DNA from: Desulfobacula sp.
GTDB taxonomy: Bacteria; Desulfobacterota; Desulfobacteria; Desulfobacterales; Desulfobacteraceae
Reading direction: 5' to 3'
Assembly: GCF_014237455.1 (NCBI RefSeq)
Contig: NZ_JABZFL010000015.1
Location: forward strand, 4,403 to 68,402
Length of the DNA stretch: 64,000 nt
This document shows positions 1-64,000 of this stretch, piece by piece (positions within the stretch are counted from its first letter, which is position 1; every line of letters starts with the position of its first letter). The notes beneath the pieces were generated by a model that did not search any database, had not been told where the DNA came from, and worked only from the letters and a program-made list of their open reading frames with translations. Both the position numbers and the translations under genes were made by a program.

Positions 1-2
1 TA

Positions 3-1214
3 GCAAAATTGCTGATATCTTTAAAAGAGGAACCTGAAAAAACAGAAATTATCAAAACGCCCCCCAGCGTCAAGATAATGGTCGTAACGCCTGTTTCAAA
101 AATCATGACCGTGGATGCATATGGCACGGTAAAACCAAGGAAATTGGTAAAGATTGCCATGGAAGTGCCGGGGAGAATCGATTATATCCACCCCTCTTTT
201 ATTGAGGGCGGGGTGATTCATAAGGGGGAGGTTCTGATCAGGATTGATCAAAGATCTTATAAACTGGACCAGCAGGCAGGACAGGTGCGGATCAGGCAGG
301 CAAAAACTGATATTGAAAGCTTAAAGCAGGATATTGAAAACTTGAAAAATGACATCCTGCTTTCCAAAGACAATGTAGAGATTGCCAAAAAAGAACTGAA
401 GAGAATCAAAGCGTTGAGTAAAAATCAATTTGCTTCAAAAAACAGTCTTGATAAGGCCGAACAGCAATATTTACAGGCAAAGATTGCCCTGCAGAGTATC
501 AGCAACAGACTGTCTTTGACGGATACGTTAATGGAACAGAAGAATACGGCTCTTGCCATGGCCCGTGTTGATTTCCAAAAAGCAGACCTCGCGCTTCAGA
601 AGACCCGGATAAAATATGAGTTTGATGGTTTAATTCTGGATAAATTTGCTGAAAAAGGGGAATATGTCAATCCCGGTCAGATCTTAGGGTCAATATATCA
701 AAAAGGCAGCCTGGATGTGGATGTGAGAATCCCTTTGGAAAAAATGAAATGGATTGAATCTTTTTTTAAAAACGGGAAAACACCGGATGCAAGAGTAATG
801 ATGGCCAACTTTGACTCGATGAAACCCTATGCTTGGGATGCCAAAGTCGTCCGGTTAAAAGCAAAGATTGATGAAAAGACGAGAACCTTGCCCATGACGC
901 TTGAAATACTGAAGACGGATGTAAAAATAAAAGATATTTTCAATTTAAAACCGGGTACATTTGTTAAGTGCAGTATTATTGGAGAAGCTTACAAGAATAT
1001 TTATGTGCTGCCAAGGTATCTGTTAAAGAGTGATAATATTCTTTTTACAGTGAATGACAATCATTTAAAAATGAAAAAGGTGAATATTTTAAGAAAGTTT
1101 GAAGAAGAAATGTATATTGACAGCGGGCTGAACCCGGGTGATAAAATTATTTCTTCCCCCCTTCCAGGCGCCATTGAGGGAATGAAGCTTAATATCAAAC
1201 AAAATGGAAAATAA
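3..1214 (+). CDS. RND efflux transporter periplasmic adaptor (MFP) subunit, 5' end outside the window
   Basis: Frame is open to the window edge. Lipoyl-like halves (EVPGRIDYIH...GEVLIRID; DGLILDKFAEKGEYVNPGQ) flank a long coiled coil; C-terminal 'GLNPGDKII'; directly upstream of an RND permease. Confidence 0.9.
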   Translation, partial: AKLLISLKEEPEKTEIIKTPPSVKIMVVTPVSKIMTVDAYGTVKPRKLVKIAMEVPGRIDYIHPSFIEGGVIHKGEVLIRIDQRSYKLDQQAGQVRIRQAKTDIESLKQDIENLKNDILLSKDNVEIAKKELKRIKALSKNQFASKNSLDKAEQQYLQAKIALQSISNRLSLTDTLMEQKNTALAMARVDFQKADLALQKTRIKYEFDGLILDKFAEKGEYVNPGQILGSIYQKGSLDVDVRIPLEKMKWIESFFKNGKTPDARVMMANFDSMKPYAWDAKVVRLKAKIDEKTRTLPMTLEILKTDVKIKDIFNLKPGTFVKCSIIGEAYKNIYVLPRYLLKSDNILFTVNDNHLKMKKVNILRKFEEEMYIDSGLNPGDKIISSPLPGAIEGMKLNIKQNGK

Positions 1215-1217
1215 AAC

Positions 1218-4200
1218 ATGAAAGCGTTGGGCAAATGGTCTGTTGAACACAGGGTTTCTGTGAATCTCATAATGGTCTTTCTGATTGTGGCAGGGCTGTA
1301 CACGGTTTTAACCATGAAACGGGAAATGTTTCCTCAATTTTCCCTTGATATGATCAATATTTCCGTAACATACCCTGGCGCATCCCCAGAGGAAGTTGAA
1401 GAAGGGATTTGTATCAAGATCGAAGAGCAGCTCAAAAGCCTTGAAGATGTCAAAACAATGTACTCAACCGCCCTTGAAGGACACGGGTCGCTAACATTGG
1501 AACTTGCGGCCGGGACAGATATTAATGAAAAACTCGATGAAATAAGAACTGAGATAGACCTGATTGATACATTTCCCGACCAGGCAGAAGAGCCGGTTAT
1601 CATTGAGATCAAAAACAATGATCCGGCCATCTATCTGGCTATCTATGGTGATGTTGATGAAAAGGTGTTGCGGGATACTGCCGAGAGAATAAGGGATGAT
1701 CTTGTGGATACGGATGATATCTCCCTTGCAAGCCTCATTGGTGTCAGAGACTATGAAATTTCCATTGAAGTGTCTGAAGAAAATTTGAGACGATTTAATC
1801 TGTCTTTTGAACAGGTTGCAATAGCTGTAAAGACAGGAAGTCTTGATTTGCCGGGTGGTAAAATTAAGACAAAAGGCGGTGAATTTCTGGTCCGGACCAA
1901 GGGGAAGCTTTATACGGGCGAAGAGTTTGAACAGATTCCCGTGGTGACAAGGGAAGATGGAACCACCATTAAACTTGGGGATGTGGCAACGGTTATCGAC
2001 GGATTTGAAGATACGGATATCAAGGCAAGGTTTAATGGAAAACCGGCAGCGCTTGTTGTTGTCCGGCGTACGGACAGCCAGGATACCATTGCCATCTCAA
2101 AAACAGTCAAAGAGTATATTAAAACGCATAAGGATTCTCTTCCCAAAGGCATCACCCTGGGCTATTGGTTTGATATGGCGGAAATGGTCCAGGACAGGAT
2201 TGATCTTTTGCTGAAAAACGGTGTCCAGGGAATATTGCTGGTATTTATCGTATTGGCCCTGTTCCTTGATCTTGGACTTGCTTTCTGGGTGGCATCCGGG
2301 ATTCCCATTTCATTTATGGGCGCCTTTCTTGTCCTGAACTATTTCGGCGCATCCATTAACATGCTATCCCTGTTCGGGTTTATCATGACATTGGGTATTC
2401 TGGTGGATGATGCGATTATTGTCGGGGAAAATGTTTATACCCATTATAAAACAGGCAAATCCGCCAAAGAGGCGGTGATTGACAGTGTTGCCCAGATCGG
2501 GGCGCCGGTTGTGATGGCGGTTACCACGACCATTGTCGCATTCACACCTTTGATGCATATTGAAGGAATTATGGGAAAGTTCATCTTCATCATGCCCCAG
2601 ACAGTGATTTGTATTCTTGCCTTTTCTCTTATAGAGGCCTTTGTTATTCTACCGGCTCACCTTGATCATGCACTTACCCCGCCAAAAAAAAATAAAAGTC
2701 TGATTTACCGGATTTGTTTTTTCTGGCTGGAATGGTTGAAAAAAGATATTTTGGATGGCCATGGATGGGTTCGGGACAGAATTGAAAGCGTCTTAACGGT
2801 TGTTATCCGCTCGATTTATACCCCTGTTTTGAAATATTGTGTTAAGAATCGGTATTTTACGCTTGCCATGGGGTTTGGGATATTGATTGTCAGCATCGGG
2901 GTTTTGGCAGGCGGACATGTGCCGTTTGTGTTTTTTCCGAAAACCGACAGCAACTGGATTGTTTCAGAGATCATATATCCTTTGGGAACTCCCTTTGAAG
3001 CCACAGAAAAGACCATAAAACAAATTGAAAAAGGGGCTTTTGAGCTCAATGCGTTTTTCAGGGACAGGGTGGCGGGGGGTGATGATTTGATTGTTAATAA
3101 TTTTTCACAGGTGGGTGTTATTCCCAGAAGAGACTGGAAACCGGGTGTGTATGGCGGACATTGCGGGGAGGCTTGGATAGAGATCCAATCGGCGTCAAAA
3201 CGGCCCGATATTCCTGCGCCTGAAGTAACAGCAAAATGGCGGGAACTGACAGGGGATATTCTGGGTGCTGAACAGCTCACCTTTTCCATTATCGGCGGCG
3301 GGCCCGGTGGGAACCCCATAGAAATTCAACTGAAGGGCAAGGATCTTGATCAGCTTGAACTTGCCGCAGATGAGTTGAAACAGGAAATTGAAAAATACCC
3401 GGGAACCTTTGATATCACGGACACTTTTAGGCCGGGTAAAATGGAAAAACGGATTCACATCAAAAAAGGGGCTAAATCTTTAGGCATTACAATGGCAGAT
3501 ATTGCCACACAGATCCGGCAGGCCTATTATGGAGATGAAGCTTTGAAGATCCAGAGAGGCAAAGATGATATCAAAGTAATGGTACGATATTCTCAAAAAG
3601 AGAGGGAATCCGAAGCCAGTATTGATGCGTTAAGGATCAGAACCCGAGACGGAAGGCAGGTGCCTTTGAACCAGGTGGCTGATATTGAAATGAAAAGAGG
3701 GTATTCAACCATTCAGCGGGTAGACCGGAAAAGGATCATTACCGTCATTTCCGATATTAATGAAGATATTGCCAATGCCCGGGAAATCGTTGAAGATTTA
3801 AAAAAGAATTACCTTGATACCCTTGTTAATCGATTCCCAGGGGTGACCTATGACCTGGAAGGCCAGGCCAAAAGAACTGAAGAATCCATTGATAGCCTTA
3901 AGTTAGGATTTTCTCTTGCAGGAATGATTATATTTTTGCTCCTGGCCAGCCAGTTTAGATCCTATATCCAGCCGGTCATCATCATGACCGCCATTCCCTT
4001 TGGACTCATCGGCGCGATTGCCGGGCACTATTTTATGAACCTTGATATCACTATGATCAGTATATTCGGAATTGTTGCCCTGTCCGGAATTGTAGTAAAT
4101 GACGCTTTGATTTTAATCGATTTTATCAATTCAAAGGTCAGGAAAGGCATTCCGGTTTTTGATGCTGTCATTGAAGCAGGGCAGAACAGGTTCAGGCCGG

Positions 4201-4457
4201 TTCTTCTGACCTCGGTGACAACGGTTGCAGGTCTTTTCCCGCTTCTTCTGGAAACCAGTTTTCAGGCACAGTTTTTAATTCCAATGGCAGTCAGTATCAG
4301 TTTCGGTCTGATGGCAGCCACTGTTTTAACCCTTGTTTTTGTCCCGTCTTTGTATGTGGTTATCAATGATACGGTAGGGATTTTTATTGCCGGAGATGAT
4401 GAAACTGCATTTAATGAAATCAAATCATCAATACCCCAGGGGAAAAATAGAGATTAA
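1218..4457 (+). CDS. RND efflux permease (AcrB/AcrD/AcrF family)
   Basis: 1079 aa, two large periplasmic loops, TM4 motif 'GILVDDAIIVGEN', 'GIVVNDALILID' and 'RFRPVLLTSVTT'. Confidence 0.95.
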   Translation: MKALGKWSVEHRVSVNLIMVFLIVAGLYTVLTMKREMFPQFSLDMINISVTYPGASPEEVEEGICIKIEEQLKSLEDVKTMYSTALEGHGSLTLELAAGTDINEKLDEIRTEIDLIDTFPDQAEEPVIIEIKNNDPAIYLAIYGDVDEKVLRDTAERIRDDLVDTDDISLASLIGVRDYEISIEVSEENLRRFNLSFEQVAIAVKTGSLDLPGGKIKTKGGEFLVRTKGKLYTGEEFEQIPVVTREDGTTIKLGDVATVIDGFEDTDIKARFNGKPAALVVVRRTDSQDTIAISKTVKEYIKTHKDSLPKGITLGYWFDMAEMVQDRIDLLLKNGVQGILLVFIVLALFLDLGLAFWVASGIPISFMGAFLVLNYFGASINMLSLFGFIMTLGILVDDAIIVGENVYTHYKTGKSAKEAVIDSVAQIGAPVVMAVTTTIVAFTPLMHIEGIMGKFIFIMPQTVICILAFSLIEAFVILPAHLDHALTPPKKNKSLIYRICFFWLEWLKKDILDGHGWVRDRIESVLTVVIRSIYTPVLKYCVKNRYFTLAMGFGILIVSIGVLAGGHVPFVFFPKTDSNWIVSEIIYPLGTPFEATEKTIKQIEKGAFELNAFFRDRVAGGDDLIVNNFSQVGVIPRRDWKPGVYGGHCGEAWIEIQSASKRPDIPAPEVTAKWRELTGDILGAEQLTFSIIGGGPGGNPIEIQLKGKDLDQLELAADELKQEIEKYPGTFDITDTFRPGKMEKRIHIKKGAKSLGITMADIATQIRQAYYGDEALKIQRGKDDIKVMVRYSQKERESEASIDALRIRTRDGRQVPLNQVADIEMKRGYSTIQRVDRKRIITVISDINEDIANAREIVEDLKKNYLDTLVNRFPGVTYDLEGQAKRTEESIDSLKLGFSLAGMIIFLLLASQFRSYIQPVIIMTAIPFGLIGAIAGHYFMNLDITMISIFGIVALSGIVVNDALILIDFINSKVRKGIPVFDAVIEAGQNRFRPVLLTSVTTVAGLFPLLLETSFQAQFLIPMAVSISFGLMAATVLTLVFVPSLYVVINDTVGIFIAGDDETAFNEIKSSIPQGKNRD

Positions 4458-4467
4458 GATCAGCAAA

Positions 4468-5337
4468 ATGGATAATATATTTAATAAAAATTTTTGGCTC
4501 AACGAGTGGGAAAAAGATAAAAAGAGTGATACTTACAGCGTTCATAAGGGGTTTTCCACCCGGGAATACTGGGACAGTGCGGCTGCTACATACAATCAGA
4601 ATAAAAAAGAAATTAAGGGCCGCCGGCTTAAAAAGACAATGTCGTTTTTTAAAAAAAGTGGTCTTCTGTTTGACGGAATGACTGTCCTTGAAATCGGATG
4701 CGGAACTGGAATGGTTGCAATAGAGTTGGCAAAACACGGCGCACAGGTGACAGCCCTTGATTTTTCAAAGGGGATGCTGGAACAATTTAAACAGGGTATC
4801 ACGCCTGATATAAAAAAAAACATCACTGTTCTTCATGAAGACTGGTATAAAATAGATAGTGAAAAAAAAGGATGGAAAAAGAAATTCGATCTTGTCATTG
4901 CCTTTATGTCTCCGGGAGTTGCAAGCCCGGAATCCTTTTTTAAAATGATGAGCTGTTCAAAAAAAGGATGTGCTATCCGGGGATGGGCCGCAAAAAGAAA
5001 TCACCCGATTCTGTCTGATTTATGGGAAAAAATTGTGGGAACAGTTCTTGAAGACAAGCCACAGAGTATTTTATATAAAATAAATCTCTTGTTTTCTTTG
5101 GGCTTTTTCCCGGAGATTACCTTTGATGCAATTGAATGGGACCAGACAGTTTCGATTAAAGAAGAATTTGACAGCCAAATGGCTTTTTTTAAAAAAGTGA
5201 GCAAACAAACTGATACTGAGCTTGAAAAAATTATTCGTCCTTATCTTGAGAGCATGTCGAAAGACAATTATATTGTCAGGAAGCATAAAGGCTTGACAGC
5301 CACGGCAGTCTGGGAGATGGATTCACGATACCCTTAA
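4468..5337 (+). CDS. Class I SAM-dependent methyltransferase
   Basis: Motif I 'VLEIGCGTG', motif II 'VTALDFSKGML', 'FDLVIA'. Start placed at ATG 4468 to avoid overlap with the permease. Confidence 0.85.
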   Translation: MDNIFNKNFWLNEWEKDKKSDTYSVHKGFSTREYWDSAAATYNQNKKEIKGRRLKKTMSFFKKSGLLFDGMTVLEIGCGTGMVAIELAKHGAQVTALDFSKGMLEQFKQGITPDIKKNITVLHEDWYKIDSEKKGWKKKFDLVIAFMSPGVASPESFFKMMSCSKKGCAIRGWAAKRNHPILSDLWEKIVGTVLEDKPQSILYKINLLFSLGFFPEITFDAIEWDQTVSIKEEFDSQMAFFKKVSKQTDTELEKIIRPYLESMSKDNYIVRKHKGLTATAVWEMDSRYP

Positions 5338-6168
5338 ATCAAATATCGGCAGCCTGTCTTCACCCAGTTTTTCTTTTTTGATTCCCAATGCAGCACCCAG
5401 GATTTGTGTAAAAAGGACCGGAGTGATATGGTGTTTTTGGCATTCATTTTGAAATGACAAATCAGTATATTGTATCTGGCAATGGGTACAGGCAGTACAA
5501 ATATGGTCTGCCCCCGATTCTAATGCGGCGTTTAATTTGGAATTCAGTATTTTTAAAGACAGGTTTTTATTGGTTTCATAAATGGGATTTCCGCAGCACT
5601 CAGTGCTTTTTGACCATTCAACGGTCTTAAATCCGGTGATATTTATCAGTTCTTCAAAAATTTGGGGTGCGTGCGGATTATCAAATCCGGTGATAGTAAA
5701 TGGCCTCAACGCGTGACAGCCGTATTGGGTGACAATTTTCTTTTCAGGCAGTTTATGATTAATTTTCTTTTTAATTTCAAGAACGCCAATGTCGTCATAA
5801 AGAAACGAAAGAAGGTGCTTGATTTTTGTTTTTCCGTCCCAGAAAAGATTTTCATCTGCAAGAAGGCAATCCATTTTTTGTTTTAATTCTTTATTTTCAT
5901 GCCATTGGTAAGAGGCGTATTTGAGTTGCCCGAAACAGCATTTACAGGGGGTGATGATATCCAGATCATATTTTCGGGCCAGGGCAAAATTTCTTATGGA
6001 AGAGAAAACAGAAACTTCAAAACTGGTGCTCCGGGCAGGATAACCGCAGCAATTGAATGGAAGTTGAACCAGGTCCACGCCCAGTTTTTCCATTAAAGAT
6101 TTAAAAGAGGTGTCATAGTCTTTTAAATAAAAATTTATTTTACATCCCGGGAAATATGCAAGTTTCAT
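5323..6168 (-). CDS. HdrB-like CCG-domain Fe-S protein (heterodisulfide reductase subunit B family)
   Basis: Two CCG domains: YFPGC...NCCGYP...PCKCC and QYGCH...ECCGNP...ACTHC. Confidence 0.9.
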   Translation of the reverse strand: MKLAYFPGCKINFYLKDYDTSFKSLMEKLGVDLVQLPFNCCGYPARSTSFEVSVFSSIRNFALARKYDLDIITPCKCCFGQLKYASYQWHENKELKQKMDCLLADENLFWDGKTKIKHLLSFLYDDIGVLEIKKKINHKLPEKKIVTQYGCHALRPFTITGFDNPHAPQIFEELINITGFKTVEWSKSTECCGNPIYETNKNLSLKILNSKLNAALESGADHICTACTHCQIQYTDLSFQNECQKHHITPVLFTQILGAALGIKKEKLGEDRLPIFDLRVS

Positions 6169-7781
6169 AATGTGTTCGCCTTATCCGCTGTGGTCATGAT
6201 TTTTAACCTTTCAGCTGTCTGGTTTGAGATGTTTCGGAGTTCTATAATGATATCTGCAACTTTTATCTCACTGGGACAATGCTCCTGGCATAAATAACAG
6301 GTCAGGCAGTTCCAGACCATCCGGGTTTCTGCAGCCGTCTGTTTTTTTCCCAGCCTTAACAGGTTCATGATTTGCTGGGGTGTCATGTCGTTATCGTTTC
6401 CACTATAAGCAACGACGGGGCAGACATTGGTGCAAATGGTACACTGAACACAATTTTCAAAAGAATAAACACGGCCGGTAAGATTTTGGGTCAAGCCATA
6501 TGTTCCGGCGGCCCGATCTTTTTCCAACTCTTTATTTCCCCAGTCCTGAAGTGCCTTGTCTTTTACAAAGGTATAATTATCCGGATACCCCATTTTATGC
6601 AGTGTTTTCGGAAGTGTTTTCCATAATCCCTGAAGGTCAATTCCCGACGGACAGATATTTGTACAATTATTGCACATTGTACACTCATCATTGCCAAGCT
6701 GAAGCTGATTCAGCGCTTCCGGGTTCAGATGTCCCGTAAATATCATTTTTCTGGCAGATTCGATTTTGGAATGGGGCAGGATCTGTTTATTCCCTGTGAT
6801 TAGAAAGTTTGGATAAACACTGCAGACCTCAGAACAGATACCGCAGTTTGTGCATGCAGCAAAGGTTGCCGGGTGAATGAATACCGCTTCTTTTTGAAAG
6901 TGTTTGTTCGTCACTTTATGCTGTGCACTTGCAAACGGAATCAATAACATATGGAAAAATCGTGAAAAAGGAAGACTGATCAGCATTAAAAATGAAAGCA
7001 GGTAGTGAATCGGATACAGCCAGTTGTCTGCACGGTAATGGTTTAAAAAATTTGCAGGTTTTCCAAGATGCGTGGCAAATGCCTTTGATACAAAGGCACT
7101 ATTTATTTTTGAGTGACAGTCAAGGCAGTAGTCATTGTTTAAACGTCTGCCTTGTTCAAGTGCATCTTCGGTAATGAGGAGCGTTTCTTTAAATACAACA
7201 TGATAATTTTTTTCCCAGTAAATTTTCAGGTGATCAAGGTCTGTGCCCTCATCCAGATCGGAATAGTCTTCAACCATTTCTAAAAACGCAGGTTCTGAGA
7301 TGATTTTTACCGTTTCAAGCATAAACCCTGAACCAATCACCAAAAGGATCAGGATAATGGAAAAAATTCCTTTATATTTTAATTTGTTATCCGGCTTGAT
7401 TCGAGTATTGAAACTTCTTCTAAACAAAAATCCAATACATCCGGCCAGTACCAGAAAACCGGCAAAATTTCTCAGGAATTGAAAGGGATCAAGAGTGGGT
7501 TGATAGTATTGAAACAGGTTAAATGCAGTCAATTCGTCCAAAGCATGGAAAAAAACCAGATAGCTAAAACCGGATAACACAAGAAAATGAACTGCCCACC
7601 TTGTTTTTGATGCGCGAAACAGTTTTGATTGAAAAATCGTGTTGAAAAGGACCAGCTTTAAATTTAAACTCAATTTTAATTTCGGGACCCCTGAGGCACC
7701 TTTTTTTTGAAACCGGTAAACCTGAAATAAAAGACCTGCTGTTGACAGGATTAATGATGTATATAAAGTAATTTGAAACAT
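6165..7781 (-). CDS. Membrane NarI/HmeC-like cytochrome fused to two HdrC-like 2x[4Fe-4S] domains, with one CxxCH motif
   Basis: Hydrophobic N-terminal half with His-containing helices (WAVHFLVL; IHYLL...RFFHMLL), CLDCH at 7113-7127, four ferredoxin motifs (CTNCGICSEVC, CTMCNNCTNICP, CVQCTICTNVCP, CLTCYLCQEHCP). Confidence 0.8.
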   Translation of the reverse strand: MFQITLYTSLILSTAGLLFQVYRFQKKGASGVPKLKLSLNLKLVLFNTIFQSKLFRASKTRWAVHFLVLSGFSYLVFFHALDELTAFNLFQYYQPTLDPFQFLRNFAGFLVLAGCIGFLFRRSFNTRIKPDNKLKYKGIFSIILILLVIGSGFMLETVKIISEPAFLEMVEDYSDLDEGTDLDHLKIYWEKNYHVVFKETLLITEDALEQGRRLNNDYCLDCHSKINSAFVSKAFATHLGKPANFLNHYRADNWLYPIHYLLSFLMLISLPFSRFFHMLLIPFASAQHKVTNKHFQKEAVFIHPATFAACTNCGICSEVCSVYPNFLITGNKQILPHSKIESARKMIFTGHLNPEALNQLQLGNDECTMCNNCTNICPSGIDLQGLWKTLPKTLHKMGYPDNYTFVKDKALQDWGNKELEKDRAAGTYGLTQNLTGRVYSFENCVQCTICTNVCPVVAYSGNDNDMTPQQIMNLLRLGKKQTAAETRMVWNCLTCYLCQEHCPSEIKVADIIIELRNISNQTAERLKIMTTADKANTL

Positions 7782-9064
7782 CAGTGTCCTGTTGTGCTTT
7801 TTTTATAAAAATCATTAACCGCTGTAAATGCGCTTAAGGCCGAGACTCCGGAACCTGATTTGAGTCTGACCCAGTCATTGTGGGCAAGAATTGTCCCAAT
7901 GGCATAAAGATTTTCATAAATAATAGCGCCATGTGTATCCACCGGCCTGAAAACACTGTCTGTTTCCACGCCTGCCGTGTTAATCAGGTGTCCCTGTTTT
8001 TCAAAAAAATCAAGGTGATGCCAAAGGCTTCTTTCGTCTGGCTGATAAACCGGCAGGTTGAATACGGTTTCCTGTATACGTCCTCTTTGGGCATGGAGTC
8101 CTCCTCCCGGGAATCTTCCCGTGGCAAGAATACCCCCCCTGGATCTTATTTGAGTTTCCATATTCTGATTCATTACATCTAAAACAAATTCAGATCCGTT
8201 AAATCGCGGTGGCTTGATTTTTGCCTGACTCAAAAAATGAACCTTATTTTTGGCCAGTTTTTTTTCAAATGCATTTTTCAGTCGTAACCCTGGAATGGAA
8301 GGCGGCATCATCGGAATTTCAAATATATCAAGACCGGTCATTTTTTCCAGACGGGTCAGTGCCTCAAGGCTTTTATTTACACCGCATACTGCAGGTATCC
8401 CCATCAGTTCAACTTTATCCAGGAAAGGAGAAATCTGTGTGGCAAGCTCTTTGAGAAAGGAAGAATCTTCAAACAGTGTTGCCAAATGTGTTGGATTTAA
8501 ATCGCCATTTTTTCCCGGAACCTCCACACTTAACGTAAGAATATTGGGATAGTTCTTTTTTAAAATATCCGCTATTTGTCTGGCACAAAACCCCTTTAGC
8601 CCTTTAAAGTCTACAAGCAATAAGTTTGTATCATTTTTAAGCAGACGGCTTTTTGAAATGGTTTCAGGAATCATACAGGTTGGTTTGAACGTACCGGCAG
8701 AGGTGAGAACAGATCTGTTCCCTTTCTCTGGTTTAATATAATTAAGTCCGGCTGATTGTAAAAACCGGGTTAAAAAATCAAAACTTTTCAATATGGCTTC
8801 CAGGCTGGTCTTTGAATACGGATGTCCGGGCATTTCTTTTTGCAATAAGCTCAGGCCTGTTAGAGGGTCCTGCAAGACTGTTCGTGAATGAAGCGGATAG
8901 ACACCCAGAAAATCAAACAAACCGCTTGCAAAATAAAGGTGTGATGAATTACCCGTCTGAACCGTTTTCAAGCCGAGAGCAGAAGCGCGAGCCGCAGCAA
9001 CCATGCCTGCAAAACCGGCCCCAATCACTGTTATGTCACATGTGATATATTTTTTATCTTTCAT
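7781..9064 (-). CDS. glpB: Anaerobic glycerol-3-phosphate dehydrogenase subunit B
   Basis: FAD motif 'VIGAGFAG', 'FEIPMMPPSIPGLRL', 'ILATGRFPGGGL', 'SGSGVS'; downstream of glpA. Confidence 0.9.
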   Translation of the reverse strand: MKDKKYITCDITVIGAGFAGMVAAARASALGLKTVQTGNSSHLYFASGLFDFLGVYPLHSRTVLQDPLTGLSLLQKEMPGHPYSKTSLEAILKSFDFLTRFLQSAGLNYIKPEKGNRSVLTSAGTFKPTCMIPETISKSRLLKNDTNLLLVDFKGLKGFCARQIADILKKNYPNILTLSVEVPGKNGDLNPTHLATLFEDSSFLKELATQISPFLDKVELMGIPAVCGVNKSLEALTRLEKMTGLDIFEIPMMPPSIPGLRLKNAFEKKLAKNKVHFLSQAKIKPPRFNGSEFVLDVMNQNMETQIRSRGGILATGRFPGGGLHAQRGRIQETVFNLPVYQPDERSLWHHLDFFEKQGHLINTAGVETDSVFRPVDTHGAIIYENLYAIGTILAHNDWVRLKSGSGVSALSAFTAVNDFYKKSTTGH

Positions 9065-10671
9065 TTTTTAACAAGTTCAAGGCCGAATAAGCCGCAATGT
9101 ATCATTTCCTTTAAAGAGGACTGAACAAGTGCCTGGCCCCATAACAAGGATTGTTCCCCTTTCCATCGTTCATTTAAAAAATATTTCAGATCGTTTATAC
9201 CGGTTTGATCCATAATTTCCCCCCTGGCATAGAGATGTGACAGTATCCGCATGCTGCAAAAAGCCCCCTGGCAGGGCCCCTTTCCAATCCTGGTTCTAAG
9301 GGCAATGGATGAAAGGTCAGGTTTTCCACCATTTTTTTTAATTGAATCAATCACTGTATTTATCGCACTGGCCGGAACCATTTCACATTCGCAGAGAAAA
9401 GGGTCTTCCAGCGTATCGGGTTTGAACGGATCATTGACCAGAACCCCCGGTTCCGACCATTCTCCGCTATGGGTGGATGGCAATGGGATCATTTTTGTCC
9501 GGCATTCCACTGAAACTTGATGTTTTTTACAGACAATATCAGATGTCTTTTCTGCCATTAACCGGTATGTAGACAGTTTGCCCCCTGTAATTGTGATAAG
9601 ATTATTCACCTGGTCTTTTTCATGATCCAGCAGGGTAAATCCTCGGCTCACATCTCTGTCATTGTCTTTTCCCATGCTGACCAGGGGTCTTACACCTGCA
9701 TATGCCCGGATATACCGGCAGGTTTTCAGTTCAGGTATCATTTTTTCACCCTCACTGATAATATAATCCACTTCTTTGACCGTGGGATAGATGTTGTCCG
9801 GGGACTTGATTCTTACGGAAGTGGTTCCAAGGATTGAAACAACGCCGCCCGGAACCAGAATATCTCCATCAGTGGGTTTTCTCAGGCGGTTAATCGCTCT
9901 TTTTGTGATTCGTTTACTTGTGACCAGAAGACTTCCCTTGGAAAAAACCATATTGATGTGAATCCCGGCCATGGCAGCAATGCTTCCGGCCCACGCTCCG
10001 GTTGCATTGACATAGGTTTTTGCTTTTATTTTATGGGTTTTGCCGCTGATTTGATTTCGAACCCGGGCATAAACGATGGCCTTGTTTTCAATCTTGAACG
10101 CTTCAATCCGGGTGTGGCTGAGGTAGCAGGCCCCTCTGGAAACGGCATCGTTTATATTTTCAATGGACAGTTTAAACGGGTTAATGGAAGCATCATTCAC
10201 TTTATACACAGCGATTGTTTCATCCGACAATGACGGTTCCATTTCCCGGGCTTCTTTCGGATCTATCTTTTCAGATGGAATTCCGTATTTTTTACACATA
10301 TCAGGAAAATCAGCAATGTAATTTTCTTTATCTCCCTTAACAGCAACAAACAGTCCCCCGGTTTCCTCGATGCAATGGCCGACATTTTTTTTTAATATTT
10401 CCGATTCAGTACTGCACTCAACCGCTGCCTCGGGGTCAGAACAGACATATCTGGCACCACTGTGCAAAAGGCCGTGATTCCCACCGGATGCACCGGCATT
10501 CAGGTCGCTTTTTTCAATCAGAATCACGTTGAGCCCTCTAAGTGTCAGGTCTCTGGCAATCCCGGTGCCTGTCACGCCCCCGCCTATGATTAATACATCT
10601 GTTTCCACAATATCGTCTCCAGTTGCAACCAGAAAGGGTGTTTTTACTGGATGTTGGTTTTTAAAATTCAA
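9061..10671 (-). CDS. glpA: Anaerobic glycerol-3-phosphate dehydrogenase subunit A
   Basis: 'IIGGGVTGTGIARD', 'GASGGNHGLLHSGARY', 'ITGGKLSTYRLMAE', C-terminal BFD-like CECE...RIGKGPCQG..C. Start codon uncertain (TTG). Confidence 0.93.
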   Translation of the reverse strand: MNFKNQHPVKTPFLVATGDDIVETDVLIIGGGVTGTGIARDLTLRGLNVILIEKSDLNAGASGGNHGLLHSGARYVCSDPEAAVECSTESEILKKNVGHCIEETGGLFVAVKGDKENYIADFPDMCKKYGIPSEKIDPKEAREMEPSLSDETIAVYKVNDASINPFKLSIENINDAVSRGACYLSHTRIEAFKIENKAIVYARVRNQISGKTHKIKAKTYVNATGAWAGSIAAMAGIHINMVFSKGSLLVTSKRITKRAINRLRKPTDGDILVPGGVVSILGTTSVRIKSPDNIYPTVKEVDYIISEGEKMIPELKTCRYIRAYAGVRPLVSMGKDNDRDVSRGFTLLDHEKDQVNNLITITGGKLSTYRLMAEKTSDIVCKKHQVSVECRTKMIPLPSTHSGEWSEPGVLVNDPFKPDTLEDPFLCECEMVPASAINTVIDSIKKNGGKPDLSSIALRTRIGKGPCQGAFCSMRILSHLYARGEIMDQTGINDLKYFLNERWKGEQSLLWGQALVQSSLKEMIHCGLFGLELVKK

Positions 10672-10700
10672 GCCCGAAGTCCTGAATTAATATGTTCCTT

Positions 10701-10751
10701 TTTTATTGTTTTTATATATTTTTTATTGTTTTTTTACAAGTTTTATTGTTT
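10701..10751. promoter_or_regulatory. Three direct repeats TTTTATTGTTT at exact 20-bp period in the glpA/DeoR divergent promoter (candidate operator)
   Basis: Copies start at 10701, 10721 and 10741. Confidence 0.5.
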
Positions 10752-10828
10752 ATTTTTTTGATGAATTGATCTGACTTTCTAATCCTGCTATAAAATATTC
10801 ATTATTTTTAATTCGGAGGTAAAAAAAG

Positions 10829-11602
10829 ATGGCCCAGACTTTAATACCGGTTGACAGGCAGGCGCGGATCCAGAAATTGATTGAAGAAAAAGGGATTGTA
10901 AGGGTTTCCGAGTTAAGCAAATTGTTTGGTGTGACGGAACTGACCATCCGTCGGGATTTTGATGTGTTGGAAAAAAGGGGGGTGCTGGAACGAACCCATG
11001 GGGGGGCTATTTTGCGCCGCCGTTTAAAAGTCGAACCCCTTTATGTGGAAAAAAACCAGAAACACCGGACACAGAAAGAAAAAATAGGCATTGCCGTCGC
11101 CAAGATCATTGAGCCCGGCGATACACTTCTTATCAACACCGGTTCTACTAACACACAGGTTTTAAGACATTTGTCAGGGAAAAATCTTCGTGTCATTACC
11201 AGTAATGCAAATGCCCTTACGGAAATTGAGAATCCTGAAATTGAGGTGGTTTTAACCGGTGGACTGTTCCGCAGGCAATCAAACTCTTTGATTGGAAATT
11301 TTACCCATACCCTGCTTAAAAATGTCTGCGGCAGCAAGGCCATTATCGGTGTTGACGGGGTCAGCATAAGATTCGGCTTGACAACCCCTATTCAGGAAGA
11401 AGCCGCAGTGGCTCGCCTGATGATTGATCAGACGCTGGGTCCGGTTATTGTAGTTGCCGACAGCAGCAAGATGGGCGTGGTATCAAATTTTGTGACAGCG
11501 TCCATAGATAAGGTCAATATCCTGGTTACTGATGCAGGAATCAAGACAGGCGTTAAAAAAGAACTGGAGGAAATGGGTATAACCGTTATTATTGCAAAAT
11601 AA
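10829..11602 (+). CDS. DeoR/GlpR family transcriptional regulator
   Basis: HTH 'VSELSKLFGVTELTIRRDF', 'RTHGGA', sugar-phosphate sensor domain 'INTGSTN...VITSN...LTGG'. Confidence 0.93.
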   Translation: MAQTLIPVDRQARIQKLIEEKGIVRVSELSKLFGVTELTIRRDFDVLEKRGVLERTHGGAILRRRLKVEPLYVEKNQKHRTQKEKIGIAVAKIIEPGDTLLINTGSTNTQVLRHLSGKNLRVITSNANALTEIENPEIEVVLTGGLFRRQSNSLIGNFTHTLLKNVCGSKAIIGVDGVSIRFGLTTPIQEEAAVARLMIDQTLGPVIVVADSSKMGVVSNFVTASIDKVNILVTDAGIKTGVKKELEEMGITVIIAK

Positions 11603-11659
11603 AGAGCAGACTTCCTATTGTTTTCTAACTTGAAATATTCCTTAATCTTCAGGTGCGAA

Positions 11660-12757
11660 TCAGTAAATCACCTGGGTGGTTTTGGCATCAAACAAATGCA
11701 TTTCATTGAGGTTCATGCCCAGATTAATTTCTTCATTTGTCCTGACAATCTTCCTCCCTTCACTTCTTGATAAAACTTTAATACCCATAATATCCACATG
11801 AAGCTGGGTTTCATTTCCCAATGGTTCAACAACCATGACATTGGCGCTAAATATCCAGTCTTCAGGAAGCTGTGTATGGCTATTTATGGGTGTGATCTCC
11901 TCTGCCCGAAGTCCGAAGACAACTTTTTGATCATGAACCAGCTGGATTCCTTCTTTATCTGGAACAGGAATCTTGAGCCCATCTTCAAACTGGACAAAGG
12001 TTTGATTCTTGTCTTTATTGATTTTGCAGTCAACAAGATTCATGGGAGGGGTGCCGATAAATCCTGCGACAAATGTATTTGCAGGGTTTGAAAAAAGTTC
12101 AATGGGGGTGCCGACCTGTTCAATGTACCCATCCCTGAGGACAACGATCCGATCAGCCAGGGTCATGGCTTCCACCTGGTCATGGGTCACATAAATCATA
12201 GTGGAGTTAACCCTCTGGTGCAGCATTTTTATTTCCGCTCTCATCTGGATACGAAGCTTGGCATCCAGGTTTGACAAGGGTTCATCAAAAAGAAAAATGG
12301 AAGGTTTTCTGACCATGGCCCGACCCATGGCCACCCGTTGCCGCTGGCCACCGGAAAGTTCATGGGGTTTTCTAAACAGCAGGTCTTCAAGACCCAGAAT
12401 AAGCCCAACTTCCTCAACTCTTTGCTTGATCTCTTTTTTGGGCGTTTTCATCAATGTTAACCCAAAGGACATATTATCAAACACATTCATATGGGGATAA
12501 AGCGCGTAATTCTGAAACACCATGGCAAGGCCCCGGTCCTTTGGCGCAATATCATTGACTATTTTATCATCAATGGAAATCGTGCCATTGGTTATCTCCT
12601 CCAACCCTGCGACCATTCTAAGCAAGGTTGATTTACCGCACCCTGAAGGTCCGACAAGAACAATGAATTCTTTGTCCTTTATATCAAGGTTTAACTCATG
12701 GATTACCTCTATTTTACCATATTTTTTAATGACATCTTTGAATTTTAGCTCAGCCAT
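11660..12757 (-). CDS. ugpC: sn-glycerol-3-phosphate ABC transporter ATP-binding protein
   Basis: Walker [31 protein letters not shown], '[11 protein letters not shown]', TOBE tail; divergent from ugpBAE. Confidence 0.9.
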
Positions 12758-12986
12758 TTACTATCCTGATTCTTATATTTTATTAAATTTCTGCCATTTC
12801 CATTAGTGATCATAAAACTACAAAAAATATCATTATGCAAATCTTTTTTTAAAAATCACTTTAATCTTGACTCTCTGCCAATATTCTAATAATTTTAACG
12901 CAATGCAATAAAAATAAACAGATTTTTTTATTGGCAGGTTCGACAAAATGAAAAATTCAACATAATCAGGTAAGGAGGAAAGTAAG

Positions 12987-14315
12987 ATGAAATTATCGAA
13001 ATTGTTTGTATTTTTAGTTGTTGCAGTTTGTATTGCCTTCCCGGTTTCCGTTTTTGCCAAACCCGTTACCATTAACTGGTGGCATGCCATGAGAAGTGCA
13101 AGGGGTGAAGTGGTCAAGAACATGATCAATGAATTCAACGCATCTCAGTCAGAGTATGAAGTTGTCGGAACCAACAAAGGCAACTATGATGAAACAATGA
13201 ATGCCGGCGTTGCAGCCTTCAGGGCTAAAAAACAGCCCCATCTCCTCCAGGTTTTTGAAGTGGGAACCCAGACCATGATGCTTTCAGGAGCTATCTATCC
13301 GGTGTTTGAACTCATGAAGGATGCAGGCATTGATGTGGACTGGTCAAGATATCTTCAGGCGGTTCTTTCCTATTATATGAATGCCGACGGAAATCTCATG
13401 TCCATGCCGTTTAACTCTTCCACACCCATTATGTATTACAATGCAGATATGTTTAAAAAAGCAGGTATTGCGCCTTTATCAAAATCTGAACCCATTACCT
13501 GGGATGAACTGGGAGACATTACAAAAAAACTTGTCAGTACCGGAATTGCTTCGGCAGGTATGGTTACAGCTTGGCAGTCCTGGACCCAGATTGAAAATTA
13601 CAGCGCCATTCACAATGTTGCGTTTGCCAGCAAATCCAACGGATATGAGGGGCTTGACTGCCAGCTTGAAATTAATAATCCCCTGGTAGTAAAACATATC
13701 ACAAGACTTAAATCATGGGCAGATGACAAACGCTTCATGTATGGCGGACAAAAATACCAGGGCCCTAAATCAGAATTTATGGCTCAGAACGTGGCCATTT
13801 ATATTGATTCCATCAGCGGGATTGCAAAATTAAAAAAAGGAGTCAAGGATTTTAAATGGGATGCAGCACCTCTTCCAGTGGAAGCAGGCACAGCAAAACT
13901 CCAGAACTCTATCATTGGCGGGGCATCTCTATGGGTACTCAATGGTCACTCAAAAAAAGAATATAAGGGGGTTGCAGCTTTCTTAAAATTTCTGGCCGGA
14001 AATGAGATGCAGGAATACTGGCACAAGGAAACAGGATATTTCCCCATTACTATTGATGCCTATGAATCTTTGAAATCCAAAGGGTATTATAATACTGATC
14101 CCCTCCAGGAAGTGGGTATCAATCAGCTCAACCGGGCTATTCCCACTAAAATATCAAGAGGATTGAGGCTGGGCTATTTTGTTCAGATCAGAAACATTAT
14201 CAATGAAGAATTAGAGCTTGTCTGGAATGGGAAAAAATCTCCCAAGGAAGCTTTGGACAATGCAGCTGCAAGAAGTAATATCCAGTTGAGAACCTTTGAA
14301 AAAACCTATAAATAA
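12987..14315 (+). CDS. ugpB: sn-glycerol-3-phosphate ABC transporter substrate-binding protein
   Basis: Signal peptide, 'WWHAM', 'KGNYDET', 'QVFEVGTQTMM', 'SMPFNSSTPIMYYN', 'IIGGASLWV'. Confidence 0.92.
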   Translation: MKLSKLFVFLVVAVCIAFPVSVFAKPVTINWWHAMRSARGEVVKNMINEFNASQSEYEVVGTNKGNYDETMNAGVAAFRAKKQPHLLQVFEVGTQTMMLSGAIYPVFELMKDAGIDVDWSRYLQAVLSYYMNADGNLMSMPFNSSTPIMYYNADMFKKAGIAPLSKSEPITWDELGDITKKLVSTGIASAGMVTAWQSWTQIENYSAIHNVAFASKSNGYEGLDCQLEINNPLVVKHITRLKSWADDKRFMYGGQKYQGPKSEFMAQNVAIYIDSISGIAKLKKGVKDFKWDAAPLPVEAGTAKLQNSIIGGASLWVLNGHSKKEYKGVAAFLKFLAGNEMQEYWHKETGYFPITIDAYESLKSKGYYNTDPLQEVGINQLNRAIPTKISRGLRLGYFVQIRNIINEELELVWNGKKSPKEALDNAAARSNIQLRTFEKTYK

Positions 14316-14383
14316 GATGTACAAGGAGTCAGATAAATAGACTTGATATTTATCTGACTCCTTTTTTTGCCCTTGATAAAACC

Positions 14384-15274
14384 ATGATAAAACGCTCATT
14401 CTTCAAATCAAGATATTTGCCCTATCTGTTGATTTTTCCACAGATACTTGTCACCCTGACTTTTTTCTATTGGCCGGCTATCCAGGGGCTTTCCCAGTCT
14501 TTTCTTTTAAGTGATCCCTTTGGAAGACACTCTAAATTTGTATGGTTTTATAATTATATTGAACTTTTTACAGATCCCCTATATCTGAAATCGATTTTCA
14601 CCACTTTTTTTTTCAGCCTTGCTGTTGCCGCTGTTTCCTTATCCCTGGGACTTTTTATTGCCTCCATGGCCAATAGAGCACTGAAAGCAAAGGCATTGAC
14701 CAGAACCCTTCTTATCTGGCCCTATGCGGTAGCACCGGCAATCTCTGGGATTATGTGGCTTTTTCTGCTCCATCCTTCCTATGGCATTGTTGCCCTGGGC
14801 ATCAAAAAATGGCTGGGGGTTGACTGGAACCCGGTTCTCTATGGAAGCGATGCCATGGTAATGATTGTCATGGCCAGTGCCTGGAAGCAAGTCAGCTACA
14901 ACTTCGTGTTTTTTATGGCAGGTTTGCAGGCCGTACCCAAATCCCTGACTGAGGCCGCAGCCATTGATGGCGCAAGTCCCTTCAAAAGATTCTGGTATAT
15001 CACCTTTCCTTTGTTATCACCGACTTTTTTCTTTTTAACTGTGATGAATATTATTTATTCTTTTTTTGAAACATTTGGAATTATTCATACAGTGACCCAG
15101 GGGGGCCCTGGCGGTTCTACAAATATTCTGGTTTACAAGGTGTACCAGGATGGATTTGTGGGATTGAACTTAGGATCTTCCTCCGCCCAGTCGGTTGTGC
15201 TCATGTCTCTTATCATTGTTATTACTTTTCTTCAGTTCAGATTTCTCGAGAAAAAGGTACAGTATGGTGGATAA
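14384..15274 (+). CDS. ugpA: G3P ABC transporter permease
   Basis: EAA motif 'EAAAIDGASPFKRF', 'WKQVSYNFVFFMAGLQ', 'SSAQSVVLM'. Confidence 0.9.
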   Translation: MIKRSFFKSRYLPYLLIFPQILVTLTFFYWPAIQGLSQSFLLSDPFGRHSKFVWFYNYIELFTDPLYLKSIFTTFFFSLAVAAVSLSLGLFIASMANRALKAKALTRTLLIWPYAVAPAISGIMWLFLLHPSYGIVALGIKKWLGVDWNPVLYGSDAMVMIVMASAWKQVSYNFVFFMAGLQAVPKSLTEAAAIDGASPFKRFWYITFPLLSPTFFFLTVMNIIYSFFETFGIIHTVTQGGPGGSTNILVYKVYQDGFVGLNLGSSSAQSVVLMSLIIVITFLQFRFLEKKVQYGG

Positions 15275-15279
15275 ATATT

Positions 15280-16200
15280 ATGGTTGAAAAAACCCCGATA
15301 CTTGATTTTTTTACCTATGCATTTTTAATACTGGGAATATTTATAGTAGGATTTCCAATACTTTACAGCTTGATTGCGGCTACCCTGCCCCTGGAAGATG
15401 TAGTTAAAGTGCCCATGCCGCTTATCCCCGGGGATCAGTTTATTGTCAATATGAAAGAAGCCTGGTCAAGGGGAGATCTTGGAACCCAGATCTTAAATTC
15501 CGTTATTATGGCATCGGGTATAACCATTGGCAAAATTACCGTGTCCATGATCGGCGCTTTTTCAATTGTTTATTTTGATTACAAATTCAGGGTTTTGGCT
15601 TTTGCATCGGTTTTCTGTACTTTGATGCTGCCTGTGGAAGTCAGGATTCTTCCCACCTATGAAATGGCTGCCAATCTTCTGAATCCAATCCAGGCCCTGT
15701 GCGATTTTCTGCACCTGGATGGACTTTTGTCATGGTTTACTGGTAATGACATAACGATTGACCTCAATTGGAGTCTGCTTGACAGTCATACCGGACTCAT
15801 CTTACCCCTGGTGGCATCGGCAACCTGTACTTTTTTGTTCAGGCAGTTTTTCCTGACCGTTCCGGAAGAACTATGCGAGGCAGCAAAAATGGACGGGGCT
15901 TCTCCCATGACCTTTTTCAGGAAAATCCTTTTTCCCCTGTCCAAAACTAATATTGCCGCCCTTGTGGTCATTGAATTTGTATATGGGTATAATCAATACC
16001 TCTGGCCCCTGCTTGTTACGACCAACCCAAAAATGACAACGGCTGTCATCGGCCTTCAGAATCTTATACCCCAGGCAGATGATCTGCCCGAGTGGAATCT
16101 CGCCCTTGGCGCTGCCGTCCTTGTTATGCTGCCCCCTGTTCTGGTTGTACTGTTCATGCAAAGATGGTTTGTAAAAGGCCTGATTGAGAAAGAAAAATAG
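15280..16200 (+). CDS. ugpE: G3P ABC transporter permease
   Basis: 'TLMLPVEVRILPTY', 'FLFRQFFLTVPEELCEAAKMDGA', 'NQYLWPLL'. Confidence 0.9.
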   Translation: MVEKTPILDFFTYAFLILGIFIVGFPILYSLIAATLPLEDVVKVPMPLIPGDQFIVNMKEAWSRGDLGTQILNSVIMASGITIGKITVSMIGAFSIVYFDYKFRVLAFASVFCTLMLPVEVRILPTYEMAANLLNPIQALCDFLHLDGLLSWFTGNDITIDLNWSLLDSHTGLILPLVASATCTFLFRQFFLTVPEELCEAAKMDGASPMTFFRKILFPLSKTNIAALVVIEFVYGYNQYLWPLLVTTNPKMTTAVIGLQNLIPQADDLPEWNLALGAAVLVMLPPVLVVLFMQRWFVKGLIEKEK

Positions 16201-16244
16201 CATAGTTCAGACATTTGCCGCTATCTTTTCCGGAAAATAAAATA

Positions 16245-17036
16245 ATGATGAAATCAATAAAAGACTTTCCACAGGGAAAAAGATCTGCCATCACGTATCT
16301 GCTTACAGATATTGATGATACCATAACCCATAAAGGCAGAATACCGGCCTGTGCTTTTAAGGCCATGGAAGATCTTGACAAGGCCGGTATAAAGGTGATT
16401 CCCATCACGGGCAGACCTGGGGGATGGTGCGATCATATCGCCAGAATGTGGCCCGTTAAAGGTGTTGTCGGTGAAAACGGCGCATTTTATTTTGTTTATG
16501 ATATCCACACAAAAAAGATGATACGCAGATATTTCAAAACAGATCAGGAACGAGAACAGGATCAAATAAAACTGCTTGCTGTAAAACAAAGAATCCTGCG
16601 CTCAATTCCAGGCTGTGTGATCTCGGCTGATCAACCATACAGGGAGGCTGATCTTGCCATTGATTTTGCTGAAGATGTCCCTCCTCTTTCCCAAACTGAC
16701 ATTGACAGGATTGTTGACATGTTTGAACAATGCGGCGCAACCGCAAAAGTCAGTTCTATCCATGTGAACGGCTGGTTTGGTAGCTATGACAAGCTTTCCA
16801 TGACCAAAATAATGTTCAGGGAAGTATTTAAAACAGATCTGGACGTAATAAAGGAAAAGGTTGTCTTTGTCGGGGATTCTCCCAATGATGAACCCATGTT
16901 TGAATATTTCCCCAACTCAGTTGGTGTTGCCAATGTGCTTGAATTTTTTGACAGGCTTGCATTTAAACCTGCCTGGATAACAAAAGGAAAAGGAGGGATC
17001 GGATTTGCACAGCTGGCCAAAATTCTTGTCCCGTGA
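16245..17036 (+). CDS. HAD-IIB family hydrolase
   Basis: Motif I 'TDIDDT', 'ITGR', 'GENGA', 'FVGDSPNDEPMF'. Start placed at ATG 16245. Confidence 0.85.
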   Translation: MMKSIKDFPQGKRSAITYLLTDIDDTITHKGRIPACAFKAMEDLDKAGIKVIPITGRPGGWCDHIARMWPVKGVVGENGAFYFVYDIHTKKMIRRYFKTDQEREQDQIKLLAVKQRILRSIPGCVISADQPYREADLAIDFAEDVPPLSQTDIDRIVDMFEQCGATAKVSSIHVNGWFGSYDKLSMTKIMFREVFKTDLDVIKEKVVFVGDSPNDEPMFEYFPNSVGVANVLEFFDRLAFKPAWITKGKGGIGFAQLAKILVP

Positions 17037-17271
17037 AGATAATTTTCAGGTGTCCTGTTGATTTTTTTGTTTTGATATCATGTATCAACTTGGACATTTT
17101 TTTTCTTAGCTGCCATGAATCAGATGGAGGAAATTGAACCCGGGCCCATACTCATACTTCAAAGAAACAAACATCTGTTCGTCCTTTGTTTTTTTAACAC
17201 CCATCACAAAATTATGAAAAATACTTGAAAAATAAAATTTATCATAATATGTATACTTGAATTTAATAAAT

Positions 17272-17288
17272 TTAGACACGAAGTCTAA
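17272..17288. promoter_or_regulatory. Palindrome TTAGAC-N5-GTCTAA upstream of the TonB receptor (candidate metal-regulator operator)
   Basis: Perfect 6-bp inverted repeat in an AT-rich intergenic region. Confidence 0.35.
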
Positions 17289-17319
17289 TTGCAATTAATA
17301 TAAAATTTATTTAAAAACT

Positions 17320-17371
17320 AAACCGCAACAACAATAGTATTAAGAAAATACTAATGTGGGAGCGGTTTTTT
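17320..17371 (+). terminator. Long leader hairpin with U-tract just upstream of the TonB receptor RBS (possible attenuator)
   Basis: AAACCGC...AGTATT-aagaa-AATACT...GCGGTTT followed by a T run, about 25 nt before the ATG. Confidence 0.5.
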
Positions 17372-17395
17372 TGTTTATGACCTTGGAGGGTTACA

Positions 17396-19537
17396 ATGAA
17401 AAGATTAAACTTCGTGATAAATATACTTTTTTGTTTTTTTCTTGTTGCAAGTGCTAATGCAACAGAAGAAGGGGCTGGAATAATTGCTCTTGACGAAATT
17501 GTTGTTTCAGCTAATCGTATTGATAAAAAATTAGGTGCGACTCCTGCCAGCATCTCTATCATTACAGCTAAACAAATAAAAGATATGGGAGCAAAAAACA
17601 TAATTGATATTGTTAAAACCATACCGGGAGTAACTAAAGATAGTGATAGTAAGGAGAGAGTGACGATTCGCGGCAATAGGTCAGTGCAATCTGCCGGAGT
17701 TCTGGTGCTTGTAGATGGTGTGCCATTGAATTCAGGCCTTAGTAATTATGTGGAATTTGATGCCATTCCTGTTTCAGACATCAAACAAATTGAGGTTCTT
17801 CGTTCATCGGCTGCAATGATTTTTGGACCGGATGCAGCACGTGGCGCTATTAATATTATCACAAAAAAAGGAAAATCGGAAAAACCGCAAATTAAAACAG
17901 CAATATCTTATGGCTCGTGGAATAGTAAAAAAGTATCTGCAAGCATAGATGGAATGGTGAAAAATTGGGATTATCGTTTGGGGGGATCATTTTTCAATAC
18001 AGACGGTTATGAAAATGATGAAAAAAAGAGAAGTGCCGTTAGATTAAATACAGGCTATAATTTTTCAAACGATAGCAGGGTGGGGTTTAGTTTTTCACAT
18101 CAAGATACAGAATATGACACAATATATGCAAAAACAAAGTGGCAGATTGATAATTATAGAGAAGAAAGCATATTCCCAAAATCGGAAACGAATTCAGCGC
18201 TTGTTCATTTTAGAGAAAATGAGAATGAAAATTCGGCTTTCAGTATTGATTTTACTCATAAAAAGGATAAATATTTTGTAAACAGCTTAATCTCTTATGA
18301 TAAGACTGATCATATTTATCAATATCTGCCAAAGTGTTTAGATGCTGCTGCAAGCAAAACAAGCTCGTATTATGATTACAAAGAGGATAGAGACAGTGAC
18401 AGATCAGTTTTTAAGGCATCAGGCGGCTATTATTTAGATTTTGATAATGGCGCAAGATACACACCAACTTTTGGAATGGATTATGAAAAAAATTCATTTG
18501 ATCAATTGCGGACATATCCGTGGTCGCCGACACCGCTTTCTTCTTCTCAAACAACTGCTGTTAATAAAGCAAACATAGATTCCCAAAAAAAGCGGTTTGG
18601 TCTCTTTTTTGATAATGAAATAGCGTTTGAAAATTTCGAATTCAATTTTGCCATACGTGCTGACAAAGTAAAATATGACATAGAAAATCAAGTGTCGCAA
18701 AAAATAAGTAATGACATAACCGATTACAGTTGGGATATAACGCCTCTTTATTATTTAACACCTTCCTCATCACTATATTTTTCAGCTTCCAAATCATATT
18801 GGCATCCGGCCTTGATATATTATAAATACGCTATGGAAAAGGATTCCCCTTTAAATAAACCGGAAGATTTAAAATCGGAAGAGTACCTTACTTACGAGTT
18901 TGGTTATAAAGCTGCGTTTAATTCAAAACTAAATCTGGCTTTGTCGATTTATTTTATGAATGTAAAAGATAAATATATGTCTCTTTATGATGGAAGCTCC
19001 TGGAAAGGATATAAAAACATTGGCGATTCAGATCATAAAGGTGTTGAATTAGAAGCGAACGGAAAACTTTCTTCTTTTTTCGGCTATCGTTTTCAAGGAA
19101 CATATCAAAGTGCAAAATGGGATAATGCTAGTTTCAGGGCTTATGAATGGGGAGCGACTCAAAGCGATGACAGTTTGGAAAATTTTGATATCTCAGGAAA
19201 AACAGTCCCGCATGTCCCCAAATTCACTTCTACACTTGGTTTGGATTTCTATTTTTTAGAATTTTTCAAACTCAGTGCTGATGCAAATTATTATGGAGAG
19301 CAGGAAATTGATGTTCTTAATCGTTATCAAACAGATGCCTATGCAACTCTTGATTTAAGGCTTTCATACGATCGCAAAAATTATAAAATATGGTTATCTG
19401 CCTTTAACCTCTTAGACACAAAAGAAGAAAATATGTTTAATGAGCAAGGAAAAAGATTGTCAGATGGTTCCCCTGCTCATAATTATTACCCATTAGATGG
19501 CAGATACATAGAAGCAGGCATTAGTTTTACTTTTTAA
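17396..19537 (+). CDS. TonB-dependent outer-membrane receptor (BtuB/siderophore-like)
   Basis: Signal peptide, TonB box 'DEIVVSAN', plug 'LVLVDGVP...IEVLRSS..FGPDAARGAINIITKK', C-terminal Phe. Confidence 0.93.
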   Translation: MKRLNFVINILFCFFLVASANATEEGAGIIALDEIVVSANRIDKKLGATPASISIITAKQIKDMGAKNIIDIVKTIPGVTKDSDSKERVTIRGNRSVQSAGVLVLVDGVPLNSGLSNYVEFDAIPVSDIKQIEVLRSSAAMIFGPDAARGAINIITKKGKSEKPQIKTAISYGSWNSKKVSASIDGMVKNWDYRLGGSFFNTDGYENDEKKRSAVRLNTGYNFSNDSRVGFSFSHQDTEYDTIYAKTKWQIDNYREESIFPKSETNSALVHFRENENENSAFSIDFTHKKDKYFVNSLISYDKTDHIYQYLPKCLDAAASKTSSYYDYKEDRDSDRSVFKASGGYYLDFDNGARYTPTFGMDYEKNSFDQLRTYPWSPTPLSSSQTTAVNKANIDSQKKRFGLFFDNEIAFENFEFNFAIRADKVKYDIENQVSQKISNDITDYSWDITPLYYLTPSSSLYFSASKSYWHPALIYYKYAMEKDSPLNKPEDLKSEEYLTYEFGYKAAFNSKLNLALSIYFMNVKDKYMSLYDGSSWKGYKNIGDSDHKGVELEANGKLSSFFGYRFQGTYQSAKWDNASFRAYEWGATQSDDSLENFDISGKTVPHVPKFTSTLGLDFYFLEFFKLSADANYYGEQEIDVLNRYQTDAYATLDLRLSYDRKNYKIWLSAFNLLDTKEENMFNEQGKRLSDGSPAHNYYPLDGRYIEAGISFTF

Positions 19538-20539
19538 ATGAAAAAAAGCACTATTATAACATTCCTCATTCTATCTCTATTTTTTTTAACAGGTGAGCTG
19601 TTTGGTGAAATTATTCAAGATTCTACCGGCAAATTTATCACTCTCAACTCACCTGTTAAAAAAATAGTGGTTTTAACATCCGATGCTCTGGAAATTGTTC
19701 GCGCCATTAAAGCAGAAGAGTCTGTCATAGGCGTTTATTTTGAAGTTTCAAAAAAGCCTCTATTCTGGCAAGATTTAAAAAACAGAACAAAAGTCGGCAG
19801 TTGGAGAGAGGTTAATTATGAACTGATTGCAAAATTAAAACCCGATATTGTTATCTGTTATACAGATTATCCAGGCCGAACTCTAGAAAAAAAATTAAAC
19901 CCTTTCGGTATTAAAATCATACGGCTCAATTTTTATAAACTGAACACCATTGAAAAAGAGATAAAAACACTCGGGCATATTTTAGAAAGAGAGCAAGATG
20001 CGGAGAAGCTTATCGTATGGTACAGGGAAAATTTAAATTTTGTACAGGAAAAATTGAAACATATTGAATCGCGCCCAAGCGTTTATATAGAAGGCTATCT
20101 GAATTATAATACTGTTGGGAAAAATTCCGGGGGCAATGAAATGTGTCTGCTTGCAGGTGGAAACAATATAGCTTCAAATATTTTAGTGCCATATCCTAAA
20201 ATAACGTCAGAATGGGTTTTATCAAACAATCCGGATATTATTATTAAAGCGGTTGGAAAGAACAGCCGCACTTCGGCAGATGATTTAAGCTCCTTAAAAC
20301 AGCTCTCAAAAAAAATACAATCAAGAATACTCTGGGACAACATTGAGGCGGTGCATAATAACAAGGTGTTTTTAATTTCAAACGAAATATGGACAGGCTC
20401 AAGAACGCTTATCGGTTTAAGCTATATGGCAAAATGGTTTTATCCAAAACTTTTTAAAGATTTTGACCCTGAAAAACTGCACAAAGAATATTTTGAAAAA
20501 TTTCAGGGGATTAAATTTTATGGGACATACATTTATTGA
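19538..20539 (+). CDS. Class III (BtuF/FepB-like) ABC substrate-binding protein
   Basis: 'KKIVVL', 'NYELIAKLKPDIVI', 'LLAGGNNIA', 'WDNIEAVHNNKVFLI'. Confidence 0.88.
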   Translation: MKKSTIITFLILSLFFLTGELFGEIIQDSTGKFITLNSPVKKIVVLTSDALEIVRAIKAEESVIGVYFEVSKKPLFWQDLKNRTKVGSWREVNYELIAKLKPDIVICYTDYPGRTLEKKLNPFGIKIIRLNFYKLNTIEKEIKTLGHILEREQDAEKLIVWYRENLNFVQEKLKHIESRPSVYIEGYLNYNTVGKNSGGNEMCLLAGGNNIASNILVPYPKITSEWVLSNNPDIIIKAVGKNSRTSADDLSSLKQLSKKIQSRILWDNIEAVHNNKVFLISNEIWTGSRTLIGLSYMAKWFYPKLFKDFDPEKLHKEYFEKFQGIKFYGTYIY

Positions 20540-21564
20540 ATATCAGCAATAAATACAAAAAAAATATTAAAAAGAAGATTCTGTTATTATCTTTTCTTTT
20601 GCTCGTTATGGTTATCGCCGCATTAACCGGCATTTCCAATGGTATTGAATCTTTTGATTTTAAAAAATCGTTTATCGCCTTTTTTTCAGATGCCGGGTTG
20701 CAGCATAAGATTATCTGGGAATTAAGAGTCCCTCGTATCGTTATGGCAATTTTAACAGGAAGCGGGCTTGCGGTTGCAGGAACTGTTTTCCAGGCCATTC
20801 TTAAAAACCCCCTTGCCTCGCCATACACGCTTGGGACAGCATCCGGTGCCGGATTCGGGGCTGTTATTGCCATTTTTTTGCTTGATGCCGATTTTTTGTA
20901 CAAAGACTATTTTGTTGCCGGCAGTGCTTTCTTTTTTACGATGCTTTCATCTCTTATTATTTTAAGCATTGCAAAAATAAAAATTTTTACAAATGAAACC
21001 ATGATACTTGCCGGCATAGCCATAATGTTTCTTTTTTCATCCCTCAGCTCTCTTTTTCAATATCTGGGAACTATGGAGCAGGTTAATGAAATCGTATTCT
21101 GGTTTTTTGGAAGCTTATCTAAGGTTGGATGGAATGAAATAGGGATAGCATCTGTTATGATACTTCTTCCCATGCCCTTGCTTTTTAAATGGTCCTGGAG
21201 TTTTAATCTTATTGCGGCAGATGATGAATCTGCAAAAGCTCTGGGAATAGATGTTGAAAAAGTAAAAATATTTGGAATCGTGTGTGCCTCTTTAATTACA
21301 GCAGGAGCAATATGTTTTACCGGCGTAATAGGGTTTATTGGAATCGTCTCTCCACATATCGTTAGGATGCTTATTGGATACAACCACAGATTTCTATTGC
21401 CCGGTGCCGCACTTGTCGGGGCATCACTTGTATTGACAGCAGATACGGTCGGGAGAATAATATTACCCCCGCAAGTAATACCAATAGGAATTGTTACCTC
21501 TTTTATCGGGGTACCTTTTTTCTTCTATTTATTAATGAAAAGAACAAAAGACTATTGGAGATAA
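20536..21564 (+). CDS. FecCD/BtuC family ABC permease
   Basis: 'LRVPRIVMA', 'QAILKNPLASPYTLG', 'FTGVIGFIGIVSPH', 'IPIGIVTSFIGVPFF'. Confidence 0.93.
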   Translation: MNISNKYKKNIKKKILLLSFLLLVMVIAALTGISNGIESFDFKKSFIAFFSDAGLQHKIIWELRVPRIVMAILTGSGLAVAGTVFQAILKNPLASPYTLGTASGAGFGAVIAIFLLDADFLYKDYFVAGSAFFFTMLSSLIILSIAKIKIFTNETMILAGIAIMFLFSSLSSLFQYLGTMEQVNEIVFWFFGSLSKVGWNEIGIASVMILLPMPLLFKWSWSFNLIAADDESAKALGIDVEKVKIFGIVCASLITAGAICFTGVIGFIGIVSPHIVRMLIGYNHRFLLPGAALVGASLVLTADTVGRIILPPQVIPIGIVTSFIGVPFFFYLLMKRTKDYWR

Positions 21565-21565
21565 A

Positions 21566-22333
21566 TTGTTAGATATTCAAAATCTCTTTTTTAAATACAA
21601 AAAAAAATTTGTTCTTAATGATATTACATTAAGCATAAACAAAGGTGAGATCCTAAGCGTAATAGGGATTAATGGTTCGGGAAAAACAACACTTTTAAAA
21701 AGTATTGTTAACATAATAAAACCAACCAGGGGCAGGGTTTTAATTAAAGGCAGAGACAGTTCGAAAATAAGCAGATTAGAAAGAGCAAAGTATATTTCCT
21801 ATCTTCCTCAAAATATTCCTTTTAAATTTCCCATTACTGTTTTTGATGTTATTTTAATGGGAAGAATGCCTTATATCAAATGGAAGCCATCAGAACGAGA
21901 TATAAATGCAACTTCAGAAATTATCAAGTCTATGAATTTTGAAGACATTGCATTAAAAAATTTTGATCATTTAAGCGGCGGACAAAAACAAAAAGTTTTA
22001 CTGGCAAGGCTGTTTGTACAAAACACGGATTGTTTAATCCTGGACGAGCCAACAAGCAGTCTGGATTTGAAATATCAAATTCAAATTATGGAAATGATTA
22101 AAAATCTGGTTAAAACACAAAAAAAATCAGCTGTTATCGCCATACACGATTTAAACATGGCGGCACGGTATTCAAATAAAATTATAATGTTAAATTCAGG
22201 CAAGGTTTTTTGCTTTGACCGTCCGGAAAAAGTATTAACCAAAGAAAATATTAAAACAGTTTATAAAGTTCAAACTGTAATAAATAACGATAATGATTTT
22301 TTACAGATATCGCCAATCAAGGTGATTGATTAA
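21566..22333 (+). CDS. FepC/BtuD family ABC ATPase
   Basis: GINGSGKTT, LSGGQKQ, LDEPTSSLD, 'AIHDLNMAARY'. Confidence 0.93.
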   Translation: MLDIQNLFFKYKKKFVLNDITLSINKGEILSVIGINGSGKTTLLKSIVNIIKPTRGRVLIKGRDSSKISRLERAKYISYLPQNIPFKFPITVFDVILMGRMPYIKWKPSERDINATSEIIKSMNFEDIALKNFDHLSGGQKQKVLLARLFVQNTDCLILDEPTSSLDLKYQIQIMEMIKNLVKTQKKSAVIAIHDLNMAARYSNKIIMLNSGKVFCFDRPEKVLTKENIKTVYKVQTVINNDNDFLQISPIKVID

Positions 22334-22345
22334 AGGAGGAATAAA

Positions 22346-22912
22346 ATGGATTGGGATAAAGTAAAAGAAGATACGTATTATAAATGCAGGAAACTGGAAA
22401 GTGATGCCAGAAATGATGCAGATCCGGACAAATGGGAAGAATATGCAGATATTAAAAGTATTAAAGGCAGTTATGTCCTGGGAATTTATGGATATATGAA
22501 TGCGGCATCTTTATCAGAAGTCAAAAAAAAGAGTGATGAAGCAATCTTTTATTATAAAAAAGCCTTTAAACTTGCTGTTAAAGCTAACTACAAAGAGCTT
22601 ATTGTTATTTCAGGCTACAAAATGGCACAACTTTATGAACAGGAAAAAAAATGGACGGACTGTATAGACATATATGAAGAAGTTGCAGGATTTTGTGATA
22701 TGCAGGGAGAACATTTTCTATCAGCAGATGCGTATGAGCATGCCGCAGAAATGATAGCTTTATCAGGAAAAGATGCGGCGAATTATACAAAACCAATTGA
22801 TTTGTGGAAAAGAAATATTACCCATTGGGAAGAAGAAGACCATATTCACGATGCAGTATGGAGCAGAGAGCATATTGAACTTTATAAAAAACTGTTTGGG
22901 ATAAAAAAATGA
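22346..22912 (+). CDS. Hypothetical all-helical (TPR/SNAP-like) protein
   Basis: Strong RBS (AAGGAGG); repeats such as 'A..YYKKAF.LA', 'MAQLYEQ..KW..CI.IYEEVA', 'SADAYEHAAE'. Confidence 0.55.
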   Translation: MDWDKVKEDTYYKCRKLESDARNDADPDKWEEYADIKSIKGSYVLGIYGYMNAASLSEVKKKSDEAIFYYKKAFKLAVKANYKELIVISGYKMAQLYEQEKKWTDCIDIYEEVAGFCDMQGEHFLSADAYEHAAEMIALSGKDAANYTKPIDLWKRNITHWEEEDHIHDAVWSREHIELYKKLFGIKK

Positions 22913-23982
22913 TCGGTTTATTGTTTCACGGCCCCGAAGTTTTTGATTCTAACTGGGCCCAAAAAATTATTACTGCCATAAAAAAAACAGATTCTGTTAA
23001 GTGCGTCTTAGCCGGTACCATGGGACGGACTGCTGTTATAGACAGTGGGCTTGAAAATATTGAATTCTGGGATGAAACGCCAAGCAGTTGTCTTTCTCGC
23101 ATGGCTTTAAAACTAAAAAATATCATTATTGTTAATTACGGCAAGACGCTTCATTCAGGGTTAACTTTTGGCAATATGATTATTGAGCGTGCGGGTTTAA
23201 AAACACCTGTTCTTCAAATTGAATGCAGCCATCCCTGTTTTGTAGAGTGGAACGACACCAATAATCCTGTTATTATTTCTATTTTACAAAAAATGGGGAT
23301 TAAACAAAAAAAACCGCAAAAGAAAATTGATACCACCTCTCCTCTGGTGTGGAAAGAAAACAAAAAAACATACCGGAAAATAACAACAGCAAACATAAAT
23401 GATTTTATTCTTGTAGATGGCATTATAGTCGGCACGGCATTGAAAACAGAAATTGTATTGATATCTAAAGGAAAACATCTTATTGAGATTCAAGGTGCTC
23501 AAATCAAAGCGCATGGAATAGAAAAATTAGAAAGATTTGGGGGTATTAATCTAGAAACAATTAAACTTACAACATCATCTTTTCTCAGACGAACAGAGCA
23601 TATACCGCGAATAAAAAAGACAAACGGCACAAAAATCACATTTATAGATCATGCGGGAATGTATGTGTATAATTTAATAAATGACACAAAAGGGGTTGTA
23701 ACCGTTGGAGATGATACCACTTCCATCGTTGGTGATATTATGTATCGGTTTCAAATTCCTGTCATTGGTATTATTGATGGCGATGAAGATATTATTCACA
23801 ATAACGCGCACATCACACCCGGTTCAATAAAATTAACAGTCAAGGCAGACGACATATTCGGCTTAAAAGTTTTTAAAGAGATATTTAATAACAAAAAAAA
23901 TATAGAAATGGATTTCAAAGCGCTGAAAGATCAAATAATTAAAATGGCAAAAAAAGATTTAGTAAAAATCCAGCATTATTAA
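22909..23982 (+). CDS. DUF2117-like protein (family known mainly from methanogenic archaea)
   Basis: N-terminal 'GLLFHGPEVFDS...AGTMGRTAVIDSGL' and C-terminal 'VTVGDDTT...DIMYRFQIPVIGIIDGD' match my recollection of DUF2117/COG4069; ATGA overlap with the preceding gene. Confidence 0.75.
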   Translation: MIGLLFHGPEVFDSNWAQKIITAIKKTDSVKCVLAGTMGRTAVIDSGLENIEFWDETPSSCLSRMALKLKNIIIVNYGKTLHSGLTFGNMIIERAGLKTPVLQIECSHPCFVEWNDTNNPVIISILQKMGIKQKKPQKKIDTTSPLVWKENKKTYRKITTANINDFILVDGIIVGTALKTEIVLISKGKHLIEIQGAQIKAHGIEKLERFGGINLETIKLTTSSFLRRTEHIPRIKKTNGTKITFIDHAGMYVYNLINDTKGVVTVGDDTTSIVGDIMYRFQIPVIGIIDGDEDIIHNNAHITPGSIKLTVKADDIFGLKVFKEIFNNKKNIEMDFKALKDQIIKMAKKDLVKIQHY

Positions 23983-24016
23983 AATTTGATTGATTCGTTG
24001 CTGACCACTATTTTTC

Positions 24017-24886
24017 TTATTGTACATATGATTCCTTTAATACGTTTTCCAGAGCCTGGGGGATATGTTGGATAATTTCGCCAACCTGGGTTGCAGGGGT
24101 GGGCTTGGCAAAAAACCCGGCAAGGCGGTTAACTTTTGCTGCAATTTTTGCTGCTTTTAAAATTTGCATTCCTGTCCCTGCAAGCGCAGTAACAATGCCT
24201 GTAATCGTATCCCCTGTCCCCCCCATTGCCTCCATGGCTTCCGCTACAGGACTGTCTACAGAAAAAACAATACCACTTTTATCTGCAATAGAGTCTATTG
24301 CTCCTTTAACAAGCAAATTTTTTGCAGCATTTCCATGCAGGTATGCCCGGCTGATAAGATCAGGAACACTATTGTCATCGTGCAGGATAAACCCACGAGT
24401 GTAAAACGGATGAGGCGCGGTTTCATCAGCAAGAAACGAAAGTTCTCCCACATCCGGTGTAAAAAGGTCATAGGCTTGTGCCTGACCGCTCATTTTGGCA
24501 GCATACATAAAACCGGCATCTGCTATCAACACCGGTTTTTTTTCCAAATCATCGAGCATGAACATAATCCGGTTATGCCAGTCTACATCCGGCTGAAGAT
24601 AATGAAATACAATGGTATTAAAATCAATTTGGGGCCCGTTTTCAATCAGGTATTGATACAGTTTGCTGCTGCCGTGGCCAAGCTCTATATCCCCTGCGAT
24701 AAACCCGGTTATATCCGTTGGGCCCAGTACTTTCAAAGTATTGACCATAGCGCCTAAAAGCGCTGGGGTTCCCCGGTTCACCAGGACATGTTTTCCATCA
24801 ATAGTGAGCCTGTTTTCAACCATATCCACCCGGCCCACAGTCAAGGGAAAATTGGGGTCAGGGACTGTTCCTACCACTGCAAGCAT
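24017..24886 (-). CDS. Ribokinase-fold YjeF-C/NAD(P)HX-dehydratase-like protein (selenium-cluster associated)
   Basis: 'VNRGTPAL', 'ADAGFMYAAK', 'FTPDVGELSFLAD', 'LLVKGA.D', 'GGTGDTITG'. Confidence 0.75.
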   Translation of the reverse strand: MLAVVGTVPDPNFPLTVGRVDMVENRLTIDGKHVLVNRGTPALLGAMVNTLKVLGPTDITGFIAGDIELGHGSSKLYQYLIENGPQIDFNTIVFHYLQPDVDWHNRIMFMLDDLEKKPVLIADAGFMYAAKMSGQAQAYDLFTPDVGELSFLADETAPHPFYTRGFILHDDNSVPDLISRAYLHGNAAKNLLVKGAIDSIADKSGIVFSVDSPVAEAMEAMGGTGDTITGIVTALAGTGMQILKAAKIAAKVNRLAGFFAKPTPATQVGEIIQHIPQALENVLKESYVQ

Positions 24887-25419
24887 TTTTTCTGCATCTC
24901 CTTAAAAGCAAGGCCAAGGGCATAGCCGCAGAGGGTATGTCCGATATCCAGTGGATTGGGGGCCTGTGCCATAGTTTTGCCCACCAGTTTGAAAGCAAGA
25001 TACGGCACATCCGGGCAACCGCCTCCGGAAACATTAACGATCAACTGGGTCCTTTTTTCCACAGTAATTTTCATATTGGCAGCCCTGATCATGAGGAACC
25101 GGCCAAAATCCTTTATATGAAAAAGGTCCACCGGCTGGAGCAGGGGATCGGTAACCGGAACTGTCTCTATGGGCGGAATTCCTGCCTTTTCAAGGAGTCG
25201 AAGGATATTGAGCTCCTGGATCAGGGGAAACTCAATCACGAGATCACACCCGCTTTGGATCTCCGGTGGCGGACCCATCACCCTGATTTCCCAGTCATTT
25301 GCCAATAAAATTCTTTGAGCGGCAATGACCTCGCTTGTATTTTCAAACACAAGGATACCCAGTTCTGCCCGGGAAAGATTATCCTGTTTTTTTTCTTTGA
25401 ACAGCTTTAATTTAAACAA
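24871..25419 (-). CDS. DUF3343-domain protein with C-terminal Cys-containing domain
   Basis: 'LVFENTSEVIAAQRIL...PPPEIQSGCDL', then 'SGGGCPD...TLCGY'. TTG start at 25419 after AAGGGG chosen to avoid overlap with yedF. Confidence 0.7.
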   Translation of the reverse strand: MFKLKLFKEKKQDNLSRAELGILVFENTSEVIAAQRILLANDWEIRVMGPPPEIQSGCDLVIEFPLIQELNILRLLEKAGIPPIETVPVTDPLLQPVDLFHIKDFGRFLMIRAANMKITVEKRTQLIVNVSGGGCPDVPYLAFKLVGKTMAQAPNPLDIGHTLCGYALGLAFKEMQKKCLQW

Positions 25420-25435
25420 AATGCCCCTTACGTCA

Positions 25436-25654
25436 TTAGTCCTTTGCAATGGTAATTTGGTATTCATCCCCCTGCTGCTGGATATCCGTGACAGTGTATT
25501 TTTTGCTTTCCGCAGCCCTTGAGACATTCTCTTTTGAAGCATCCGTATCCACCAGCACAATTATCGTGCTTTCATTCCCTGATTTAACGGCTTCCATAAA
25601 CATTAACACTGGCTGAGGACATGAAAGCCCTCTTGCATCAATCGTTATACTCAC
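25436..25654 (-). CDS. yedF: TusA/SirA-like sulfur/selenium carrier
   Basis: 'IDARGLSCPQPV', 72 aa, directly downstream of yedE. Confidence 0.85.
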   Translation of the reverse strand: MSITIDARGLSCPQPVLMFMEAVKSGNESTIIVLVDTDASKENVSRAAESKKYTVTDIQQQGDEYQITIAKD

Positions 25655-25656
25655 GG

Positions 25657-26751
25657 TTATACTCCTTTGATATTTTTTCTCATTGTAAATCCGATAAACA
25701 GGCAGACGACAAGACCGACTGCTACAGCAGCAATTCCATGGGGACCGACACCTTTGGGTGAACTTGCCAGTCCGAAATTATGCGCAAAGGCTGCGCCCGT
25801 AATCATCCCAAGGACAAAGACGGCTGCATCACCATCCCCTTCACCGGAAAGAAACAACTGACGTCCGGGACATCCTCCTGCCAGGGCAAAAGCAAGGCCT
25901 GCAAGCACCATTCCTGCAAAATTCCAGACCTGCATGGTATGAGCAACCGGCTGTCCTTCAAAGCCGGGATTGAACTGGCCCAGAACAAGATTTGCAGCAA
26001 ATGCGAACAGTGCAAGAGAAATCAATCCCGTTAAAAGATGAACATGGCGAAACAGGATCAGGTCACGAAAAGCACCCATGGTACAGAACCGGCTTCTCTG
26101 GGCTGCAAACCCGATCACAAGCCCGATCACAAGGGATATAAATAATGGTGCATGCATGGCCCCGGGACCTTTAAGGCTGTATAACAAAACCCCGCTTTTA
26201 TTTTCTCCTGCCACCTGGGGGTAAAGAAACATCAGGCATAAAAAACCCAGCATGATAAGCGGGAACAACAGGCCGACACTTTTATGGGTTGCCTGGCTTC
26301 TGCCCAGGTTGTACCCGTTTTTTAAAAATAGAACACCGATCCAGATCCCCCCTGCTAGTCCCAGCAGGCCAATAATGGCATTGCCATCCCCACCGGCAAG
26401 GCGAAGCAGGGCACGCCAGGGGCAGCCTAAAAAAACCAGGGCTCCGATCATGGCAAAAACACCCAGAATAAACCTGGCAATGGGTGCAGATCCGCTACGG
26501 GGTTTAAATTCCTTAAAAGTTAATGCCGCAATTAAAGAGCCTAAAACAAAGCCAATAATCTCCGGACGTATATATTGCACCACGCCTACCCTGTGAAGCC
26601 CTAAGGCTCCTGCAATATCCCTTTCAAAGCATGCCACACAGATCCCCATGTTTCCCGGATTTCCCATTTTCTGCAAAATGCCTGCAAAAATACCGATAAC
26701 CGCGCCAACACAGATAATTCCCCAACGACCAGCAAAAAAGTTCTTAGTCAT
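25657..26751 (-). CDS. yedE: YedE/YeeE-family putative selenium transporter
   Basis: 'GNPGNMGICVACF.RDIAG', 'FLGCPWR', 'RSRFCTMG', 'LAGGCPGRQL'; multi-TM. Confidence 0.88.
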   Translation of the reverse strand: MTKNFFAGRWGIICVGAVIGIFAGILQKMGNPGNMGICVACFERDIAGALGLHRVGVVQYIRPEIIGFVLGSLIAALTFKEFKPRSGSAPIARFILGVFAMIGALVFLGCPWRALLRLAGGDGNAIIGLLGLAGGIWIGVLFLKNGYNLGRSQATHKSVGLLFPLIMLGFLCLMFLYPQVAGENKSGVLLYSLKGPGAMHAPLFISLVIGLVIGFAAQRSRFCTMGAFRDLILFRHVHLLTGLISLALFAFAANLVLGQFNPGFEGQPVAHTMQVWNFAGMVLAGLAFALAGGCPGRQLFLSGEGDGDAAVFVLGMITGAAFAHNFGLASSPKGVGPHGIAAVAVGLVVCLFIGFTMRKNIKGV

Positions 26752-27244
26752 TTTATATCATCCTTTCAAAGCATTAGTATTGTTCAACTCACCACCCATT
26801 TTTTAGTGGATTATTTTTTTTCATAAATTGTCTGGAAAATCCAATTGATAATTAAAATATGAAACCCGGTATTCATAGAACAAGTCAATACAGGCTATAA
26901 TATCTTTTTGTTTTGTTAAACTATTCAGTTGCCCTATTACGTCCATGGTTAAGTTCCCATACTTTCCCACCAGTCTGTATATTTTGTCAGTTTAATTCAT
27001 TTCACAGGAATTTTAACCCACATTTCCTGGGGGGGGTATCATTTTTTTACCGGGATCACATTTTCTTTTTTTTGAAAACTTATTTTTTTCAAGGTTGCTG
27101 GTTGATCTTTAAAATTTTGTTTTTTTACTGTCTTAATTTGTCTGGCTTCCAGCATCTCTGGCTTAACAGGGGTTAGTGTCCTCTTTATCACTTGTTATAA
27201 TTTTATCAAAAATTTTGTTGGCCAGGTATTTTATGTTTTTTGAT

Positions 27245-28135
27245 TTAAAGACTGGTGCTTAAAAGGATAAAGCCTAAACAAGCCACTAATAAGCCTGCCA
27301 TGGCTTCAATCATATGTTCAAGTAGGATTAATATCCTGCTGTGATTGGAAACCAGAGAGAGGACAGCGGCTTTGCCTGACATGCCTGCTATGACAATCAA
27401 AGTAATGGTTGAAGCCATGCCGAAAGAAATGGTTGTGCCCAATAAAATTCCCAGCCAGGTTAAATCCAAAGATATGGCAAACAACATCACCATAACCACA
27501 CCGGGACATGGGATGATACCCACTGCGATTGCTGTTATAAATGGATTGGCAAACAGTTTTGTACGGGGTTCATGATGTGCTGTTTTATTTTTGTTCCATT
27601 TATAAATGGTTCTGGAAAATATGATGAGTCCAAGGCAGGTGATTAAGGAATAGCTGATGATTTGAGTGATATTTGTCATGGTTTCAAGTGAGGTCGAAAT
27701 GCTTGTTTGCAATAAGTATTTTACGGATAGAACAAAGAAAATACCTGAGAATCCATGGGTTAATGCCACAAGGTTGCCGAAAATTAAACCCTGAGGAAAA
27801 CTTGGTTTACAAGACAGAATATAGGATAGGGCGACGGCCTTTCCATGGCCTGGGCCGGCTGAATGGATAACGCCATAGGCAAAGGCTGAAGCGATAAGAA
27901 CAAAAAAGGGTGCCGGACTTTTTTTTGTTTTGGCCTCACGTATCAAACTGGACATCTTTTCTCTTAACTTCTGCTGCCAGTAAATTATTTTAACAAAGAA
28001 TTTGCTTTTTACCAATGGCTTAGACGTCATGTGATGCTTTTCAGGTTTTGTTGTAAAAGGGTTATCGGCATTTGTTATTGAAGTGGATAAAAAGACTGCA
28101 CACAGCAAAAAGACGACTATGGATATTTTGTTCAT
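27245..28135 (-). CDS. NiCoT/RcnA-family (ZevB-like) Ni/Co/Zn transporter
   Basis: 'YGVIHSAGPGHGKA', 'GIIPCPG'; TGATG coupling with the DUF1007 gene. Confidence 0.85.
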   Translation of the reverse strand: MNKISIVVFLLCAVFLSTSITNADNPFTTKPEKHHMTSKPLVKSKFFVKIIYWQQKLREKMSSLIREAKTKKSPAPFFVLIASAFAYGVIHSAGPGHGKAVALSYILSCKPSFPQGLIFGNLVALTHGFSGIFFVLSVKYLLQTSISTSLETMTNITQIISYSLITCLGLIIFSRTIYKWNKNKTAHHEPRTKLFANPFITAIAVGIIPCPGVVMVMLFAISLDLTWLGILLGTTISFGMASTITLIVIAGMSGKAAVLSLVSNHSRILILLEHMIEAMAGLLVACLGFILLSTSL

Positions 28136-28740
28136 CACTTTAACTTGAAATCCAGAAATAATGCCCAAGGGTTCACCATGTCATAGTATATCAAGGTAGC
28201 TTTGTCTCTTTTTATGTGAGCATTGACTTTAAATTTGTTATTGTTTTCAATTGCAAAAGGACGTTGTTCTGTAAAATAAATGGCAGAGTAGTAATTTGGG
28301 TCATAAAAAGCAATGTTGATGTGTTTAAAATTTTTTATGGCACTGACATGGCAGGGGATGAAAAAATCATAAATCAATTTTCCGTTTTCAAGTTTTGCAG
28401 AAAAGTCAGTCACATATTTAACTTTAAAAGGAGTACCGTCAATTTTTACATAAATAAAATAATTGAATTCGGCAATATAGGAAAAAGCTTTTTCCCTGAT
28501 GGATGTCACCTCGGTTTTTTCAAGAGTTCCATTTTTATTCAGGTCATGATCTTCGCAGATCATGTTTGAAAACATGTCATCAAATTTCCAGTATACATTA
28601 AAACCTGCTACTCCTTTTTCATCAAACACGACCGTCAGGTTCTGGGCAATAAAAACATGGGGATGCCCCCAGGTGATTTCGATGAGGATAAACAGGAGCC
28701 AGGAAATCATAAGAACAGATTTAATAACCATATGTTTCAT
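28135..28740 (-). CDS. DUF1007 family periplasmic metal-binding protein (ZevA-like)
   Basis: Signal peptide followed by 'HPHVFI', 'W.FDDMFS', 'FYDPNYY'. Start placed at ATG 28740. Confidence 0.85.
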   Translation of the reverse strand: MKHMVIKSVLMISWLLFILIEITWGHPHVFIAQNLTVVFDEKGVAGFNVYWKFDDMFSNMICEDHDLNKNGTLEKTEVTSIREKAFSYIAEFNYFIYVKIDGTPFKVKYVTDFSAKLENGKLIYDFFIPCHVSAIKNFKHINIAFYDPNYYSAIYFTEQRPFAIENNNKFKVNAHIKRDKATLIYYDMVNPWALFLDFKLK

Positions 28741-28906
28741 ATATTTTGCGCCAATATTTTTTATAGCCTTTGTGTTTTTTGACCCCTTATATAGTATGGG
28801 TAATATAAAATTGAAATAGAAAAAAAGATGTTCTCTTATTCCTGGAACGCGGCAATCAGGCGGGAAAAAAGTTAGGAGGGGGCTTACTTTTATTGGATTG
28901 ATGAGG

Positions 28907-29326
28907 TCAATTTGTGATCGGCTCAATGTCACAATGGGGGCAGGTATCGATTTTTTTTACAAATTTTTTAAATTTACTAAAAGTCTGTTTATTCATTGCA
29001 TGTTCCATCTGGCAGGCTGTGCGGTCGGCTGTTTTCTCATCAACCTCCAATATCCTGAAAAGAAAATCCTTTAGGAAAATATGACGGCGTTCTATTTCCA
29101 AAGCAATTTTTTTGCCTTCAGGAGTTAAGGTGACATATCCATAGGGCTCATAGTTGATAAGTTTGTTGATAGCAAGCTTTTTTAACATCCCTGTAACAGA
29201 CCCTCTTTTAATGCCCATCTTTTCGGCAATATCCTTGGACCGGGCCACGGTTTTTGTTCTCTGCAATTCAAGTATGATTTCAAGATAATCTTCAAGGCTT
29301 TCTGAAAGTTGATTTTTTTTAGCCAT
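28907..29326 (-). CDS. DtxR/MntR family metal-dependent regulator
   Basis: 'SESLEDYLEII', 'ARSKDIA', 'SVTGMLKKL', 'YEPYGYVTLT..G', 'ACQMEH'. Confidence 0.92.
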   Translation of the reverse strand: MAKKNQLSESLEDYLEIILELQRTKTVARSKDIAEKMGIKRGSVTGMLKKLAINKLINYEPYGYVTLTPEGKKIALEIERRHIFLKDFLFRILEVDEKTADRTACQMEHAMNKQTFSKFKKFVKKIDTCPHCDIEPITN

Positions 29327-29417
29327 GTCTCTTCTCCCTTAAGTTTATTGTCATATGTTTATATTTAAATATTTAGTAAGTCAAATATTTATTTTATATA
29401 GACAGCTCATTTTTTTA

Positions 29418-29452
29418 TTGACAACAATAAAAGTTAGGTATAATAAACTTTT
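29418..29452 (+). promoter_or_regulatory. feoA sigma70-like promoter overlapped by inverted repeat AAAGTT-N10-AACTTT (candidate DtxR-type operator)
   Basis: TTGACA at 29418-29423, TATAAT at 29439-29444 (15-nt spacer, short); palindrome spans the -10. Confidence 0.45.
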
Positions 29453-29497
29453 TATTTATCGAAAAACTTAATTATATATTCAAAACAAGGAGGCTAT

Positions 29498-29731
29498 ATG
29501 GGAAGAATAAGTTTAAGGCAAATGCAGGTTGATCAAACCGGTACGATTATTTCTGTTAAAGGTACAGGAGAGCTTGGCAGGCGGATCAGGGACATGGGAC
29601 TCATTCCCGGCAAGAAGATTAAAGTTCAGGGGCGAGCACCTCTCCATGATCCGGTTTCCCTCAGAATCATGGGATTTACACTAACGCTTCGGAACAATGA
29701 AGCCGACCATATTGAAGTAGAGGTGCAATAA
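29498..29731 (+). CDS. feoA: Ferrous iron transport protein A
   Basis: 'RRIRDMGLIPG', 'RAPLHDPV', 'LTLRNNEA..IEV'. Confidence 0.93.
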   Translation: MGRISLRQMQVDQTGTIISVKGTGELGRRIRDMGLIPGKKIKVQGRAPLHDPVSLRIMGFTLTLRNNEADHIEVEVQ

Positions 29732-29732
29732 G

Positions 29733-31970
29733 ATGAGTACAGCAATCGCACTGGCAGGGAACCCGAATTCAGGCAAAACAACTCTTTTTAATGAATTAAC
29801 AGGCGCACGGCAGCATGTTGGCAACTATCCCGGTGTGACTGTTGAAAAAAAACAGGGAACATGCGTAAGTGATTCCGGGAAATTTGACATAGTTGATCTT
29901 CCCGGAACCTATTCTTTGACAGCCTATTCCCTGGAAGAAGTGGTTGCAAGAGATTTCCTTGTAAATGAAAAACCTTCCATGATTGTCAATATTGTTGATG
30001 CATCCAATCTTGAAAGAAATCTTTATCTTTCGGTCCAGTTTATGGAAATGGGGATTCCTGTAACCATTGCATTAAATATGATGGATGTGGCAAAAAAGCG
30101 GGGTATTAAGATTGACATTAAAAAATTGTCAAAATTATTGAATGTTCCTGTTGTTCCGACCATTGCCCGAAGTGGTGAAGGGAAAAAAGAACTGCTGCAG
30201 ACCATTGCTTCAAATGTAAACGGTAAAGCCGAGCCTTTAACGATTTCCTATGGACGCGACATTGATACTGCCCTTGATGAAATGGAAGAAATTATCCAAT
30301 CTTCTACTTTTTTAACAGCAAGATACAGGGCAAGGTGGACGGCCATCAAATATCTTGAAAAGGATCAACAGATTGTTGAGTCCGGCAAAAAGGAAGATAT
30401 GAAGGTTGCTTTGCAACTGGAAGGGATTGTTAAAAAAGTTACTGGCCATCTTTTGGCAACCCTTGATACCCATCCTGAAGGAATCATTGCAGATCACAGG
30501 TATGGATTTATCAATTCAGTTCTAAAACAGAACGTGATCGGCTATTTCCAGGACAAAAACAGGCTGCAATTGTCAGATAAAATTGATAAAGCAGTGACTA
30601 ACCGATTCCTGGGACCCATCATCATGGTTGGCATTTTGATGGGGCTCTATAAATTTACATTTACCTATAGCGAAATCCCAGTGGGATGGTTTGAAAGTTT
30701 TTTCGGGTGGATTGGAGGAATTGCAGATAATGCCTTGCCTGAAGGGCATTTAAAATCCCTTGTTATTTCGGGGATAATTGACGGAGTGGGCGGGGTTCTC
30801 GGATTTGTGCCTTTGATTATGTTCATGTTTTTAGGGATTGCTTTTCTTGAAGACTCGGGATACCTGGCACGAATGGCATTTATGCTGGACAGGGTGTTCA
30901 GAATGTTTGGACTCCATGGAAGTTCAGTAATGGCATTTATTGTATCAGGCGGTATTGCAGGCGGTTGTGCAGTCCCCGGTGTTATGGCCACAAGAACCCT
31001 TAAATCTCCTAAAGAAAGGCTTACAACGCTTTTAACCGTTCCATTTATGAATTGCGGTGCCAAACTTCCAGTGTATGCATTGCTGGTTGCTGCATTTTTT
31101 TCAAAAAATGAAGCAACGGTGATGCTGCTCATTACATTGATCTCCTGGGTTGGCGCATTGTTGGTGGCCAGGCTTTTGCGGTCTACCGTTATAAAAGGAG
31201 AATCAACGCCCTTTGTCATGGAACTTCCTCCATACAGGATGCCGACAATTAAAGGCATTTTGATTCATACCTGGGAAAGAACCTGGCAGTATATTAAAAA
31301 AGCAGGCACTGTTATTTTAGGCATTTCCATTGTTCTATGGGCCATGATGACATTCCCGGGCCTTCCTGAGACAAAAACTCAAGAGTTTGAAAGCCTGCGA
31401 TTATTTATTATGTCGGGTGTGCCGGCTCGGGTTTTGAGTGAGATTGAAACCCTTGAAACTGAAACCATAAAAGGAGATAACCTGAAGGTCACACGTAAAT
31501 TGTCTGCAAAGGCAATGGTGGTAAAGAAAAGCCTTGCCCAGGTTGATTTTGATGAAGCCCATGCAGGATTGAAGAATTCCATTGCAGGCCGTATCGGTTC
31601 TTCCCTTGAAGGGATAACAAAGTTTGCAGGGTTTGACTGGAGAACAAATATTGCCCTTGTGGGCGGGTTTGCAGCAAAGGAGATCGTGGTATCAACACTT
31701 GGAACGGCCTATTCCATTGGTGAAGTAGATCCGGAAGAAACCACCTCCCTTTCTGACAGATTAAAAGTAGCAGAAGGTTGGGGTCCCTTGACGGCATTCA
31801 GTCTGATCATATTTACCATTTTTTATGCTCCTTGTTTTGTTACGGTGGTCTGTATTGCAAAAGAGGCTGGCTCATGGAAATGGGCGGCTTTTTCTGTTGT
31901 GTTTAATACGGTACTTGCCTTTGGGTTGTCAGTACTCTTTTACCAGGTTGGGTCTATTGTCTTGACATAA
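29733..31970 (+). CDS. feoB: Ferrous iron transport protein B
   Basis: G1 GNPNSGKT, 'VGNYPGVTVE', DLPG, NMMD, gate 'PFMNCGAKLPVY'. Confidence 0.96.
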   Translation: MSTAIALAGNPNSGKTTLFNELTGARQHVGNYPGVTVEKKQGTCVSDSGKFDIVDLPGTYSLTAYSLEEVVARDFLVNEKPSMIVNIVDASNLERNLYLSVQFMEMGIPVTIALNMMDVAKKRGIKIDIKKLSKLLNVPVVPTIARSGEGKKELLQTIASNVNGKAEPLTISYGRDIDTALDEMEEIIQSSTFLTARYRARWTAIKYLEKDQQIVESGKKEDMKVALQLEGIVKKVTGHLLATLDTHPEGIIADHRYGFINSVLKQNVIGYFQDKNRLQLSDKIDKAVTNRFLGPIIMVGILMGLYKFTFTYSEIPVGWFESFFGWIGGIADNALPEGHLKSLVISGIIDGVGGVLGFVPLIMFMFLGIAFLEDSGYLARMAFMLDRVFRMFGLHGSSVMAFIVSGGIAGGCAVPGVMATRTLKSPKERLTTLLTVPFMNCGAKLPVYALLVAAFFSKNEATVMLLITLISWVGALLVARLLRSTVIKGESTPFVMELPPYRMPTIKGILIHTWERTWQYIKKAGTVILGISIVLWAMMTFPGLPETKTQEFESLRLFIMSGVPARVLSEIETLETETIKGDNLKVTRKLSAKAMVVKKSLAQVDFDEAHAGLKNSIAGRIGSSLEGITKFAGFDWRTNIALVGGFAAKEIVVSTLGTAYSIGEVDPEETTSLSDRLKVAEGWGPLTAFSLIIFTIFYAPCFVTVVCIAKEAGSWKWAAFSVVFNTVLAFGLSVLFYQVGSIVLT

Positions 31971-31987
31971 AGATAGGAGGATACATC

Positions 31988-32149
31988 ATGGATGAAATTA
32001 TCGTTGGCATTATCGTGGCCGGGGCAGTCGCTTTCACGATTAAAAGTTTTATAAATACGTATCAGGGAAAGAAATCGTGTGATTGTGGCACCGGATGCTC
32101 ATGCGCGTCAAAAAAATCATGTCCCCCTGGATTTTTGAAAGACAAATAA
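31988..32149 (+). CDS. FeoB-associated Cys-rich small membrane protein (53 aa, not in ORF track)
   Basis: MDEIIVGIIVAGAVAFTIKSFINTYQGKKSCDCGTGCSCASKKSCPPGFLKDK*; RBS AGGAGG; one TM plus five Cys. Confidence 0.85.
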   Translation: MDEIIVGIIVAGAVAFTIKSFINTYQGKKSCDCGTGCSCASKKSCPPGFLKDK

Positions 32150-32320
32150 AAAATAAGTTTTGTAAAAAATAGTTATATCATCCCTCAGCTTTGTCTGATG
32201 TGTATCAGTATCAAGGTTGGTATGGATTTTGCTTTTATTAGGTTGTCAGAATTAAAATACTATTATAATAAGGGTAATATTCATCGTTAATATAACATCA
32301 ATTTTTTAAAGAGGTGATTT

Positions 32321-34720
32321 ATGACGGATGACAACACGCCGATTACACCGGAAATAGTCGAAGCCGATAATGGGAAAAAAGACGGTCAACTGGTTCAGCA
32401 AAGCGTCAAACCGGATATTTTATATCTTATCCCCATCACGGGCCGTCCTCATTTGCCTGCACAGGTTCAACCCCTTATGGTCAGCAAGAAAAGATGGGAA
32501 GAAACGTTGAGGAAGGCATCCAAAGATTCTAAGAATCTTTTGGGCCTTTCATATCTGAAAGAAGTGAAGGGAAAATACGTGTATAAAGAAAATTTTCCTG
32601 AAGTGGGTTGTATTGTCAGGATGATGAATATCGTGGATGTTCAGGAAAATATCCAGTTTATTGCCCAGGGGCTTGAAAGATTTCGGATCAAGCAGTTTCT
32701 TTCGGACAAACCACCCTTTGTGGTTCGGGTGGAGTATTTCGAAAAAACAAAAGAGAATGAAGATGAACTTAAGGCCTATGCCATTGCCATTATTAATGCC
32801 ATCAAGAAATTGCTCACGCTGAACCCCTTATACTCTGAAGATTTAAGGCAATACTTAGGCATGTTCAGCCCGGATCAACCGTCGCCTCTGACTGATTTTG
32901 CAGCCGGAATTACTACGGCATCCGGTGATGATTTACAGGAAGTTTTGGAACTCTCCTCTGTTCTGGACCGGATGAAGAAAGTCATGTTGCTGTTGCAAAA
33001 AGAGATAGAAATTGCAAAGCTCCAAAGTAAAATACAAAAAGACCTCAACATCCAGATGGATGAAAGCAAACGCAAATTCTTTTTAAAAGAACAGCTTAAA
33101 GCAATCCAGAAAGAGCTTGGATTGAAAAAAGATGACAAAACGTCGGATGTGGATAAATTTAAAGATAAGTTTGAAAAATTGAATCCACCCGAACATGTGG
33201 TCAAGCGGTTTGAAGAGGAGATTGAAAAATTAGCCGTACTTGAGACAGGATCTTCAGAATATGGAGTGACCCGAAACTATCTGGACTGGATCACATCCTT
33301 CCCATGGGGAGTCTATTCCAGGGATAATATTGATATTAAACGGGCTGAAAAAATCCTTGACCGGGATCATGCAGGACTTTTAGATGTAAAAGAAAGGATT
33401 GTAGAGTTTTTTGCAGCCGGAATTTATAAAAAAGATTTTTCCGGCTCCATTATTTTGTTTGTCGGACCTCCGGGTGTCGGTAAAACTTCTATTGGGAAAT
33501 CAATTGCCGAGGCCCTTGGAAGAAAATTTTACAGGTTCAGTCTTGGCGGAATGAGGGATGAGGCTGAGATCAAAGGGCATAGAAGAACCTATGTGGGAGC
33601 ATTGCCCGGGAAACTGGTCCAGGCCTTAAAAGATACCCAAGTGGCAAATCCTGTGATCATGCTGGATGAGGTGGATAAAATCGGATCATCTTACCAGGGG
33701 GACCCCGCATCTGCTTTACTTGAAGTGCTTGATCCTGAACAAAATTCTGAATTTCTCGATCATTATATGGATCTTCGGATTGATTTGTCCAAAGTGTTGT
33801 TTATCTGCACAGCCAATCAGCTTGATACGATTCCCAGGCCACTTTTGGACAGGATGGACCGGATTAACCTGTCCGGTTATATTACGGAAGAAAAAATTCA
33901 AATTGCCAGAAAGCATCTCTGGCCAAAACTTTTAAAAAGAAATAAGCTGACATCCAAAGAGATCACTATCACAGATCCTACTATCCGTCTTCTTATTGAA
34001 GGCTTTGCCAGGGAAGCCGGGGTCAGAAATATTGAAAAACTTTTCAATAAAATTATCAGAAAAAGCATTGTGACCCTGTTAAAAGGAAAGAAAAAGAAAA
34101 TCAGGATCAATATTAAATCCCTGGAAGATTATCTGGGGCCGCCGGTTTTCAAAGATGAAAAACAAATATCAGGCGTTGGCGTAGTAACCGGCCTTGCCTG
34201 GACCCAGCTTGGCGGGGTAACGCTTCCCATTGAGGCGGTAAAGGTTCATGGGAAAAATCCGGGATTTAAGCTGACCGGAAAGCTTGGGGAAGTGATGCAG
34301 GAGTCGGCAGCCATTGCCTACAGCCATGTGAGGGCAAATCTTGCATCATTTGAAATTGATAAAAAATATTTTGATAATGCCTTTATCCATATCCATGTGC
34401 CGGAAGGGGCAACTCCAAAGGATGGCCCAAGTGCCGGGATTACTATTACAACAGCTTTGGTTTCCCTTGCGATTAGAAAGGCAATCGACCATCCCCTTGC
34501 CATGACGGGAGAAATGACTTTGACAGGTGAAGTCCTTCCTGTTGGCGGCATTAAAGAGAAAATTATTGCTGCCCGACGATCCGGTATTAAAGAGATTATT
34601 TTGCCCGAAGGGTGTAAGCCTGACTTCAAAAAACTTCCGGAGTACATTAAAGACGGCATCACGTTTCATTTTGCTAAAAAATATAAAGACGTGTTCAAGA
34701 TCGTGTTTAATGATCTTTAA
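32321..34720 (+). CDS. lon: ATP-dependent Lon protease
   Basis: GPPGVGKTS, 'GHRRTYVGALPG', 'MLDEVDKI', catalytic 'PKDGPSAG' and 'GGIKEK'. Confidence 0.97.
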   Translation: MTDDNTPITPEIVEADNGKKDGQLVQQSVKPDILYLIPITGRPHLPAQVQPLMVSKKRWEETLRKASKDSKNLLGLSYLKEVKGKYVYKENFPEVGCIVRMMNIVDVQENIQFIAQGLERFRIKQFLSDKPPFVVRVEYFEKTKENEDELKAYAIAIINAIKKLLTLNPLYSEDLRQYLGMFSPDQPSPLTDFAAGITTASGDDLQEVLELSSVLDRMKKVMLLLQKEIEIAKLQSKIQKDLNIQMDESKRKFFLKEQLKAIQKELGLKKDDKTSDVDKFKDKFEKLNPPEHVVKRFEEEIEKLAVLETGSSEYGVTRNYLDWITSFPWGVYSRDNIDIKRAEKILDRDHAGLLDVKERIVEFFAAGIYKKDFSGSIILFVGPPGVGKTSIGKSIAEALGRKFYRFSLGGMRDEAEIKGHRRTYVGALPGKLVQALKDTQVANPVIMLDEVDKIGSSYQGDPASALLEVLDPEQNSEFLDHYMDLRIDLSKVLFICTANQLDTIPRPLLDRMDRINLSGYITEEKIQIARKHLWPKLLKRNKLTSKEITITDPTIRLLIEGFAREAGVRNIEKLFNKIIRKSIVTLLKGKKKKIRINIKSLEDYLGPPVFKDEKQISGVGVVTGLAWTQLGGVTLPIEAVKVHGKNPGFKLTGKLGEVMQESAAIAYSHVRANLASFEIDKKYFDNAFIHIHVPEGATPKDGPSAGITITTALVSLAIRKAIDHPLAMTGEMTLTGEVLPVGGIKEKIIAARRSGIKEIILPEGCKPDFKKLPEYIKDGITFHFAKKYKDVFKIVFNDL

Positions 34721-34775
34721 GGCCGACATCATTTTTTAAGAAACTGCAAAGAGTATTGTTTCAGGTGCTTTGGTT

Positions 34776-35756
34776 TTATATCAGCTTTTTTATCCGTGCC
34801 CATGCATCTTCAGGGAGCTGAGCCCCCATGATCTGGCAAACCTCATAGCCGCAGGCAGACGCGATTCGGCCGCTTTTTTCAATGGAAAATCCATGGGCAA
34901 TTCCAAAAAGAAATCCGGCTGCCCAGAGATCTCCTGCCCCGGTTGTGTCGATGGGGGTATTTCCCGATTGGGGTTGTATTCTTGTGATAGTGTTATTGTA
35001 TGAGACATAACTGCCTCTTTTGCCAACTTTCAGGACAGCATATGTGACATGCCGAGACATTTTTTCAATGGCTTTTTGTTCATTATCGTAACCGGTATAT
35101 GCCTTTGCTTCATCTTCATTGGCAATAAGAATATCAACAAAGTTTTTTATGATATCTTCAAGAATATCGCTGGACGAATTGACCACTTCAAAACTTGCAA
35201 GATCGAGAGCAATAAGAGATCCGGCAGCCCTGGCAGCTTCTAGCGCAGCCATCATTAAATCCTTGTTGAACAAAAGATATCCTTCAATCATGGAAATGGC
35301 AGTCCCTTTAAATATGTCAGAAGTGATAAGTTCAGGATCAAGTTCTGTGGATGCGCCAAGAAAAGTGAACATGGAGCGCTGGGCATCCGGTGTGATAACA
35401 GATAGAACTTTGCCTGTCGGAGAGCTGGAGATTGAAACAACGGGTTCAACATTACATTTAACCACCTGTTTTTCAAAAATTTCACCATATGCATCATTTC
35501 CCCTTTTGCCGATAAATCTGGCATCCCCGCCAAGACTGCCGACACCCACGATTGTATTGCATGCCGCACCGCCGGGAACAACAACAGGCGTTTGATCTGA
35601 TTCAGATAAAATTATTTCGATATCCCTGTCCTCTACAAGGGTCATCCCCCCTTTTTCTTTTTCAAGGTTTGTTAAAAATCGGTCAGATTCATTGATTAAA
35701 ATATCAACAAGTGCAGAACCGATACCTGTAATTCTTGTTACTCTGTTTTCCGGCAT
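34776..35756 (-). CDS. PfkB family adenosine/carbohydrate kinase
   Basis: 'GSALVDI', 'PGGAACNT', 'ANEDEA', 'DTTGAGDLWAAGF'. Confidence 0.85.
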   Translation of the reverse strand: MPENRVTRITGIGSALVDILINESDRFLTNLEKEKGGMTLVEDRDIEIILSESDQTPVVVPGGAACNTIVGVGSLGGDARFIGKRGNDAYGEIFEKQVVKCNVEPVVSISSSPTGKVLSVITPDAQRSMFTFLGASTELDPELITSDIFKGTAISMIEGYLLFNKDLMMAALEAARAAGSLIALDLASFEVVNSSSDILEDIIKNFVDILIANEDEAKAYTGYDNEQKAIEKMSRHVTYAVLKVGKRGSYVSYNNTITRIQPQSGNTPIDTTGAGDLWAAGFLFGIAHGFSIEKSGRIASACGYEVCQIMGAQLPEDAWARIKKLI

Positions 35757-35978
35757 GTTTTCTCCAAGGTCTATATTATTTAGTGTTTAAATTTAATCAA
35801 AGAATAAAAATTGTGAGATAATTGTCAAGTAATTTGTGATTTTTTCGAAAATGAAAAAATATGGCACAAGAAGGAGCCGGTATCGTTGACAAAGAGAGAA
35901 TAAAAACTTATTAATTATAGCCGTAAATGTAAATTATGTATGAATAAAATAGTTATCCTAATATAAAAGGAGTTCGTA

Positions 35979-37154
35979 ATGTCAGAAAAACAATCTTATA
36001 TGTTTACATCTGAATCTGTAACAGAAGGTCATCCTGATAAAGTAGCTGATGCCATATCAGATGGTATTCTTGATGCCATCATGGCGCAAGACAAAAAATG
36101 CAGAGTTGCCTGTGAGACTTTGGTGACCACGGGTCTTGCAATGGTTGCAGGAGAAATTACCACGGATTGCTATGTGGATATTCCCGAAGTTGTCAGAAGT
36201 ACCATCAAAGATATTGGATATAACTCCTCTAATATGGGATTTGACTGGCAGACCTGCTCTGTTGTTACCAGTATTGATCAGCAATCAGTTGATATTGCTC
36301 AGGGCGTTGATGAAGGCGCAGGTCTTTACAAAGAACAGGGTGCCGGTGATCAGGGAATAATGTTCGGGTTTGCCACAAATGAAACCCCGGAACTTATGCC
36401 CATGCCCATTATTTATGCCCATAAATTGACCAAGCGGCTGGCTCAGGTTAGAAAAAACGGTGCTCTTGATTTTCTAAGGCCAGACGGAAAATCTCAGGTG
36501 ACCATTGAATATATGAACGGGGGTCAGCCTAAGAGGGTGGATACGATTGTTGTTTCCACTCAGCATTCCCCTGATGTGTCTTATGGTGATTTAAAAACTG
36601 CCATTATAAAAGAAGTTATTCAAAAGGTGATACCCGAAGAGATGATAGACGGGGACACACGATTTTTTATTAACCCCACAGGGCGGTTTGTTGTGGGCGG
36701 TCCCATGGGAGACTGTGGCGTGACCGGCCGGAAAATCATTGTGGATACCTATGGAGGCAAGGGCAGTCATGGAGGTGGTTGTTTTTCCGGAAAAGATCCT
36801 TCAAAAGTTGACAGGAGCGCATCCTACATGGGAAGATATATTGCAAAGAACCTTGTAGCATCAGGAATTACAGACAAATGCGAGGTTCAGGTGGCCTATG
36901 CAATAGGTGTTGCCCAGCCAGTCTCCCTTTTTGTCGATTTCATGGGAACCGGGAAAATAACGGAATCCAAAGCAATTGAAATCGTTAAAGAGGTGTTTGA
37001 TCTGCGACCTGCTGCAATCATTAGTACCCTTGATCTTCTTCGCCCGATTTACAGGAAGACATCAGCGTACGGACATTTTGGAAGAAAAGATCCTGATTTT
37101 TACTGGGAAAGAACAGACAAGGCAAATCAAATAAAGGATCTGGCCGGACTATAG
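35979..37154 (+). CDS. metK: S-adenosylmethionine synthetase
   Basis: '[13 protein letters not shown]', 'GAGDQG', '[11 protein letters not shown]', '[17 protein letters not shown]'. Confidence 0.98.
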
Positions 37155-37182
37155 TCCAACTTCCCAACGATTTTGTTTTTTT

Positions 37183-37226
37183 AAAAGCCGCCTGAATTTT
37201 ATAGTTAAGTTCAGGCGGCTTTTTTT
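37183..37226 (+). terminator. Intrinsic terminator after metK
   Basis: AAAAGCCGCCTGAA...TTCAGGCGGCTTTTTTT. Confidence 0.85.
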
Positions 37227-37227
37227 A

Positions 37228-37289
37228 TTGACTTTAAAAACAGATACTTGTATTTTAGATATAAAACAACGTATCAATATATTTTGATA
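37228..37289 (+). promoter_or_regulatory. ahcY promoter with downstream palindrome TATCAA-N6-TTGATA
   Basis: TTGACT (37228-37233), 17-nt spacer, TATTTT (37251-37256); palindrome at 37272-37289. Confidence 0.55.
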
Positions 37290-37317
37290 TCTAATAAATT
37301 TAACAAGGAATTTTAAA

Positions 37318-38763
37318 ATGTTACAATTAAGTAAAGACCCTTCTTATATCGATCTTGACATTAGCTTGAAATACAAAATTAAGGACATCGCCCTTGCAGA
37401 AGAGGGATACAAAGATATGCAGCTTTCAGAGAAAGAGATGCCGGGACTCATGGCGATCAGGGAAAAATATGGACCTGAAAAACCTCTTAAGGGTTTGAAA
37501 ATCATGGGCAGTCTTCATATGACGATTCAGACCGCCATGCTCATTGATACCCTTTATGAGCTGGGGGCTGATATTCGATGGGCCTCCTGCAATATTTTTT
37601 CTACCCAGGATCACGCTGCGGCAGCCATTGCACAAAAAGGATCTGCTGCCGTATTTGCATGGAAAGGAGAAACCCTTGAAGAATTCTGGTGGTGTACAGA
37701 GCAGGCGCTGATCTGGCCGGATGGTTCAGGACCCGACCTGATCGTTGACGATGGGGGGGATGCAACCCTTTATGTCCACCAGGGTGTGAAAGTGGAAAAA
37801 AAGCCTTCTTTGCTGGAGAATAAAACCAACAGCCTGGATGAGAAATGCCTGATGGACCGGATGAAGGTAAGCGTTATGGAAGATCCAAAAAAATGGACTA
37901 ATATTGCCAAAAAGATCCGGGGTGTATCAGAAGAGACAACAACCGGTGTTCACAGACTGTATCAGCTGGCTGAAAAAAATGAACTGCTGTTTCCTGCCAT
38001 TAATGTTAATGATTCCGTGACCAAATCCAAATTTGATAATCTTTACGGATGTAGAGAATCCCTCGCAGACGGGATCAAAAGGGCGACCGATGTCATGCTC
38101 GCAGGCAAAACTATTGTTGTGGCCGGATATGGGGATGTCGGTAAAGGGTGTGCCGCATCCATGAAAGGATATGGCGCTATTGTCTGGGTCACTGAAATTG
38201 ATCCGATCTGCGCACTTCAGGCGGCCATGGAAGGCTACAGGGTAGTGACAATGGAAGAGGCGGCTCCCCATGGGGATATTTTTGTGACAGCCACCGGGAA
38301 TTACCATGTTATTGCAGGCGAACATATTGAACAGATGAAGGATGAATCCATTATCTGTAATATTGGGCATTTTGATAGTGAAATAGAGATGAGTTATCTG
38401 GAGAACAATCCAAAGGCTGTAAAAATAACTATTAAACCCCAGGTGGATAAGTGGACGCTGGAGTCTGGCCGGTCCGTCATAGTTCTTGCTGAAGGAAGAC
38501 TTGTGAACCTGGGTTGTGCAACGGGACACCCAAGCTTTGTGATGAGCAGCAGTTTTTCAAACCAGATTCTGGCCCAGATCAAACTGGCCAGAGAAGATTT
38601 TGAAAACAAAGTCTACACACTGCCAAAGGAGCTTGACGAAGAAGTGGCAAGATTCCACTTGAAAAACCTTTCCGTAAACCTGACCCGGTTGACCCAGGAG
38701 CAGGCGGATTATCTTGGGATTCCCATCAACGGCCCGTTTAAAGCGGAGATTTACAAGTATTGA
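37318..38763 (+). CDS. ahcY: Adenosylhomocysteinase
   Basis: '[10 protein letters not shown]', 'SCNIFSTQD', 'SEETTTGV', '[13 protein letters not shown]', 'GYGDVGKG', 'GHPSFVMS'. Confidence 0.98.
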
Positions 38764-39068
38764 TTTTTTATCAGTTTAAAATTTTGAATCTCTTGTCGTT
38801 ATTTGTTTATTCAATTATTTCAGTATGTTGTAGTTTTATTGAAAAATGAAGGGCCACAGGGGTTCAAAATTTTGAACTTTTTATGTATGGAAAAGCAAAT
38901 GATGTCTTTGTAATTTTTATAAAGCAAAAAAAATAATTTGTTGAATGGGTTGATTAGCAATCGTTTTGCGGTTTGATATAGTTTGATTGAAGGAAATGGC
39001 ATGGGAATTGCTTTATAACTCTTTAACATATAAGAAGATTAATTTTTTCATCTTTTTTTCCTTTTCTT

Positions 39069-39100
39069 AAAAAGGCTGCTTCCCAAAAAGCAGCCTTTTT
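39069..39100. terminator. Bidirectional intrinsic terminator
   Basis: AAAAAGGCTGCT-tcccaaaa-AGCAGCCTTTTT, 44 nt beyond the stop of the minus-strand selenoprotein gene. Confidence 0.85.
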
Positions 39101-39143
39101 AAGTTTTAATCCTGGTCAAAGTGCAAAATCAGTATCAGCAAGT

Positions 39144-39362
39144 CTATTTTTTTATCAGTTTAATGATTTCATCGTTATCGGGAAATCGTTTTGTCTGATG
39201 TTTTGAAAAAACAGTTTTTTCATCCACAATAATGTCATAGATGCCTTTTGAGCCCGGGACCAATCTGGGCGTTATGCCGAATTCCTTTTTTATAATGTCT
39301 GCCAGACCGGCAGCCCGTGGTTCATAGTTTCAGACGGCACAATAATTAATTTTGATATCCAT
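39144..39362 (-). CDS. Rdx (SelW/SelT/SelH) family selenoprotein, CxxU motif, 72 aa (missed by ORF track)
   Basis: ATG 39362 after AAGGGG; MDIKINYCAV-TGA(39332-39330)-NYEPRAAGLADIIKKEFGITPRLVPGSKGIYDIIVDEKTVFSKHQTKRFPDNDEIIKLIKK-TAG. Confidence 0.9.
39299..39313 (-). other. Bacterial SECIS hairpin
   Basis: Minus strand CTGCC-GGTCT-GGCAG; loop begins 21 nt after the UGA; GGUCU loop as in the E. coli fdhF SECIS. Confidence 0.8.
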
Positions 39363-39567
39363 GTGTTTCCCCTTTATTTGTCTGATAGTGTGGATCATGT
39401 TCAAAAATTAAAATAGTCAAATCAGATCTTTACTATAATTTAGAATCGCATGGTTCACAACAGGTTTTATTCTTGGGTGATTTTGTTTAAAAAAAGCTCG
39501 ACATTCACTCAATTTTGTTCTAATGCAAAAAGTAAAAATAAATTTGTTTTTAAGGGAGGCCATCCAC

Positions 39568-40698
39568 ATGCTTTTTCATATGCCGTCAAGACTCTATTTC
39601 GGGTCAGGAGAAATTGGCAGTTTAAAATTAATCGTTGATGAATACTTGAAGGCAGACAATCCGGTTCTTGTGACCGATAAAGGAATCGTTCAGTCTGGTT
39701 TGCTGGAAAAAATATTGCCACAGCTTCCAGAGATCAAAATATTTGATGAGATTGAAGCAAACCCGAAATCCGATACCATTAATAACATTGCAAGGGAGAT
39801 GCGAAAGCTTGCCCCCGACCTGGTTATTGGATTTGGCGGCGGAAGCCCCCTTGATGCAGGAAAGGCCCTTGCCCTGCTTGGGACAAATGACGGCAATATT
39901 GAAGATTATGAAGGGAAAGAGAAATATAAGAATGATCCCTTGCCGTTTCTTGCCATTCCCACAACCTGCGGTACCGGAAGTGAGGTGACCTGGGTTTCGG
40001 TGATTACGGATGTGAATAGGAAATTTAAAATGAGCATCAAGGGTCCCAAAATGTATCCTTCCGTTTCCATTGTCGATCCGGATTTGATTAAAACCCTGCC
40101 GCCGTCAATTATTGCCTCCACAGGCCTTGATGCATTGACCCATGCAGTGGAAGCCTATCTGTCCAAACCGGCCACCCTTATTACGGATAATCATGCAGCC
40201 AGGGCGGTTAAATTAATATTAGGCGCCATTGAAGGAGCATATGATGATATTGAAAATCATCATGCAGACCGTGAGGACCTGATGTTTGGCTCAACCATCG
40301 CAGGATTTGCATTTGGCAACTCTGATGTAACAGCCGTCCATTGTATCTCCGAATCCATTGGCGCTTTGTATGATATTCCCCATGGTGTGGCAAATTCAAT
40401 CTTTTTGCCATATGTGCTTTCCTATAACCTGCCCGAATGCTTTGAAAAAATGGCAACACTGGCAAGGCAGGCAGGGATTAACGAAACTGACGACATGAGA
40501 GCATCCATGGCCTTTATTCAATTGATAAAGGATTTGTCAAAGAGACTTGGGATTCCTTTGTTTAAGGATTTGAAAATTGGAAAAGATCAATTTGAGAAGA
40601 TTGCAGAGATGTCGTTTGAAAATAATTCCAATCTATCAAATCCAAGAGAACTTGGATGGGAGGATTACCTTAAAATACTTGAAAATGCGTATGAATAG
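39568..40698 (+). CDS. Iron-containing alcohol dehydrogenase
   Basis: 'GFGGGSPLDAGK', 'AIPTTCGTGSEVT', 'DALTHAVEAY', 'HCISESIG..YDIPHG'. Start placed at ATG 39568 after GGGAGG. Confidence 0.93.
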   Translation: MLFHMPSRLYFGSGEIGSLKLIVDEYLKADNPVLVTDKGIVQSGLLEKILPQLPEIKIFDEIEANPKSDTINNIAREMRKLAPDLVIGFGGGSPLDAGKALALLGTNDGNIEDYEGKEKYKNDPLPFLAIPTTCGTGSEVTWVSVITDVNRKFKMSIKGPKMYPSVSIVDPDLIKTLPPSIIASTGLDALTHAVEAYLSKPATLITDNHAARAVKLILGAIEGAYDDIENHHADREDLMFGSTIAGFAFGNSDVTAVHCISESIGALYDIPHGVANSIFLPYVLSYNLPECFEKMATLARQAGINETDDMRASMAFIQLIKDLSKRLGIPLFKDLKIGKDQFEKIAEMSFENNSNLSNPRELGWEDYLKILENAYE

Positions 40699-40725
40699 AA
40701 AATAAATATATGGAGGGTTTGATTT

Positions 40726-41388
40726 TTAATTATCCCGTCTATTCGTGTTACCGACAACAAACTCTTTTATTTTTTTTAGATATGGGATCAATACAATAAT
40801 GACAATGGCAGCAAACAGATACTGGATCATGTGGAAGCGCTGTTCTAAAAAATCAAAGCAGTAAAACCAGACAGCGATGGCCGTCAGAGTACCCAGAAAT
40901 GTGGCGGTAAAATTTTTGAACAGGCTTAACCTGAGCATATATCCGATAATAGATCCCACCACAGGTCCGGTTACCGGGAGGGGGGCCATGACAAAGATAA
41001 AAATGCCGATCCATCCAAAGGGTTTTATTTTGTCTTTTTGTTCAATAGCTTTTCCAGTCAGCCGGGCCATGAATTTAATTATCCATTCGTTCCTTAGATA
41101 ATTGGTGGTGCTTAATACAAATCCGGCATAGGTGAAACAGACGATAAGCACCTCAATATAAAAATTATATAAAATGGTGGGAAAGGCACCAAATCCATTG
41201 AGAATGCACAAGCCAATGCCGGCGGCCCGGCCACCGACGGTATGGGCAATAAAAACAAGGACAAGGGTTTTTGCTATGTGAAGATCGGTGATACCATAGA
41301 ATCCGATAAAAACCATGAGCAGAGCACTTAAAAAAAATCCGCTTAACAGCAGTCTGCCCTCAATGGTATTTAACAGGGTATGCTTCAT
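40726..41388 (-). CDS. Small multi-drug export (COG2426-like) membrane protein
   Basis: Multi-TM; 'GIFIFVMAPLPVTGPVVGSIIG..L'. Confidence 0.65.
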   Translation of the reverse strand: MKHTLLNTIEGRLLLSGFFLSALLMVFIGFYGITDLHIAKTLVLVFIAHTVGGRAAGIGLCILNGFGAFPTILYNFYIEVLIVCFTYAGFVLSTTNYLRNEWIIKFMARLTGKAIEQKDKIKPFGWIGIFIFVMAPLPVTGPVVGSIIGYMLRLSLFKNFTATFLGTLTAIAVWFYCFDFLEQRFHMIQYLFAAIVIIVLIPYLKKIKEFVVGNTNRRDN

Positions 41389-41605
41389 CTTTATTTTATC
41401 ATCTTAAAAGTTATCATTTCAGCCCAAAAATTTATAGAGCAAGATGGGAAAATTGTCAAGAAGTACGTGAGTTTCCTGAAACCGGATCTATTTTTATAAT
41501 CTTCATAAAATCAGGGTCTCCGGGCCTGCCGTGGCCGATTGCTTGAATTTGAGGTATTACGTTTTTATTACAATTTACCATAAATTATCGGACCACCGGA
41601 TTCGC

Positions 41606-41656
41606 TTGACAAAAAGCAACATCCTAATTTATTGTACAAACATATTTTTATGTTTG
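41606..41656 (+). promoter_or_regulatory. Promoter of the DUF1538 operon with 20-bp palindrome CAAACATA-TTTT-TATGTTTG
   Basis: TTGACA 41606-41611, TATTGT 41630-41635 (18-nt spacer); palindrome 41637-41656. Confidence 0.45.
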
Positions 41657-41752
41657 GCTCAGTGCTTTTGGCGAGCCTCTTTTCGGATCAAGACAAAGTT
41701 TTTCAAAACCGGAAAGTGGTGTCATGACATTTTACAAAAACAAGAGAAAATA

Positions 41753-42487
41753 ATGATCACCACCATAATCCTGAAAAAACTCAAACAGGCATTTACTGAT
41801 CTGCTACCCATTGTTCTGGTAATTGCCTTTTTTCAAATTTTTGTTTTAAAGCAGGCGTTGCCGCAGATGGGAGAAGTCCTTTTTGGCGTGCTTCTCGTGG
41901 TGGCCGGTCTTACCCTGTTTGTTCAGGGACTGGAAATGGGCCTGTTTCCCATTGGTGAGGCAATGGCCCATGCCTTAGCCAGAAAGGGCAGTCTTTTCTG
42001 GCTCCTTAGCTTTGCTTTTTCTCTGGGTTTTTCAACCACTGTGGCAGAGCCTGCCCTTATAGCAGTGGCCTGGGAAGCAGCAGAGATTGCCGGCCAGGGG
42101 GGCCTTATTGAGCCAAGCCAGGAATCTTTAAAGCAATATGCCTTTGGGCTTCGTATGTCTGTGGCTTTTTCCGTGGGACTTGCCATTCTTATCGGTGTCA
42201 TGCGTATCATCCGCGGTTGGCCAATTCATTATCTGATCATCGGCGGTTATGGTGTTGTGATGCTGATGACCATCATTGCGCCCAAAGAGATCATTGGTAT
42301 AGCCTATGATGCCGGCGGCGTCACCACCTCCACCATCACTGTACCTCTGGTTGCAGCTTTGGGAGTAGGGTTGGCCTCATCCATCAAAGGGCGAAGCCCT
42401 CTTGTGGATGGGTTTGGTCTTATTGCTTTTGCATCTCTTCTCCCTATGATGTTTGTCATGGGGTATGGCCTTATAATTTTTGGATAA
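41753..42487 (+). CDS. DUF1538 family membrane protein
   Basis: 'GFSTTVAEPAL', 'AYDAGGVTTSTITVP', 'DGFGLIAFASL'. Start placed at ATG 41753. Confidence 0.88.
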   Translation: MITTIILKKLKQAFTDLLPIVLVIAFFQIFVLKQALPQMGEVLFGVLLVVAGLTLFVQGLEMGLFPIGEAMAHALARKGSLFWLLSFAFSLGFSTTVAEPALIAVAWEAAEIAGQGGLIEPSQESLKQYAFGLRMSVAFSVGLAILIGVMRIIRGWPIHYLIIGGYGVVMLMTIIAPKEIIGIAYDAGGVTTSTITVPLVAALGVGLASSIKGRSPLVDGFGLIAFASLLPMMFVMGYGLIIFG

Positions 42488-43298
42488 AAAAGGACCTGTA
42501 TTTGTGGAATTCATATATGATTTCAGCAAAATATTACTTGCCACCTGTAGAGATGTGCTGCCAATTCTTATTCTTATTACTGTTTTTCAGCTCCTGGTCC
42601 TGCGCCAGCCAATTCCCCATCTGCGTCGTGTCGTTGTCGGTGGTATCTACGTTGTCATTGGTCTTGCCCTGTTTCTGGCAGGGCTTGAAAAAGCACTTTT
42701 CCCCCTGGGGAAAATTATGGCAGCCCAGCTGTCCGATCCTGTTTTTATTTATGGAACAGGGGATGTTGTCGCTGTTGCTGACTGGAAGGCCTATGGCTGG
42801 GTGTACCTTTTTGCGGCCATGATCGGTTTTGCAACCACCATTGCCGAACCCTCTCTTATTGCCGTGGCGTATAAAGCCAATGAGGTATCAGCCGGGACGA
42901 TCAGTAAATGGGGTTTAAGAATCACCGTTGCCATAGGGGTCGCATTTGGCATAAGCCTTGGAACCTTTCGTATTATCACCGGCACCCCGCTTTATCTGTA
43001 CATTCTTGCCGGTTATATGATTGTTATAATACAGACCTTATCTGCCCCCAAAAGCATCATCGCTCTGGCGTATGATTCAGGCGGGGTCACAACTTCAACA
43101 GTCACAGTACCTTTGGTGGCAGCCCTTGGTATAGGACTTGCTTCAACAGTACCAGGACGAAATCCCGCCCTGGACGGTTTCGGCCTTATTGCCTTTGCCA
43201 GTCTTTTTCCGATTATAGCCGTTATGGGCTATGCACAGTTAATGCACTGGCGTACTATATACAAAACAAAATTTATGGAGAAAAAAAATGCGCTTTAA
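42480..43298 (+). CDS. DUF1538 family membrane protein (second paralog)
   Basis: 'GFATTIAEPSL', 'AYDSGGVTTSTVTVP', 'DGFGLIAFASL'. Confidence 0.88.
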   Translation: MDKKGPVFVEFIYDFSKILLATCRDVLPILILITVFQLLVLRQPIPHLRRVVVGGIYVVIGLALFLAGLEKALFPLGKIMAAQLSDPVFIYGTGDVVAVADWKAYGWVYLFAAMIGFATTIAEPSLIAVAYKANEVSAGTISKWGLRITVAIGVAFGISLGTFRIITGTPLYLYILAGYMIVIIQTLSAPKSIIALAYDSGGVTTSTVTVPLVAALGIGLASTVPGRNPALDGFGLIAFASLFPIIAVMGYAQLMHWRTIYKTKFMEKKNAL

Positions 43299-43635
43299 AC
43301 TTATTTTAGCCTCGGTAAAGGCAGATATCACGGACGGCATTGTTGATGCTGCAAAAGAGGCAGGAGCCACAGGGGCAACCATCATACCGGCCAGAGGAAC
43401 CGGCATCAAGGAGGCAAAAACCTTTTTTGGACTTTCTCTGGAAGCACAGACCGATATTGTCCTGCTCCTTGTTGAAGAACATCTTATTACCCAGATTTTG
43501 GAAGCTATAAAGAAAGCAGGGAAATTCCATAAACCTGGAACAGGCATCGCCTTTGTGCTTCCCGTTGAGCATGTTGTGGGCCTGGAAAGTCAAATGGAAA
43601 AATTTAAAGAAGACGTTCGGAAATCTTATTTTTAA
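43288..43635 (+). CDS. P-II family signal protein
   Basis: 'AGATGATIIPARGTG', short T-loop, 'KPGTGIAFVLPVEHVVGL'. Confidence 0.88.
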   Translation: MRFKLILASVKADITDGIVDAAKEAGATGATIIPARGTGIKEAKTFFGLSLEAQTDIVLLLVEEHLITQILEAIKKAGKFHKPGTGIAFVLPVEHVVGLESQMEKFKEDVRKSYF

Positions 43636-43669
43636 ACAATAACATTTATTTTTACTGGGAGAAAAAATC

Positions 43670-44074
43670 ATGGTACCTGACAACACCTCAATAATAAGGG
43701 CAAGGGATGTGATGCGTAAGGGAATCATTACCATTGACGGCATGGCCACGGCCAAAGAGGCGGCCGCTAAAATGCGGGCTGAAAAAGTTTCCTGTCTTAT
43801 CGTCAAAAGAAGGGATAATGATGATGCCTGGGGCATAGTAGTTGTTCAGGATTTTCTTAAAGGGGTGATAATACCGGGCCGCTCTCCGGAAAATGTACAT
43901 GTCTATGAAATCATGACAAAGCCTGTTATCACTGTACCGGCTGACATGGACATCCGCTATGTTGCCCGCCTGATTAACCGGGCCGGCATACGAAGAGCTT
44001 CCGTCGAAGATGGAGGGGAGCTTATCGGAATGATTTCTCTTTCTTCGTTGATTCTCGATAATGAGCTTTTTTAG
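43670..44074 (+). CDS. CBS-domain protein
   Basis: Tandem CBS pair 'ARDVMRKGIITID'...'VYEIMTKPVITV'. Confidence 0.88.
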   Translation: MVPDNTSIIRARDVMRKGIITIDGMATAKEAAAKMRAEKVSCLIVKRRDNDDAWGIVVVQDFLKGVIIPGRSPENVHVYEIMTKPVITVPADMDIRYVARLINRAGIRRASVEDGGELIGMISLSSLILDNELF

Positions 44075-44179
44075 TGCTAAGTTTTTATTTTTTCCCCTTG
44101 ATATTTTTTCAAATTATCAAGGCAATTAGACGTGATAATAAATGGTTCTGTGTAAATATGATGAACCCAAAGCATTTTT

Positions 44180-44608
44180 TTGTTTAAAAAAAAGGTTTTA
44201 CGAATGGAAACAGAAGATGGCAGAAGAATTATTAGTGGTTTTTACTCCACCAAAGAAGAAAGAAAAGCTTGCTTAAGTTTGGAGCAATGGAGTAAATGGA
44301 AGCAATTGGAAAAAACCATTTCTGTACGAGATACAGGAACCAAGGCAATTGTGCACGGGCGCAATCGGAACCAACATAGTATAGTTGGAACACCCGGAGA
44401 GATAAATCCTTGGGGACATTCTGAAGGAACGATTGGCAATACCATTGATTATTGTGTTCAGCTTGGTATTTTTACAAAAGATCAAATAAAAATTCTTGCT
44501 GGAACAAAAATGAATAAAATCAATTCACATCTTCGCAGTATGGAAAAAAAAGGTGAGTATGTGGCAATTAAAAATTTTGATGGAATTATATCTTTTAAAA
44601 ATAAGTAA
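44180..44608 (+). CDS. Hypothetical protein, probable first cassette ORF (ends at attC1)
   Basis: AT-rich ORF whose stop abuts an attC-like hairpin; start uncertain (TTG 44180 or ATG 44204). Confidence 0.5.
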   Translation: MFKKKVLRMETEDGRRIISGFYSTKEERKACLSLEQWSKWKQLEKTISVRDTGTKAIVHGRNRNQHSIVGTPGEINPWGHSEGTIGNTIDYCVQLGIFTKDQIKILAGTKMNKINSHLRSMEKKGEYVAIKNFDGIISFKNK

Positions 44609-44681
44609 ACACAGAAGGCAAATTAACTCGGATGCAAATTCCGTTGCGCTCCATTTGCACCGGTTATTTGCAGCGTTAGCT
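44605..44681 (+). repeat. attC-like site 1 (R'' degenerate)
   Basis: GCAAAT[T]AAC[T]CGG[A]TGCAAAT ... ATTTGCACCGGTTATTTGC imperfect palindrome with three unpaired bases, ending in core GTTAGCT (44675-44681). Confidence 0.75.
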
Positions 44682-44718
44682 TGTCCAGTTCTCAGCTGGA
44701 TAAAAGGAGAAAGAACAA

Positions 44719-45150
44719 ATGGATAGTTTTGGTATAATTTTAATTGTTGCTGTTATTATTGGTATCATTCCTGCCTTTATTGCATCAAGTAAAGGGAGAG
44801 ATTTTGTTCTTTGGTGGATTTATGGCACATCATTGTTTGTCTTTGCTATGATTCATGCAATTGTATTAAAACCAAACGAAGAACAACTAATTAGAGAAGG
44901 AAAGAAACATTGTCCCTATTGTGATGAATTGATAAAGCCCAAAGCAACTGTATGTCGATACTGTAGCAGAGAGCTACCATCAGATCAGGAAGAATTGCCA
45001 GTATCAACTAAAGAAACAAATAAAGAAACAAAATTTTGTCATAATTGTTCAAATAATAGATACCATGGCTTTTCGGGGTATAAATGTAAATTAACTAAAA
45101 ACAAAACAGATACTTTTGAAACTTGTGACAATTGGAGTCAAAAAAGTTGA
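44719..45150 (+). CDS. Membrane protein with zinc-ribbon and second Cys cluster (cassette gene)
   Basis: Two TM helices, CPYC-x10-CRYC, then CHNC...C...C; RBS AAGGAG. Confidence 0.75.
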   Translation: MDSFGIILIVAVIIGIIPAFIASSKGRDFVLWWIYGTSLFVFAMIHAIVLKPNEEQLIREGKKHCPYCDELIKPKATVCRYCSRELPSDQEELPVSTKETNKETKFCHNCSNNRYHGFSGYKCKLTKNKTDTFETCDNWSQKS

Positions 45151-45908
45151 ATGAATTAATACGGGGATTTTTTTATCACTACACTTCAATCGAAAAACTT
45201 ACATTAATATTAAACAGTCAAAATATTCGATTCACCAGAGCTGATTTAGTTAATGATTTAGAGGAAATAAATATTATCGATAAACCTGAGATAAAAAAAT
45301 CTGCCTTTATTTCATGCTGGACAAGCCAAAATAATGAATCAATACCGATGTGGAATTTATATGGTGGTATATCAAAAGGAGTTAGAATAAAGCTGAGATA
45401 TCCGATTTTTGAAGGTGCATCTGTTGCATACAATGTTGAGAATCACCACTGCAACATTATGAATTTAAAAAATATCAGCAATTTTATAAAAAGAGATGGG
45501 GATCATGAATGGGTAAAGTATCTATTCGGACCAATTAAAGTAAATTATGCAAAAAATGTTGCTGTTTATGTAATAGGAAATAATAATTCTTTAATTGTAG
45601 AAAAAATTGGAACTCAAAAACTAGAACATTGGAAATTCGAAAATGAATCCCGTTTTTTAGCTCTGGCAAATCATGAATGGAATAGCAGTACAAAACAATT
45701 TGAACTTAAGCAGGAACCATATTATTCAAAGACTAAAGATAACTATTTTGATATCAGAATAGACAAAAATATATTCAATAAAATGGAAGTTACTCTTGGC
45801 CCAAGTTGTCAATATCCTGAGCAAATTATTGTTGAAAGTCTAATTGAAAAATTTACAACAAATGGAAAAGTGAAACTAAGCGAACTTAAAGAAAAAATTA
45901 GATTATAA
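45132..45908 (+). CDS. DUF2971-like protein (cassette gene)
   Basis: 'YHYTS...L', 'NDLEE', 'SCWT....ESIPMWNLYG...GVRI', 'KLEHWKFENESR'; start uncertain (TTG 45132 or 45147, coupled to the upstream stop). Confidence 0.65.
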   Translation: MESKKLNELIRGFFYHYTSIEKLTLILNSQNIRFTRADLVNDLEEINIIDKPEIKKSAFISCWTSQNNESIPMWNLYGGISKGVRIKLRYPIFEGASVAYNVENHHCNIMNLKNISNFIKRDGDHEWVKYLFGPIKVNYAKNVAVYVIGNNNSLIVEKIGTQKLEHWKFENESRFLALANHEWNSSTKQFELKQEPYYSKTKDNYFDIRIDKNIFNKMEVTLGPSCQYPEQIIVESLIEKFTTNGKVKLSELKEKIRL

Positions 45909-45915
45909 AAAGCTA

Positions 45916-47881
45916 ATCGGGTAGCCGGGGGTTTTAATCCCCCAGCCCCCACAACACCCTGCATGCGGGTCCGCACAGGGCGTTTCATCAAGATTACCGG
46001 GCTGTGGCCGGGTAATGTATTTTCACCCACTGTTCTTTGACAGATATTAACCCTTGTTCAGATAGCCATTTGTTTGTCATACCGGCCTGTGTTGCCATGG
46101 TTCTGGACAGATGCCATGGCCCTCTTCGGCTGAGGGATGTCATGATTGCCTCTCTTTTGTAGGTGCCTAATTTGAGAAGATTTCGGACTTTGGTACGGGT
46201 ATACCGCCATTGTTTCCAGTAGCACATCCGTGTCCGGCGGCGAAGCCATTCGTCTATTCCCGGAATTGGTCGGTAGTATTCCGATATCCCGTAATAGTTC
46301 ATCCAACCCCGGATATATTCCGCTAACTTCTTGTATCGGTGCTCCATAGAGACAAACCAGCTCCTTCCGGTAAACAGGCGTAACCGCCGCTTAAATTCCA
46401 GAAAGGATTTATCACTCCATCTGATTTTGCCATTTACAAATACAAAACCAAGAAAACCGCATTCTTCCACTGGTGCCACCTTGCTCTTCTTCTCGTTGAC
46501 TTTGAGTTGAAGCTTTAGCTCAAGGAACCGACGTATACTTGCCATCACCCGTTTGCCGGCACTCAGGCTTTTCACCATAATGATGAAATCATCTGCATAC
46601 CGGACAAAATGGTGGCCTCGTTTTTCCAGTTCCTTGTCAAGGTCATCAAGAAGGATATTAGCGAGCAAAGGTGAAAGTGGGCCTCCCTGGGGAACACCCG
46701 TAGGAGTTGCCTGAAGGCGGCCTTTGACCACAACACCGGCCCTGAGATATTTACCGATAAGCTTCAGTACTCGCTTATCTTGTATCTGGCGGGATACTCT
46801 ATTCATCAAGACATCGTGATTAACTTTATCGAAAAATTTCGACAAATCAGTATCAACGGCCACTTTGTAGCCCTGCCCTATGAATTGTTTTACCTGCCGG
46901 ACACCATCATGGGCCGATCTGCCAGGCCTGAAACCGCAACTTGATTCCGAAAACAAGGGATCAAATATTAACCCCATAACCTGGGCAATGGCTTGTTGGA
47001 TCGTTCTATCCAGCACGGTTGGGATACCCAGGGGACGTTTACTTCCATCCGGTTTTGGTATTTCAACCCTTAGAACAGGAGAAGGGATATATGTCCCTTC
47101 AAAAAGGTCTGAACGTATCTTAGGCCATAACTCACGAAAGGCGTCCGGAAATTGCTCAACGGTTACACCGTCGATTCCAGGGGCACCCTTGTTGGCCCGC
47201 ACCTGTTTCCAGGCACGACGTATATTCTCTGCCGAAAGAATACGTTCCAGTAGATGATTCTTTGAAAAAGGTACTTCCACAGCGCGCTTGTAAATTACTC
47301 CTCCATTCGGATTCACGGTATATACAAAGCTCATGGATACCTCCTTTTCGTTTGATGTTCTGTCCTTCACCCTGTCCGGGGCATTACTCCCGGCGTTTGG
47401 CTACTATGACGTCTGCTGACTTCTGCTTCATCACTAATCAGGTTACCCTGACCAGCGCAATGAAACTTCTTTTGCAGGTGTTGCCCATTGTTCGTGTCTC
47501 ATCACCGTCGGCAACAGCCGGTGATGCCTGGACCTTGGTTTCCCGGTATGGTCCGAGCCGGGAGTTGTTGCAAAAGATGCTCAATGCATGCAAGGCAGAT
47601 CTCCCCGGATAAGAGCGTGAACTGTCACTACACAACCGCAGCATTTACCCTGTCTCTTGAATCCTGGGCTTTGTCATGTTGTGCTGACTTACCCGGAGAC
47701 CAGGCCTTATATGCTGTTTCTGTTCGTCGGCTCATAGTTTTGCACTCCAACTTCCTTCGGACGGTTCCTCACAGTTCCGCCCTTGTTTTCGGCTAATACT
47801 TGTGTTAACAAAAACATATGCTAACAGGACTCACGTATAGGGGACTTGCACCCCATAAGTTCACGCCCATGCCGGGCGTAC
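45916..47881 (-). mobile_element. Group II intron, class IIC-attC, inserted in the bottom strand of attC2
   Basis: 5' end GTACGCCCGGCATGGGCG (G at 47881); domain V with CGC triad at 45953-45984; domain VI ending ACCCGAT at 45916; flanks rejoin into an attC. Confidence 0.9.
45994..47370 (-). CDS. ltrA: Group II intron reverse transcriptase/maturase (no endonuclease domain)
   Basis: RT0 'NKGAPGIDG', 'RPLGIPTVLDR', 'GVPQGGPLSPLLANI', 'YADD', X domain 'GWMNYY'. Confidence 0.95.
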   Translation of the reverse strand: MKDRTSNEKEVSMSFVYTVNPNGGVIYKRAVEVPFSKNHLLERILSAENIRRAWKQVRANKGAPGIDGVTVEQFPDAFRELWPKIRSDLFEGTYIPSPVLRVEIPKPDGSKRPLGIPTVLDRTIQQAIAQVMGLIFDPLFSESSCGFRPGRSAHDGVRQVKQFIGQGYKVAVDTDLSKFFDKVNHDVLMNRVSRQIQDKRVLKLIGKYLRAGVVVKGRLQATPTGVPQGGPLSPLLANILLDDLDKELEKRGHHFVRYADDFIIMVKSLSAGKRVMASIRRFLELKLQLKVNEKKSKVAPVEECGFLGFVFVNGKIRWSDKSFLEFKRRLRLFTGRSWFVSMEHRYKKLAEYIRGWMNYYGISEYYRPIPGIDEWLRRRTRMCYWKQWRYTRTKVRNLLKLGTYKREAIMTSLSRRGPWHLSRTMATQAGMTNKWLSEQGLISVKEQWVKIHYPATAR

Positions 47882-47937
47882 GCCAACTGTTCCACTGGAC
47901 CCGCAAACAGCGCGGGCCAGTGAACGCCACGTTAGAA
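47882..47937 (+). repeat. attC site 2, right part (left part AGCTA at 45911-45915)
   Basis: GTTC[C]ACTGG[A]CCCGC / GCGGGCCAGTGAAC stem gives extrahelical G and T on the bottom strand; core GTTAGAA at 47931-47937. Confidence 0.85.
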
Positions 47938-48029
47938 AAAAATAAAATCGTGAATCAATGCGCAGTGGGTTGGAAAAAGTCGTTTGGGTTACTGAATATT
48001 AACATATTGCAAAAGTACAAAGAGGTAGC

Positions 48030-48719
48030 ATGAAAACAATTGGTCTTTTGGGTGGAATGAGTTGGGAAAGCACGGTGAGTTATTATCGAGCGATAAACGA
48101 GGGGGTAAAAAATGCTCTTGGCGGTTTGCACTCCGCCAGGATCGTATTGTACAGTGTTGACTTTGACCCTATTGAGAAGCTGCAGCGAAAAGGCGATTGG
48201 GAAGGTACAGCTGAAATACTTTCAGAAGCAGCCTTGAGCGTTCAGTCTGCCGGTGCTGATTTTTTGGTTATCTGCACAAACACTATGCATAAGGTTGCTC
48301 CCCAGATAGAGGATACAATTGATATACCCTTGCTGCATATTGCTGATGCGACAGCCGAATCGCTTGTGCACAACGGTATAAAAAAAGTGGGCCTGCTGGG
48401 TACAGCGTTTACAATGGAGCAAGATTTTTACAAAGGTCGGTTGATTCAGAAATACGGACTCACTGTTTTGGTGCCCAATAAAGAAGACAGAAAGGCTGTC
48501 CACAAAATAATTTTTCAAGAGCTTTGTCTGGGGAAAATAAGAATCGATTCCAAGGCAACATATCTTCATATCATTGATTCCCTGGCTGACCAGGGAGCCG
48601 AAGCAGTGATTCTCGGCTGTACTGAAATAGGGATGCTTGTGAACCAGAGCGATACCACTGTAAAGCTGTTTGATACCACTGCTGTTCATGCAGAAAAGGC
48701 AGTCGCATATGCAATATAA
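48030..48719 (+). CDS. Aspartate/glutamate racemase family protein (YgeA/RacX-like)
   Basis: 'GLLGGMSWEST', catalytic 'CTNTMH' and 'GCTEI'. Confidence 0.92.
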   Translation: MKTIGLLGGMSWESTVSYYRAINEGVKNALGGLHSARIVLYSVDFDPIEKLQRKGDWEGTAEILSEAALSVQSAGADFLVICTNTMHKVAPQIEDTIDIPLLHIADATAESLVHNGIKKVGLLGTAFTMEQDFYKGRLIQKYGLTVLVPNKEDRKAVHKIIFQELCLGKIRIDSKATYLHIIDSLADQGAEAVILGCTEIGMLVNQSDTTVKLFDTTAVHAEKAVAYAI

Positions 48720-48814
48720 CGCATCGGCCCCACCCTCGGTGAATTTATGGGTCTTAGTGGCGGGCCCGGTTTTTATGGTACAAATATTAGCGATCTTAGA
48801 GAAGGATGGTATAG

Positions 48815-49351
48815 GTGAAGACCTTCACAAACCCTAAAGCGTTGGTGGAAAATCTGCATTATCAAGAGCAAAGGCAGAAAAGCCTGGCCGGGCTCAGTGA
48901 TGATATGATTGATGTGCCCATAGTCAAACTGATCAACTTTTTTAATAAACTGCCGTATTGTTTTACCATGCAAAGCTGCTATGGACATTTTCTTTACAAC
49001 GGTCAGAAGGATCCATATAACTTTCGCCCCTTGCCGGCTACAAATACTATTGCCAGGGTGGAGTACAAGATATCCTACATTGCTTTTTGCATTGAGAACA
49101 GTGATTCGGGAAGGTGCCTCTTAGAGGCTCTGAAGAAAATCGTGGTTATTGATCCGGAAAACATCCAGTTCTGTTGCGCAGAGTGGTTTTGGAAAAGACA
49201 GGTCAATTCTTATGTGCTGCAGGTTGAACCTGACAGATTCAAGCAGGAAGACAGAGCTAAATTTGATTACAAGGAAGCATTGAATATAGAAAAGATACGA
49301 AATGAATTTTTTATACAGATAGAGAAGTTGCTTCAGAAGCAGCAAGATTGA
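48815..49351 (+). CDS. Hypothetical protein with TYW3-like N-terminal motif
   Basis: 'IDVPIVKLINFFNKLPYCFTMQSCYGH' resembles the D..I..L...N......T.SSC.GR signature; GTG start. Confidence 0.45.
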   Translation: MKTFTNPKALVENLHYQEQRQKSLAGLSDDMIDVPIVKLINFFNKLPYCFTMQSCYGHFLYNGQKDPYNFRPLPATNTIARVEYKISYIAFCIENSDSGRCLLEALKKIVVIDPENIQFCCAEWFWKRQVNSYVLQVEPDRFKQEDRAKFDYKEALNIEKIRNEFFIQIEKLLQKQQD

Positions 49352-49405
49352 TATGGGATCGGCTTTTGTTCGCTTTCAAGTTTGGATGTTAAAATAAATT
49401 TTAAA

Positions 49406-49428
49406 TCTGCCCTGTGGATCAGGGCAGA
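49406..49428 (-). terminator. Probable terminator of the minus-strand catabolic operon
   Basis: TCTGCCCTG-tggat-CAGGGCAGA followed on the minus strand by TTTAAAATTT. Confidence 0.6.
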
Positions 49429-49438
49429 GTGTATTGTT

Positions 49439-50692
49439 TTATGGATACTTATTCTTTATAAAGGCAAGGGATTCATCGATCGCGGTCAAGGTGAGATCCA
49501 GGTCTTCTTCGGTGTGTCTGTAGCTGATATAGGCATGGTGAAAGGGGGTGAAAAAGAAACCTTTCCGGATGAGCTGGGTATAAAAATCCCTGCGCTTGCC
49601 TTTGTATGCACCGGTTTCATCCTTTTTAAAGGTGATGTAGAACATGGGGGCAACACCCGTCAGTTCGGCACCCACACCATGTTTGTCAATCACGGTCTGG
49701 ATATTTTTCATGAACCGTTCACCTTTTTCCCATATGTTCTCCAGCACATTGTCCCGCTCCAGGATTTCTATAGTTTTCAGCGCGGCAATAAAGGCCTCGC
49801 TGTTGGGAAAGAATGTGGAAGAAATAAACAGCTTGGATTCAGCCGCCATCATGACCTCTTTTTTTCCGGTCACAACAGAGATGGGATATCCGTTGCCCAT
49901 GGCCTTTCCAAGGACTGTTAAATCAGGGGTTACATTATAAAGTTCCTGGGCGCCGCCCATTCTAAGCCTGAAGCAGGTACGGATTTCATCATAGATAAGG
50001 ACTGCTCCATACTTGTCTGAAATTTTCCTGACCCCTTCAAGGAATCCCGGGGTCGGGGTCTCCATTTTTTGATGGTTGGGATGGCCGAATGGGGTCATAA
50101 TGATGGCGGCGGTATCACCTCCATGAGTGGCCATCAGCTCTTCTAACTGTTCAAGCTTATTGTACTGGAATTCAAAAACGTCTTCATAAAATTTTGACGG
50201 AATCCCCCCTTTCATCTCAATACACCAGTCGTGCCAGCCATGGTAACCGCACCGCATCACCTTGAGTTTATTTGTATGGGCCCTTGCAATACGGATGCTG
50301 GCGGTGGTGGCGTCAGAACCTGTTTTTAAAAAAATGCTCATTTCAGAAGAGGGAACAATCTGGGTCAGCTTTCTGGCAAGTTTGTTCTGAAACTTCTGGG
50401 TCAGGGTGAAACAAAAACCTTTTTCTTTTATTTGTTTGTAAACCGCTGCATCCACCTCTTCTTCCCGGTAACCCAGGATGATGGGGCCGTAACCGCAGAG
50501 AAAATCAATAAATTCATTGCCGTCAACATCAGTCAGATGGCAGCCTTTGCCCTCATCAAGAAAGATGGGATATTCTCCGTCAATAAAATCGCCCGGCTTT
50601 CTGGCACCCAAAACCCCACCGGGGATAAGTGTGGTTGCCTCTTCAAATAATTCCCGGCTTTTCGTGATATTTAGTTTTTCTGTCTCTTTCAT
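49439..50692 (-). CDS. Class III PLP aminotransferase (GSA-aminomutase-like)
   Basis: 'DVDGNEFIDF..GYGPIILG', 'KTGSDAT', 'YHGWHD', 'LIYDEIRT.FR', PLP-Lys 'LGKAMGNG'. Confidence 0.88.
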   Translation of the reverse strand: MKETEKLNITKSRELFEEATTLIPGGVLGARKPGDFIDGEYPIFLDEGKGCHLTDVDGNEFIDFLCGYGPIILGYREEEVDAAVYKQIKEKGFCFTLTQKFQNKLARKLTQIVPSSEMSIFLKTGSDATTASIRIARAHTNKLKVMRCGYHGWHDWCIEMKGGIPSKFYEDVFEFQYNKLEQLEELMATHGGDTAAIIMTPFGHPNHQKMETPTPGFLEGVRKISDKYGAVLIYDEIRTCFRLRMGGAQELYNVTPDLTVLGKAMGNGYPISVVTGKKEVMMAAESKLFISSTFFPNSEAFIAALKTIEILERDNVLENIWEKGERFMKNIQTVIDKHGVGAELTGVAPMFYITFKKDETGAYKGKRRDFYTQLIRKGFFFTPFHHAYISYRHTEEDLDLTLTAIDESLAFIKNKYP

Positions 50693-50713
50693 GGAATACC
50701 TCCTGTGCTAAAC

Positions 50714-51856
50714 TTAAATTTCAAACATGGATGAAATTTTTTGGGTCTGGTGGATTCTGGCACCCCTCTTTAAAAACGCACCAATGAATTTGGCAGGGTC
50801 AATACAGCCTTCCGGGGCCACAACCCCTTTTACGCTCACATCACCGGCATCCATCATAAGTGATGCTATGGAGGCGGGGAGTCCTGTTCCGGGAGCCATT
50901 CTTCCCACCATATCGGCGGTGTAAGTAACTTTTTTACCATCTTTTTTTCCTTTGACAATGACTTTAAGGCCCGAAGACTGGGGGCCGTTATCCCTTCCTT
51001 CAGGGATGGTCTCCCAAAGTTTTAATGCAATATCATAGGGAGTGACCTTGGTTCCCTTGATATCCATAGGTTCGGTGCTTAATAAACCCGTATTTTTCTG
51101 CTCCTGTATCAGTTCATCCACCCATAAAGGAATAAGAGCGCCTTTGATGATGACATTTTTAACCCCTTTAATATATCTTGGAAGGGTTAATGGCTGGGGA
51201 TGTCCCACGTAGCGGACATGGCAGGTGCCAAGGGGGTCAAGAAACTGTTCTGCCGTTTCTTCGGTTCCGCCTTCCACATGGACCAGTTTTCCATCAATAT
51301 ACTGGGGGATTTTCCCCAGGGTCATATGAAGGCTGTGGTCCCATGCAGCGCCTGCAAGTTCGGCAATGCTGACCACCCAGTAAAGATAAATATCATCAAC
51401 ACTGTCCAATTTGTCTGCATACCATTTTACCAGGATATTATTGGTTCCGGGATCAGAGCCCATGCCAGTGAGAACGGTGATGCCTGCTTCTTTTGCCATT
51501 TTATCAATGTCGGAGTTGAAAAGAATCTCGGTCCCTTCATAATCGTCACAGATATCAATATAGTTTACCTTTGCCTCAACCGCTGCTTTTGCGACCGGCA
51601 CGGCAGTCTTGTAAAAGGGTCCGGCACAGTTAATCACCACATCAACCTCTTTGAATGCAGTCACCATGACATCGTGGTTGTTTACGTCCATTTTTATCAG
51701 TGTTGTTTTTTCATTTTCGCGTAATTTTTTTGACAGTCTTTCCGGGTCCGGATACAAGTCAGCTAAAATAACATGTGTAACCTGTTCCTGTTTTATCAGA
51801 TCCCTTGCCACTCCCTGACCCATACCGCCGACGCCGCCTATTATCACTGCACGCAT
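50714..51856 (-). CDS. Saccharopine dehydrogenase/lysine 6-dehydrogenase-like NAD(P) oxidoreductase
   Basis: 'IIGGVGGMG', 'VINCAGPFY', 'NYIDICDD', 'GMGSDPG..N'. Confidence 0.85.
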   Translation of the reverse strand: MRAVIIGGVGGMGQGVARDLIKQEQVTHVILADLYPDPERLSKKLRENEKTTLIKMDVNNHDVMVTAFKEVDVVINCAGPFYKTAVPVAKAAVEAKVNYIDICDDYEGTEILFNSDIDKMAKEAGITVLTGMGSDPGTNNILVKWYADKLDSVDDIYLYWVVSIAELAGAAWDHSLHMTLGKIPQYIDGKLVHVEGGTEETAEQFLDPLGTCHVRYVGHPQPLTLPRYIKGVKNVIIKGALIPLWVDELIQEQKNTGLLSTEPMDIKGTKVTPYDIALKLWETIPEGRDNGPQSSGLKVIVKGKKDGKKVTYTADMVGRMAPGTGLPASIASLMMDAGDVSVKGVVAPEGCIDPAKFIGAFLKRGARIHQTQKISSMFEI

Positions 51857-51946
51857 GTTTTTTTCTCCTGCTATTCTTTATATAATAAATGTTATTAATA
51901 TTTATTGTCTATTATCTGTTTCCGCTGCCTCCCGGTCTCCCTCCTC

Positions 51947-53134
51947 TTATATTTTAAGAACCAGAGCCGCTCCTGTATCCCCGGCCGCACAGCCGGTAAA
52001 GAGCATATATCCTCCGCCCTTGTCTGCCAGTTCCTCTATGCCTTCAATGATCAGCCGTCCTGCCGTGGGTGCCTGGGGGTGGCCGAATATAAGAGAAGAC
52101 CCGAAATTATTGAATGAATTTACATCGATATCCATCTGGCTGGCCAGATAGATGTCATTGGCAGCAAAGGGATTGTGGGTCTTGATCACTTTTACATCCT
52201 TGATGGAGATGCCAGCCTTGTCCAGGGCCATTTGGGCGGCAGGTACTACTGCCATGGCCATGAACCCTTTTTTTGACCTTGAAAATCCATAGGAAATAAT
52301 CTGTGCATCCTTTGATCTGTCCTGGCTTAGTTCTTTTGCTTTTTCTCTTGAGGTGACAATCAGACCGCAGTTGCCGTCAGCCGGGTGGGTCTGGGACCCG
52401 AAAGTATGAGAACCGTCCGGCAGTACCGGCCTGAGTTTTTCAAGACCTTGTCTTGTGGTGGGCATAACCCCTTCATCTGCATCCAGTGAAAGGGTTTTCT
52501 TTTTTGATATTCGTATGCTTACCGGAAACATATATTTTTTCTGGAATTCTCTGTCATTGGCAAGGCTGTCTGTGTACTGTTCATATCGTCGCAAGGCAAC
52601 ATCATCACATTGCTCCCTTGTCACTCCGGTTTTTCTGGCAACATTTTCAGCGGTCTGGATCATGGCATTTTTTGCCCAGGGATCATTGTTGAACTGGTCC
52701 ATGAGCCAGTTTTCTGAAATCACCTGTCCGCCGGGGCCGTTTGGATTGGGCCAGATGGTATGGGGACCGTTGGAACATCGGTCTGTCATCAAAGTGAAGA
52801 CATTTTGATAAAGTCCTGTCTCAATACCCATGGCTGCCTGGAATATAACAGTGGTTGAGGTGGAACAGGCCTGGCTGATAAGACAACCTGGAATATTTTG
52901 AGCGCCGATCAAAGCAGATGCCCATGGACCTCCGTAAAATGTATAGGGCTGCCCTATAGTTGCACCAAGGATCAGATAGTCGAACAGATCGGGTTCTATT
53001 TTTTTTGTTTGCAGCCATGCCTTTGCAGTTTCAGATCCAAGAACAATGGAATGCTCATTGGCCAGGCTGCCCTGCCATTTGGAAAAAGGGCTTGAATAAT
53101 AACCTTTGTATGGGATAAACGCTTTTGTTAACAT
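51947..53134 (-). CDS. Thiolase family protein (non-canonical motifs)
   Basis: 'SQACSTS', 'HPADG', 'HNPFAAND', 'VNSFNNFGSSLIFGHPQAPT', 'GCAAGD'. Confidence 0.85.
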   Translation of the reverse strand: MLTKAFIPYKGYYSSPFSKWQGSLANEHSIVLGSETAKAWLQTKKIEPDLFDYLILGATIGQPYTFYGGPWASALIGAQNIPGCLISQACSTSTTVIFQAAMGIETGLYQNVFTLMTDRCSNGPHTIWPNPNGPGGQVISENWLMDQFNNDPWAKNAMIQTAENVARKTGVTREQCDDVALRRYEQYTDSLANDREFQKKYMFPVSIRISKKKTLSLDADEGVMPTTRQGLEKLRPVLPDGSHTFGSQTHPADGNCGLIVTSREKAKELSQDRSKDAQIISYGFSRSKKGFMAMAVVPAAQMALDKAGISIKDVKVIKTHNPFAANDIYLASQMDIDVNSFNNFGSSLIFGHPQAPTAGRLIIEGIEELADKGGGYMLFTGCAAGDTGAALVLKI

Positions 53135-53193
53135 GATTAAATCCTCCGTATGAATATCATCTCACCAAGTCCATGATTTGGTCTATGACTGGG

Positions 53194-54003
53194 TCAATGA
53201 TTATATTTTTTTAAAATAGCTTCCAGAACACTGCCGCCAATAGCCCGTGCTTTTTCCGAGATTGTGGTGCAATATTGCCTGTTTCCCCTGGGATCAATGT
53301 CACCAAGTTTCAGCTTGTCTGTGACACTGATATTATTTCTTATCCGGCCTCTTAAAACGCCGTCAATCTGAGCAATGACGGGTTTGCCGTCAACATGTCC
53401 CACTACATCATTTTTTTTGACAGGGGTGCCGATGCTTAAAGAAGAGGTGAATATGCCGGAGCAGGGAGAGCGAAGAACCCTTTCTATAGTATACCCGTTT
53501 ATATTGCCGGGGGCTCCGGTATTGGGTTCGGGACAACCCTTTAAAATGAGTCGCCCAAGGTTGTGGCCCCGGTTGGTTTCTATGGCCATATGCACATCTT
53601 TTCCTGCCTCAAATCCAGGCCCAAGTCCGATAACCAAAGGGGCTTCGGATAGGTTTGTCCCCAGGTTTTTTTTGGCAATAATTGCATCAATCACCACATG
53701 GGGCCGAATCGCCTTTATACTTTCCCAATACGGGTCAACAATGACAGGGATACTATTGCTGTCCCAGGCGGTTTGGATGTCATCAAGGTGAAAGACCTTT
53801 TTGGCCGTAACACCTTCCACGATGATTTTTCCATCATGGATTGCCTCGCAGAAGGAAACCCGCCTTCTGACAGCCACAGGGTTTTCGATCTCCAGCATGA
53901 AGATATGTTTAAAATTTGATTGAAAAAGACGGCAGGCAAGACCGGTTGCCATTTCTCCTGCACCTTTTATTGCGATGATAAGTTCTGAGATATTTTGTTT
54001 CAT
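53194..54003 (-). CDS. yqeB: Selenium-dependent molybdenum hydroxylase system protein, YqeB family
   Basis: 'IKGAGEMATG.A..L', 'P.AVRRRVSF.EA', 'GHNLGRLI..G..EPNTG.PG', 'KLGDIDPR', 'KARAIGGSVLEA'. Confidence 0.85.
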   Translation of the reverse strand: MKQNISELIIAIKGAGEMATGLACRLFQSNFKHIFMLEIENPVAVRRRVSFCEAIHDGKIIVEGVTAKKVFHLDDIQTAWDSNSIPVIVDPYWESIKAIRPHVVIDAIIAKKNLGTNLSEAPLVIGLGPGFEAGKDVHMAIETNRGHNLGRLILKGCPEPNTGAPGNINGYTIERVLRSPCSGIFTSSLSIGTPVKKNDVVGHVDGKPVIAQIDGVLRGRIRNNISVTDKLKLGDIDPRGNRQYCTTISEKARAIGGSVLEAILKKYNH

Positions 54004-54007
54004 TGTT

Positions 54008-54730
54008 TTAATGCCCGTATTCACAAAAGGTTGTAAGGTTAAGAATTTTTGCGGGTGCGCAAATGGTCACCCCATAGAAAACAGCAGGCTTGTCCGCATT
54101 AATAAAGTTTGAAATGGTGTTGTTGACAATGGTTGAACCGGTTGCAAATATCATGGTACACCACTTGATCGCCTCTTGGGTATTTTTTTGTGGTTCAATG
54201 GCAATATTGAAAAATTTTTTCCCAATATTGTCCTTGTCCAGATCAACGGCCCGCACCTGGCAATGGGAAGCGAGTGTCTCAAGAAATCTTGGCTGGTGTC
54301 CCACCAGAAGCACCTTTGAATCTTTCGGAATAATGTCAGGCAGTTTCTCGGCGCAAAAAACTGGTTCCTTATCTTTGCAGTGAATGGTTTTGTCAGCAAG
54401 GCCAAGATGTCTGTAAACAGCATTCAACCCTGCAATAAAAGAGGCTCGTTCCCTGTTTGTGGAAAGGTCCATAGTCAAGAGATCTTTAACGCGATATGCC
54501 CTGTTTTCAAATTCATCCGTAAAGCTCTGGCCCTTTGCATTGAGAAAATCAGCCTCAACCATGACTTCTTTGCCTTTGATAATGGGGTAGTCATCATGAT
54601 CAGGATTCCCAATGGCCTGTTCAGCCGAAAGCGCCTTGCACGTGATGTTGATAGGCTGGTCTGCAAGATCATGAAAGATTATTTTTTCTTTTAGAGCTTT
54701 TTTTAAGGCATCATATAGGATAACTGACAT
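54008..54730 (-). CDS. DUF364-like (Rossmann-like, putative heavy-metal chelation) protein
   Basis: 'AIGNPDHDDYPII.GKE..VEA.F....GQSFTD', 'IFATGSTIVNNT', 'FYGVT'. Confidence 0.65.
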   Translation of the reverse strand: MSVILYDALKKALKEKIIFHDLADQPINITCKALSAEQAIGNPDHDDYPIIKGKEVMVEADFLNAKGQSFTDEFENRAYRVKDLLTMDLSTNRERASFIAGLNAVYRHLGLADKTIHCKDKEPVFCAEKLPDIIPKDSKVLLVGHQPRFLETLASHCQVRAVDLDKDNIGKKFFNIAIEPQKNTQEAIKWCTMIFATGSTIVNNTISNFINADKPAVFYGVTICAPAKILNLTTFCEYGH

Positions 54731-55579
54731 TTATATCTCCTTATAGAGGGCATCTCTTTTTTCTTTGTGAGTTTTTATTGCCTTTAAAGTCGGTTGCAAC
54801 AGATAGGTAAAGGCAATCATCATCAGGATAATGCCAAATACTTGTTTAAGATAAAAACCCGGCAGCAGACCGGATATGGCAGAGCCTGTCACAGCGCCTG
54901 CAAGAGACGGGAGAAACAACGCCTTAAACACCTTGAAATTCAAGTTTGCAAGTTTGTGGTGCATGAGTGTGGCAGATTGTGATAAAAAAAACATGGTTGT
55001 TAAAGACAGGCAGATGGCCTGGTGCATGTTAAAATTCATTACAATCACAAAAAACGGTACAATGAGCAGTCCGCAGCCAATCCCCAGCCATGTGGCGATG
55101 ATGCCGATAATAATGCCGAAAGCCATGATAAAAAGGGCTTCATGGGCCCAGGAGATCTCATTGAGATTTGAAAACATTAAAAATGGAAAGTCCACAAATT
55201 TTAAAATCCGAAGGCTTGCAATGAGAAGAAAAACGGCAAAAATCCACTTGAGCCACTGGTTGTTCCATTTATGGATATATTTTGAGCCTATGATGGTACC
55301 AATGACACACATGGGAATAAAAACAAGAAAGTATTTGCCTGAAGGGGGATTGGGAAAAATAAACAAATGAGATACAGCCCCTACAAATGTGATGGGGATA
55401 ATGGTTGCAAGGGAAGTTGCTGCCGCCTGCTTAAAATCAAATTTAAAAATCGATATGAATGTGGAAACAAATATGGTTCCCCCGCCAATACCGATACCGG
55501 CACTGAAAAGTGCCACAAAAAAGCCCAGCAGTCTTAACGCTGTTTTAGGAAAATTTTTAGATGTCTTTACTCTGGACAT
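54731..55579 (-). CDS. TauE/SafE family sulfite exporter-like membrane protein
   Basis: Duplicated 'GIGIGGG' / 'LGIGCG.LIVP' halves with 'A.ATSL' / 'A.CLSL'. Confidence 0.8.
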   Translation of the reverse strand: MSRVKTSKNFPKTALRLLGFFVALFSAGIGIGGGTIFVSTFISIFKFDFKQAAATSLATIIPITFVGAVSHLFIFPNPPSGKYFLVFIPMCVIGTIIGSKYIHKWNNQWLKWIFAVFLLIASLRILKFVDFPFLMFSNLNEISWAHEALFIMAFGIIIGIIATWLGIGCGLLIVPFFVIVMNFNMHQAICLSLTTMFFLSQSATLMHHKLANLNFKVFKALFLPSLAGAVTGSAISGLLPGFYLKQVFGIILMMIAFTYLLQPTLKAIKTHKEKRDALYKEI

Positions 55580-55596
55580 AATGGCCGCCTCACATT

Positions 55597-56616
55597 TTAT
55601 CTTCCGAATGAACAGACAGGATAATGACAGACCTTGCAATTCATGCACAATCCGCCATGACCCATGGCTGCAATATCATCTTCAGTGATTATTTCTCCGG
55701 CCAGAACCCTTGGGAAAATCAGGTCAAACACGGTCTGCTTGTAATAAAACACACAGGCCGGCAGGCTGATAATGGGTATGTCAGCAAGCCGTGAGACCAT
55801 GAGCATGGCCCCGGGAAGAACAGGACTGCCGTAAAATGTAACATCGGCACCCGTCCTGATAACCCCCTGGCGGGTGACATCATCCGGGTCAACGGAAAGT
55901 CCTCCCGTGGTAATAATCATTTCGCATCCCAGTTTTTTTAATTCCAGGATGGCATTGGAAATGGCCTTCTCTTCATCGGGTACGATGATTTTTTTGATGA
56001 GTGTACATCCGGCATCTGTAATTTTTTTCCCGACGGACGGGCCAAAATCATCTGTGATCAGGCCGTTAAAGACTTCAGAACCCGTTACCACAGCACCAAT
56101 TTTTAAGGATTTGTAGGGTTTGACTGAAAGAAGGGTTCCTGTCTTTTTTGTCAGTGTTTCCAAAACTTCAATGTTCTCTGTCGGGATAGTTAATGGAATG
56201 ATCCGAGTGCCTGCAATGATTTCTCCTTTTTTGCAGGGAAAATTATTTTTTAATGTGGCCACAATAATGTTTTCCATTTTGTTGACCTGGAGCAGGGCAT
56301 CAACATTGATTTTTAGCAGGCCTGCATGCTTTGTACTTATATTTATTTTACCTTCCCGGGGTTCAGAAAATTCAAGGTCCTGATCTGAAATAGCACTTGC
56401 TATCCTTTTTGCAGCATCATCTTCATGGAGTTGATCATTTCCAAGATCAAGGACATAGAGATACTGCTTCCCGATTTTTAAAAGTTCCGGAATATCTTTT
56501 TTTTGTATGACATATCCTTTTTTAAATCCAACCCCTTTGAATTTTCCCCGGATGATCCGTGTCATATCATGGGCGAGAACGGTTCCAACTGCATCTTCAA
56601 CTTTGAGCTTTTTCAT
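55597..56616 (-). CDS. Molybdopterin-binding (MoeA/MogA-like) protein
   Basis: 'AVGTVLAHDMT', 'LHEDDAA', 'TGSEVFNG', 'TGGLSVDPDDVT', 'PVLPGAM', 'LPACV'. Confidence 0.85.
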   Translation of the reverse strand: MKKLKVEDAVGTVLAHDMTRIIRGKFKGVGFKKGYVIQKKDIPELLKIGKQYLYVLDLGNDQLHEDDAAKRIASAISDQDLEFSEPREGKINISTKHAGLLKINVDALLQVNKMENIIVATLKNNFPCKKGEIIAGTRIIPLTIPTENIEVLETLTKKTGTLLSVKPYKSLKIGAVVTGSEVFNGLITDDFGPSVGKKITDAGCTLIKKIIVPDEEKAISNAILELKKLGCEMIITTGGLSVDPDDVTRQGVIRTGADVTFYGSPVLPGAMLMVSRLADIPIISLPACVFYYKQTVFDLIFPRVLAGEIITEDDIAAMGHGGLCMNCKVCHYPVCSFGR

Positions 56617-56635
56617 TTATATATCCTGGTCGTGA

Positions 56636-58981
56636 TCAATTGACCGCATTATTTTTTGATGTTTTTTTTTCAGCCTGGGCTTTTTTTCCCTTAATGGCGG
56701 CAAGGATTTTGTCCGGGGTTAAAGGAAATGAGTCCATATAGACACCGATGGCATTACTGACAGCTGCGCTGTAGCCTTGTGCCGCCGACATGGCAATGGA
56801 CATGCCGGCTTCCTTGGCCCCGTATGGCCCTTTGGGGTCAATGGACTCCACAATGATAGTATTGATTTTGGGCATGTCACAGGCCAGGGGCAGTTTATAA
56901 TCCAGCATGGTGGGGTTGATGCATCTGCCGTCTTTCCATTCATGATATTCAGTGAGCATACCGCCCTGTCCGCCCATGGTAAGGGCGCCTTCAAACTGCC
57001 CTTCCAGAACCAGGGGATTTATACCATATCCCACATCCTGGGCAGCGGTTGCCTCCAGCACCTCAACCTGACCCGTGTCAGGGTCCACTTTGACTTCAAC
57101 AATAGTGGTGCCGAATGAAAAGGCTTCACACATCTGGCCGTAGGGATTTTTAACCCATTCGCGTTTCATGTCCACTTTGGGCCAGTATCCGCCTTCAGCA
57201 TTAACGGAATTAAAATTCAAAAGGCTGATTCGCACCACCTTTTTAATAGGGATGGATTTTGATGCTTTGCATCTCTTCGAGCCAGGGTCATCTTTGACAA
57301 AAATCAGGCGGTTTTTTGCCGCAAGCTTGTCAGGTTCCACTTTCAACAATTTTGAAGCCACCTCAAAGAGTTTTTCTCTACAGTTCTGTGCTGCGATCTT
57401 CACAGCATGACCGCCCACAAAGGTGGAGACCTGGGAATAGGACCCCGGATCAGAAGACGTGGTCTCTGTGTCGGCCGAAACCAGATGGATGTCTTCGGGT
57501 AAAAGTCCCAGCTCTTCGGCGGCTATCTGGACCAGCATGTTGTCATTTCCCTGGCCGTTATCCACAACCCCTGACATGACCGTTGCCTCCCCGTCTTCAT
57601 TAAACTTGATAAAAGACTGGGAACCACCGCGGATTCCCATGGGAAATCCGGTCTGTACAGAGTTTGTCCCGATACCGATACCATGATATGGGGGTAGTTT
57701 TCCCCATTTTTCCTTGAACCCGGACTTTTCAACAGCCTTATGAATGGTCTCATCCATGGCACAGGAATCGACATAGGATTTTGTACTGGTATATTCACCC
57801 GGCTGCCGGGAATTTCTTAACCTCATCTCCACGGGATCAATGCCAAGATGGTCTGCTATCATGTCCAGCTGGGTATCGAGCCCACAGGCAAATCCCCGTC
57901 CGTGGGTTCTTATCATGCCCCTGATGGGTTTGTTGGTATAAATCCTGTACCCGTTGTACCGAACGCTTTCCATCCTGTAAGCCTGTTCCATGGAAAGAAA
58001 GGGCACGCTTGTGGCAATGGGCCCAGTACTGGAATAGGCACCTCCATCCATATAGCAGGTGGTTTCTCTTGCCAGGACCCTTCCGTCCTTGTCCACCCCT
58101 GTTTTATGGGTGGTGATCATGGCATGCCCCTGTCGGGTGGCAATGGTGTTTTCTTCTCGTGTGAACTGAATTCTGACAGGCCGTTTGGTCTTTTTTGCCA
58201 GAAGGGCACAGATATAGTCTACCGGGCAGATTTCGGACCGGCCCCCGAATGCACCACCAATGGCTATTTTTTTTACTTTTACCTTGTGAAGCGGAAGTTT
58301 GAAAGCATTGGATAACGGTTTGGATTTCATATGGGGTCCGCCGTTAGGACACCAGACCTCCAGGCAGTCTTCATGGTCAAATCTTGCGGCAACTGCATAG
58401 GGCTCAGCCTGGAAATAAGATTCTTCCGGTGCCACATAGGTATCTTCCCTGATATAGTAGGCCTTTTCAAAGTTTTCGTCCACATTTCCCGTATCAATAT
58501 TCACATGGACATTAATATTGTTGGGAAAATCCTCATGGATGAGTTCGGTTTCCGATACCATGGCTTCCATGGGATCAAATACGGGCGGCAGCTCCTCGTA
58601 CGTAACTTCAATGAGATCAAGGGCTTTAAGAGCGGTGTCTTCATCCACAGCCGCCACACCTGCCACTTCATCCCCAATATATCTGACTTTTTCTATCTGG
58701 ATAAATTGTTGGTCCCGGGTATAAGCAAATACTCCCCATTTAACGCCTTTGGTCTCTTTTCCGGTAACAATCGCTTTGACTCCGGGAAGTGCTTCGGCCT
58801 TTGAGGTATCAATATTTAGAATACGGGCGTGGGCATAGGGGCTTCTTTTGATTTTTCCCACCAGCATGCCGGGCAGTTTCAAATCAGCAGTAAACTTTGC
58901 CTTTCCCATGACCTTGGCTCTGGAATCAACTCTGGGCATTCTTTTTCCAACAATAGTATAATCTGAGGTATAATCAGACAT
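56636..58981 (-). CDS. Xanthine-oxidase-family Mo-binding subunit (HcrA-like, atypical active site)
   Basis: 'RSPYAHARI', 'GGAFGGRS', 'GQGNDN', 'SDPGSYSQ', C-terminal 'GPYGAKEAGMS'. Confidence 0.9.
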   Translation of the reverse strand: MSDYTSDYTIVGKRMPRVDSRAKVMGKAKFTADLKLPGMLVGKIKRSPYAHARILNIDTSKAEALPGVKAIVTGKETKGVKWGVFAYTRDQQFIQIEKVRYIGDEVAGVAAVDEDTALKALDLIEVTYEELPPVFDPMEAMVSETELIHEDFPNNINVHVNIDTGNVDENFEKAYYIREDTYVAPEESYFQAEPYAVAARFDHEDCLEVWCPNGGPHMKSKPLSNAFKLPLHKVKVKKIAIGGAFGGRSEICPVDYICALLAKKTKRPVRIQFTREENTIATRQGHAMITTHKTGVDKDGRVLARETTCYMDGGAYSSTGPIATSVPFLSMEQAYRMESVRYNGYRIYTNKPIRGMIRTHGRGFACGLDTQLDMIADHLGIDPVEMRLRNSRQPGEYTSTKSYVDSCAMDETIHKAVEKSGFKEKWGKLPPYHGIGIGTNSVQTGFPMGIRGGSQSFIKFNEDGEATVMSGVVDNGQGNDNMLVQIAAEELGLLPEDIHLVSADTETTSSDPGSYSQVSTFVGGHAVKIAAQNCREKLFEVASKLLKVEPDKLAAKNRLIFVKDDPGSKRCKASKSIPIKKVVRISLLNFNSVNAEGGYWPKVDMKREWVKNPYGQMCEAFSFGTTIVEVKVDPDTGQVEVLEATAAQDVGYGINPLVLEGQFEGALTMGGQGGMLTEYHEWKDGRCINPTMLDYKLPLACDMPKINTIIVESIDPKGPYGAKEAGMSIAMSAAQGYSAAVSNAIGVYMDSFPLTPDKILAAIKGKKAQAEKKTSKNNAVN

Positions 58982-58984
58982 TTT

Positions 58985-59494
58985 TTACTCCTTTGTTTTA
59001 CCACCAGTCTTACAGTCTGGGCAATGGTCCTGTGGATTGCCTGTATGGGCCACGGCTTCAACAATTTTTGCATAACCGGTACACCGGCAGATATTTCCGG
59101 CAAGGGCTTTTCGGACGGTTTTTTCATCGGGCTTGGAATTTTTATTCAGCAGTGCATCGGCTGACATGAGCATGCCCGGGGTGCAGAATCCGCATTGGAC
59201 AGCCCCGTGGTCGATAAAGGACTGCTGAAGATCTGACAAATCATCCTCGGTGGCAAGCCCTTCCACTGTTTTAATCTTTGTTCCTGTGGCTTCCATGGCA
59301 AGAGTCAGGCAGGACCGGACAGGATTTCCGTCCATGTGAACGGTACAGGACCCGCAAACGCCTTCACCGCAACTTTCTTTTGATCCGGTCAGATCAAGCT
59401 CATCCCGCAATACTTCCAAAAGGGTGTCATTGGGAAAGACCCGGACGTCATAGGGTTTATCATTTATATTTAAGGTGATCTTTATTTTTTCCAT
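58985..59494 (-). CDS. 2x[2Fe-2S] subunit (CoxS/HcrC-like)
   Basis: 'CGEGVCGSCTV', 'C', 'QCGFCTPG', 'GNICRCTGY'. Start placed at ATG 59494. Confidence 0.92.
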   Translation of the reverse strand: MEKIKITLNINDKPYDVRVFPNDTLLEVLRDELDLTGSKESCGEGVCGSCTVHMDGNPVRSCLTLAMEATGTKIKTVEGLATEDDLSDLQQSFIDHGAVQCGFCTPGMLMSADALLNKNSKPDEKTVRKALAGNICRCTGYAKIVEAVAHTGNPQDHCPDCKTGGKTKE

Positions 59495-59516
59495 GTTTAA
59501 AAACTCCGTTATTCGG

Positions 59517-60521
59517 TTATTCCCTTGCAGCCAAGGCTGCCTGCTCAAGCGCCTGGAATACCATTTGCGACACCATGGCACATCGGTACTCAAGGGTTGC
59601 GCCCACATTGTGAACGGCAAATGTTGATGCATTATCCATTGCAATATCGGCTGCCCTTTTAAAGGCGACTGTATCAGATAATTTTTTTCCTTTTAAAGAA
59701 GATGATGCCTGGGCAAGGAAGAGAGGCGACCTTCCCATGGCACCGACAACGATTCGCACGTCATCTATTTCATTTTTTTGAGTGTCGGATAGTTTTAAAA
59801 GAACGCCGGCACAGACAATGGGGTAATCAATGGCAGACCGGTAGGCAAGGCGCTTATAGGCACTCTGGGCACCCCCTATGGGTATGATAATTTCTTTTAG
59901 GAGTTCATGGGATTCCATGGCAAAGGGCATGATGCCGTCAGTGGTGTAAAAGTCGGCAAGATCCATGGTTCTCTCCCCGCCTTTTCTTGCCAAAATGATT
60001 TTGGCGTTTAAGGTCATGAGAGCCGTGGCACCGTCTGACTGGCAGGTGGAGTTGCACCGGTCTGCTTCTTCTCGAGCATAACAGATTTTTCCACCATCCT
60101 TGTGGCAGGCCTGGCGCCCGGATCTATGGAAATCCGATTGGTTGTAGTGATGGCACCTATTGTCCTGGAGGATGTTTCCGCCAATGGTACCCCTGTCATG
60201 CTGGATGGTAATGGCCCCGATTTTTTCACATGCCTGGAACAGCGCTTTGGCTTTTTTTTGAATAAGATCCGAAGCAATAATATCTGCTATGGATGTTCTG
60301 GCACCGATTTTAATACATCCGTCTTTTTTATTAATATAGGATAATTCGTTCAAGGCTTTGAGGCTGATGAGAGTTTTTGGTTTTAACAACCCTTTTTTCA
60401 TCCTGACCAGAAGATCCGTTCCCCCTGCAAGGATTTTCGCATCATCCTTGTGAGTGGCTAAAAGGTCAAGGGTTTGATCAAGCGTTTCAGGTCCTAAATA
60501 GTCAAACCTTGGTAACCGCAC
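59517..60521 (-). CDS. FAD subunit with HcrB-type [4Fe-4S] insertion
   Basis: 'AGGTDL', 'GTIGGNILQDNRC', Cys spacing C-x15-C-x7-C-x8-C; GTG start. Confidence 0.88.
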   Translation of the reverse strand: MRLPRFDYLGPETLDQTLDLLATHKDDAKILAGGTDLLVRMKKGLLKPKTLISLKALNELSYINKKDGCIKIGARTSIADIIASDLIQKKAKALFQACEKIGAITIQHDRGTIGGNILQDNRCHHYNQSDFHRSGRQACHKDGGKICYAREEADRCNSTCQSDGATALMTLNAKIILARKGGERTMDLADFYTTDGIMPFAMESHELLKEIIIPIGGAQSAYKRLAYRSAIDYPIVCAGVLLKLSDTQKNEIDDVRIVVGAMGRSPLFLAQASSSLKGKKLSDTVAFKRAADIAMDNASTFAVHNVGATLEYRCAMVSQMVFQALEQAALAARE

Positions 60522-60542
60522 GGTTTTTTCTCCTTTTTATTT

Positions 60543-60587
60543 GGGGTCAAGCTTGGCTTATTGCATCAATAAGCCAAGCTTGACCCC
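60543..60587. repeat. Perfect 21-bp inverted repeat (REP-like)
   Basis: GGGGTCAAGCTTGGCTTATTG-CAT-CAATAAGCCAAGCTTGACCCC between dctM and the FAD subunit gene. Confidence 0.75.
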
Positions 60588-60592
60588 GTTTA

Positions 60593-61897
60593 TTAATTCA
60601 AGAGGTTCGGTAAAAACAGGACCACTTTCGGGAAAAGCATCATTAAAATTACACAAATAATATAGGCCGGCAGAAAATAGGCAACACCCTTAAACACCCG
60701 TTCAAGAGGCACATCTTTTGCCATGCCGCCAACCACATAGGTGGTAGCCCCCACAGGCGGTGTCACAGCACCCAGTGTGGTGACAATGGTAATGGTGACC
60801 CCGAACCAGATGGGATCATACCCGAGTTCTACGGCCACAGGAAAGAAAATGGGAATCGTGATGAGCAAAAGGGCCAGGGCATCCATGACAGCCCCACCGA
60901 TCATGTAAATTAAAAAGATGATGGCCATGATGGTCAGTTTGGAAAAGGGAAGGGCGACCACCCAGGAGGCAATATCAAAGGGTATTCTTGTAATGGCCAG
61001 AAACCGTCCGAATATCATGGCGCCTGTGATGATCACAATGACCATGCAGGATATTTTCAGGGTGTCGAAAATGGAATTATAAAAATCATTCCAGGAAAGA
61101 TTTTTTTGCACCACGCCGATGACAACGGCAAAGAATGATCCAATGGCGCCTGCTTCTGTCGGGGTGAACAGTCCGAAGTAGAGTCCGATCATGACGACCA
61201 GGAAAAGAATGAGCATTTCAACGGCACCGGTAAGGGATTTTATCTTTTCCTTAAATGTGGTTTTTCCCCCCACAGGCCCCCATTCAGGATAGATGGTACA
61301 AAGCACGTAGACGGTGAGGGTCAAAAGCAGGGCAAGCAGAATGCCGGCACCAAGCCCGCCGTAAAAGAGTTTGGCAATGGACTGTTCCGTGGAAAGCCCG
61401 ATAATAATCAGGACAACACTTGGTGGAATAACTACTCCCAGGGTTGACCCGCAGGCAATGGCTCCTGTGCTGAGCATGGGTTCATACTTGTATTTGTTCA
61501 TCTGGGGCAGGGCAACCGTGGTCATGGTGGCTGCCGTAGCTGCATTGGAACCGCAGATGGCTGCAAAGGCAGAGCATGCCAGGATAGTTGCCATGGCAAT
61601 ACCGCCCCTGACGTGGCCCACCCATTTATAGGCGGCAGTGTAAAGTTTTTCATTGACTCCGGAATAAAAGGCAATCTGGCCCATAAAGATAAACAGCGGG
61701 ATTACTGTCAGCCCGTATTTGGAAAAGGTATCCCATGTGACCGTTGCCAGCATGTTGAATCCTGCAGTAAGAGAAATGACATAGGAAAATCCGCAGAATC
61801 CCACAAGGCCCATGGCAAATCCAACAGGGATGCCGAAGACAAACAGGATAAACAGTAAAGCAAAGATACCGATAATGCCGATCAGGGTGAGGCTCAT
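60593..61897 (-). CDS. dctM: TRAP transporter large permease
   Basis: 'IPLFIFMG', 'CGSNAATAAT', 'GSTLGVVIPPS', 'TPPVG'. Confidence 0.93.
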   Translation of the reverse strand: MSLTLIGIIGIFALLFILFVFGIPVGFAMGLVGFCGFSYVISLTAGFNMLATVTWDTFSKYGLTVIPLFIFMGQIAFYSGVNEKLYTAAYKWVGHVRGGIAMATILACSAFAAICGSNAATAATMTTVALPQMNKYKYEPMLSTGAIACGSTLGVVIPPSVVLIIIGLSTEQSIAKLFYGGLGAGILLALLLTLTVYVLCTIYPEWGPVGGKTTFKEKIKSLTGAVEMLILFLVVMIGLYFGLFTPTEAGAIGSFFAVVIGVVQKNLSWNDFYNSIFDTLKISCMVIVIITGAMIFGRFLAITRIPFDIASWVVALPFSKLTIMAIIFLIYMIGGAVMDALALLLITIPIFFPVAVELGYDPIWFGVTITIVTTLGAVTPPVGATTYVVGGMAKDVPLERVFKGVAYFLPAYIICVILMMLFPKVVLFLPNLLN

Positions 61898-62385
61898 CTG
61901 GAGATCTCCTTTTGCGGCAAAATGGCCTTTAAAAAATCTGTAAAGATCGCCAGGGCAAGAACAAAACAGCCGAATGCCACGGCAAAGGTAAAGGGATAAT
62001 AGATAATTCTCAAGGTTTCGGAGAGTTCACCTGCATTTTTCAGTGTCAAGGCCTTTTGAACAATATGCCAGGAAGCAATGGAAAAGAAGGCACAGCAAAC
62101 CCCGTGGTTAATAATGGATACAATCCGTTTAAGCGGTTTAGGATAGGCATTGACCAGAACATCTACGGAGATATGCCCATTGGTAAACTGGGTGTATCCA
62201 AGGGCAAACGCCGTTACAACCGCCCCGGCATATCCCATGAGTTCAAAAGTGCCTCTGATGGGGATATAAAACTGCCGGATAAAGATGTTGGCACAGGTCA
62301 GAAGAATCATGCCCAGGAGAAATGCACCTCCGGTCAGCGTGAGCAGCTTATTCAAAAATTTATTGATTCTCATTAAAAGATCCAT
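61894..62385 (-). CDS. dctQ: TRAP transporter small permease
   Basis: Four TM helices, 'GHISVDVL'. Confidence 0.9.
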   Translation of the reverse strand: MDLLMRINKFLNKLLTLTGGAFLLGMILLTCANIFIRQFYIPIRGTFELMGYAGAVVTAFALGYTQFTNGHISVDVLVNAYPKPLKRIVSIINHGVCCAFFSIASWHIVQKALTLKNAGELSETLRIIYYPFTFAVAFGCFVLALAIFTDFLKAILPQKEISR

Positions 62386-62401
62386 GTGGAGTCTCCGAAA
62401 C

Positions 62402-62429
62402 CCTCTAACCGCCGCATGGCGGTTAGAGG
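62402..62429. other. Intercistronic stem-loop between dctP and dctQ
   Basis: CCTCTAACCGCC-GCAT-GGCGGTTAGAGG perfect 12-bp stem; no U-tract on the minus strand. Confidence 0.6.
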
Positions 62430-62448
62430 TAATTTGTAAACAAGAAAG

Positions 62449-63459
62449 TTATTGGGCAAAGGCTTTAATATCCTTGATAATCTCTTCTGCAGGAAGGCCC
62501 TTTTCTTTGGCACCTGCAATCCATTTTTCAGTTATAAAATCAAGTTTAGCATCCCATTTGGTTTTTTCTCCGGCTGAAAGAGAGATAAATTCAACATTGT
62601 TGGCCTCTTTTGACCAGGCAATCGATTTTTTAATCTGCTCATCCATGTAAGCCCCGGTCCAGAGAGACTGTTCTTCTTTAAGATCCATCATGACTTTCTG
62701 TACATCAGCAGGTAATGAAGCCCATTTCGTTTTATTCATAATAACAGAAAAGGGGTATAATACCGTATCGGTCATGGTAACATATTTGCAGTTTTCAGCG
62801 AATTTAAAGTCCTTCATGACTTCCAGCGAAGAGAAAAGGCCTTTAACCGTTCCTTTCTGCAAAGCTTCAACAGTTGCCGGCATGGGCATTCCCACAGGAT
62901 TGGCTCCCCAGGCTTTCAGAATCTGGGCGGCACCGCCGGATGCTCTTAAATCCAGCCCCTTGATATCGGCAAGAGTTCTTACCGGAACTTTTGACATGAC
63001 ATTTCCGGGGGCATTGGTAAACATGGCCAGAACAACGACATCCTTAAAAGCTTTGGGTTGATATTTTTCATATAATTTGAGAAGGGCGATGCTGCCTTTT
63101 TTGGCATCCTTGATGCCAAGCGGAAGACTTGTGGCATTGGTGACAATAAATCTTCCCGGTTGATAGGCCATGCAGATATTTCCGATGTCCGACTGCCCTG
63201 CAATAACACCATCCATCATTCCCTTGGCACCCAGAAGGGTTCCGCCGGGGAATGTATTGATCTGGACCTGTCCGTTGGTGCGTTTTTCAACTTCAACTTT
63301 CCATCTTTCCATTTGAACACAGGGGAATGTGGGAGCCGGTGGGAAATTGGCATAATTGAGTTTGATTTTGCCTGCCATTACAGGAGTTTGAAATATTAAA
63401 AGGCAGGTGACAATAGCAAATAAAAAAAGTGTTGCTGAAAAAATTGATCGTTTTACCAT
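62449..63459 (-). CDS. dctP: TRAP transporter substrate-binding protein
   Basis: Signal peptide, 'FPGGTLL', 'LKGL.LR'-like 'IKGLDLRASG', 'GANPVGMPM'. Confidence 0.9.
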   Translation of the reverse strand: MVKRSIFSATLFLFAIVTCLLIFQTPVMAGKIKLNYANFPPAPTFPCVQMERWKVEVEKRTNGQVQINTFPGGTLLGAKGMMDGVIAGQSDIGNICMAYQPGRFIVTNATSLPLGIKDAKKGSIALLKLYEKYQPKAFKDVVVLAMFTNAPGNVMSKVPVRTLADIKGLDLRASGGAAQILKAWGANPVGMPMPATVEALQKGTVKGLFSSLEVMKDFKFAENCKYVTMTDTVLYPFSVIMNKTKWASLPADVQKVMMDLKEEQSLWTGAYMDEQIKKSIAWSKEANNVEFISLSAGEKTKWDAKLDFITEKWIAGAKEKGLPAEEIIKDIKAFAQ

Positions 63460-63507
63460 GGTTTAACCTCCGTTATTGAGAGCACATTTGCTCTGTTATA
63501 AGTTTCA

Positions 63508-63530
63508 GGGACAGATTTAAAATCTGTTCC
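63508..63530. repeat. Short REP-like palindrome
   Basis: GGGACAGATTT-A-AAATCTGTTCC just after the stop of the second Mo subunit. Confidence 0.45.
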
Positions 63531-63538
63531 TATTCACA

Positions 63539-64000
63539 TTAACCGTTTTTATCCTTTAAAGCAGCCAGCACTTTTTCGGGCGTAATGGGGAGATCTTTAA
63601 TCCTGACACCAACAGCATCATAAATCGCATTTGCAATGGCCGGAGCAGTGGGAACACATCCGGGTTCTCCAATTCCCTTGGCACCGAAAGGACCGTCCTT
63701 ATCGTCGGTTTCAATTACCGGAGCTTTGATTTTTACGGCATCTTTGGCAGTAAACAATTTGTAGTCCCTGAAATTAGCGTTCATAATTTCTCCGTCCTTG
63801 ACTGTGACTTCTTCTGTCAAGGCATAACCAAGTCCCATTATAACGCCGCCATAGACCTGGCCTTCAAGGAGCAGGGGATTGATGGCCCGGCCCACATCAT
63901 GGGCTGCCACATATTCAAGGACCTCTACTTTGCCGGTTTCTTCATCCACTTTGACTTTTGCCCCATGGGCACCAAAAGAGTATGTCATGGACATATTTCC
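63539..64000 (-). CDS. Second xanthine-oxidase-family Mo-binding subunit, C-terminal part (5' end outside window)
   Basis: 'HDVGRAINP', 'EGQVYGG', canonical 'GPFGAKGIGEP', 'LPITPEKVL'. Confidence 0.9.
   Translation of the reverse strand, partial: GNMSMTYSFGAHGAKVKVDEETGKVEVLEYVAAHDVGRAINPLLLEGQVYGGVIMGLGYALTEEVTVKDGEIMNANFRDYKLFTAKDAVKIKAPVIETDDKDGPFGAKGIGEPGCVPTAPAIANAIYDAVGVRIKDLPITPEKVLAALKDKNG

Follow-up and report, generated by a model that had tools for sequence, protein, structure and literature searches.

Within a 64,000-nt stretch of contig NZ_JABZFL010000015.1 of Desulfobacula sp. (hereafter, the window), two overlapping genes, ORF1 and ORF2, are probably a fused integron cassette and not a new two-gene system, because ORF1 is common and lives without ORF2, and ORF2 belongs to a known single-gene family. 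In our best explanation, to which we assign a probability of roughly 0.55, the region is a small cluster of integron cassettes without a nearby integrase (CALIN-like) in a Desulfobotulus-like chromosome, two genes of separate origin have become fused in one of them, and ORF2, a predicted ADP-ribosyltransferase (ART) of the DUF2971 family, would act alone, with ORF1 not being needed. The comparisons described below establish the anatomy of the genes, the families to which they belong, where the cassette begins and ends, and that each gene occurs separately.

ORF1 (44719-45150, forward strand) encodes a protein of 143 aa with two transmembrane (TM) helices, placed by structure prediction at residues 3-22 and 27-50, followed by a zinc ribbon of the CxxC-x10-CxxC type (C65-P-Y-C68-x10-C79-R-Y-C82) and, 3' of it, by a lineage-specific second Cys4 cluster (C107xxC110-x12-C123-x12-C136), an architecture already described in the initial annotation of this DNA. 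The ribbon was matched by the Pfam models Zn_ribbon_3, DZR and related ones, all below threshold, and the structure prediction of the protein was poor (pLDDT 57), its credible part being the two TM helices only. A ribosome-binding site, AAGGAG (44704-44709, forward strand), is read from the sequence 9 nt 5' of the ATG, and is also kept in Desulfobotulus alkaliphilus (L001) and in a metagenome contig (L004). ORF2 (45147-45908, forward strand) encodes a DUF2971-family protein of 253 aa. It had been listed as the open reading frame 45132-45908, i.e., from the TTG at 45132; the start was reassigned to the TTG at 45147 according to the N-termini in an alignment of 40 homologues and to a database gene call of 253 aa (P0001). 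This TTG overlaps the stop codon of ORF1 (TGA, 45148-45150) in the sequence TTGA, and a GGAG ribosome-binding site (45134-45137, forward strand) is located within the ORF1 coding sequence, 9 nt upstream of the start; translational coupling of the two genes is plausible because of this overlap and spacing. The GGAG is kept in L004, and reads GGAT in D. alkaliphilus, which is without ORF2.

The ORF1/ORF2 region displays a GC content of 31-35%, versus ~43% in its flanks. Database homologues of ORF1 were found at 82-90% identity, with others at 41-60%, and ORF2 yielded 48 matches; no NCBIfam model matched ORF1, ORF2 or the orphan ORF upstream of them. In pairwise comparisons, dN/dS of ORF1 was 0.087 against D. 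alkaliphilus and 0.39 against L004, and that of ORF2 was 0.27 against L004. By these substitution patterns, both are real genes under purifying selection.

The left boundary of the cassette is an attC site (44612-44684, forward strand; R'' at ~44620-44627, AAATTAAC; R' GTTAGCT at 44675-44681), which constitutes the 3' end of a preceding cassette carrying the orphan ORF (44204-44608), and whose hairpin folds at -14.1 kcal/mol on both strands upon direct folding. The window can be aligned with D. alkaliphilus only from GCGTTAGCTTG on, a different hairpin preceding this point in each; homology starting exactly at the R' GTTAGC, with differing hairpins before it, marks a G|TT cassette junction. 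On the other side, ORF2 is directly followed by AAAGCTA (45909-45915, forward strand), the left stub of a downstream attC severed by a group II intron; at the place of this stub, L004 and a second locus (L198) display AAAGCTAAC, the R'' of an intact attC. The intron (45915-47881, with ends placed to within ~1-3 nt) lies inside the attC on the reverse strand, antisense to the cassette genes, and was matched by the Rfam families RF02001, RF01998 and RF00029, with Pfam RVT_1 and GIIM on its RT/maturase ORF (45994-47370); its 3' end was set by a 93%-identical fragment elsewhere in the genome (C96:99041-99180). The intron is context and not part of the gene pair. Beyond its 5' end (~47881), the remainder of the downstream attC (47882-47937, forward strand), which includes an R'' GCCAAC, a bulged-base stem and an R' GTTAGAA (47931-47937), forms the right cassette boundary, and the site rejoined across the intron folds at -15.1/-14.6 kcal/mol with its bulged base.

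The unit therefore has the two marks of an integron gene cassette, namely a G|TTRRRY junction on its upstream side and, on its downstream side, an attC that folds, and sister cassettes with intact attCs were identified in L004, L097 and L198. Direct folding of the 73-nt ORF1/ORF2 junction (45084-45156) gave just -3.9/-3.6 kcal/mol, as compared with -14 to -15 kcal/mol for the real attCs here, and no attC hairpin was found between the two genes. Since the pair has attC hairpins on either side and not in between, ORF1 and ORF2 are today one cassette, and the initial reading of this region as two coupled AT-rich ORFs sharing a cassette is confirmed. It is for the same reason, no foldable attC being left between them, that we read the two genes as fused.

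We also considered that ORF1 and ORF2 might still be two cassettes, with a cryptic attC located in the 3' end of ORF1 and composed of an R''-like AAATTAAC (45088-45095) and an R'-like GTTGAAT (45146-45152). A GTTRRRY-like core is indeed present at the junction, D. alkaliphilus diverges 0-2 nt after it, and D13, a 14-nt repeat, connects it with the R'' of the attC upstream. However, the 73-nt region folds at the low energies given above and without an R-box/L-box stem, and it is coding and conserved as protein, which makes this alternative very unlikely; a canonical attC within the 3' end of ORF1 was rejected on its folding energy of only -3.9 kcal/mol. The core, which sits exactly at the ORF1/ORF2 junction in the window (GTTGAAT), in the locus L197 (GTTAACT) and in D. 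alkaliphilus (GTTAAAT), would fit a scenario in which two cassettes fused and the attC stem was lost.

No integron integrase was found on the contig of the window (C48), the two true IntI of the genome (TIGR02249, 461 and 345 bits) being located on contigs C96 and C5; the adjacent intI and attI of a complete integron are thus missing from the cluster, which is CALIN-like for lack of an integrase on its contig. It shares with CALINs and sedentary chromosomal integron cassettes the AT-rich short ORFs, the attC hairpins, the G|TTRRRY junctions and an IntI elsewhere in the genome, and differs from usual integron cassettes in that ORF1 and ORF2 occupy a single one, the attC between them missing, and in that a group II intron interrupts the downstream attC. 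Similarity to two congeners extends to the CBS stop codon upstream and no further, so the cluster is strain-specific cargo; in an empty-site comparison, the CBS and racemase genes were not neighbours in relatives and no clean empty site was obtained. The upstream operon, DUF1538-PII-CBS, is co-oriented with the cassette. A sigma-70-like promoter was searched for upstream of the ORF1/ORF2 cassette and none was found, and expression of the cassette may proceed by read-through from this operon.

Regarding the family of ORF2, the protein covers all positions (1-89 of 89) of the DUF2971 profile PF11185 with 16.6 bits and an E-value of 0.021, below the gathering cut-off of 22 bits. The same profile was matched by the 40 aligned relatives of ORF2 (40/40, best E 1.4e-8), and several homologues already carry it as a precomputed annotation, which supports the DUF2971-like label given to ORF2 initially; among these 40 relatives, six touched Tox-ART-HYD1 and one PARP. 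The initial annotation had further expected no PADLOC hit. This proved wrong, as ORF2 matched three models of PDC-S31 (E 5.7e-8, 6.2e-8 and 8.7e-7), which were also matched by 38 of the 40 relatives, so that the presumed effector belongs to a listed candidate family. By sequence, ORF2 is thus a member of the already known DUF2971/PDC-S31 candidate family. PDC-S31 is a single-gene phage defence candidate of PADLOC (HMMs PDLC04990-04994), and ORF2 covers 71% of PDLC04993. Like PDC-S31, the relatives of ORF2 are single genes, several of them in defence-type contexts; as differences, ORF2 scores modestly (~30 bits), its clade being a divergent branch, its translation is plausibly coupled to that of the membrane protein encoded upstream, and it is carried by an integron cassette. 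PDC-S31 is itself a prediction, and a literature search for this name retrieved nothing.

The motifs noted initially in ORF2 (YHYT, ND..E, SCWT, PMW..Y, GVRI and W.FE.E.R) correspond to nearly invariant columns in the 40-homologue alignment: H11, Y12 and T13 vary very little, no variation is seen at Y72, E167 and R169, and E165 alternates with Q. Published work groups DUF2971 with the H-Y-E clade of ARTs, beside DarT, AbiGi and Tox-ART-HYD1, and describes in it a conserved Tyr and an ExE, its motifs being a variable His (I), a strictly conserved Tyr (II) and ExE (III) (PMC12522546). This motif set is present in the ORF2 family, and H11/Y12, Y72 and E165-x-E167 are the candidate catalytic residues. 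An AlphaFold2 model built on the family alignment reached a pLDDT of 91.2 and a pTM of 0.88, and displayed the usual layout of an ART core, with E167 opening a strand, and SCWT closing a strand that is followed by the PMW..Y helix. In a Foldseek search of the PDB, the top three matches of this model were Thermus DarT structures, at weak scores (E 0.035-0.12, probability 0.44-0.60, TM 0.31-0.41); a viral library gave uncharacterised phage proteins (E ~1e-3) and faint PARP-, Tpt1- and Arr-like matches, and a search of PDB sequences with the ORF2-family profile gave a single spurious fibrinogen match. Taken together, the model suggests that ORF2 may carry a DarT-like ADP-ribosyltransferase fold, in agreement with the published reading of DUF2971 and with the ART-like fold proposed in the initial annotation, for which the Foldseek comparison had been the suggested check.

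With DarT, the toxin of DarTG (PF14487; Thermus structures 7OMV, 7OMW and 7OMX), ORF2 shares, besides these top structural matches, an N-terminal strand-helix motif (YH.T...L..IL) and the Glu that opens the catalytic strand. Unlike DarT, it has no match to PF14487, its TM scores are 0.31-0.41, and it carries large inserts between the core strands; nor is there a DarG macrodomain partner, the neighbours of ORF2 being the zinc-ribbon membrane protein and the intron. A comparison by hhalign of the ORF2 family with a DarT profile of 12 sequences, built from genomes, yielded a probability of 12% over 27 columns. This alignment is limited to the N-terminal motif, which places ORF2 outside the DarT family and makes it, at best, a distant fold relative. 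Membership of ORF2 in the DarT family was accordingly rejected, PF14487 being matched neither by ORF2 nor by its 40 relatives.

A member of the DUF2971 family with experimental characterization is Aristaios, encoded by a single gene on mobile DNA (Lactococcus plasmid pUCCL641_199, 316 aa; Grafakou et al., 2024, PMC11381338), which has been tested as a single-gene anti-phage system and displays an abortive-infection phenotype (PMC11381338). Besides being, like it, a single gene on mobile DNA, ORF2 resembles Aristaios in the DUF2971 domain and the predicted ADP-ribosyltransferase fold, a likeness that amounts to a shared domain family only, and differs in being shorter (253 aa) and in its host, a sulfate-reducer-like deltaproteobacterium. 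A lactococcal plasmid match retrieved with ORF2 (260 aa, 24% identity) is a different DUF2971 gene and not Aristaios.

The neighbourhoods of ORF2 relatives were analyzed in 85 loci, comprising 80 genome loci (26-34% identity, from many phyla) and 5 metagenome loci (42-63%). An ORF1-like frame was found in none of them (0/85), either by tblastn or with an ORF1-family HMM even at E<=10. In 36 of the 85 loci the ORF2-type gene stands alone, in that any co-oriented gene upstream is more than 80 nt away, and the upstream neighbours of ORF2 relatives are heterogeneous, no partner recurring in more than 5 of the 85. Two close homologues of ORF2 are cassettes of their own. In L097, a complete integron with an IntI of 466 bits (TIGR02249) and an adjoining lexA, a 60%-identical homologue forms a single-gene cassette 1.9 kb from IntI, with an attC on each side; in L198, the ORF2 homologue (65% identity) is preceded at 45 nt by an R'-like core and followed by an attC of its own. 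ORF2-type genes therefore occur as lone cassettes elsewhere. The cassette that precedes the homologue in L097 encodes a soluble, unrelated protein with a double zinc ribbon, and the DUF2971 gene of L055 is, like that of L097, preceded by an unrelated zinc-ribbon ORF. Other close homologues lie after a type III R-M pair (L095/L096) and near Mrr and AbiJ-like genes (L099).

ORF1, in turn, belongs to a very widespread group of small 2-TM zinc-ribbon membrane proteins, whose other members are phage morons or have different neighbours. Metagenomes contain at least 466 relatives of its TM plus first-ribbon core, and in the best 80 loci a DUF2971 gene was never adjacent to the ORF1-type gene (0/80). 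In 20 of these 80 loci, a gene for a 105-aa membrane protein is located upstream, and in 8 the ORF1-type gene lies, moron-like, between the phage tail gene T and the tape-measure gene. An exception at a distance was found in L106/L109, where an ORF1-like gene and a canonical DUF2971 gene are 0.7 kb apart, with another gene between them. As for the closest relatives, D. alkaliphilus shares the left junction and a 90%-identical ORF1, after whose stop (AAGTTAA) a 5'-truncated phd and a parE follow; in L197, an intact, 87%-identical ORF1 is followed by a remnant of only ~40 codons of ORF2; and L004-L006 keep both ORF1 and ORF2, with 82% and 90% amino-acid identity, at a divergence from the window of dS 0.17-0.25. 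The locus L003 was evaluated as a further instance of the pair and discarded, as the protein following its 41%-identical ORF1 homologue is unrelated to ORF2.

The pair is thus restricted to the window and L004-L006, in decayed form in L197, and co-occurrence of the two genes across diverse genomes was not observed (0/85; 0/80). These counts bear on the reading in which ORF1 and ORF2 form a genuine two-gene system, ORF1 being a membrane zinc-ribbon sensor, regulator or antitoxin-like protein that inhibits or localises the DUF2971 ADP-ribosyltransferase until phage infection. The order with the small gene first, the 2-nt stop/start overlap and the ribosome-binding site inside ORF1 resemble antitoxin-toxin operons; L004-L006 retain the pair (82% and 90% identity); two-gene defence cassettes with a membrane component do exist in integrons, e.g., Sucellos (bioRxiv 10.1101/2024.07.02.601686); and an ORF1-like gene is found near a DUF2971 gene in L106/L109. 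Against this, relatives of ORF2 with 26-65% identity are never beside an ORF1-like gene (0/85), two of them being single-gene cassettes, ORF1 is intact and under selection after the loss of ORF2, the wider ORF1 family has other neighbours, and Aristaios functions as a single gene. We consider this reading clearly unlikely; most likely, ORF1 is not a sensor or antitoxin that ORF2 requires. The initial proposal of a membrane sensor paired with an effector thus did not hold upon the co-occurrence check, the pair being found in one narrow lineage, and as the two genes never co-occurring in other genomes had been named as its refutation, the pair as a conserved system is close to refuted. What stands of the anti-phage candidacy concerns ORF2, for which it is reasonable given Aristaios and the R-M, Mrr and AbiJ neighbours, whereas the two-gene pairing is unsupported.

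The history of the pair can be traced within its narrow lineage. Given the ORF2 remnant in L197 and the complete pairs of L004-L006, the arrangement was probably ancestral for the subfamily of close ORF1 relatives, and ORF2 has probably been lost twice since then, in D. alkaliphilus and in L197, with ORF1 staying under selection. Some functional link between ORF1 and ORF2 may exist in the lineage of the window and L004-L006, since the overlapping pair is kept, with purifying selection on both genes, in two diverged lineages, and a remnant is found in L197. Carried further, this would mean that, in a Desulfobotulus-type lineage, ORF1 became a genuine partner protein for the DUF2971 enzyme, acting as a membrane-anchored sensor or brake whose lost translation or integrity during infection frees the ADP-ribosyltransferase, i.e., a two-component variant of Aristaios/PDC-S31 originated by cassette fusion. 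We regard this scenario as doubtful, and distinctly improbable as a whole; if true, the scattered zinc-ribbon ORFs upstream of other DUF2971 cassettes would be analogous partners.

In the preferred explanation, that of a fused cassette with ORF2 acting alone, the enzymatic activity, the anti-phage role and the trigger of ORF2 are proposed by analogy with other ARTs and with Aristaios. ORF2 would be the functional core, a DarT-like ADP-ribosyltransferase of the PDC-S31/Aristaios kind, that upon phage infection would transfer ADP-ribose from NAD+ to a nucleic-acid or protein target, with Glu167 of E165-x-E167 as the putative catalytic residue, and this modification would halt phage replication or host growth (abortive infection). 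ORF1 would provide a transcriptional and translational context for the weak TTG start of ORF2, through the ribosome-binding site and the TTGA coupling, and would have a membrane function of its own. Several observations count against this explanation, namely the weak ART scores (Foldseek E 0.035; hhalign 12%), the sub-threshold match to PF11185 and the lack of a promoter-like site upstream, together with the proximity of the two gene types in L106/L109 and the zinc-ribbon ORFs before DUF2971 genes in L097 and L055.

ORF2 could otherwise have no part in defence, and serve another DUF2971 role, such as host regulation or an addiction-type stabilisation of the array, or be silent, decaying cargo. 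Effector or stress roles have also been proposed for DUF2971 (PMC12522546), and PDC-S31 is a candidate and not a validated system; the search for a sigma-70-like promoter upstream of the cassette was negative, the intron interrupts the attC and no integrase is nearby, and two sister lineages have lost or truncated ORF2. However, the dN/dS of 0.27 indicates selection on ORF2, its homologues are found in defence-type neighbourhoods (L095/L096, L099), an Abi phenotype has been validated in a family member (Aristaios), and the co-oriented upstream operon could give read-through. On balance a role outside defence, or none, appears unlikely, with a share of the evidence in its favour.

With the fused cassette as the preferred reading, our results would add one more DUF2971 predicted ADP-ribosyltransferase of the PDC-S31/Aristaios type, in this case moving as an integron cassette. 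Integron arrays are known to store compact defence genes, small ones being typical cargo (bioRxiv 10.1101/2024.07.02.601686), and two-gene integron cassettes in which just one gene is needed have been described, e.g., Toutatis (bioRxiv 10.1101/2024.07.02.601686). The sister loci suggest how two cassettes can fuse into an operon-like unit whose parts then decay independently, and caution that a two-gene cassette need not equal a system. ORF2, being compact (253 aa) and having a high predicted fold confidence, is possibly convenient for finding the biochemical target of DUF2971 proteins. More broadly, the cassette is in line with the idea that compact anti-phage genes are banked in integron arrays and CALINs.

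The attC site 3' of ORF2 is interrupted by an intact group II intron (window 45915-47881, minus strand) inserted in antisense orientation, whose RT/maturase ORF extends over positions 45994-47370 of the same strand. Related sequences were found on two other contigs of this genome: C96 carries a 140-nt fragment (99041-99180) displaying 93% identity to the intron 3' end and located approximately 2.6 kb from the IntI gene, and C107 holds an RT stretch with 77.5% identity to that of the window intron. The cassette preceding ORF1-ORF2 encodes a 134-aa orphan protein (44204-44608), for which no Pfam, NCBIfam or PADLOC match, and no homologue among the examined loci, was identified.

The cassettes of the window and of the metagenome sister locus L004 share 82-90% protein identity, and AAAAAGCTA is found 3' of the ORF2 stop in both. 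Despite this similarity, their attC hairpins (45909-45915 plus 47882-47937 in the window; 1448-1526 in L004) are wholly unlike; the attC on the right-hand side of the intron may therefore derive from another cassette, e.g., via recombination between intron copies. In L004 (1-262), the end of a different element takes the place of the attC 5' of the ORF1 homologue, with the switch falling at the R' core position (...CCCGGT|CTTGCCC). This element carries hairpins, a 16-nt repeat in tandem (GTCCCCCTGCGCACG x2) and the C-terminus of an ORF containing an HTH.

Locus L097 (384-2103) is a complete metagenomic integron in which a lexA-like gene directly adjoins intI; no fewer than five short cassettes follow, and an IS4-type transposase interrupts the final one. 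Here, as well as at L055, another locus with an ORF2 relative, a small, unrelated zinc-ribbon protein is encoded immediately 5' of the DUF2971 gene; in L097, the zinc-ribbon gene (3498-3817) constitutes a separate cassette. As zinc ribbons are common in cassettes, this adjacency could reflect either chance or a weak association. The sole other co-localisation of the ORF1 and DUF2971 families was found at metagenome loci L106 (1335-3273) and L109, where three genes in a row encode an ORF1-like protein of 88 aa, a secreted repeat protein of 137 aa and a canonical DUF2971 protein of 319 aa (PF11185 match, 37 bits).

In Desulfobotulus alkaliphilus (VLLC01000006.1; locus L001, 6421-6857), the ORF1 homologue is directly followed by a 5'-truncated phd/yefM antitoxin gene, of which 53 aa remain, accompanied by an intact parE/yoeB-like toxin gene; this is apparently a toxin with a crippled antitoxin.

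The 2TM plus zinc-ribbon core of ORF1, whose membrane part has no Pfam model, defines a very widespread family of small proteins. Among the best 80 metagenome loci (L100-L179) of at least 466 relatives, the ORF1-like gene is overlapped from upstream by that of a 105-aa conserved membrane or secreted protein in 20, and lies between the phage minor tail protein T and tape-measure genes in 8.

Follow-up and report, generated by a model that had tools for sequence, protein, structure and literature searches.

IIC-attC introns are described as inserting at the GT/T position of the R'' box of attC sites (PMC7923331), with a target consensus of TTGT/T, insertion at R'' and antisense orientation (PMC7923331 and PMC3001079). 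The stretch of DNA analysed here, a window of 64,000 nucleotides from a Desulfobacula sp. contig, carries such an intron within attC2, the second attC site of a small cassette cluster, beside a bottom-strand flank that ends in TGGC. The original prediction took this flank as a variant target. The question raised by the locus is whether the intron has acquired, or tolerates, a different target, or whether an ordinary intron now lies beside a base that has changed.

The intron and the attC site that it splits

45916..47881, minus strand: complete group IIC-attC intron, 1966 nt, 5' GUACG ... 3' CCCGAU (Rfam matches; ends common to about 57 related insertions)
47778-47614, minus strand: Rfam group II intron module RF02001 (domains I-IV), above gathering score
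47751..47758, minus strand: GAAGGAAG, the AGGAA bulge motif of domain I, intron positions 124-131, kept in all aligned relatives
47457-47362, minus strand: Rfam group II intron module RF01998 (domains I-IV), above gathering score
45994..47334, minus strand: intron-encoded RT/maturase of 446 aa in domain IV, with YADD at aa 246 (Pfam RVT_1 and GIIM)
45916..45985, minus strand: DV/DVI with CGC triad and 3-bp distal DV stem (RF00029, 48.7 bits, above gathering score; fold)
45909..45915, plus strand: left-hand side of attC2 R'', made up of AGCTA (from AGCTA/GC) and the two A before it, forming the intron 3' exon (bottom strand, starting with T)
47882..47937, plus strand: main part of attC2, with the GC of R'', the spacer CAACT, the L''/L' stem and R' GTTAGAA at 47931-47937 (bottom-strand fold; homologous attC sites)

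The intron begins with GTACGCCCGG at 47881 and ends with CTACCCGAT at 45916. To place these ends, 79 related loci were retrieved via their RT, and their intron ends were mapped with nhmmer. About 45 complete relatives have a GTACGCCC-type start, GTACGCCC itself in nearly all, and an ACCCGAT end, which in most is CTACCCGAT exactly as in the window copy; 12 further 5' junctions in the genus share the intron start. Because the ends are common to these insertions, the boundaries originally proposed, 45916 and 47881, are exact. The class assignment, the length and the orientation given there also hold, as judged by the Rfam modules, the RT domains and the strands: the cassette open reading frames lie on the plus strand and the intron on the minus strand, so that the intron is antisense to the cassettes.

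The RNA architecture is that of group IIC. When the last 85 nt of the intron were folded, the base of DV carried A-CGC-CC, and its hairpin comprised a stem of 10 bp, a bulge of 2 nt, a further 3 bp and a loop of 4 nt; the bulged A of DVI lies 7 nt before the intron 3' end. In class C introns, CGC replaces AGC in DV, the distal stem of DV is shorter by 2 bp, and the AGGAA bulge motif is typical (PMC1702495). The RT frame is intact, as had been noted originally: the 446-aa protein matches RVT_1 (8.6e-42, aa 92-298) and GIIM (6.5e-15, aa 313-386), the sole domains matched, and no endonuclease domain was found in it. The window intron thus shows a DV with CGC, the AGGAA motif, a 5' exon stem-loop and an RT without an endonuclease domain; the 3-4 bp of EBS1-IBS1 pairing that also characterise the group are lacking at its present flank, not in the architecture of the intron.

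On the plus strand, the flanks read ...AAAAAGCTA / GCCAAC..., and attC2 is split between AGCTA and GCCAAC (the slash marks the insertion point throughout). The bottom-strand exons read ...CCAGTGGAACAGTTGGC / TAGCT..., the 5' exon ending in TGGC and the 3' exon beginning with T. Canonical attC sites have an R'' box RYYYAAC and an R' box GTTRRRY. Both attC sites of the cluster have R' boxes canonical in GTT (GTTAGCT in attC1, GTTAGAA in attC2), and both R'' boxes deviate, that of attC2 reading AGCTAGC when rejoined. Intron-free homologues of attC2 read xxxTA/AC, followed by a 5-nt spacer and then GTTCCACTGG..., and therefore the intron lies between the two A of the R'' AAC, which is GT/T on the bottom strand. 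These homologues bear out the bottom-strand insertion at R'', at the canonical TA/AC position, and the register AGCTA/GC for AGCTA/AC. An R'' of AGCCAAC, which would place the insertion outside the box, was considered and rejected, as the homologues set xxxTAAC and the 5-nt spacer (CAACT) in the AGCTA/GC register. The bottom strand of attC2 provides the 5' exon hairpin, an 11-bp stem with one extrahelical T (-14.5 kcal/mol, z -3.7), and a 7-nt spacer separates this stem from the last 4 exon nt. Sites of the attC2 type are also found within an integron array, at 3.049 and 3.056 Mb of the complete genome G096, 13 and 20 kb downstream of the integrase (intI at 3.036 Mb).

EBS1 and its pairing with the flank

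47673..47688, minus strand: Id3 hairpin GUCA-GCACAACA-UGAC, its stem kept via compensatory changes in relatives
47682-47679, minus strand: EBS1, ACAA, intron positions 200-203 (EBS1-IBS1 covariation in 45 relatives)

In the domain I alignment of 45 relatives, the EBS1 hairpin has a 4-bp stem and an 8-nt loop GC-NNNN-CA, whose middle four bases covary with the four that end the exon: ACAA occurs with TTGT, ACCA with TGGT, ACCU with AGGT, CAAU with ATTG and UAAC with GTTA. Overall, pairing is seen in 170/180 EBS1-IBS1 cells; shuffling gave a mean of 131 (sd 4.7), and none of 2000 shuffles reached as high a value. In the solved IIC RNP (PMC10190682), the delta C is followed by an EBS1 of four bases, and the layout of the loop agrees with this. 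Every site, that of the window included, has T as its IBS3; since both sides of EBS3-IBS3 are invariant, covariation cannot place EBS3. By analogy with the solved structure (PMC10190682), its probable place is the invariant GGUAAAUG (intron positions 233-240).

ACAA, the commonest EBS1 of the lineage, has TTGT as its canonical partner. Against the TGGC of the window it forms two of four pairs, at -4 and -2 only, and leaves -1 unpaired. Two alternative registers were examined: pairing the loop GC with the exon GC, which gives only 2 bp, and a shift by one, which gives 3/4 pairs but would move the splice site. Both were rejected by inspection, since homology fixes GUACG as the 5' end. Position -1 is paired in 44 of the 45 relatives, a C at this position occurs at none of the approximately 57 other sites (the 45 relatives and the 12 further junctions), and two mismatches among the four EBS1-IBS1 positions are found nowhere else among the 45. 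The unusual flank noted at the outset is thus real and, in its C at -1, unique among the sites examined; the intron, however, is not adapted to it, given how regularly -1 is paired and that C occurs there nowhere else. Pairing of EBS1 with the flank, the lack of which had been named as a refutation, essentially fails, and recognition of a variant target by the intron is not borne out.

A change in target specificity, with EBS1 co-adapted to TGGC, would have precedents, as other branches carry retargeted EBS1 sequences (ACCA, ACCU, CAAU, UAAC) that match their flanks. However, the loop GCACAACA is the same in the window as in L006-L009, which occupy TTGT, TGGT and TTGG sites, it forms just the two pairs with TGGC, and the sole alternative register offers the 2 bp described above. 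Co-adaptation is therefore scarcely credible.

Single mismatches elsewhere in the tetranucleotide are less exceptional. Nine of the 45 relatives have a mismatch at -3 or -4, and at least four relatives (L008, L012, L017, L040) combine an ACAA EBS1 with a TGGT site; a -3 mismatch is therefore tolerated in the lineage. The closest relative, L006 (L132, G071:C99), whose RT is 92% identical to that of the window, also has -1 unpaired, with EBS1 ACAA at a TTGG site. Its R'' is non-canonical, with GA/CC on the top strand, and its sub-lineage may tolerate a mismatch at -1.

The cassette cluster and the origin of the odd base

44077..48005, plus strand: inserted block of cassette 1, cassette 2 and the intron, 3.9 kb, ends approximate (empty sites in G071 and G058; low GC)
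44603..44681, plus strand: attC1, with a conserved 63-nt core and R' GTTAGCT at 44675-44681 (homologue alignment; fold)
44719..45908, plus strand: two overlapping cassette open reading frames, encoding a zinc-ribbon protein of 143 aa and a second protein of 253 aa; the cassette ends in attC2

The block has a GC content of 0.31-0.35, against about 0.44 nearby, and is flanked by genes for a CBS-domain protein and an Asp/Glu racemase, with DUF1538 and P-II genes as other neighbours. In G071 and G058, the CBS and racemase genes stand side by side, with spacers of 73 and 50 nt, respectively. No integrase was found in the window; TIGR02249 matches above the cut-off occur only on contigs C96 and C5, which carry the two intI genes of the genome. 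The term CALIN denotes two or more clustered attC sites that lack an integron integrase in their vicinity; the block, with attC1 and attC2 and no integrase nearby, is such a cluster. Since this integrase-less block is absent from G071 and G058, a two-cassette CALIN has been inserted in a core locus. The ends of the block (44077-44180 and 47938-48005) do not match attC crossover points: about 65 nt extend beyond attC2 R' and about 100 nt precede cassette 1, while the corresponding position in G071 holds a segment of 42 nt.

The 253-aa protein (45147-45908, plus strand) of the cassette ending in attC2 has a weak DUF2971-like match. PADLOC also links it, weakly, with PDC-S31, a candidate defence family (best E 5.7e-8), and the TTG start of its frame overlaps the stop of the upstream zinc-ribbon frame (TTGA). 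The core of attC1 (44615-44680), a site of a different attC family from attC2, has copies 92-98% identical in more than 40 genomes from 14 genera of the family. This conservation across genera, unusually high for an attC site, suggests a shared cassette pool. Outside the R'' region, the attC1 core of the window is 95-98% identical to its homologues, and the general decay of the cluster is accordingly mild. In the R'' region, ACACAG stands where nine homologues have xxTAAC; within 44600-44619, this region reads GTAAACACAG before the AAGGC spacer, against xxxTAAC in the nine. It may have diverged, or it may carry a 4-nt insertion beside the point at which IIC-attC introns insert. The bottom-strand consensus of the attC1 homologues (L094-L102), GCCTTGT/TA, is a perfect TTGT/T intron target.

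The state of attC2 before the insertion can be read from intron-free sites. Four homologues in family genomes, in the register of the window, have TA/AC (L154, L155, L156, L159), and in L160, L161, L163 and L164 the AC lies one base to the left of that register. A scan that left the base at 47882 free matched five metagenome contigs, and all five read TA/AC. In L155 and these five, the spacer ACCAACTGTTCCACTGG is exact and the sole difference from the window is A in place of G; most other attC2 homologues keep AAC as well. Since intron-free sites of this type carry A, the G at 47882 (bottom-strand C) is, on sequence comparison, a derived A>G transition on the top strand, within the AAC of R'', and the target at the time of insertion was most probably TGGT/T. 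With A restored, R'' (AGCTAAC) is the perfect complement of attC1 R' GTTAGCT, which is the R' partner of the cassette itself; as it stands, AGCTAGC is complementary to it at 6/7 positions. The same cassette, with or without the intron, was not found when the DNA of cassettes 1 and 2 was searched against 161 family genomes, where only the attC1 core matched, and the exact attC2 junction pattern, with A or G, had no match in the metagenome collection.

A sequencing or assembly error at this base, with TGGT/T as the true site, was also considered. The assembly is a 113-contig draft, and the position borders a repeated mobile element with fragments elsewhere in the genome. However, the genome holds one full-length copy and no second copy of the junction that could cause a mis-assembly, the surroundings show no further signs of error, and the RT frame is unbroken. 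We regard an error as very improbable.

If the change is real, it may have preceded or followed the intron. In the former case, attC2 already read AGCTAGC, and the intron entered a non-cognate TGGC/T by means of the hairpin, the T of IBS3 and two EBS1 pairs. Such an entry is conceivable for IIC introns, which use merely 3-4 bp of IBS1 pairing and depend strongly on the 5' exon stem-loop (PMC1702495; PMC10190682); the mismatches at -3 or -4 and the unpaired -1 of L006, reported above, point the same way. Against it stand the absence of C at -1 from all other sites, the pairing of -1 in nearly all relatives, the lack of any second site with two of four positions mismatched, and the A found in 6/6 intron-free sites that share the spacer of the window. 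In addition, with AGC in its R'', the site would probably have been used poorly by IntI when the cassette was acquired. On balance, entry into a non-cognate site is possible but unlikely. If true, it would be a natural IIC-attC case without the -1 and -3 pairs, in which hairpin shape and IBS3 were enough.

We infer instead that the A>G change came after the insertion. This order is favoured because the -1 pair is near-universal in relatives and because a box with AGC would have served poorly in acquiring the cassette. The overall reading, an ordinary ACAA-type IIC-attC intron in a canonical site whose flank mutated after insertion, is given a probability of roughly 0.7. In outline, the two-gene cassette has attC2 as its recombination site, and a mobile IIC-attC intron would have entered the bottom strand of this site by reverse splicing, at the canonical R'' point (TA/AC on the top strand), just 3' of the attC hairpin, which would stand in for IBS2. 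EBS1 ACAA would then have formed three of four pairs with the ancestral TGGT, with a G.A mismatch at -3 as at several related insertions. The A>G change would have arisen later, in an integrase-less cluster no longer maintained for recombination. Since 2 kb now separate the two parts of its R box and the AAC is mutated, attC2 is expected to be a poor IntI substrate, and a 5' splice site without the -1 pair would leave a copy that splices poorly and is a poor donor for further mobility.

That the insertion blocks excision of the cassette is a reasonable inference from the split R box. Such a lock is partly moot because the R'' of attC1 is also non-canonical and no intI is present in cis. Nothing at the locus supports a part for the RT in the genesis of cassettes. 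It is rather doubtful that the intron truly entered TGGC/T or that the A>G change was kept since it freezes both elements. If the change was kept, one substitution in the AAC of R'' would disable both IntI recognition and splicing, fixing a defence-type cassette in the chromosome.

Related introns and the place of the locus among them

A search for other copies at attC sites of the same genome had been suggested, and it yielded no further full-length copy and two remnants only. The first is a DV-DVI remnant of 137 nt, about 2.6 kb from intI on contig C96 (L002, G000:C96:99042-99180, minus strand), and the second is an RT remnant of 160 nt on C107. A matching DV-DVI remnant is present in G071 (G071:C138:39406-39543); both lie about 2-2.6 kb from an integrase gene, antisense to the array, and belong to the intron family of the window copy (93-96% identical). 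The DV-DVI remnant is preceded just upstream by ATACGCCC, which may be the trace of an internally deleted intron. Across the genus, intron copies or fragments occur in 35/50 genomes. The copies most similar to that of the window (L006-L010, L103 and L104, from Desulfobacula, Desulfobacterium and Desulfobacterales MAGs) share its EBS1 loop without change, and their 5' exons form attC-like hairpins; they differ in occupying other sites, ending in TTGT, TGGT or TTGG, and none carries the window cassette. The two full-length genus copies among them, L103 and L104, are 89-90% identical in DNA to the window intron.

The RT of the window shows 84-92% identity with RTs of Desulfobacula, Desulfobacterium and Desulfobacterales MAGs; with the RT of the attC intron beside blaIMP-4 (L004), identity is 54.7%. 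In a quick maximum-likelihood search, rooted on clostridial IIC RTs and with L004 as its single literature-type reference, the window RT and that of L004 fall in one 57-row clade with an SH-aLRT of 100 against the clostridial outgroup. All TTGT/T-type loci lie inside this clade, and the window RT nests within the Desulfobacteria copies. The same clade includes Oceanispirochaeta MAGs (L041-L054) whose EBS1, CAAU or UAAC, matches ATTG, TTTG or GTTA flanks. These introns occur in many copies per genome, with 5' exons that are not obviously attC-like, and may represent a retargeted, non-integron offshoot.

The closest known systems are the IIC-attC introns of class 1 integrons, namely S.ma.I2 of Serratia marcescens (PMC3001079) and the intron beside blaIMP-4 on IncN plasmids (L004). 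They have the same 5' GUACGCCC and 3' CUACCCGAU, the same EBS1 ACAA and the same bottom-strand R'' point of the TTGT/T type; they too are antisense to the cassettes, encode an RT without an En domain and share one RT clade with the window intron. The latter differs in its setting, an integrase-less two-cassette cluster on a Desulfobacula-like chromosome with a TGGC flank, whereas theirs is an enterobacterial plasmid with TTGT. Unlike S.ma.I2 with its Pout, the window copy showed no sigma-70-like outward promoter in 47300-48060, as scanned with an E. coli-type consensus. Classical IIC introns, such as B.h.I1 (PMC1702495) and the E.r. intron of the solved RNP (PMC10190682), have in common with it the hairpin, the short spacer, a 4-nt IBS1, a 1-nt IBS3, the CGC triad and short distal stem of DV, the AGGAA bulge motif and, presumably here as well, the lack of EBS2. 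They differ in being directed at transcription terminators, in the sense orientation, and in having no tie to integrons, and the tree places clostridial IIC RTs outside the clade of the window intron.

The variant target of this locus thus amounts to a single derived substitution next to an intron whose specificity is canonical, not a new target specificity, and the current understanding of IIC-attC introns is unchanged. The locus is a well-documented chromosomal example of an IIC-attC intron outside clinical class 1 integrons, and its relatives form a natural covariation series for EBS1-IBS1 in the IIC-attC lineage. The cassette and the intron copy are both likely to be immobilised, which fits a gradual fixation of cassettes that have strayed from their integrase.

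Follow-up and report, generated by a model that had tools for sequence, protein, structure and literature searches.

Indoleacetate is a plant hormone and a product of tryptophan, and its degradation in Aromatoleum is said to involve a Mo-dependent hydroxylation step. The closest described system is the iaa cluster of Aromatoleum aromaticum EbN1 and Azoarcus evansii (Ebenau-Jehle 2012; Schuhle 2016, 2021), whose end point is 2-aminobenzoyl-CoA plus acetyl-CoA. IaaF orthologues, its decarboxylating acyl-CoA dehydrogenases, are defined by GGG replacing YEG (PMC8360864), and the Aromatoleum IaaCE is a lactam hydrolase of the hydantoinase-like/caprolactamase-like kind (PMC8453981). For sulfate reducers and strain NaphS2, iaa operons with a dedicated ETF have been predicted (PMC8360864).

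Three other systems resemble parts of the locus described here. The 4-hydroxybenzoyl-CoA reductase (HBCR) of Thauera aromatica, HcrABC (PDB 1RM6/1SB3), has a three-subunit XDH-family architecture and a four-Cys insertion in its beta subunit, which holds a [4Fe-4S] cluster and is the mark of a ferredoxin-driven reductase. The 3-aminobutyryl-CoA aminotransferase Kat of 'Candidatus Cloacamonas acidaminovorans' is a HemL-like class-III PLP enzyme with a thiolase gene nearby, and only one homologue of it, 60% identical, was noted, in strain NaphS2 (Perret et al. 2011). In Desulfatiglans anilini, a strict anaerobe with ani and hcr clusters (Xie et al. 2020), HBCR-like proteins were induced on aniline and 4-aminobenzoate, and a 4-aminobenzoyl-CoA reductase was proposed (PMC7500099).

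The window, that is, the whole stretch of 64,000 nucleotides of Desulfobacula sp. that was analysed, carries the following features, given from high to low coordinates:

63539..64000, minus strand: C-terminal 153 aa of MoL1, a hydroxylase-type Mo subunit (MoCoBD_2)
62449-63459, minus strand: DctP (Pfam DctP)
61894-62385, minus strand: DctQ (Pfam DctQ)
60593-61897, minus strand: DctM (Pfam DctM)
60542..60588, no strand: perfect palindrome with a 20-bp stem, in the DctM-FAD2 spacer
59517..60521, minus strand: FAD2, FAD subunit (TIGR03195, 193 bits)
58985..59494, minus strand: FeS2, 2x[2Fe-2S] subunit (Fer2 + Fer2_2)
56636..58981, minus strand: MoL2, XDH-family HBCR-like Mo subunit (HcrA the best PDB match)
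55597..56616, minus strand: MoCF_biosynth ('MoeA-like') protein with a C-terminal Cys cluster (PF00994, 73 bits)
54731..55579, minus strand: TauE/SafE-family anion permease (PF01925, 142 bits)
54008..54730, minus strand: DUF364 protein (PF04016)
53194..54024, minus strand: YqeB (TIGR03309, 359 bits, cut-off 220)
51947..53134, minus strand: divergent thiolase (Thiolase_N + Thiolase_C)
50714..51856, minus strand: SDH-like NAD(P)-dependent C-N oxidoreductase of the saccharopine dehydrogenase family (Sacchrp_dh_NADP + Sacchrp_dh_C)
49439..50692, minus strand: AT3, class-III PLP aminotransferase (PF00202, 181 bits)
49406..49428, minus strand: hairpin with a nine-pair stem, 11 bp below the AT3 stop codon

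The 14 co-oriented genes listed in the preliminary description were all found on the minus strand by Pfam and NCBIfam matches, separated by gaps of -17 to 90 bp. Reading of the upstream contig, which had been proposed beforehand, revealed that they are the downstream half of a single 33.5-kb minus-strand cluster of 29 genes, which passes the window edge at 64000 and reaches the IOR alpha gene at position 87376 of contig C48. The upstream genes, identified in the same way, encode IorAB, a family-III CoA-transferase, EtfBA, an acyl-CoA dehydrogenase, a GntR regulator, MeaB, a B12 mutase, a hydantoinase-like lactamase and a PaaK-type ligase. The CoA ligase and amidohydrolase described as missing from the window were indeed absent from it, and both lie just upstream, as the PaaK-type ligase and the ATP-dependent lactamase. 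What had been called 'Mo subunit 2' is only the end of a longer protein; the full MoL1 gene (63539-65821/65908, roughly 760-789 aa) runs past the window. Among the other gene starts, FAD2 begins with GTG preceded by AAGGAG, the FeS2 frame is open to 59644 with homology beginning at Met51, and TauE, whose open frame extends to 55648, probably starts at the Met at 55579. The hairpin directly after the last gene is likely the operon end; the palindrome at 60542..60588 has no T-tail on the coding strand and may act in RNA stability or attenuation.

Judged from sequence, the 14 genes are probably the distal half of a cluster that degrades indole-3-acetate and tryptophan-derived indoleacetyl-CoA anaerobically by the iaa pathway, an assessment that includes the proposal, developed below, of nitrogen removal by a MoL2 reductase with the SDH-like protein and AT3. 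The locus shares with the Aromatoleum/Azoarcus cluster the PaaK-type ligase, the hydantoinase-like ATP-dependent lactam hydrolase, the family-III CoA-transferase, the B12-dependent mutase, the decarboxylating dehydrogenase whose motif has GGG instead of YEG, and both binding-protein-dependent uptake and a regulator within the cluster; the predicted end point, 2-aminobenzoyl-CoA plus acetyl-CoA, is shared as well. The dehydrogenase motif reads ...LLSGGGTHE, which makes it IaaF-type and supports the iaa identity; the hydantoinase pair is caprolactamase-like, and every upstream gene fits the iaa scheme. Blocks of the same genes were also found in Desulfobacula, Desulfotignum, Syntrophus, Syntrophorhabdales and Desulfarculaceae. 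Unlike the Aromatoleum/Azoarcus clusters, that of Desulfobacula has a dedicated ETF and an IorAB entry from tryptophan, and it uses TRAP uptake where Aromatoleum has another system. Compared with the denitrifiers as described, the HBCR-like Glu-less Mo enzyme, the SDH-like protein, the Kat-family transaminase and the Mo/Se cassette are apparently extra. The pathway as a whole, initially called unassigned, is thus of a known kind, and only its HBCR-like/SDH-like/Kat-like part is uncharacterised.

On the basis of homology and synteny, IorAB would convert indolepyruvate to indoleacetyl-CoA, whereas free indoleacetate would enter through DctPQM (60593..63459), presumed to be a TRAP system for its uptake, and the PaaK-type ligase. 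The placement of the TRAP genes is conserved in 26 related loci, and dctP is followed by a hairpin (62402-62429), an arrangement typical of binding-protein over-expression. MoL1/FeS1/FAD1, grouped with the ligase and the lactamase, would be an ordinary XDH-type hydroxylase; the MoL1 motif GAKGIGEP, with the catalytic Glu, was present in 31/31 orthologues. The lactamase would then open the oxindole ring, and the side chain would be rearranged and oxidised, to give 2-aminocinnamoyl-CoA, by the CoA-transferase, the B12 mutase together with MeaB, and the IaaF-type decarboxylating dehydrogenase with its own ETF. Neither an enoyl-CoA hydratase nor a hydroxyacyl-CoA dehydrogenase is encoded among the 29 genes of the 33.5-kb cluster, which leaves the conversion of 2-aminocinnamoyl-CoA to 2-aminobenzoyl-CoA without an assigned enzyme. 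Had and Oah are encoded in the genome, as is a bam-type reductase cluster.

The second Mo enzyme has HcrA as its best solved relative (1rm6_A, 428 bits), but MoL2 scores 624 bits against TIGR03194, below the equivalog cut-off of 994. Where HcrA has its catalytic Glu, MoL2 has Met (codon 56801-56803; GAKEAGMS compared to GAKEASEG in HcrA), as do 74/74 orthologues, and a sister subtype roughly 50% identical to MoL2 has Leu. FAD2 has an HcrB-type insertion of about 43 aa, absent from FAD1, whose four Cys show 100% conservation across 68 orthologues and putatively hold a [4Fe-4S] cluster. The HcrA relationship, the four-Cys insertion and the loss of Glu in every member point to MoL2/FeS2/FAD2 as a ferredoxin-driven reductase of the HBCR type, not a hydroxylase. 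Its substrate would be the CoA ester of an o-amino-aryl acid, 2-aminobenzoyl-CoA or 2-aminocinnamoyl-CoA, in a context of indoleacetate degradation and not of phenol or 4-hydroxybenzoate.

The four proteins encoded downstream of MoL2 would mature a Mo cofactor, probably Mo-Se. YqeB is a marker of selenium-dependent Mo-hydroxylase maturation, and SelD and YqeC are encoded in the genome. The MoCF_biosynth protein, which is not a full MoeA by Pfam and NCBIfam, lies 3' of the Mo subunit in 17 related loci. All four have second copies on contig C16, with identities of 76% for TauE, 80% for DUF364 and 75% for YqeB; on other Desulfobacula MAG contigs, DUF364 copies at least 90% identical adjoin the thiolase.

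The thiolase (best PDB match 127 bits) has readable Cys/His/Cys motifs and was found in 26 related loci. Both domains of the SDH-like protein exceed Pfam cut-offs (61.7 and 37.5 bits for the N and C domains), and its PDB matches, to carboxyspermidine DH, saccharopine DH and PH1688, are all weak; it lies directly 5' of AT3 in 50/80 related loci. AT3, first described as a generic C-N enzyme, belongs by sequence comparison to the Kat family of acyl-CoA beta-transaminases. It is HemL-like by NCBIfam, under every cut-off, and in a full-length comparison shares 53% identity with P0290, the Kat-position protein of a lysine-fermentation operon (Kce-Kdd-KamA-KamDE-[AT]-AtoAD-thiolase); the next families share at most 44% identity with AT3, and its 50% cluster representative is named '3-aminobutanoyl-CoA transaminase' by IMG. 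Strain NaphS2, which has the Kat homologue, carries a MoL2-SDH-AT3 operon. As the lysine-fermentation genes are absent from the Desulfobacula cluster, the beta-aminoacyl-CoA substrate of AT3 must differ from that of Kat and is probably anthraniloyl-derived. In relatives, a methylmalonyl-CoA-epimerase-like protein accompanies the SDH-like protein and AT3, and this trio is sometimes remote from any Mo gene.

Co-occurrence was assayed in 300 Desulfobacterota genomes, by tests without phylogenetic correction. MoL2-like proteins were present in 45/56 iaa-positive genomes; against the IaaL-like CoA-transferase, the counts (both, first only, second only, neither) were 45/4/11/240 (p = 3e-38, kinship ignored). 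For the SDH-like protein they were 33/5/23/239 against the CoA-transferase (p = 1e-23) and 30/8/52/210 against BamA (p = 1e-12), again ignoring kinship. The SDH/aminotransferase pair is therefore nearly confined to iaa genomes (33/38), while 18/49 genomes with MoL2-like proteins have no SDH/AT3. Together with the occurrence of the epimerase-SDH-AT3 trio apart from Mo genes, this means that one linear sequence for all three enzymes is not required.

The conserved uncharacterised enzyme set of the window probably removes the ring-bound amino group, and its best reading is nitrogen removal from 2-aminobenzoyl-CoA or 2-aminocinnamoyl-CoA. In the order that we tentatively prefer, the anthraniloyl ring would be reduced by MoL2 and then by the SDH-like protein, and the aliphatic beta-amine transaminated afterwards. 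The SDH-like protein and AT3 would convert a beta-aminoacyl-CoA to a beta-ketoacyl-CoA, handing the nitrogen to a 2-oxo acid, and the product would be cleaved by the thiolase or by an Oah/BamA hydrolase encoded elsewhere. Dearomatisation of an aryl-CoA is thermodynamically hard with ferredoxin-level electrons alone, which counts against ring reduction by MoL2; HBCR chemistry favours elimination and re-aromatisation. It is conceivable, if rather doubtful, that MoL2 alone removes the nitrogen as a reductive deaminase, releasing cinnamoyl-CoA or benzoyl-CoA plus NH3 from the respective 2-amino ester, with separate work for the SDH-like protein and AT3. This would be the amine analogue of the proven, exergonic HBCR reaction, and loss of the amine before side-chain saturation would keep the route clear of lactam or quinolone dead ends. 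It agrees with the near-universal presence of MoL2-like proteins in iaa-positive genomes, where SDH/AT3 are optional, and with their position in related loci beside the CoA-transferase-acyl-CoA dehydrogenase-Etf-mutase block, the source of 2-aminocinnamoyl-CoA. D. anilini offers a precedent in the reductive nitrogen removal proposed there for an amino-substituted benzoyl-CoA (PMC7500099), a likeness by description in which the amine is para instead of ortho and SDH-like or Kat-like partners were not reported. The separate task could be, for example, a glutamate-mediated cycle that stands in for hydratase and dehydrogenase when the side chain is beta-oxidised, ahead of thiolysis: an amine adduct would be oxidised by SDH to a beta-aminoacyl-CoA and 2-oxoglutarate, and Kat-type transamination would regenerate glutamate. 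The thiolase directly before SDH-AT3, like that beside Kat in lysine fermenters, and the acceptance of a beta-phenylalanyl thioester analogue by Kat fit such a task. However, no gene of the cluster accounts for the formation of a linear beta-aminoacyl-CoA; an alpha-epimerase-like gene accompanies SDH-AT3 even where the pair lies away from all other iaa genes, although there is no alpha stereocentre in a linear 3-amino-3-arylpropionyl-CoA; and hydratase and dehydrogenase genes are missing equally with or without SDH/AT3, with no complementary distribution.

It is very improbable that MoL2/FeS2/FAD2 serves phenolics as an ordinary 4-hydroxybenzoyl-CoA reductase, merely beside iaa genes and followed by unrelated ones, even though no solved relative scores better than HcrA, the beta subunit carries the insertion and some public records call orthologues '4-hydroxybenzoyl-CoA reductase subunit alpha'. 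The sub-cut-off score, the Met or Leu in place of the Glu retained by HcrA, the extremely tight co-occurrence with iaa, and the spacing and synteny that link MoL2 to SDH-AT3 in 50 loci all disfavour it, so the preliminary description was right to suspect an enzyme other than the standard one, and the case it had named as its own refutation is disfavoured. Slimmer still is the chance that the cluster degrades nicotinate, picolinate, pipecolate or lysine by selenium-dependent hydroxylation and saccharopine-type chemistry. YqeB, YqeC, SelD, a saccharopine-DH-family protein and the lysine-fermentation relatives of AT3 would suit it, but the 33.5-kb cluster lacks enamidase, 6-hydroxynicotinate reductase and methyleneglutarate mutase for a nicotinate route as well as Kce, Kdd and KamADE for lysine, and the upstream genes fit iaa instead. 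Thus, of the substrates suggested earlier, a nitrogen-containing aromatic carboxylate held and a pyridine or piperidine carboxylate did not, while the outline of TRAP uptake, CoA esters, Mo-dependent ring hydroxylation, an HBCR-type reductase, nitrogen removal and thiolysis was borne out. The cluster would let a bacterium of the sulfate-reducer type use indoleacetate without oxygen.

All 14 co-oriented genes of the preliminary description were recovered from the ORF list and by Pfam and NCBIfam scans, on the minus strand at 49439-64000.

Genes of the cluster inside the window, in transcription order
63539-64000, minus strand: MoL1, C-terminal 153 aa of an XDH-family Mo subunit, first in transcription order
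after MoL1, minus strand: DctP, DctQ and DctM
after DctPQM, minus strand: FAD2 (FAD subunit), FeS2 (2x[2Fe-2S] subunit) and MoL2 (second Mo subunit, 56636-58981)
after MoL2, minus strand: MoCF_biosynth-domain protein, TauE permease and DUF364 protein
after DUF364, minus strand: YqeB (TIGR03309, 359 bits, over the cut-off)
transcriptional end of the cluster, minus strand: a divergent thiolase, then SDH (saccharopine-dehydrogenase-like protein), then AT3 (class-III aminotransferase)

The intergenic gaps ranged from -17 to 90 bp and a hairpin lies 3' of the last gene; the cluster genes are putatively co-transcribed, as judged from gene spacing alone. Two further hairpins were detected within the cluster, a perfect palindrome with a 20-bp stem (window 60542-60588) inside the 71-bp spacer between DctM and FAD2, and a 12-bp stem (window 62402-62429) directly 3' of dctP. 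Both lack a T-tail on the coding strand, and they may act on RNA stability or attenuation, thereby tuning the expression of the TRAP system versus that of the reductase.

A further 26 kb of the same contig (C48, on which the window spans 4403-68402), upstream of the window, was examined in this genome of 3.48 Mb (completeness 97.8%). The cluster was found to comprise 29 genes in total over 33,536 bp, unbroken and on one strand.

Genes of the cluster upstream of the window, all on the same strand
IOR alpha and IOR beta
Family-III CoA-transferase (CoAT)
EtfB and EtfA, the latter with a ferredoxin domain
Acyl-CoA dehydrogenase (ACAD)
GntR/FCD regulator
MeaB, with the B12-binding and large subunits of a methylmalonyl-CoA-mutase-type enzyme
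Hydantoinase A and Hydantoinase B, with caprolactamase subunits as top NCBIfam matches
PaaK-family CoA ligase, under the PaaK cut-off
FAD1, FeS1 and the complete MoL1

The preliminary description had seen neither a CoA ligase nor an amidohydrolase, which is true inside the window, but a PaaK-type ligase and hydantoinase genes are located just upstream of it.

On its predicted products, this set of genes corresponds to the anaerobic indoleacetate (iaa) pathway known from Aromatoleum aromaticum. The route in Aromatoleum involves an intramolecular CoA transfer by IaaL, the B12 mutase IaaGH and the decarboxylating benzylmalonyl-CoA dehydrogenase IaaF, which yields 2-aminocinnamoyl-CoA, and beta-oxidation then leads to 2-aminobenzoyl-CoA (PMC8360864). 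A PaaK-family ligase, a family-III CoA-transferase and a B12 mutase with MeaB were all present in the one cluster. The ligase scored 406 bits against the PaaK model, with a cut-off of 646, and is therefore regarded as a paralogue of other specificity. Hydantoinase A and B matched best the NCBIfam caprolactamase alpha and beta subunits (525 and 280 bits), an agreement at family level only with IaaCE, the ATP-dependent, hydantoinase-like two-subunit hydrolase that acts on the 2-oxoindoleacetate lactam (PMC8453981). The acyl-CoA dehydrogenase reads RFLLSGGGTHEV, that is, GGG where the YEG active-site motif is expected, and GGG replaces the YEG of other acyl-CoA dehydrogenases in every IaaF orthologue (PMC8360864). 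The same GGG was also kept in acyl-CoA dehydrogenases of about 41% identity that lie beside the CoA-transferase and the mutase, in other gene orders, in loci of Syntrophorhabdales and Desulfarculaceae.

In strict anaerobes an ETF is dedicated to IaaF, as with the EtfA of this cluster, and iaa operons with such an ETF have been predicted in Desulfatiglans anilini, other sulfate reducers, Ferroglobus and strain NaphS2 (PMC8360864), so the upstream half of the cluster is of a known kind. EtfA itself (C48 81685-82875, past the window) has an N-terminal 2x[4Fe-4S] ferredoxin domain, and its top NCBIfam match was the electron-transfer subunit of acryloyl-CoA reductase.

The substrate, left unnamed when the pathway was described as unassigned, can thus be named from the iaa genes, and the whole pathway is known. 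The interpretation proposed then is supported in part, namely as to a nitrogen-containing aromatic carboxylate processed through CoA-ester chemistry, hydroxylation, reduction, nitrogen removal and thiolysis. What remains new is a conserved reductase, similar to 4-hydroxybenzoyl-CoA reductase (HBCR) but without its catalytic Glu, together with SDH and with AT3, a member of the family of Kat (3-aminobutyryl-CoA aminotransferase). Public records give only generic names to these three, and no HBCR-like enzyme or saccharopine-dehydrogenase-like protein within iaa clusters was found in the literature searched, which did not include Ebenau-Jehle 2012 and Schuhle 2016.

The two Mo enzymes of the cluster were compared by their active-site motifs and subunits. 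In MoL1, as in 31/31 orthologues, the motif was the canonical GAKGIGEP, catalytic Glu included; the FAD1 partner of MoL1 was ordinary, and in related loci ligase and hydantoinase genes always accompany MoL1. From its sequence, MoL1 is taken to be the natural hydroxylase of the cluster, and a Mo-dependent hydroxylation at C2 is reportedly a step of the pathway in Aromatoleum.

The closest solved relative of MoL2 was HcrA of HBCR (1rm6_A, 428 bits). HcrA keeps the active-site Glu of the xanthine-oxidase family (GAKEASEG), whereas MoL2 has Met at this position (GAKEAGMS), as do 74/74 MoL2 orthologues; a sister subtype of about 50% identity has Leu. A standard HBCR was the case against which the preliminary description had set its reading, and MoL2 is not one, given this replacement and a score of 624 bits against the TIGR03194 equivalog cut-off of 994.55. 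FAD2 contains an insertion of about 43 aa that is absent from FAD1, with four Cys residues invariant in 68 orthologues, as in the beta subunit of HcrABC. The spacing of these residues (17/8/9) is presumably similar to that in HcrB, which carries an extra [4Fe-4S] cluster, and the insertion is a putative hallmark of the same cluster. Such an insertion is the sign of an enzyme fed with low-potential electrons and working 'backwards'. Therefore, the kinship with HcrA, the Met in place of Glu and the FAD2 insertion together identify MoL2 as a reductase-type, Glu-less relative of HBCR.

A conserved GCGGTTACC before the FAD2 genes was considered as a regulatory motif and discarded, as it is enriched but corresponds to the shared first codons GTG CGG TTA CC. 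MoL2-like matches with in-frame stops (one TGA plus one TAA, or one to two TGA) were observed in G189, G015, G219 and G094, where they recur within one family, and in G124, G099 and G055; the large subunit may be split there as in nicotinate dehydrogenase, or the TGA may be recoded. One 'Promethearchaeota archaeon' MAG includes a 3.3-kb contig with FeS2 and MoL2 (locus L007, 94% identity), almost certainly a Desulfobacterales contig that contaminates the bin.

Species-representative genomes were scanned with MoL2, which gave 80 loci, and these were followed with a tblastn matrix and ORF families. Three recurrent blocks were identified, in which brackets mark genes that vary: HydA HydB Lig FAD1 FeS1 MoL1; (DctPQM) FAD2 FeS2 MoL2 (Epi) (MoeA-like YqeB thiolase) SDH AT3, where Epi is a methylmalonyl-CoA-epimerase-like protein of the relatives; and CoAT ACAD EtfBA GntR MeaB mutase. 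The blocks were found in Desulfobacula, Desulfotignum, Syntrophus, Syntrophorhabdales, Desulfarculaceae and Desulfatiglandales. In NaphS2, FAD2-FeS2-MoL2-SDH-AT3 constitutes a stand-alone five-gene operon amid housekeeping genes; elsewhere this unit adjoins a TrpB-like gene, SerA and IorAB, and in some lineages the operon reads FAD2-FeS2-MoL2-SDH-AT3-Epi-TrpB-like-AspC-like aminotransferase-IorA-IorB. Where a genome lacks SDH and AT3, Epi and maturation genes of MadB/MoxR, VWA and XdhC types come after the MoL2-like gene.

Co-occurrence was counted across 300 other Desulfobacterota genomes, the same sample throughout. A CoA-transferase profile replaced the acyl-CoA dehydrogenase profile as iaa marker because the 56% threshold for IaaF was too strict, enzymes with the GGG motif reaching down to 41%.

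Co-occurrence in the 300 genomes (Fisher tests across many families, p values uncorrected for phylogeny)
MoL2-like and IaaL-like CoA-transferase: both 45, first only 4, second only 11, neither 240; p 3e-38
SDH-like and IaaL-like CoA-transferase: both 33, first only 5, second only 23, neither 239; p 1e-23
SDH-like and ring hydrolase BamA/Oah: both 30, first only 8, second only 52, neither 210; p 1e-12

The IaaL-like CoA-transferase was present in 56/300 genomes, and the exceptions in either direction were mostly fragmentary genomes. Therefore, the HBCR-like enzyme is near-core in the iaa clusters of these strict anaerobes, and SDH/AT3 are a frequent accessory, found in about 60% of such clusters.

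A TrpB-like PLP enzyme (719 bits, over the cut-off) was also observed beside or within the iaa/MoL2 operons of five loci (L093, L095, L099, L103 and L105), accompanied by an AspC-type aminotransferase, IorAB and sometimes SerA. This set suggests an entry for anaerobic indole degradation in which indole becomes indoleacetyl-CoA by way of tryptophan and indolepyruvate. The TrpB-like gene of the genome studied here is on contig C4.

With respect to maturation, two copies of YqeB were detected (the one in the cluster and a second on contig C16), along with YqeC (C56, 181 bits) beside a MocA-like gene and SelD (C37:10289-11212, 371 bits), which has one in-frame TGA and is probably a selenocysteine-containing selenophosphate synthetase. 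Therefore, the trait of selenium-dependent Mo hydroxylases is present at the level of the genome. The MoeA-like/TauE/DUF364/YqeB cassette is duplicated on C16 with 75-81% identity. TauE and DUF364 were absent from the 80 species-representative loci and present, with identities of 90% or more, on other, near-identical Desulfobacula MAG contigs. Given these copies and the duplication, the idea that the two genes were inserted in this genome alone was discarded.

The arrangement recurs outside the window, on contigs C92 (1-9279) and C16 (1-4556), in a second copy that is degraded in part. C92 has genes for a third Mo subunit of XDH type, a PaaK-like ligase that shares 31% identity with the iaa ligase, another DctPQM set and a response regulator, together with a fragment of a MoL2 pseudogene (84% identity across residues 298-724, with a C-terminal frameshift). 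This fragment is followed by the cassette on C16, where the MoeA-like, TauE, DUF364 and YqeB copies are intact and precede a transposase-like ORF. The set may be dedicated to a different aromatic acid.

SDH matched both domains of its family, the NADP-binding PF03435 (61.7 bits) and the C-terminal PF16653 (37.5 bits), over their gathering thresholds; no close characterised relative was found, the top PDB match being 47 bits. AT3 is HemL-like in appearance, and the HemL-like gene of the genome itself was 31% identical to it. AT3 was 53% identical over its full length (490 bits) to P0290, a 418-aa protein at the position of Kat in an operon Kce-Kdd-KamA-KamD-KamE-[aminotransferase]-AtoA-AtoD-thiolase, and no other class-III family came as near to it as such Kat-position proteins from lysine-fermentation operons. 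Its PLP lysine motif, LGKAMGNG, was conserved. A search of 1.84 billion cluster representatives showed a well-separated family, with AT3's own representative (IMG name '3-aminobutanoyl-CoA transaminase') at 75% identity and the next full-length clusters at 44% or less; the genomic contexts of these farther relatives, inspected for informative neighbours, were unrelated.

A 'HemL-like' protein encoded beside a thiolase was identified as Kat, the 3-aminobutyryl-CoA transaminase, which is active on thioesters only and also accepts a beta-phenylalanyl thioester analogue (Perret et al. 2011). According to the same authors, the single close Kat homologue from outside digesters (60% identity) is that of strain NaphS2, an organism without lysine fermentation. 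The AT3 orthologue of NaphS2, EFK10244.1 ('aminotransferase, class III'), was 83% identical to AT3. Thus, AT3 most likely converts a beta-aminoacyl-CoA into a beta-ketoacyl-CoA and, as kce, kdd and kam genes were absent from the cluster, it probably acts in a Kat-like manner on a beta-aminoacyl-CoA other than that of lysine fermentation. Two further roles were considered and rejected. A tryptophan transaminase feeding IorAB is already present in operons of other lineages as a separate AspC-type enzyme, encoded between the TrpB-like gene and IorA, and AT3 is of the Kat family. As for a substitute for hydratase plus dehydrogenase, SDH/AT3 showed no complementary distribution, and clusters with and without the pair lack those genes equally.

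The sole beta-amino acyl-CoA of the iaa route is 2-aminobenzoyl-CoA, the beta carbon of which is aromatic, so transamination is precluded before ring reduction. The conserved neighbours of AT3 are two reductases, the ferredoxin-type MoL2 and the NAD(P)-type SDH-like protein of an imine-reducing family. The Epi of relatives (83.6 bits, under its cut-off) stays with SDH-AT3 even far from all other iaa genes, which suggests a substrate with an alpha stereocentre, such as an alicyclic acyl-CoA. The scheme we prefer, tentatively, is one in which the ring of 2-aminobenzoyl-CoA would be reduced, the alpha carbon epimerised, the product transaminated to 6-oxo- or 2-oxo-cyclohex(en)ecarbonyl-CoA, and the ring finally cleaved. 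The main competing explanation, which we consider doubtful, is that MoL2 acts as a self-sufficient reductive deaminase on 2-aminocinnamoyl-CoA or 2-aminobenzoyl-CoA, SDH/AT3 then working on some other beta-aminoacyl-CoA that would feed the adjoining thiolase. It agrees with known HBCR chemistry and thermodynamics and with the precedent of D. anilini (PMC7500099), and it fits the 18/49 genomes that have a MoL2-like enzyme without SDH/AT3. Early removal of the amine would also, by our own chemical reasoning, keep the o-amino intermediates of beta-oxidation from running into lactam or quinolone dead ends.

Elsewhere in the genome there are genes for Had and Oah and a benzoyl-CoA reductase cluster of class II (bam type). 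At C90:37440-52816 a TRAP system lies beside Had (TIGR03201, 480 bits), an SDR and Oah/BamA (540 bits), and next come a BamB-like protein of the AOR family (660 aa) and Fe-S and HdrA-like genes; the organism should therefore be able to degrade benzoyl-CoA.

A further, bolder reading would have strict anaerobes dispose of 2-aminobenzoyl-CoA without benzoyl-CoA reductase or ammonia elimination. A Glu-less HBCR-type Mo (possibly Mo-Se) enzyme and a saccharopine-dehydrogenase-like reductase would dearomatise the ring to an alicyclic beta-aminoacyl-CoA, the epimerase would set the alpha centre, and a Kat-type transaminase would move the former aromatic amine to 2-oxoglutarate, leaving 6-oxocyclohexenoyl-CoA or 2-oxocyclohexanecarboxyl-CoA for ring cleavage. 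That all of this holds is unlikely; if true, it would mean a way of dearomatising rings that is new to the xanthine-oxidase family.

Indoleacetate and the indoles derived from tryptophan occur widely, in sediments as well as in guts and rhizospheres. To our knowledge, their mineralisation by strict anaerobes is understood in outline only, and we know of no purified enzyme to which the reductive removal of the amino group from aminobenzoyl-CoA, described physiologically from about 1990, has been assigned. The generic gene names in public databases mean that the pathway has been overlooked in metagenome annotation and, as NaphS2 is a cultured carrier, the question is open to direct test. The cluster and its many relatives provide concrete candidates, a conserved HBCR-like clade without the catalytic glutamate of its family, and a candidate physiological role beyond lysine fermentation for a rare family of acyl-CoA beta-transaminases.

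Follow-up and report, generated by a model that had tools for sequence, protein, structure and literature searches.

The Mo subunit gene studied here, which lies in a window of 64,000 nucleotides from Desulfobacula sp., codes for a member of the xanthine oxidase / molybdenum hydroxylase family, as judged by the domains, the fold and the molybdenum cofactor (Moco) motifs of its product. By sequence comparison this product belongs to an old and separate subfamily in which the conserved active-site Gln is replaced by Gly, Ala or Ser and the catalytic Glu by Met, Leu or Ile; we call the enzyme that lacks both residues the Met-type enzyme. The genomic setting suggests that its operon serves the anaerobic indoleacetate/tryptophan (iaa) pathway of strictly anaerobic Desulfobacterota as an accessory module. 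The most likely explanation, to which we give a probability of about 0.45, is that the Met-type enzyme is a functional three-subunit reductive enzyme of the 4-hydroxybenzoyl-CoA reductase (HBCR) type that processes 2-aminobenzoyl-CoA and would need no base to activate Mo-OH. Directly observed, and described below, are the two residue replacements and how well they are conserved, the set of subunits with its Cys ligands, and the genomic linkage.

The 781-aa ORF has the Pfam domains Ald_Xan_dh_C, MoCoBD_1 and MoCoBD_2 (E 1e-26 to 1e-64), and the fold was confirmed by an AlphaFold model (pLDDT 75, pTM 0.79). The best solved relative by sequence was HcrA (1rm6_A, E 7e-127), and 1rm6 was also the best match to the predicted fold (TM 0.81-0.83), which matched 8uem, 1t3q, 1jro and others as well (TM 0.77-0.83); 3HRD is another of the solved relatives. 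The Moco-binding motifs are present as IGGAFGGRSE (GGxFGG), R358 and NGQGN (GQG) and are invariant in the orthologs. Identity to HcrA was about 35% in the structural alignment, and the score against the NCBIfam model TIGR03194 was 624 bits, below the equivalog cut-off of 994. The other two subunits also missed the HcrABC equivalog level, beta with 193 vs 405 bits and gamma with 169 vs 258 bits (TIGR03193-03195). The names that Met-type genes now carry in databases, '4-hydroxybenzoyl-CoA reductase', 'aldehyde oxidase' and 'CO dehydrogenase', are probably wrong.

The first-pass annotation of this DNA had claimed that the C-terminal motif is GAKEAGMS, with Met in place of the catalytic Glu, and we read G721-A-K-E-A-G-M727-S with the ATG exactly at 56803-56801. 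The paralog fragment at the end of the window does read GAKGIGEP as had been said, and the usual RGFG loop is indeed RTHG (R358-T-H-G), a minor departure because HcrA itself has R-G-H-G. The statement that HcrA keeps the Glu (KEASEG) was also correct, since HMMER paired G720-AKEAS-E726-G of HcrA with G721-AKEAG-M727-S without gaps. In alignments to the solved structures of HcrA, KDH and CoxL, all ungapped, Met727 fell on the catalytic Glu column, and this column holds Glu in 7dqx (GAKGLGE) and 8uem (GAKGIGE). No other Glu occupies it: the Glu of KEAG (E724) matches E723 of HcrA, which coexists with Glu726. Nor is the Met specific to one strain, because it was found in 79 of 79 orthologs from distinct species genomes (64-94% identity). 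It was also found in all 120 of the closest 90%-cluster representatives and in 118 of 118 such representatives in a wider sample, and from these three counts it is neither a chance event nor a sequencing error. Across the family the catalytic column holds Glu in 131 of 148 representatives of 50%-identity clusters. The nearest outgroups of the Met-type clade have Leu, Met or Ile there and are monophyletic with it (support 1.0).

The second replacement affects the conserved Gln close to the apical Mo=O (bovine Gln767, CoxL Gln240, HcrA Gln214). This column holds Gln in 118 of about 150 aligned representatives, Gly214 in the Met-type alpha subunit, Ala in two of the three nearest outgroups and Ser in the third; the two paralogs in the same genome retain both Gln and Glu. 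About 75 additional positions are invariant and specific to the Met-type clade, several of them within the conserved Q-, R- and E-loop motifs, and together with the invariant Moco motifs they point to purifying selection on a remodelled protein. The Glu has been reported to be essential for Mo-OH activation in hydroxylases (PMC13653126, PMC10420851), and a literature search for a described Glu-less enzyme of the xanthine oxidase family found none. The suggestion that the replacement signals new chemistry at Mo is supported so far as sequence can show, because the exchange is ancient and invariant, the Gln is lost as well, and the Moco motifs and the electron chain are kept.

The other possibility that had been raised, a non-catalytic or structural partner of the second Mo subunit, found no support. 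The Met-type alpha subunit has its own FAD/[4Fe-4S] and 2x[2Fe-2S] subunits (Table 1), and in beta the alignment runs through the loop of 1rm6_B and pairs Cys123, Cys139, Cys147 and Cys156 with the four Cys of the [4Fe-4S] cluster in HcrB. The gamma subunit likely starts at the ATG at 59494, and the listed TTG ORF from 59644 is probably too long. A complete alpha-beta-gamma unit with the four Cys of the HcrB type argues for an HBCR-type enzyme and against a structural role beside the canonical Mo subunit encoded nearby. Furthermore, 14 of the 33 informative loci, for example those of NaphS2 and Syntrophorhabdus, have no second Mo gene for at least 7 kb upstream of the Met-type gene. That the protein is a catalytically dead pseudoenzyme, acting as a structural or electron-relay partner of the canonical enzyme, is thus highly improbable, even though two residues held to be essential are gone and a canonical paralog is adjacent in the window: to the full set of redox subunits and the stand-alone loci is added the invariance of the Moco motifs and of the active-site-region residues across orthologs with 64-94% identity, and real decay, as in the Mo-gene copy on another contig of the same genome (C92), looks truncated and frameshifted. 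To our knowledge, the one enzyme described to date with a [4Fe-4S] beta subunit is the reductase whose electron flow is inverted, as reported with the HBCR structure. The Met-type enzyme is probably ferredoxin-driven, judging from its predicted cluster ligands.

Table 1. Features of the Met-type operon and its surroundings (window positions; loci are the 80 related loci)
Feature	Position	Strand	Remark
Class III aminotransferase, glutamate-1-semialdehyde aminomutase-like, 417 aa	49439..50692	(-)	in 50/80 loci
Saccharopine-dehydrogenase-like NAD(P) oxidoreductase, 380 aa	50714..51856	(-)	in 51/80 loci
Thiolase-family protein, 395 aa	51947..53134	(-)	in 24/80 loci
YqeB, selenium-dependent molybdenum cofactor maturation	53194..54024	(-)	TIGR03309, 359 bits vs cut-off 220
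DUF364 ('putative heavy-metal chelation') protein	54008..54730	(-)	none at equivalent place in related loci
TauE/SafE-family membrane protein (anion exporter family)	54731..55648	(-)	none at equivalent place in related loci
MoCF_biosynth-domain protein (molybdopterin-binding)	55597..56616	(-)	follows Mo gene in 17/80 loci
Alpha (Mo) subunit, 781 aa	56636..58981	(-)	HcrA-like, Glu-less and Gln-less (Met-type)
Met727 ATG codon	56801..56803	(-)	position of catalytic Glu (HcrA Glu726, bovine XDH Glu1261)
Arg358 of R-T-H-G loop	57908..57910	(-)	family R-G-[FYH]-G; Arg conserved
Gly214 GGC codon	58340..58342	(-)	position of conserved Gln (HcrA Gln214; 'sTQxP' motif)
Gamma subunit, 169 aa, two [2Fe-2S] domains	58985..59494	(-)	Fer2 + Fer2_2
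Beta subunit, 334 aa, FAD-binding, HcrB-type insertion	59517..60521	(-)	alignment with HcrB
Beta Cys123 codon	60155-60153		
Beta Cys139 codon	60107-60105		
Beta Cys147 codon	60083-60081		
Beta Cys156 codon	60056-60054		
TRAP transporter	60593..63459	(-)	DctM 60593-61897, DctQ 61894-62385, DctP 62449-63459; Pfam
Canonical XDH-family Mo subunit, C-terminal part	63539..64000	(-)	Gln and Glu kept, GAKGIGEP

Directly upstream and on the same strand are genes for a CoA ligase, hydantoinase-like proteins, an XDH-type hydroxylase, a B12 mutase, a CoA transferase, a decarboxylating acyl-CoA dehydrogenase and ETF. The canonical Mo subunit, 789 aa in full with the rest beyond the window, is the last gene of this iaa-like cluster. 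In about 28 of the 80 loci the Met-type operon comes immediately after genes for hydantoinase-like proteins, a CoA ligase similar to PaaK and a canonical XDH, some of these loci having TRAP genes as well, and one locus has an aminotransferase, indolepyruvate:ferredoxin oxidoreductase and TRAP genes upstream instead. With an iaa-type hydantoinase-B ortholog as the marker of the pathway and 151 genomes of the order as the sample, the marker was present in 12 of 12 Met-type genomes vs 18 of 139 others (30/151 in total; Fisher p = 5e-10), and in 9 of the 12 it was on one contig with the Met-type gene; 18 of the 30 iaa-positive genomes are without the Met-type enzyme, which counts against the explanation favoured here. 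The Met-type gene was found in 12 of the 151 genomes and in 5 of 41 Desulfatiglandaceae. Because of this patchy presence we rejected a housekeeping role, which might have been suggested by the 86-92% identity between genera and by the housekeeping genes nearby in NaphS2 and Syntrophorhabdus. Since the enzyme is confined to anaerobes with genes for auxin (indoleacetate) degradation, it probably catalyzes a non-hydroxylating, reductive step there. At one locus (L069) a PEP-synthase-like gene upstream was considered as part of an aniline (ani) cluster, and this was rejected because NCBIfam identified the gene as ordinary PEP synthase-like, with a photolyase and kinases alongside.

Beta-oxidation of 2-aminocinnamoyl-CoA gives 2-aminobenzoyl-CoA. 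The iaa pathway has been described as far as 2-aminocinnamoyl-CoA, and iaa operons have been predicted in Desulfatiglans anilini, NaphS2 and other sulfate reducers (PMC8360864); 2-aminobenzoyl-CoA has been reported as the end product (PMC9613470). In D. anilini, HBCR-annotated proteins were at least 100-fold up with aniline and 4-aminobenzoate as substrates, showed no such induction with phenol or benzoate, were absent from phenol-grown cells, and were proposed to be a 4-aminobenzoyl-CoA reductase (PMC7500099). One of the D. anilini sets has a beta subunit of 332 aa (H567DRAFT_03876; 35.887 kDa, pI 8.94), the size of the insertion-bearing type. The absence from phenol-grown cells speaks against the Met-type enzyme being a plain dehydroxylating 4-hydroxybenzoyl-CoA reductase of obligate anaerobes, that is, an HcrA ortholog that tolerates Met for Glu, and so do the low bit score, the low identity to HcrA, the more than 100 Glu-containing 50%-cluster representatives that outscore HcrA against the query, and the strict nesting in iaa-positive genomes. 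No phenol, p-cresol or 4-hydroxybenzoate genes were seen beside Met-type loci. This alternative does have HcrA as both the top family model and the top solved structure, the HcrB-type [4Fe-4S] loop, the annotation used by many databases, and the fact that the hosts (Desulfobacula, Syntrophorhabdus and NaphS2 relatives) degrade phenolic or other aromatic compounds; on balance we regard it as quite unlikely.

YqeB is encoded four genes downstream of the Met-type gene, and YqeB, YqeC and SelD are all present in the genome. Together with the tandem of Met-type and canonical enzyme in one super-operon, and with some Syntrophia loci in which the Met-type enzyme is the sole Mo enzyme seen beside iaa-type genes, this could mean that the Met-type enzyme works oxidatively, as a hydroxylase or dehydrogenase, elsewhere in the indoleacetate/tryptophan pathway, for example for a second ring hydroxylation, with another group or a YqeB-supplied selenium ligand replacing the Glu. 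We consider this unlikely. YqeB was found downstream in 15 of 19 tandem loci vs none of the 14 stand-alone loci; thus it tracks the tandem arrangement, selenium may serve the neighbouring canonical enzyme, and the case for selenium dependence of the Met-type enzyme is weakened. Moreover, selenium-dependent nicotinate dehydrogenase keeps the Glu, and the [4Fe-4S] beta subunit is not known outside the reductase with inverted electron flow. The reported need for the Glu in Mo-OH activation also counts against an oxidative enzyme (PMC13653126, PMC10420851).

The class III aminotransferase gene was present in 7 of 12 Met-type genomes and in 0 of 139 others (p = 3e-9), and in the order sample it and the saccharopine-dehydrogenase-like gene occur solely alongside the Met-type enzyme. 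Both adjoin the Met-type gene in 50-51 of the 80 loci, stand-alone loci included, and in distant taxa both are better conserved than the Mo subunit. These observations raise the question whether the Met-type enzyme works with this pair on an amine or aldehyde that is non-aromatic or lies in a side chain, either by oxidizing the arylacetaldehyde formed from transaminated tryptamine-type amines or by dearomatizing the ring of aminobenzoyl-CoA, after which the now-aliphatic amino group would be removed by the aminotransferase or the dehydrogenase. This is also rather unlikely, although less so than an oxidative role elsewhere in the pathway. Both genes are missing in 5 of the 12 Met-type genomes and in about 30 of the 80 loci, and the Mo enzyme can thus do without them; aldehyde oxidation in the xanthine oxidase family is Glu-dependent too, and we know of no precedent in this family for ring reduction without elimination. 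Against the reductive reading that we favour, the pair would have no role in a simple reductive deamination with release of NH3, a hint that the amino group may stay on the product in aliphatic form or that another substrate is used. Also against it, TRAP transporter genes are repeatedly fused to the Met-type operon, and to its Leu-type sister operon in NaphS2, with no CoA ligase dedicated to them, and so the substrate could be a free acid; the best solved relatives of DctP in the window were 4n6d, 4pgn/4pgp and 4nap.

For the reductive HBCR-type enzyme that we favour, we infer the following electron route, substrate and reaction. As in HBCR, low-potential electrons would be taken up by the additional [4Fe-4S] cluster and pass via FAD and the [2Fe-2S] clusters to Mo, which would reduce an amino-substituted aromatic CoA ester. 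The likeliest substrate would be 2-aminobenzoyl-CoA, the iaa end product, or 4-aminobenzoyl-CoA in aniline degraders, and in a Birch-like reaction the amino substituent would be reductively removed or processed. If no oxygen atom is moved to or from Mo-OH, the base Glu and the oxo-anchoring Gln would be dispensable and could be replaced by apolar residues. Reductive chemistry alone does not predict loss of the Glu, because HcrA and the urolithin dehydroxylase are both reductive and keep it. More specifically, and tentatively, the Gly214/Met727 Mo site, possibly with a thioether or selenium contribution, may reductively cleave the aryl C-N bond, which would make this clade the long-sought aminobenzoyl-CoA reductase (deaminating) of strict anaerobes; this is possible but doubtful. 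Schnell and Schink (1991; cited in PMC7500099) are said to have measured such an activity in cell extracts in the early 1990s, and we know of no purified enzyme to which it has been assigned.

The active-site Glu has been regarded as universal and essential in the xanthine oxidase family (PMC13653126, PMC10420851), and both characterised reductive members of the family retain it. A widespread and strongly conserved clade without Glu and Gln, but with the cofactor and electron apparatus, is a natural experiment on the roles of these residues and on the capabilities of Mo-pterin. Its nesting in gene sets for anaerobic auxin/tryptophan degradation offers a specific candidate for what becomes of 2-aminobenzoyl-CoA, and possibly of 4-aminobenzoyl-CoA, in sulfate-reducing and syntrophic bacteria, and the clade defines a set of substrates for testing. 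If aryl C-N cleavage proves true, this would be the first molybdoenzyme of the family to dispense with the canonical machinery for oxygen-atom transfer.

Among known systems, HcrABC of Thauera aromatica (1RM6/1SB3) is the closest. It shares with the Met-type enzyme the alpha-beta-gamma architecture, the top match in sequence and fold, the R-x-H-G loop together with the GAKEA motif, and a beta insertion that provides the four Cys of an additional [4Fe-4S] cluster; it differs in having Gln214/Glu726 where the Met-type has Gly214/Met727, in overall sequence (about 35% identity; 624 vs 994 bits), and in context, which for the Met-type is indoleacetate/tryptophan degradation and not phenol/4-hydroxybenzoate. 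The putative 4-aminobenzoyl-CoA reductase of D. anilini (H567DRAFT_03875/76, 03202-04; from proteomics only, PMC7500099) is a candidate counterpart; it is HBCR-annotated, comes from a related sulfate reducer, is induced by amino-aromatic compounds, and its proposed reductive deamination is the reaction proposed for the Met-type enzyme. Urolithin C 9-dehydroxylase of Enterocloster is likewise a family member that works reductively on an aromatic substituent, but its catalytic Glu (E741) is retained and reported to be essential (PMC13753352), and it differs in its free polyphenol substrate, its electron-input module and its taxa. The selenium-dependent molybdenum hydroxylases, namely, nicotinate dehydrogenase of Eubacterium barkeri (3HRD) and purine hydroxylase, are similar in that YqeB, YqeC and SelD are present in the Met-type genome, but for the Met-type YqeB accompanies solely the tandem loci with a canonical Mo enzyme. 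Both are hydroxylases that retain Glu and Gln. The Mo-dependent indoleacetate/indoleacetyl-CoA hydroxylase of the Aromatoleum iaa operon belongs to the same pathway context, and its counterpart is likely the canonical paralog upstream. The iaa operon of this denitrifier reportedly has a single XDH-type enzyme. In comparison, the Met-type enzyme comes as an additional module, and it was found in strict anaerobes only.

The gene for the Met-type molybdenum subunit codes for a 781-residue protein with all three domains of the xanthine-oxidase-family molybdenum subunit, and its C-terminal motif is G721-A-K-E-A-G-M727-S, the ATG for Met727 lying where the first-pass annotation had placed it. When this motif was aligned by HMMER with three solved enzymes the alignment was ungapped and the active-site Glu fell in the Met727 column in all three, namely, GAKEAS-E726-G in HcrA of 4-hydroxybenzoyl-CoA reductase (HBCR; 1rm6_A), where retention of the Glu had been claimed correctly, GAKGLG-E in 6-hydroxypseudooxynicotine dehydrogenase (7dqx), and GAKGIG-E in CoxL (8uem). 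The alignment does not place the Glu of KEAG, E724, at the catalytic position. HcrA has this Glu too (E723), besides Glu726, so that E724 does not stand in for the missing residue. The nearby paralog fragment does have the canonical GAKGIGEP. The RGFG loop does read RTHG, as had been pointed out, but this is a minor deviation because the Arg is retained and HcrA itself has RGHG. A second residue is also replaced: Gly214 stands at the Gln position of sTQxP (HcrA Gln214, which corresponds to bovine Gln767 and CoxL Gln240). Both other full-length family members of the same genome keep the Gln and the Glu.

Met727 is not a strain-specific mutation. Of the 90%-identity cluster representatives, the 120 closest (86-92% identical) all carry GAKE[AS][GA]MS, and Met is present in 118 of 118 proteins in a wider sample of cluster representatives. 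A species-level scan, with one genome per species, gave 181 relatives; 80 loci were kept and 79 orthologs (64-94% identical) were recovered, every one with GAKEA[GA]M[SA]. They occur in Desulfobacula, Desulfotignum, Desulfatiglandales, strain NaphS2, Desulfarculaceae, Syntrophus, and Syntrophorhabdus. A 94%-identical copy on a 3.3-kb contig (JAIWHJ010000331.1) of a 'Promethearchaeota archaeon' MAG most probably stems from contamination in binning. At 50% clustering, 148 of the 150 best representatives are full-length, and 131 of these have the Glu. Those closest to the query, three proteins at 53, 50, and 44% identity, carry Leu, Met, and Ile in the Glu column and Ala, Ala, and Ser in the Gln column, and form one clade with it (support 1.0). 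A sister branch of two representatives has lost the Gln and retained the Glu, which suggests stepwise remodelling. Some 75 other positions do not vary within the clade and are rarely found in that state outside it, several of them lying in the conserved Q-, R-, and E-loop motifs. Judged from sequence, this is the conservation pattern of a functional, specialised enzyme rather than of decay. A second Met-type copy in the same genome, 84% identical, is decayed: it is N-terminally truncated, starting at about residue 298, and has a frameshift near residues 670-719, and GAKEAGMS is still readable. Ahead of this copy lie an XDH-family gene with both Gln and Glu, a PaaK-like ligase, TRAP genes, and a response regulator. 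The family has other members without the Glu and/or the Gln: 39 of the 148 full-length representatives, all uncharacterised (P0122-P0271), deviate at one or both columns, with Gln/Glu pairs near the branch such as Q/M, M/S, M/M, Q/Q, and Q/R. Active-site variants appear common among uncharacterised members. Our literature search turned up no description of a family enzyme of this kind.

Two explanations had been offered for the Met, new chemistry at Mo or a structural partner of the second Mo subunit. The latter is not supported because genes for its own 2x[2Fe-2S] and FAD subunits lie ahead of the Mo gene and because 14 of 33 informative loci stand alone, with no second Mo gene for at least 7 kb upstream. 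In the FAD subunit the alignment with HcrB runs through the inserted loop, and the four Cys of the extra [4Fe-4S] cluster are all there. Of the solved structures, HcrA ranks first both in sequence (E 7e-127) and in predicted fold (TM 0.81-0.83; model pLDDT 75). Since all three subunits score far below the NCBI HcrABC equivalog cut-offs, and more than 100 Glu-containing representatives outscore HcrA against the query, the enzyme is of HBCR type in architecture and not an HcrA ortholog. At the level of sequence, new chemistry at Mo is supported by the invariant Met, the loss of the Gln, and the intact Moco-binding motifs, and the predicted protein is best described as a molybdoenzyme of HBCR type whose active site has been remodelled.

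Features of the window, of its own genome, and of a related locus
Feature	Location	Remark
Met-type Mo subunit gene	window 56636-58981 (-)	Met727 codon 56803-56801
Canonical paralog, fragment	window 63539-64000	C-terminus of a 789-aa protein
TRAP transporter	window, upstream of FADi-FeS-Mo (core operon for FAD, [2Fe-2S], and Mo subunits)	precedes operon
MoCF_biosynth-domain protein, TauE, DUF364, YqeB, thiolase, saccharopine-dehydrogenase-like protein, class III aminotransferase	window, downstream of Mo gene	operon continuation
TauE/SafE-family and DUF364 genes	window 54008-55648	inserted between MoCF_biosynth-domain gene and yqeB
yqeB	window 53194-54024	above cut-off
Aminotransferase and adjacent dehydrogenase genes	window 49439-51856	
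iaa-like cluster (L001)	own genome C48:67000-86999	directly upstream of window end; same strand as operon
selD	own genome C37:10289-11212	one in-frame TGA; selenocysteine-type
yqeC homolog	own genome C56:4824-5477	above cut-off
Decayed Met-type copy	own genome contig C92, L002:7568-9012 (+)	
Sister-subfamily locus (L086)	NaphS2 contig C746:8204-10483 (-)	Mo-FAD-FeS-DctPQM, TetR regulator

The nearest relatives of the TRAP binding protein are 4n6d, 4pgn/4pgp, and 4nap, the latter solved with indole-3-pyruvate, indole-3-acetate, and tryptophan. The L001 cluster is complete, with a canonical XDH-type enzyme, PaaK-like CoA ligase, hydantoinase A/B-like proteins, B12 mutase and MeaB, GntR, acyl-CoA dehydrogenase, EtfAB with a ferredoxin domain, family III CoA transferase, and an indolepyruvate-type 2-oxoacid:ferredoxin oxidoreductase. 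This gene content is that of the anaerobic indoleacetate (iaa) pathway, which has been described and for which operons have been predicted in D. anilini, NaphS2, and other sulfate reducers (PMC8360864). Among the 80 related loci, the dehydrogenase and aminotransferase follow the core in 50-51, and hydantoinase, ligase, and canonical XDH, with or without TRAP, precede it in about 28, Syntrophus-type genomes included. In one Desulfobacula locus the upstream genes are instead those for an aminotransferase, an indolepyruvate oxidoreductase, TRAP, and an FrhB-like protein, and in a Syntrophia-type locus CoA transferase, MeaB, acyl-CoA dehydrogenase, and ETF adjoin the operon. By tblastn, TauE/SafE and DUF364 genes were found at the corresponding position in none of the 80 loci; they may have a role in the handling of anions (selenium, molybdate, or sulfite). 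The NaphS2 locus belongs to a 52%-identical sister subfamily in which Leu replaces the Glu in relatives (GAKEGGLT in locus L085).

In a sample of 151 genomes spread evenly over the order, the iaa-type hydantoinase-B ortholog is present in 30 and the Met-type subunit in 12, all within those 30 and nine on the same contig (p = 5e-10). This nesting makes it an accessory catabolic module of the iaa pathway; a housekeeping role was rejected on the 12/151 count and its presence in 5 of 41 Desulfatiglandaceae genomes. The aminotransferase ortholog is in seven genomes, all among the 12 (p = 3e-9), and in the order sample it and the adjacent dehydrogenase gene occur only with the Met-type gene. They are thus accessories of the Met-type enzyme in turn. 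In distant taxa, conservation of the aminotransferase (73-80%) exceeds that of the Mo subunit (65-68%).

YqeB, YqeC, and Sec-containing SelD, all three genes of the selenium-cofactor trait, are encoded in the genome. A yqeB gene follows the Met-type gene (loci L005-L084) in 15 of 19 loci with an upstream canonical enzyme but in none of the 14 stand-alone loci (p = 6e-6). Since YqeB tracks the canonical enzyme, selenium may serve that hydroxylase, or both enzymes, and the iaa-type hydroxylase may be selenium-dependent.

In the hydroxylases the Glu takes the proton from Mo-OH, which then makes a nucleophilic attack (PMC13653126, PMC10420851). Hydroxylation by an enzyme lacking both this Glu and the Gln is unlikely. 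The HcrB-type cluster suggests that electrons enter from a low-potential donor, as they do in HBCR, and the obvious substrate offered by the pathway context would be 2-aminobenzoyl-CoA, in which the iaa route ends and which strict anaerobes must handle. We know of no enzyme identified for its reductive deamination. In D. anilini, HBCR-annotated proteins are at least 100-fold up on aniline and 4-aminobenzoate and not on phenol or benzoate, and have been proposed to be a 4-aminobenzoyl-CoA reductase (PMC7500099). Based on the loss of Glu and Gln, the cluster, the pathway context, and this induction, we favour, at slightly under even odds (about 0.45), a Birch-like reductive processing of an aminobenzoyl-CoA with no oxygen atom passing through Mo. 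Three points do not fit this reading. The tightly linked aminotransferase and dehydrogenase would have no role if NH3 were simply released. The operon is repeatedly fused to TRAP with no dedicated CoA ligase, as is the Leu-type sister operon of NaphS2, near which no CoA ligase lies, and the substrate could therefore be a free acid. Lastly, both HcrA and urolithin dehydroxylase retain the Glu where this enzyme has Met.
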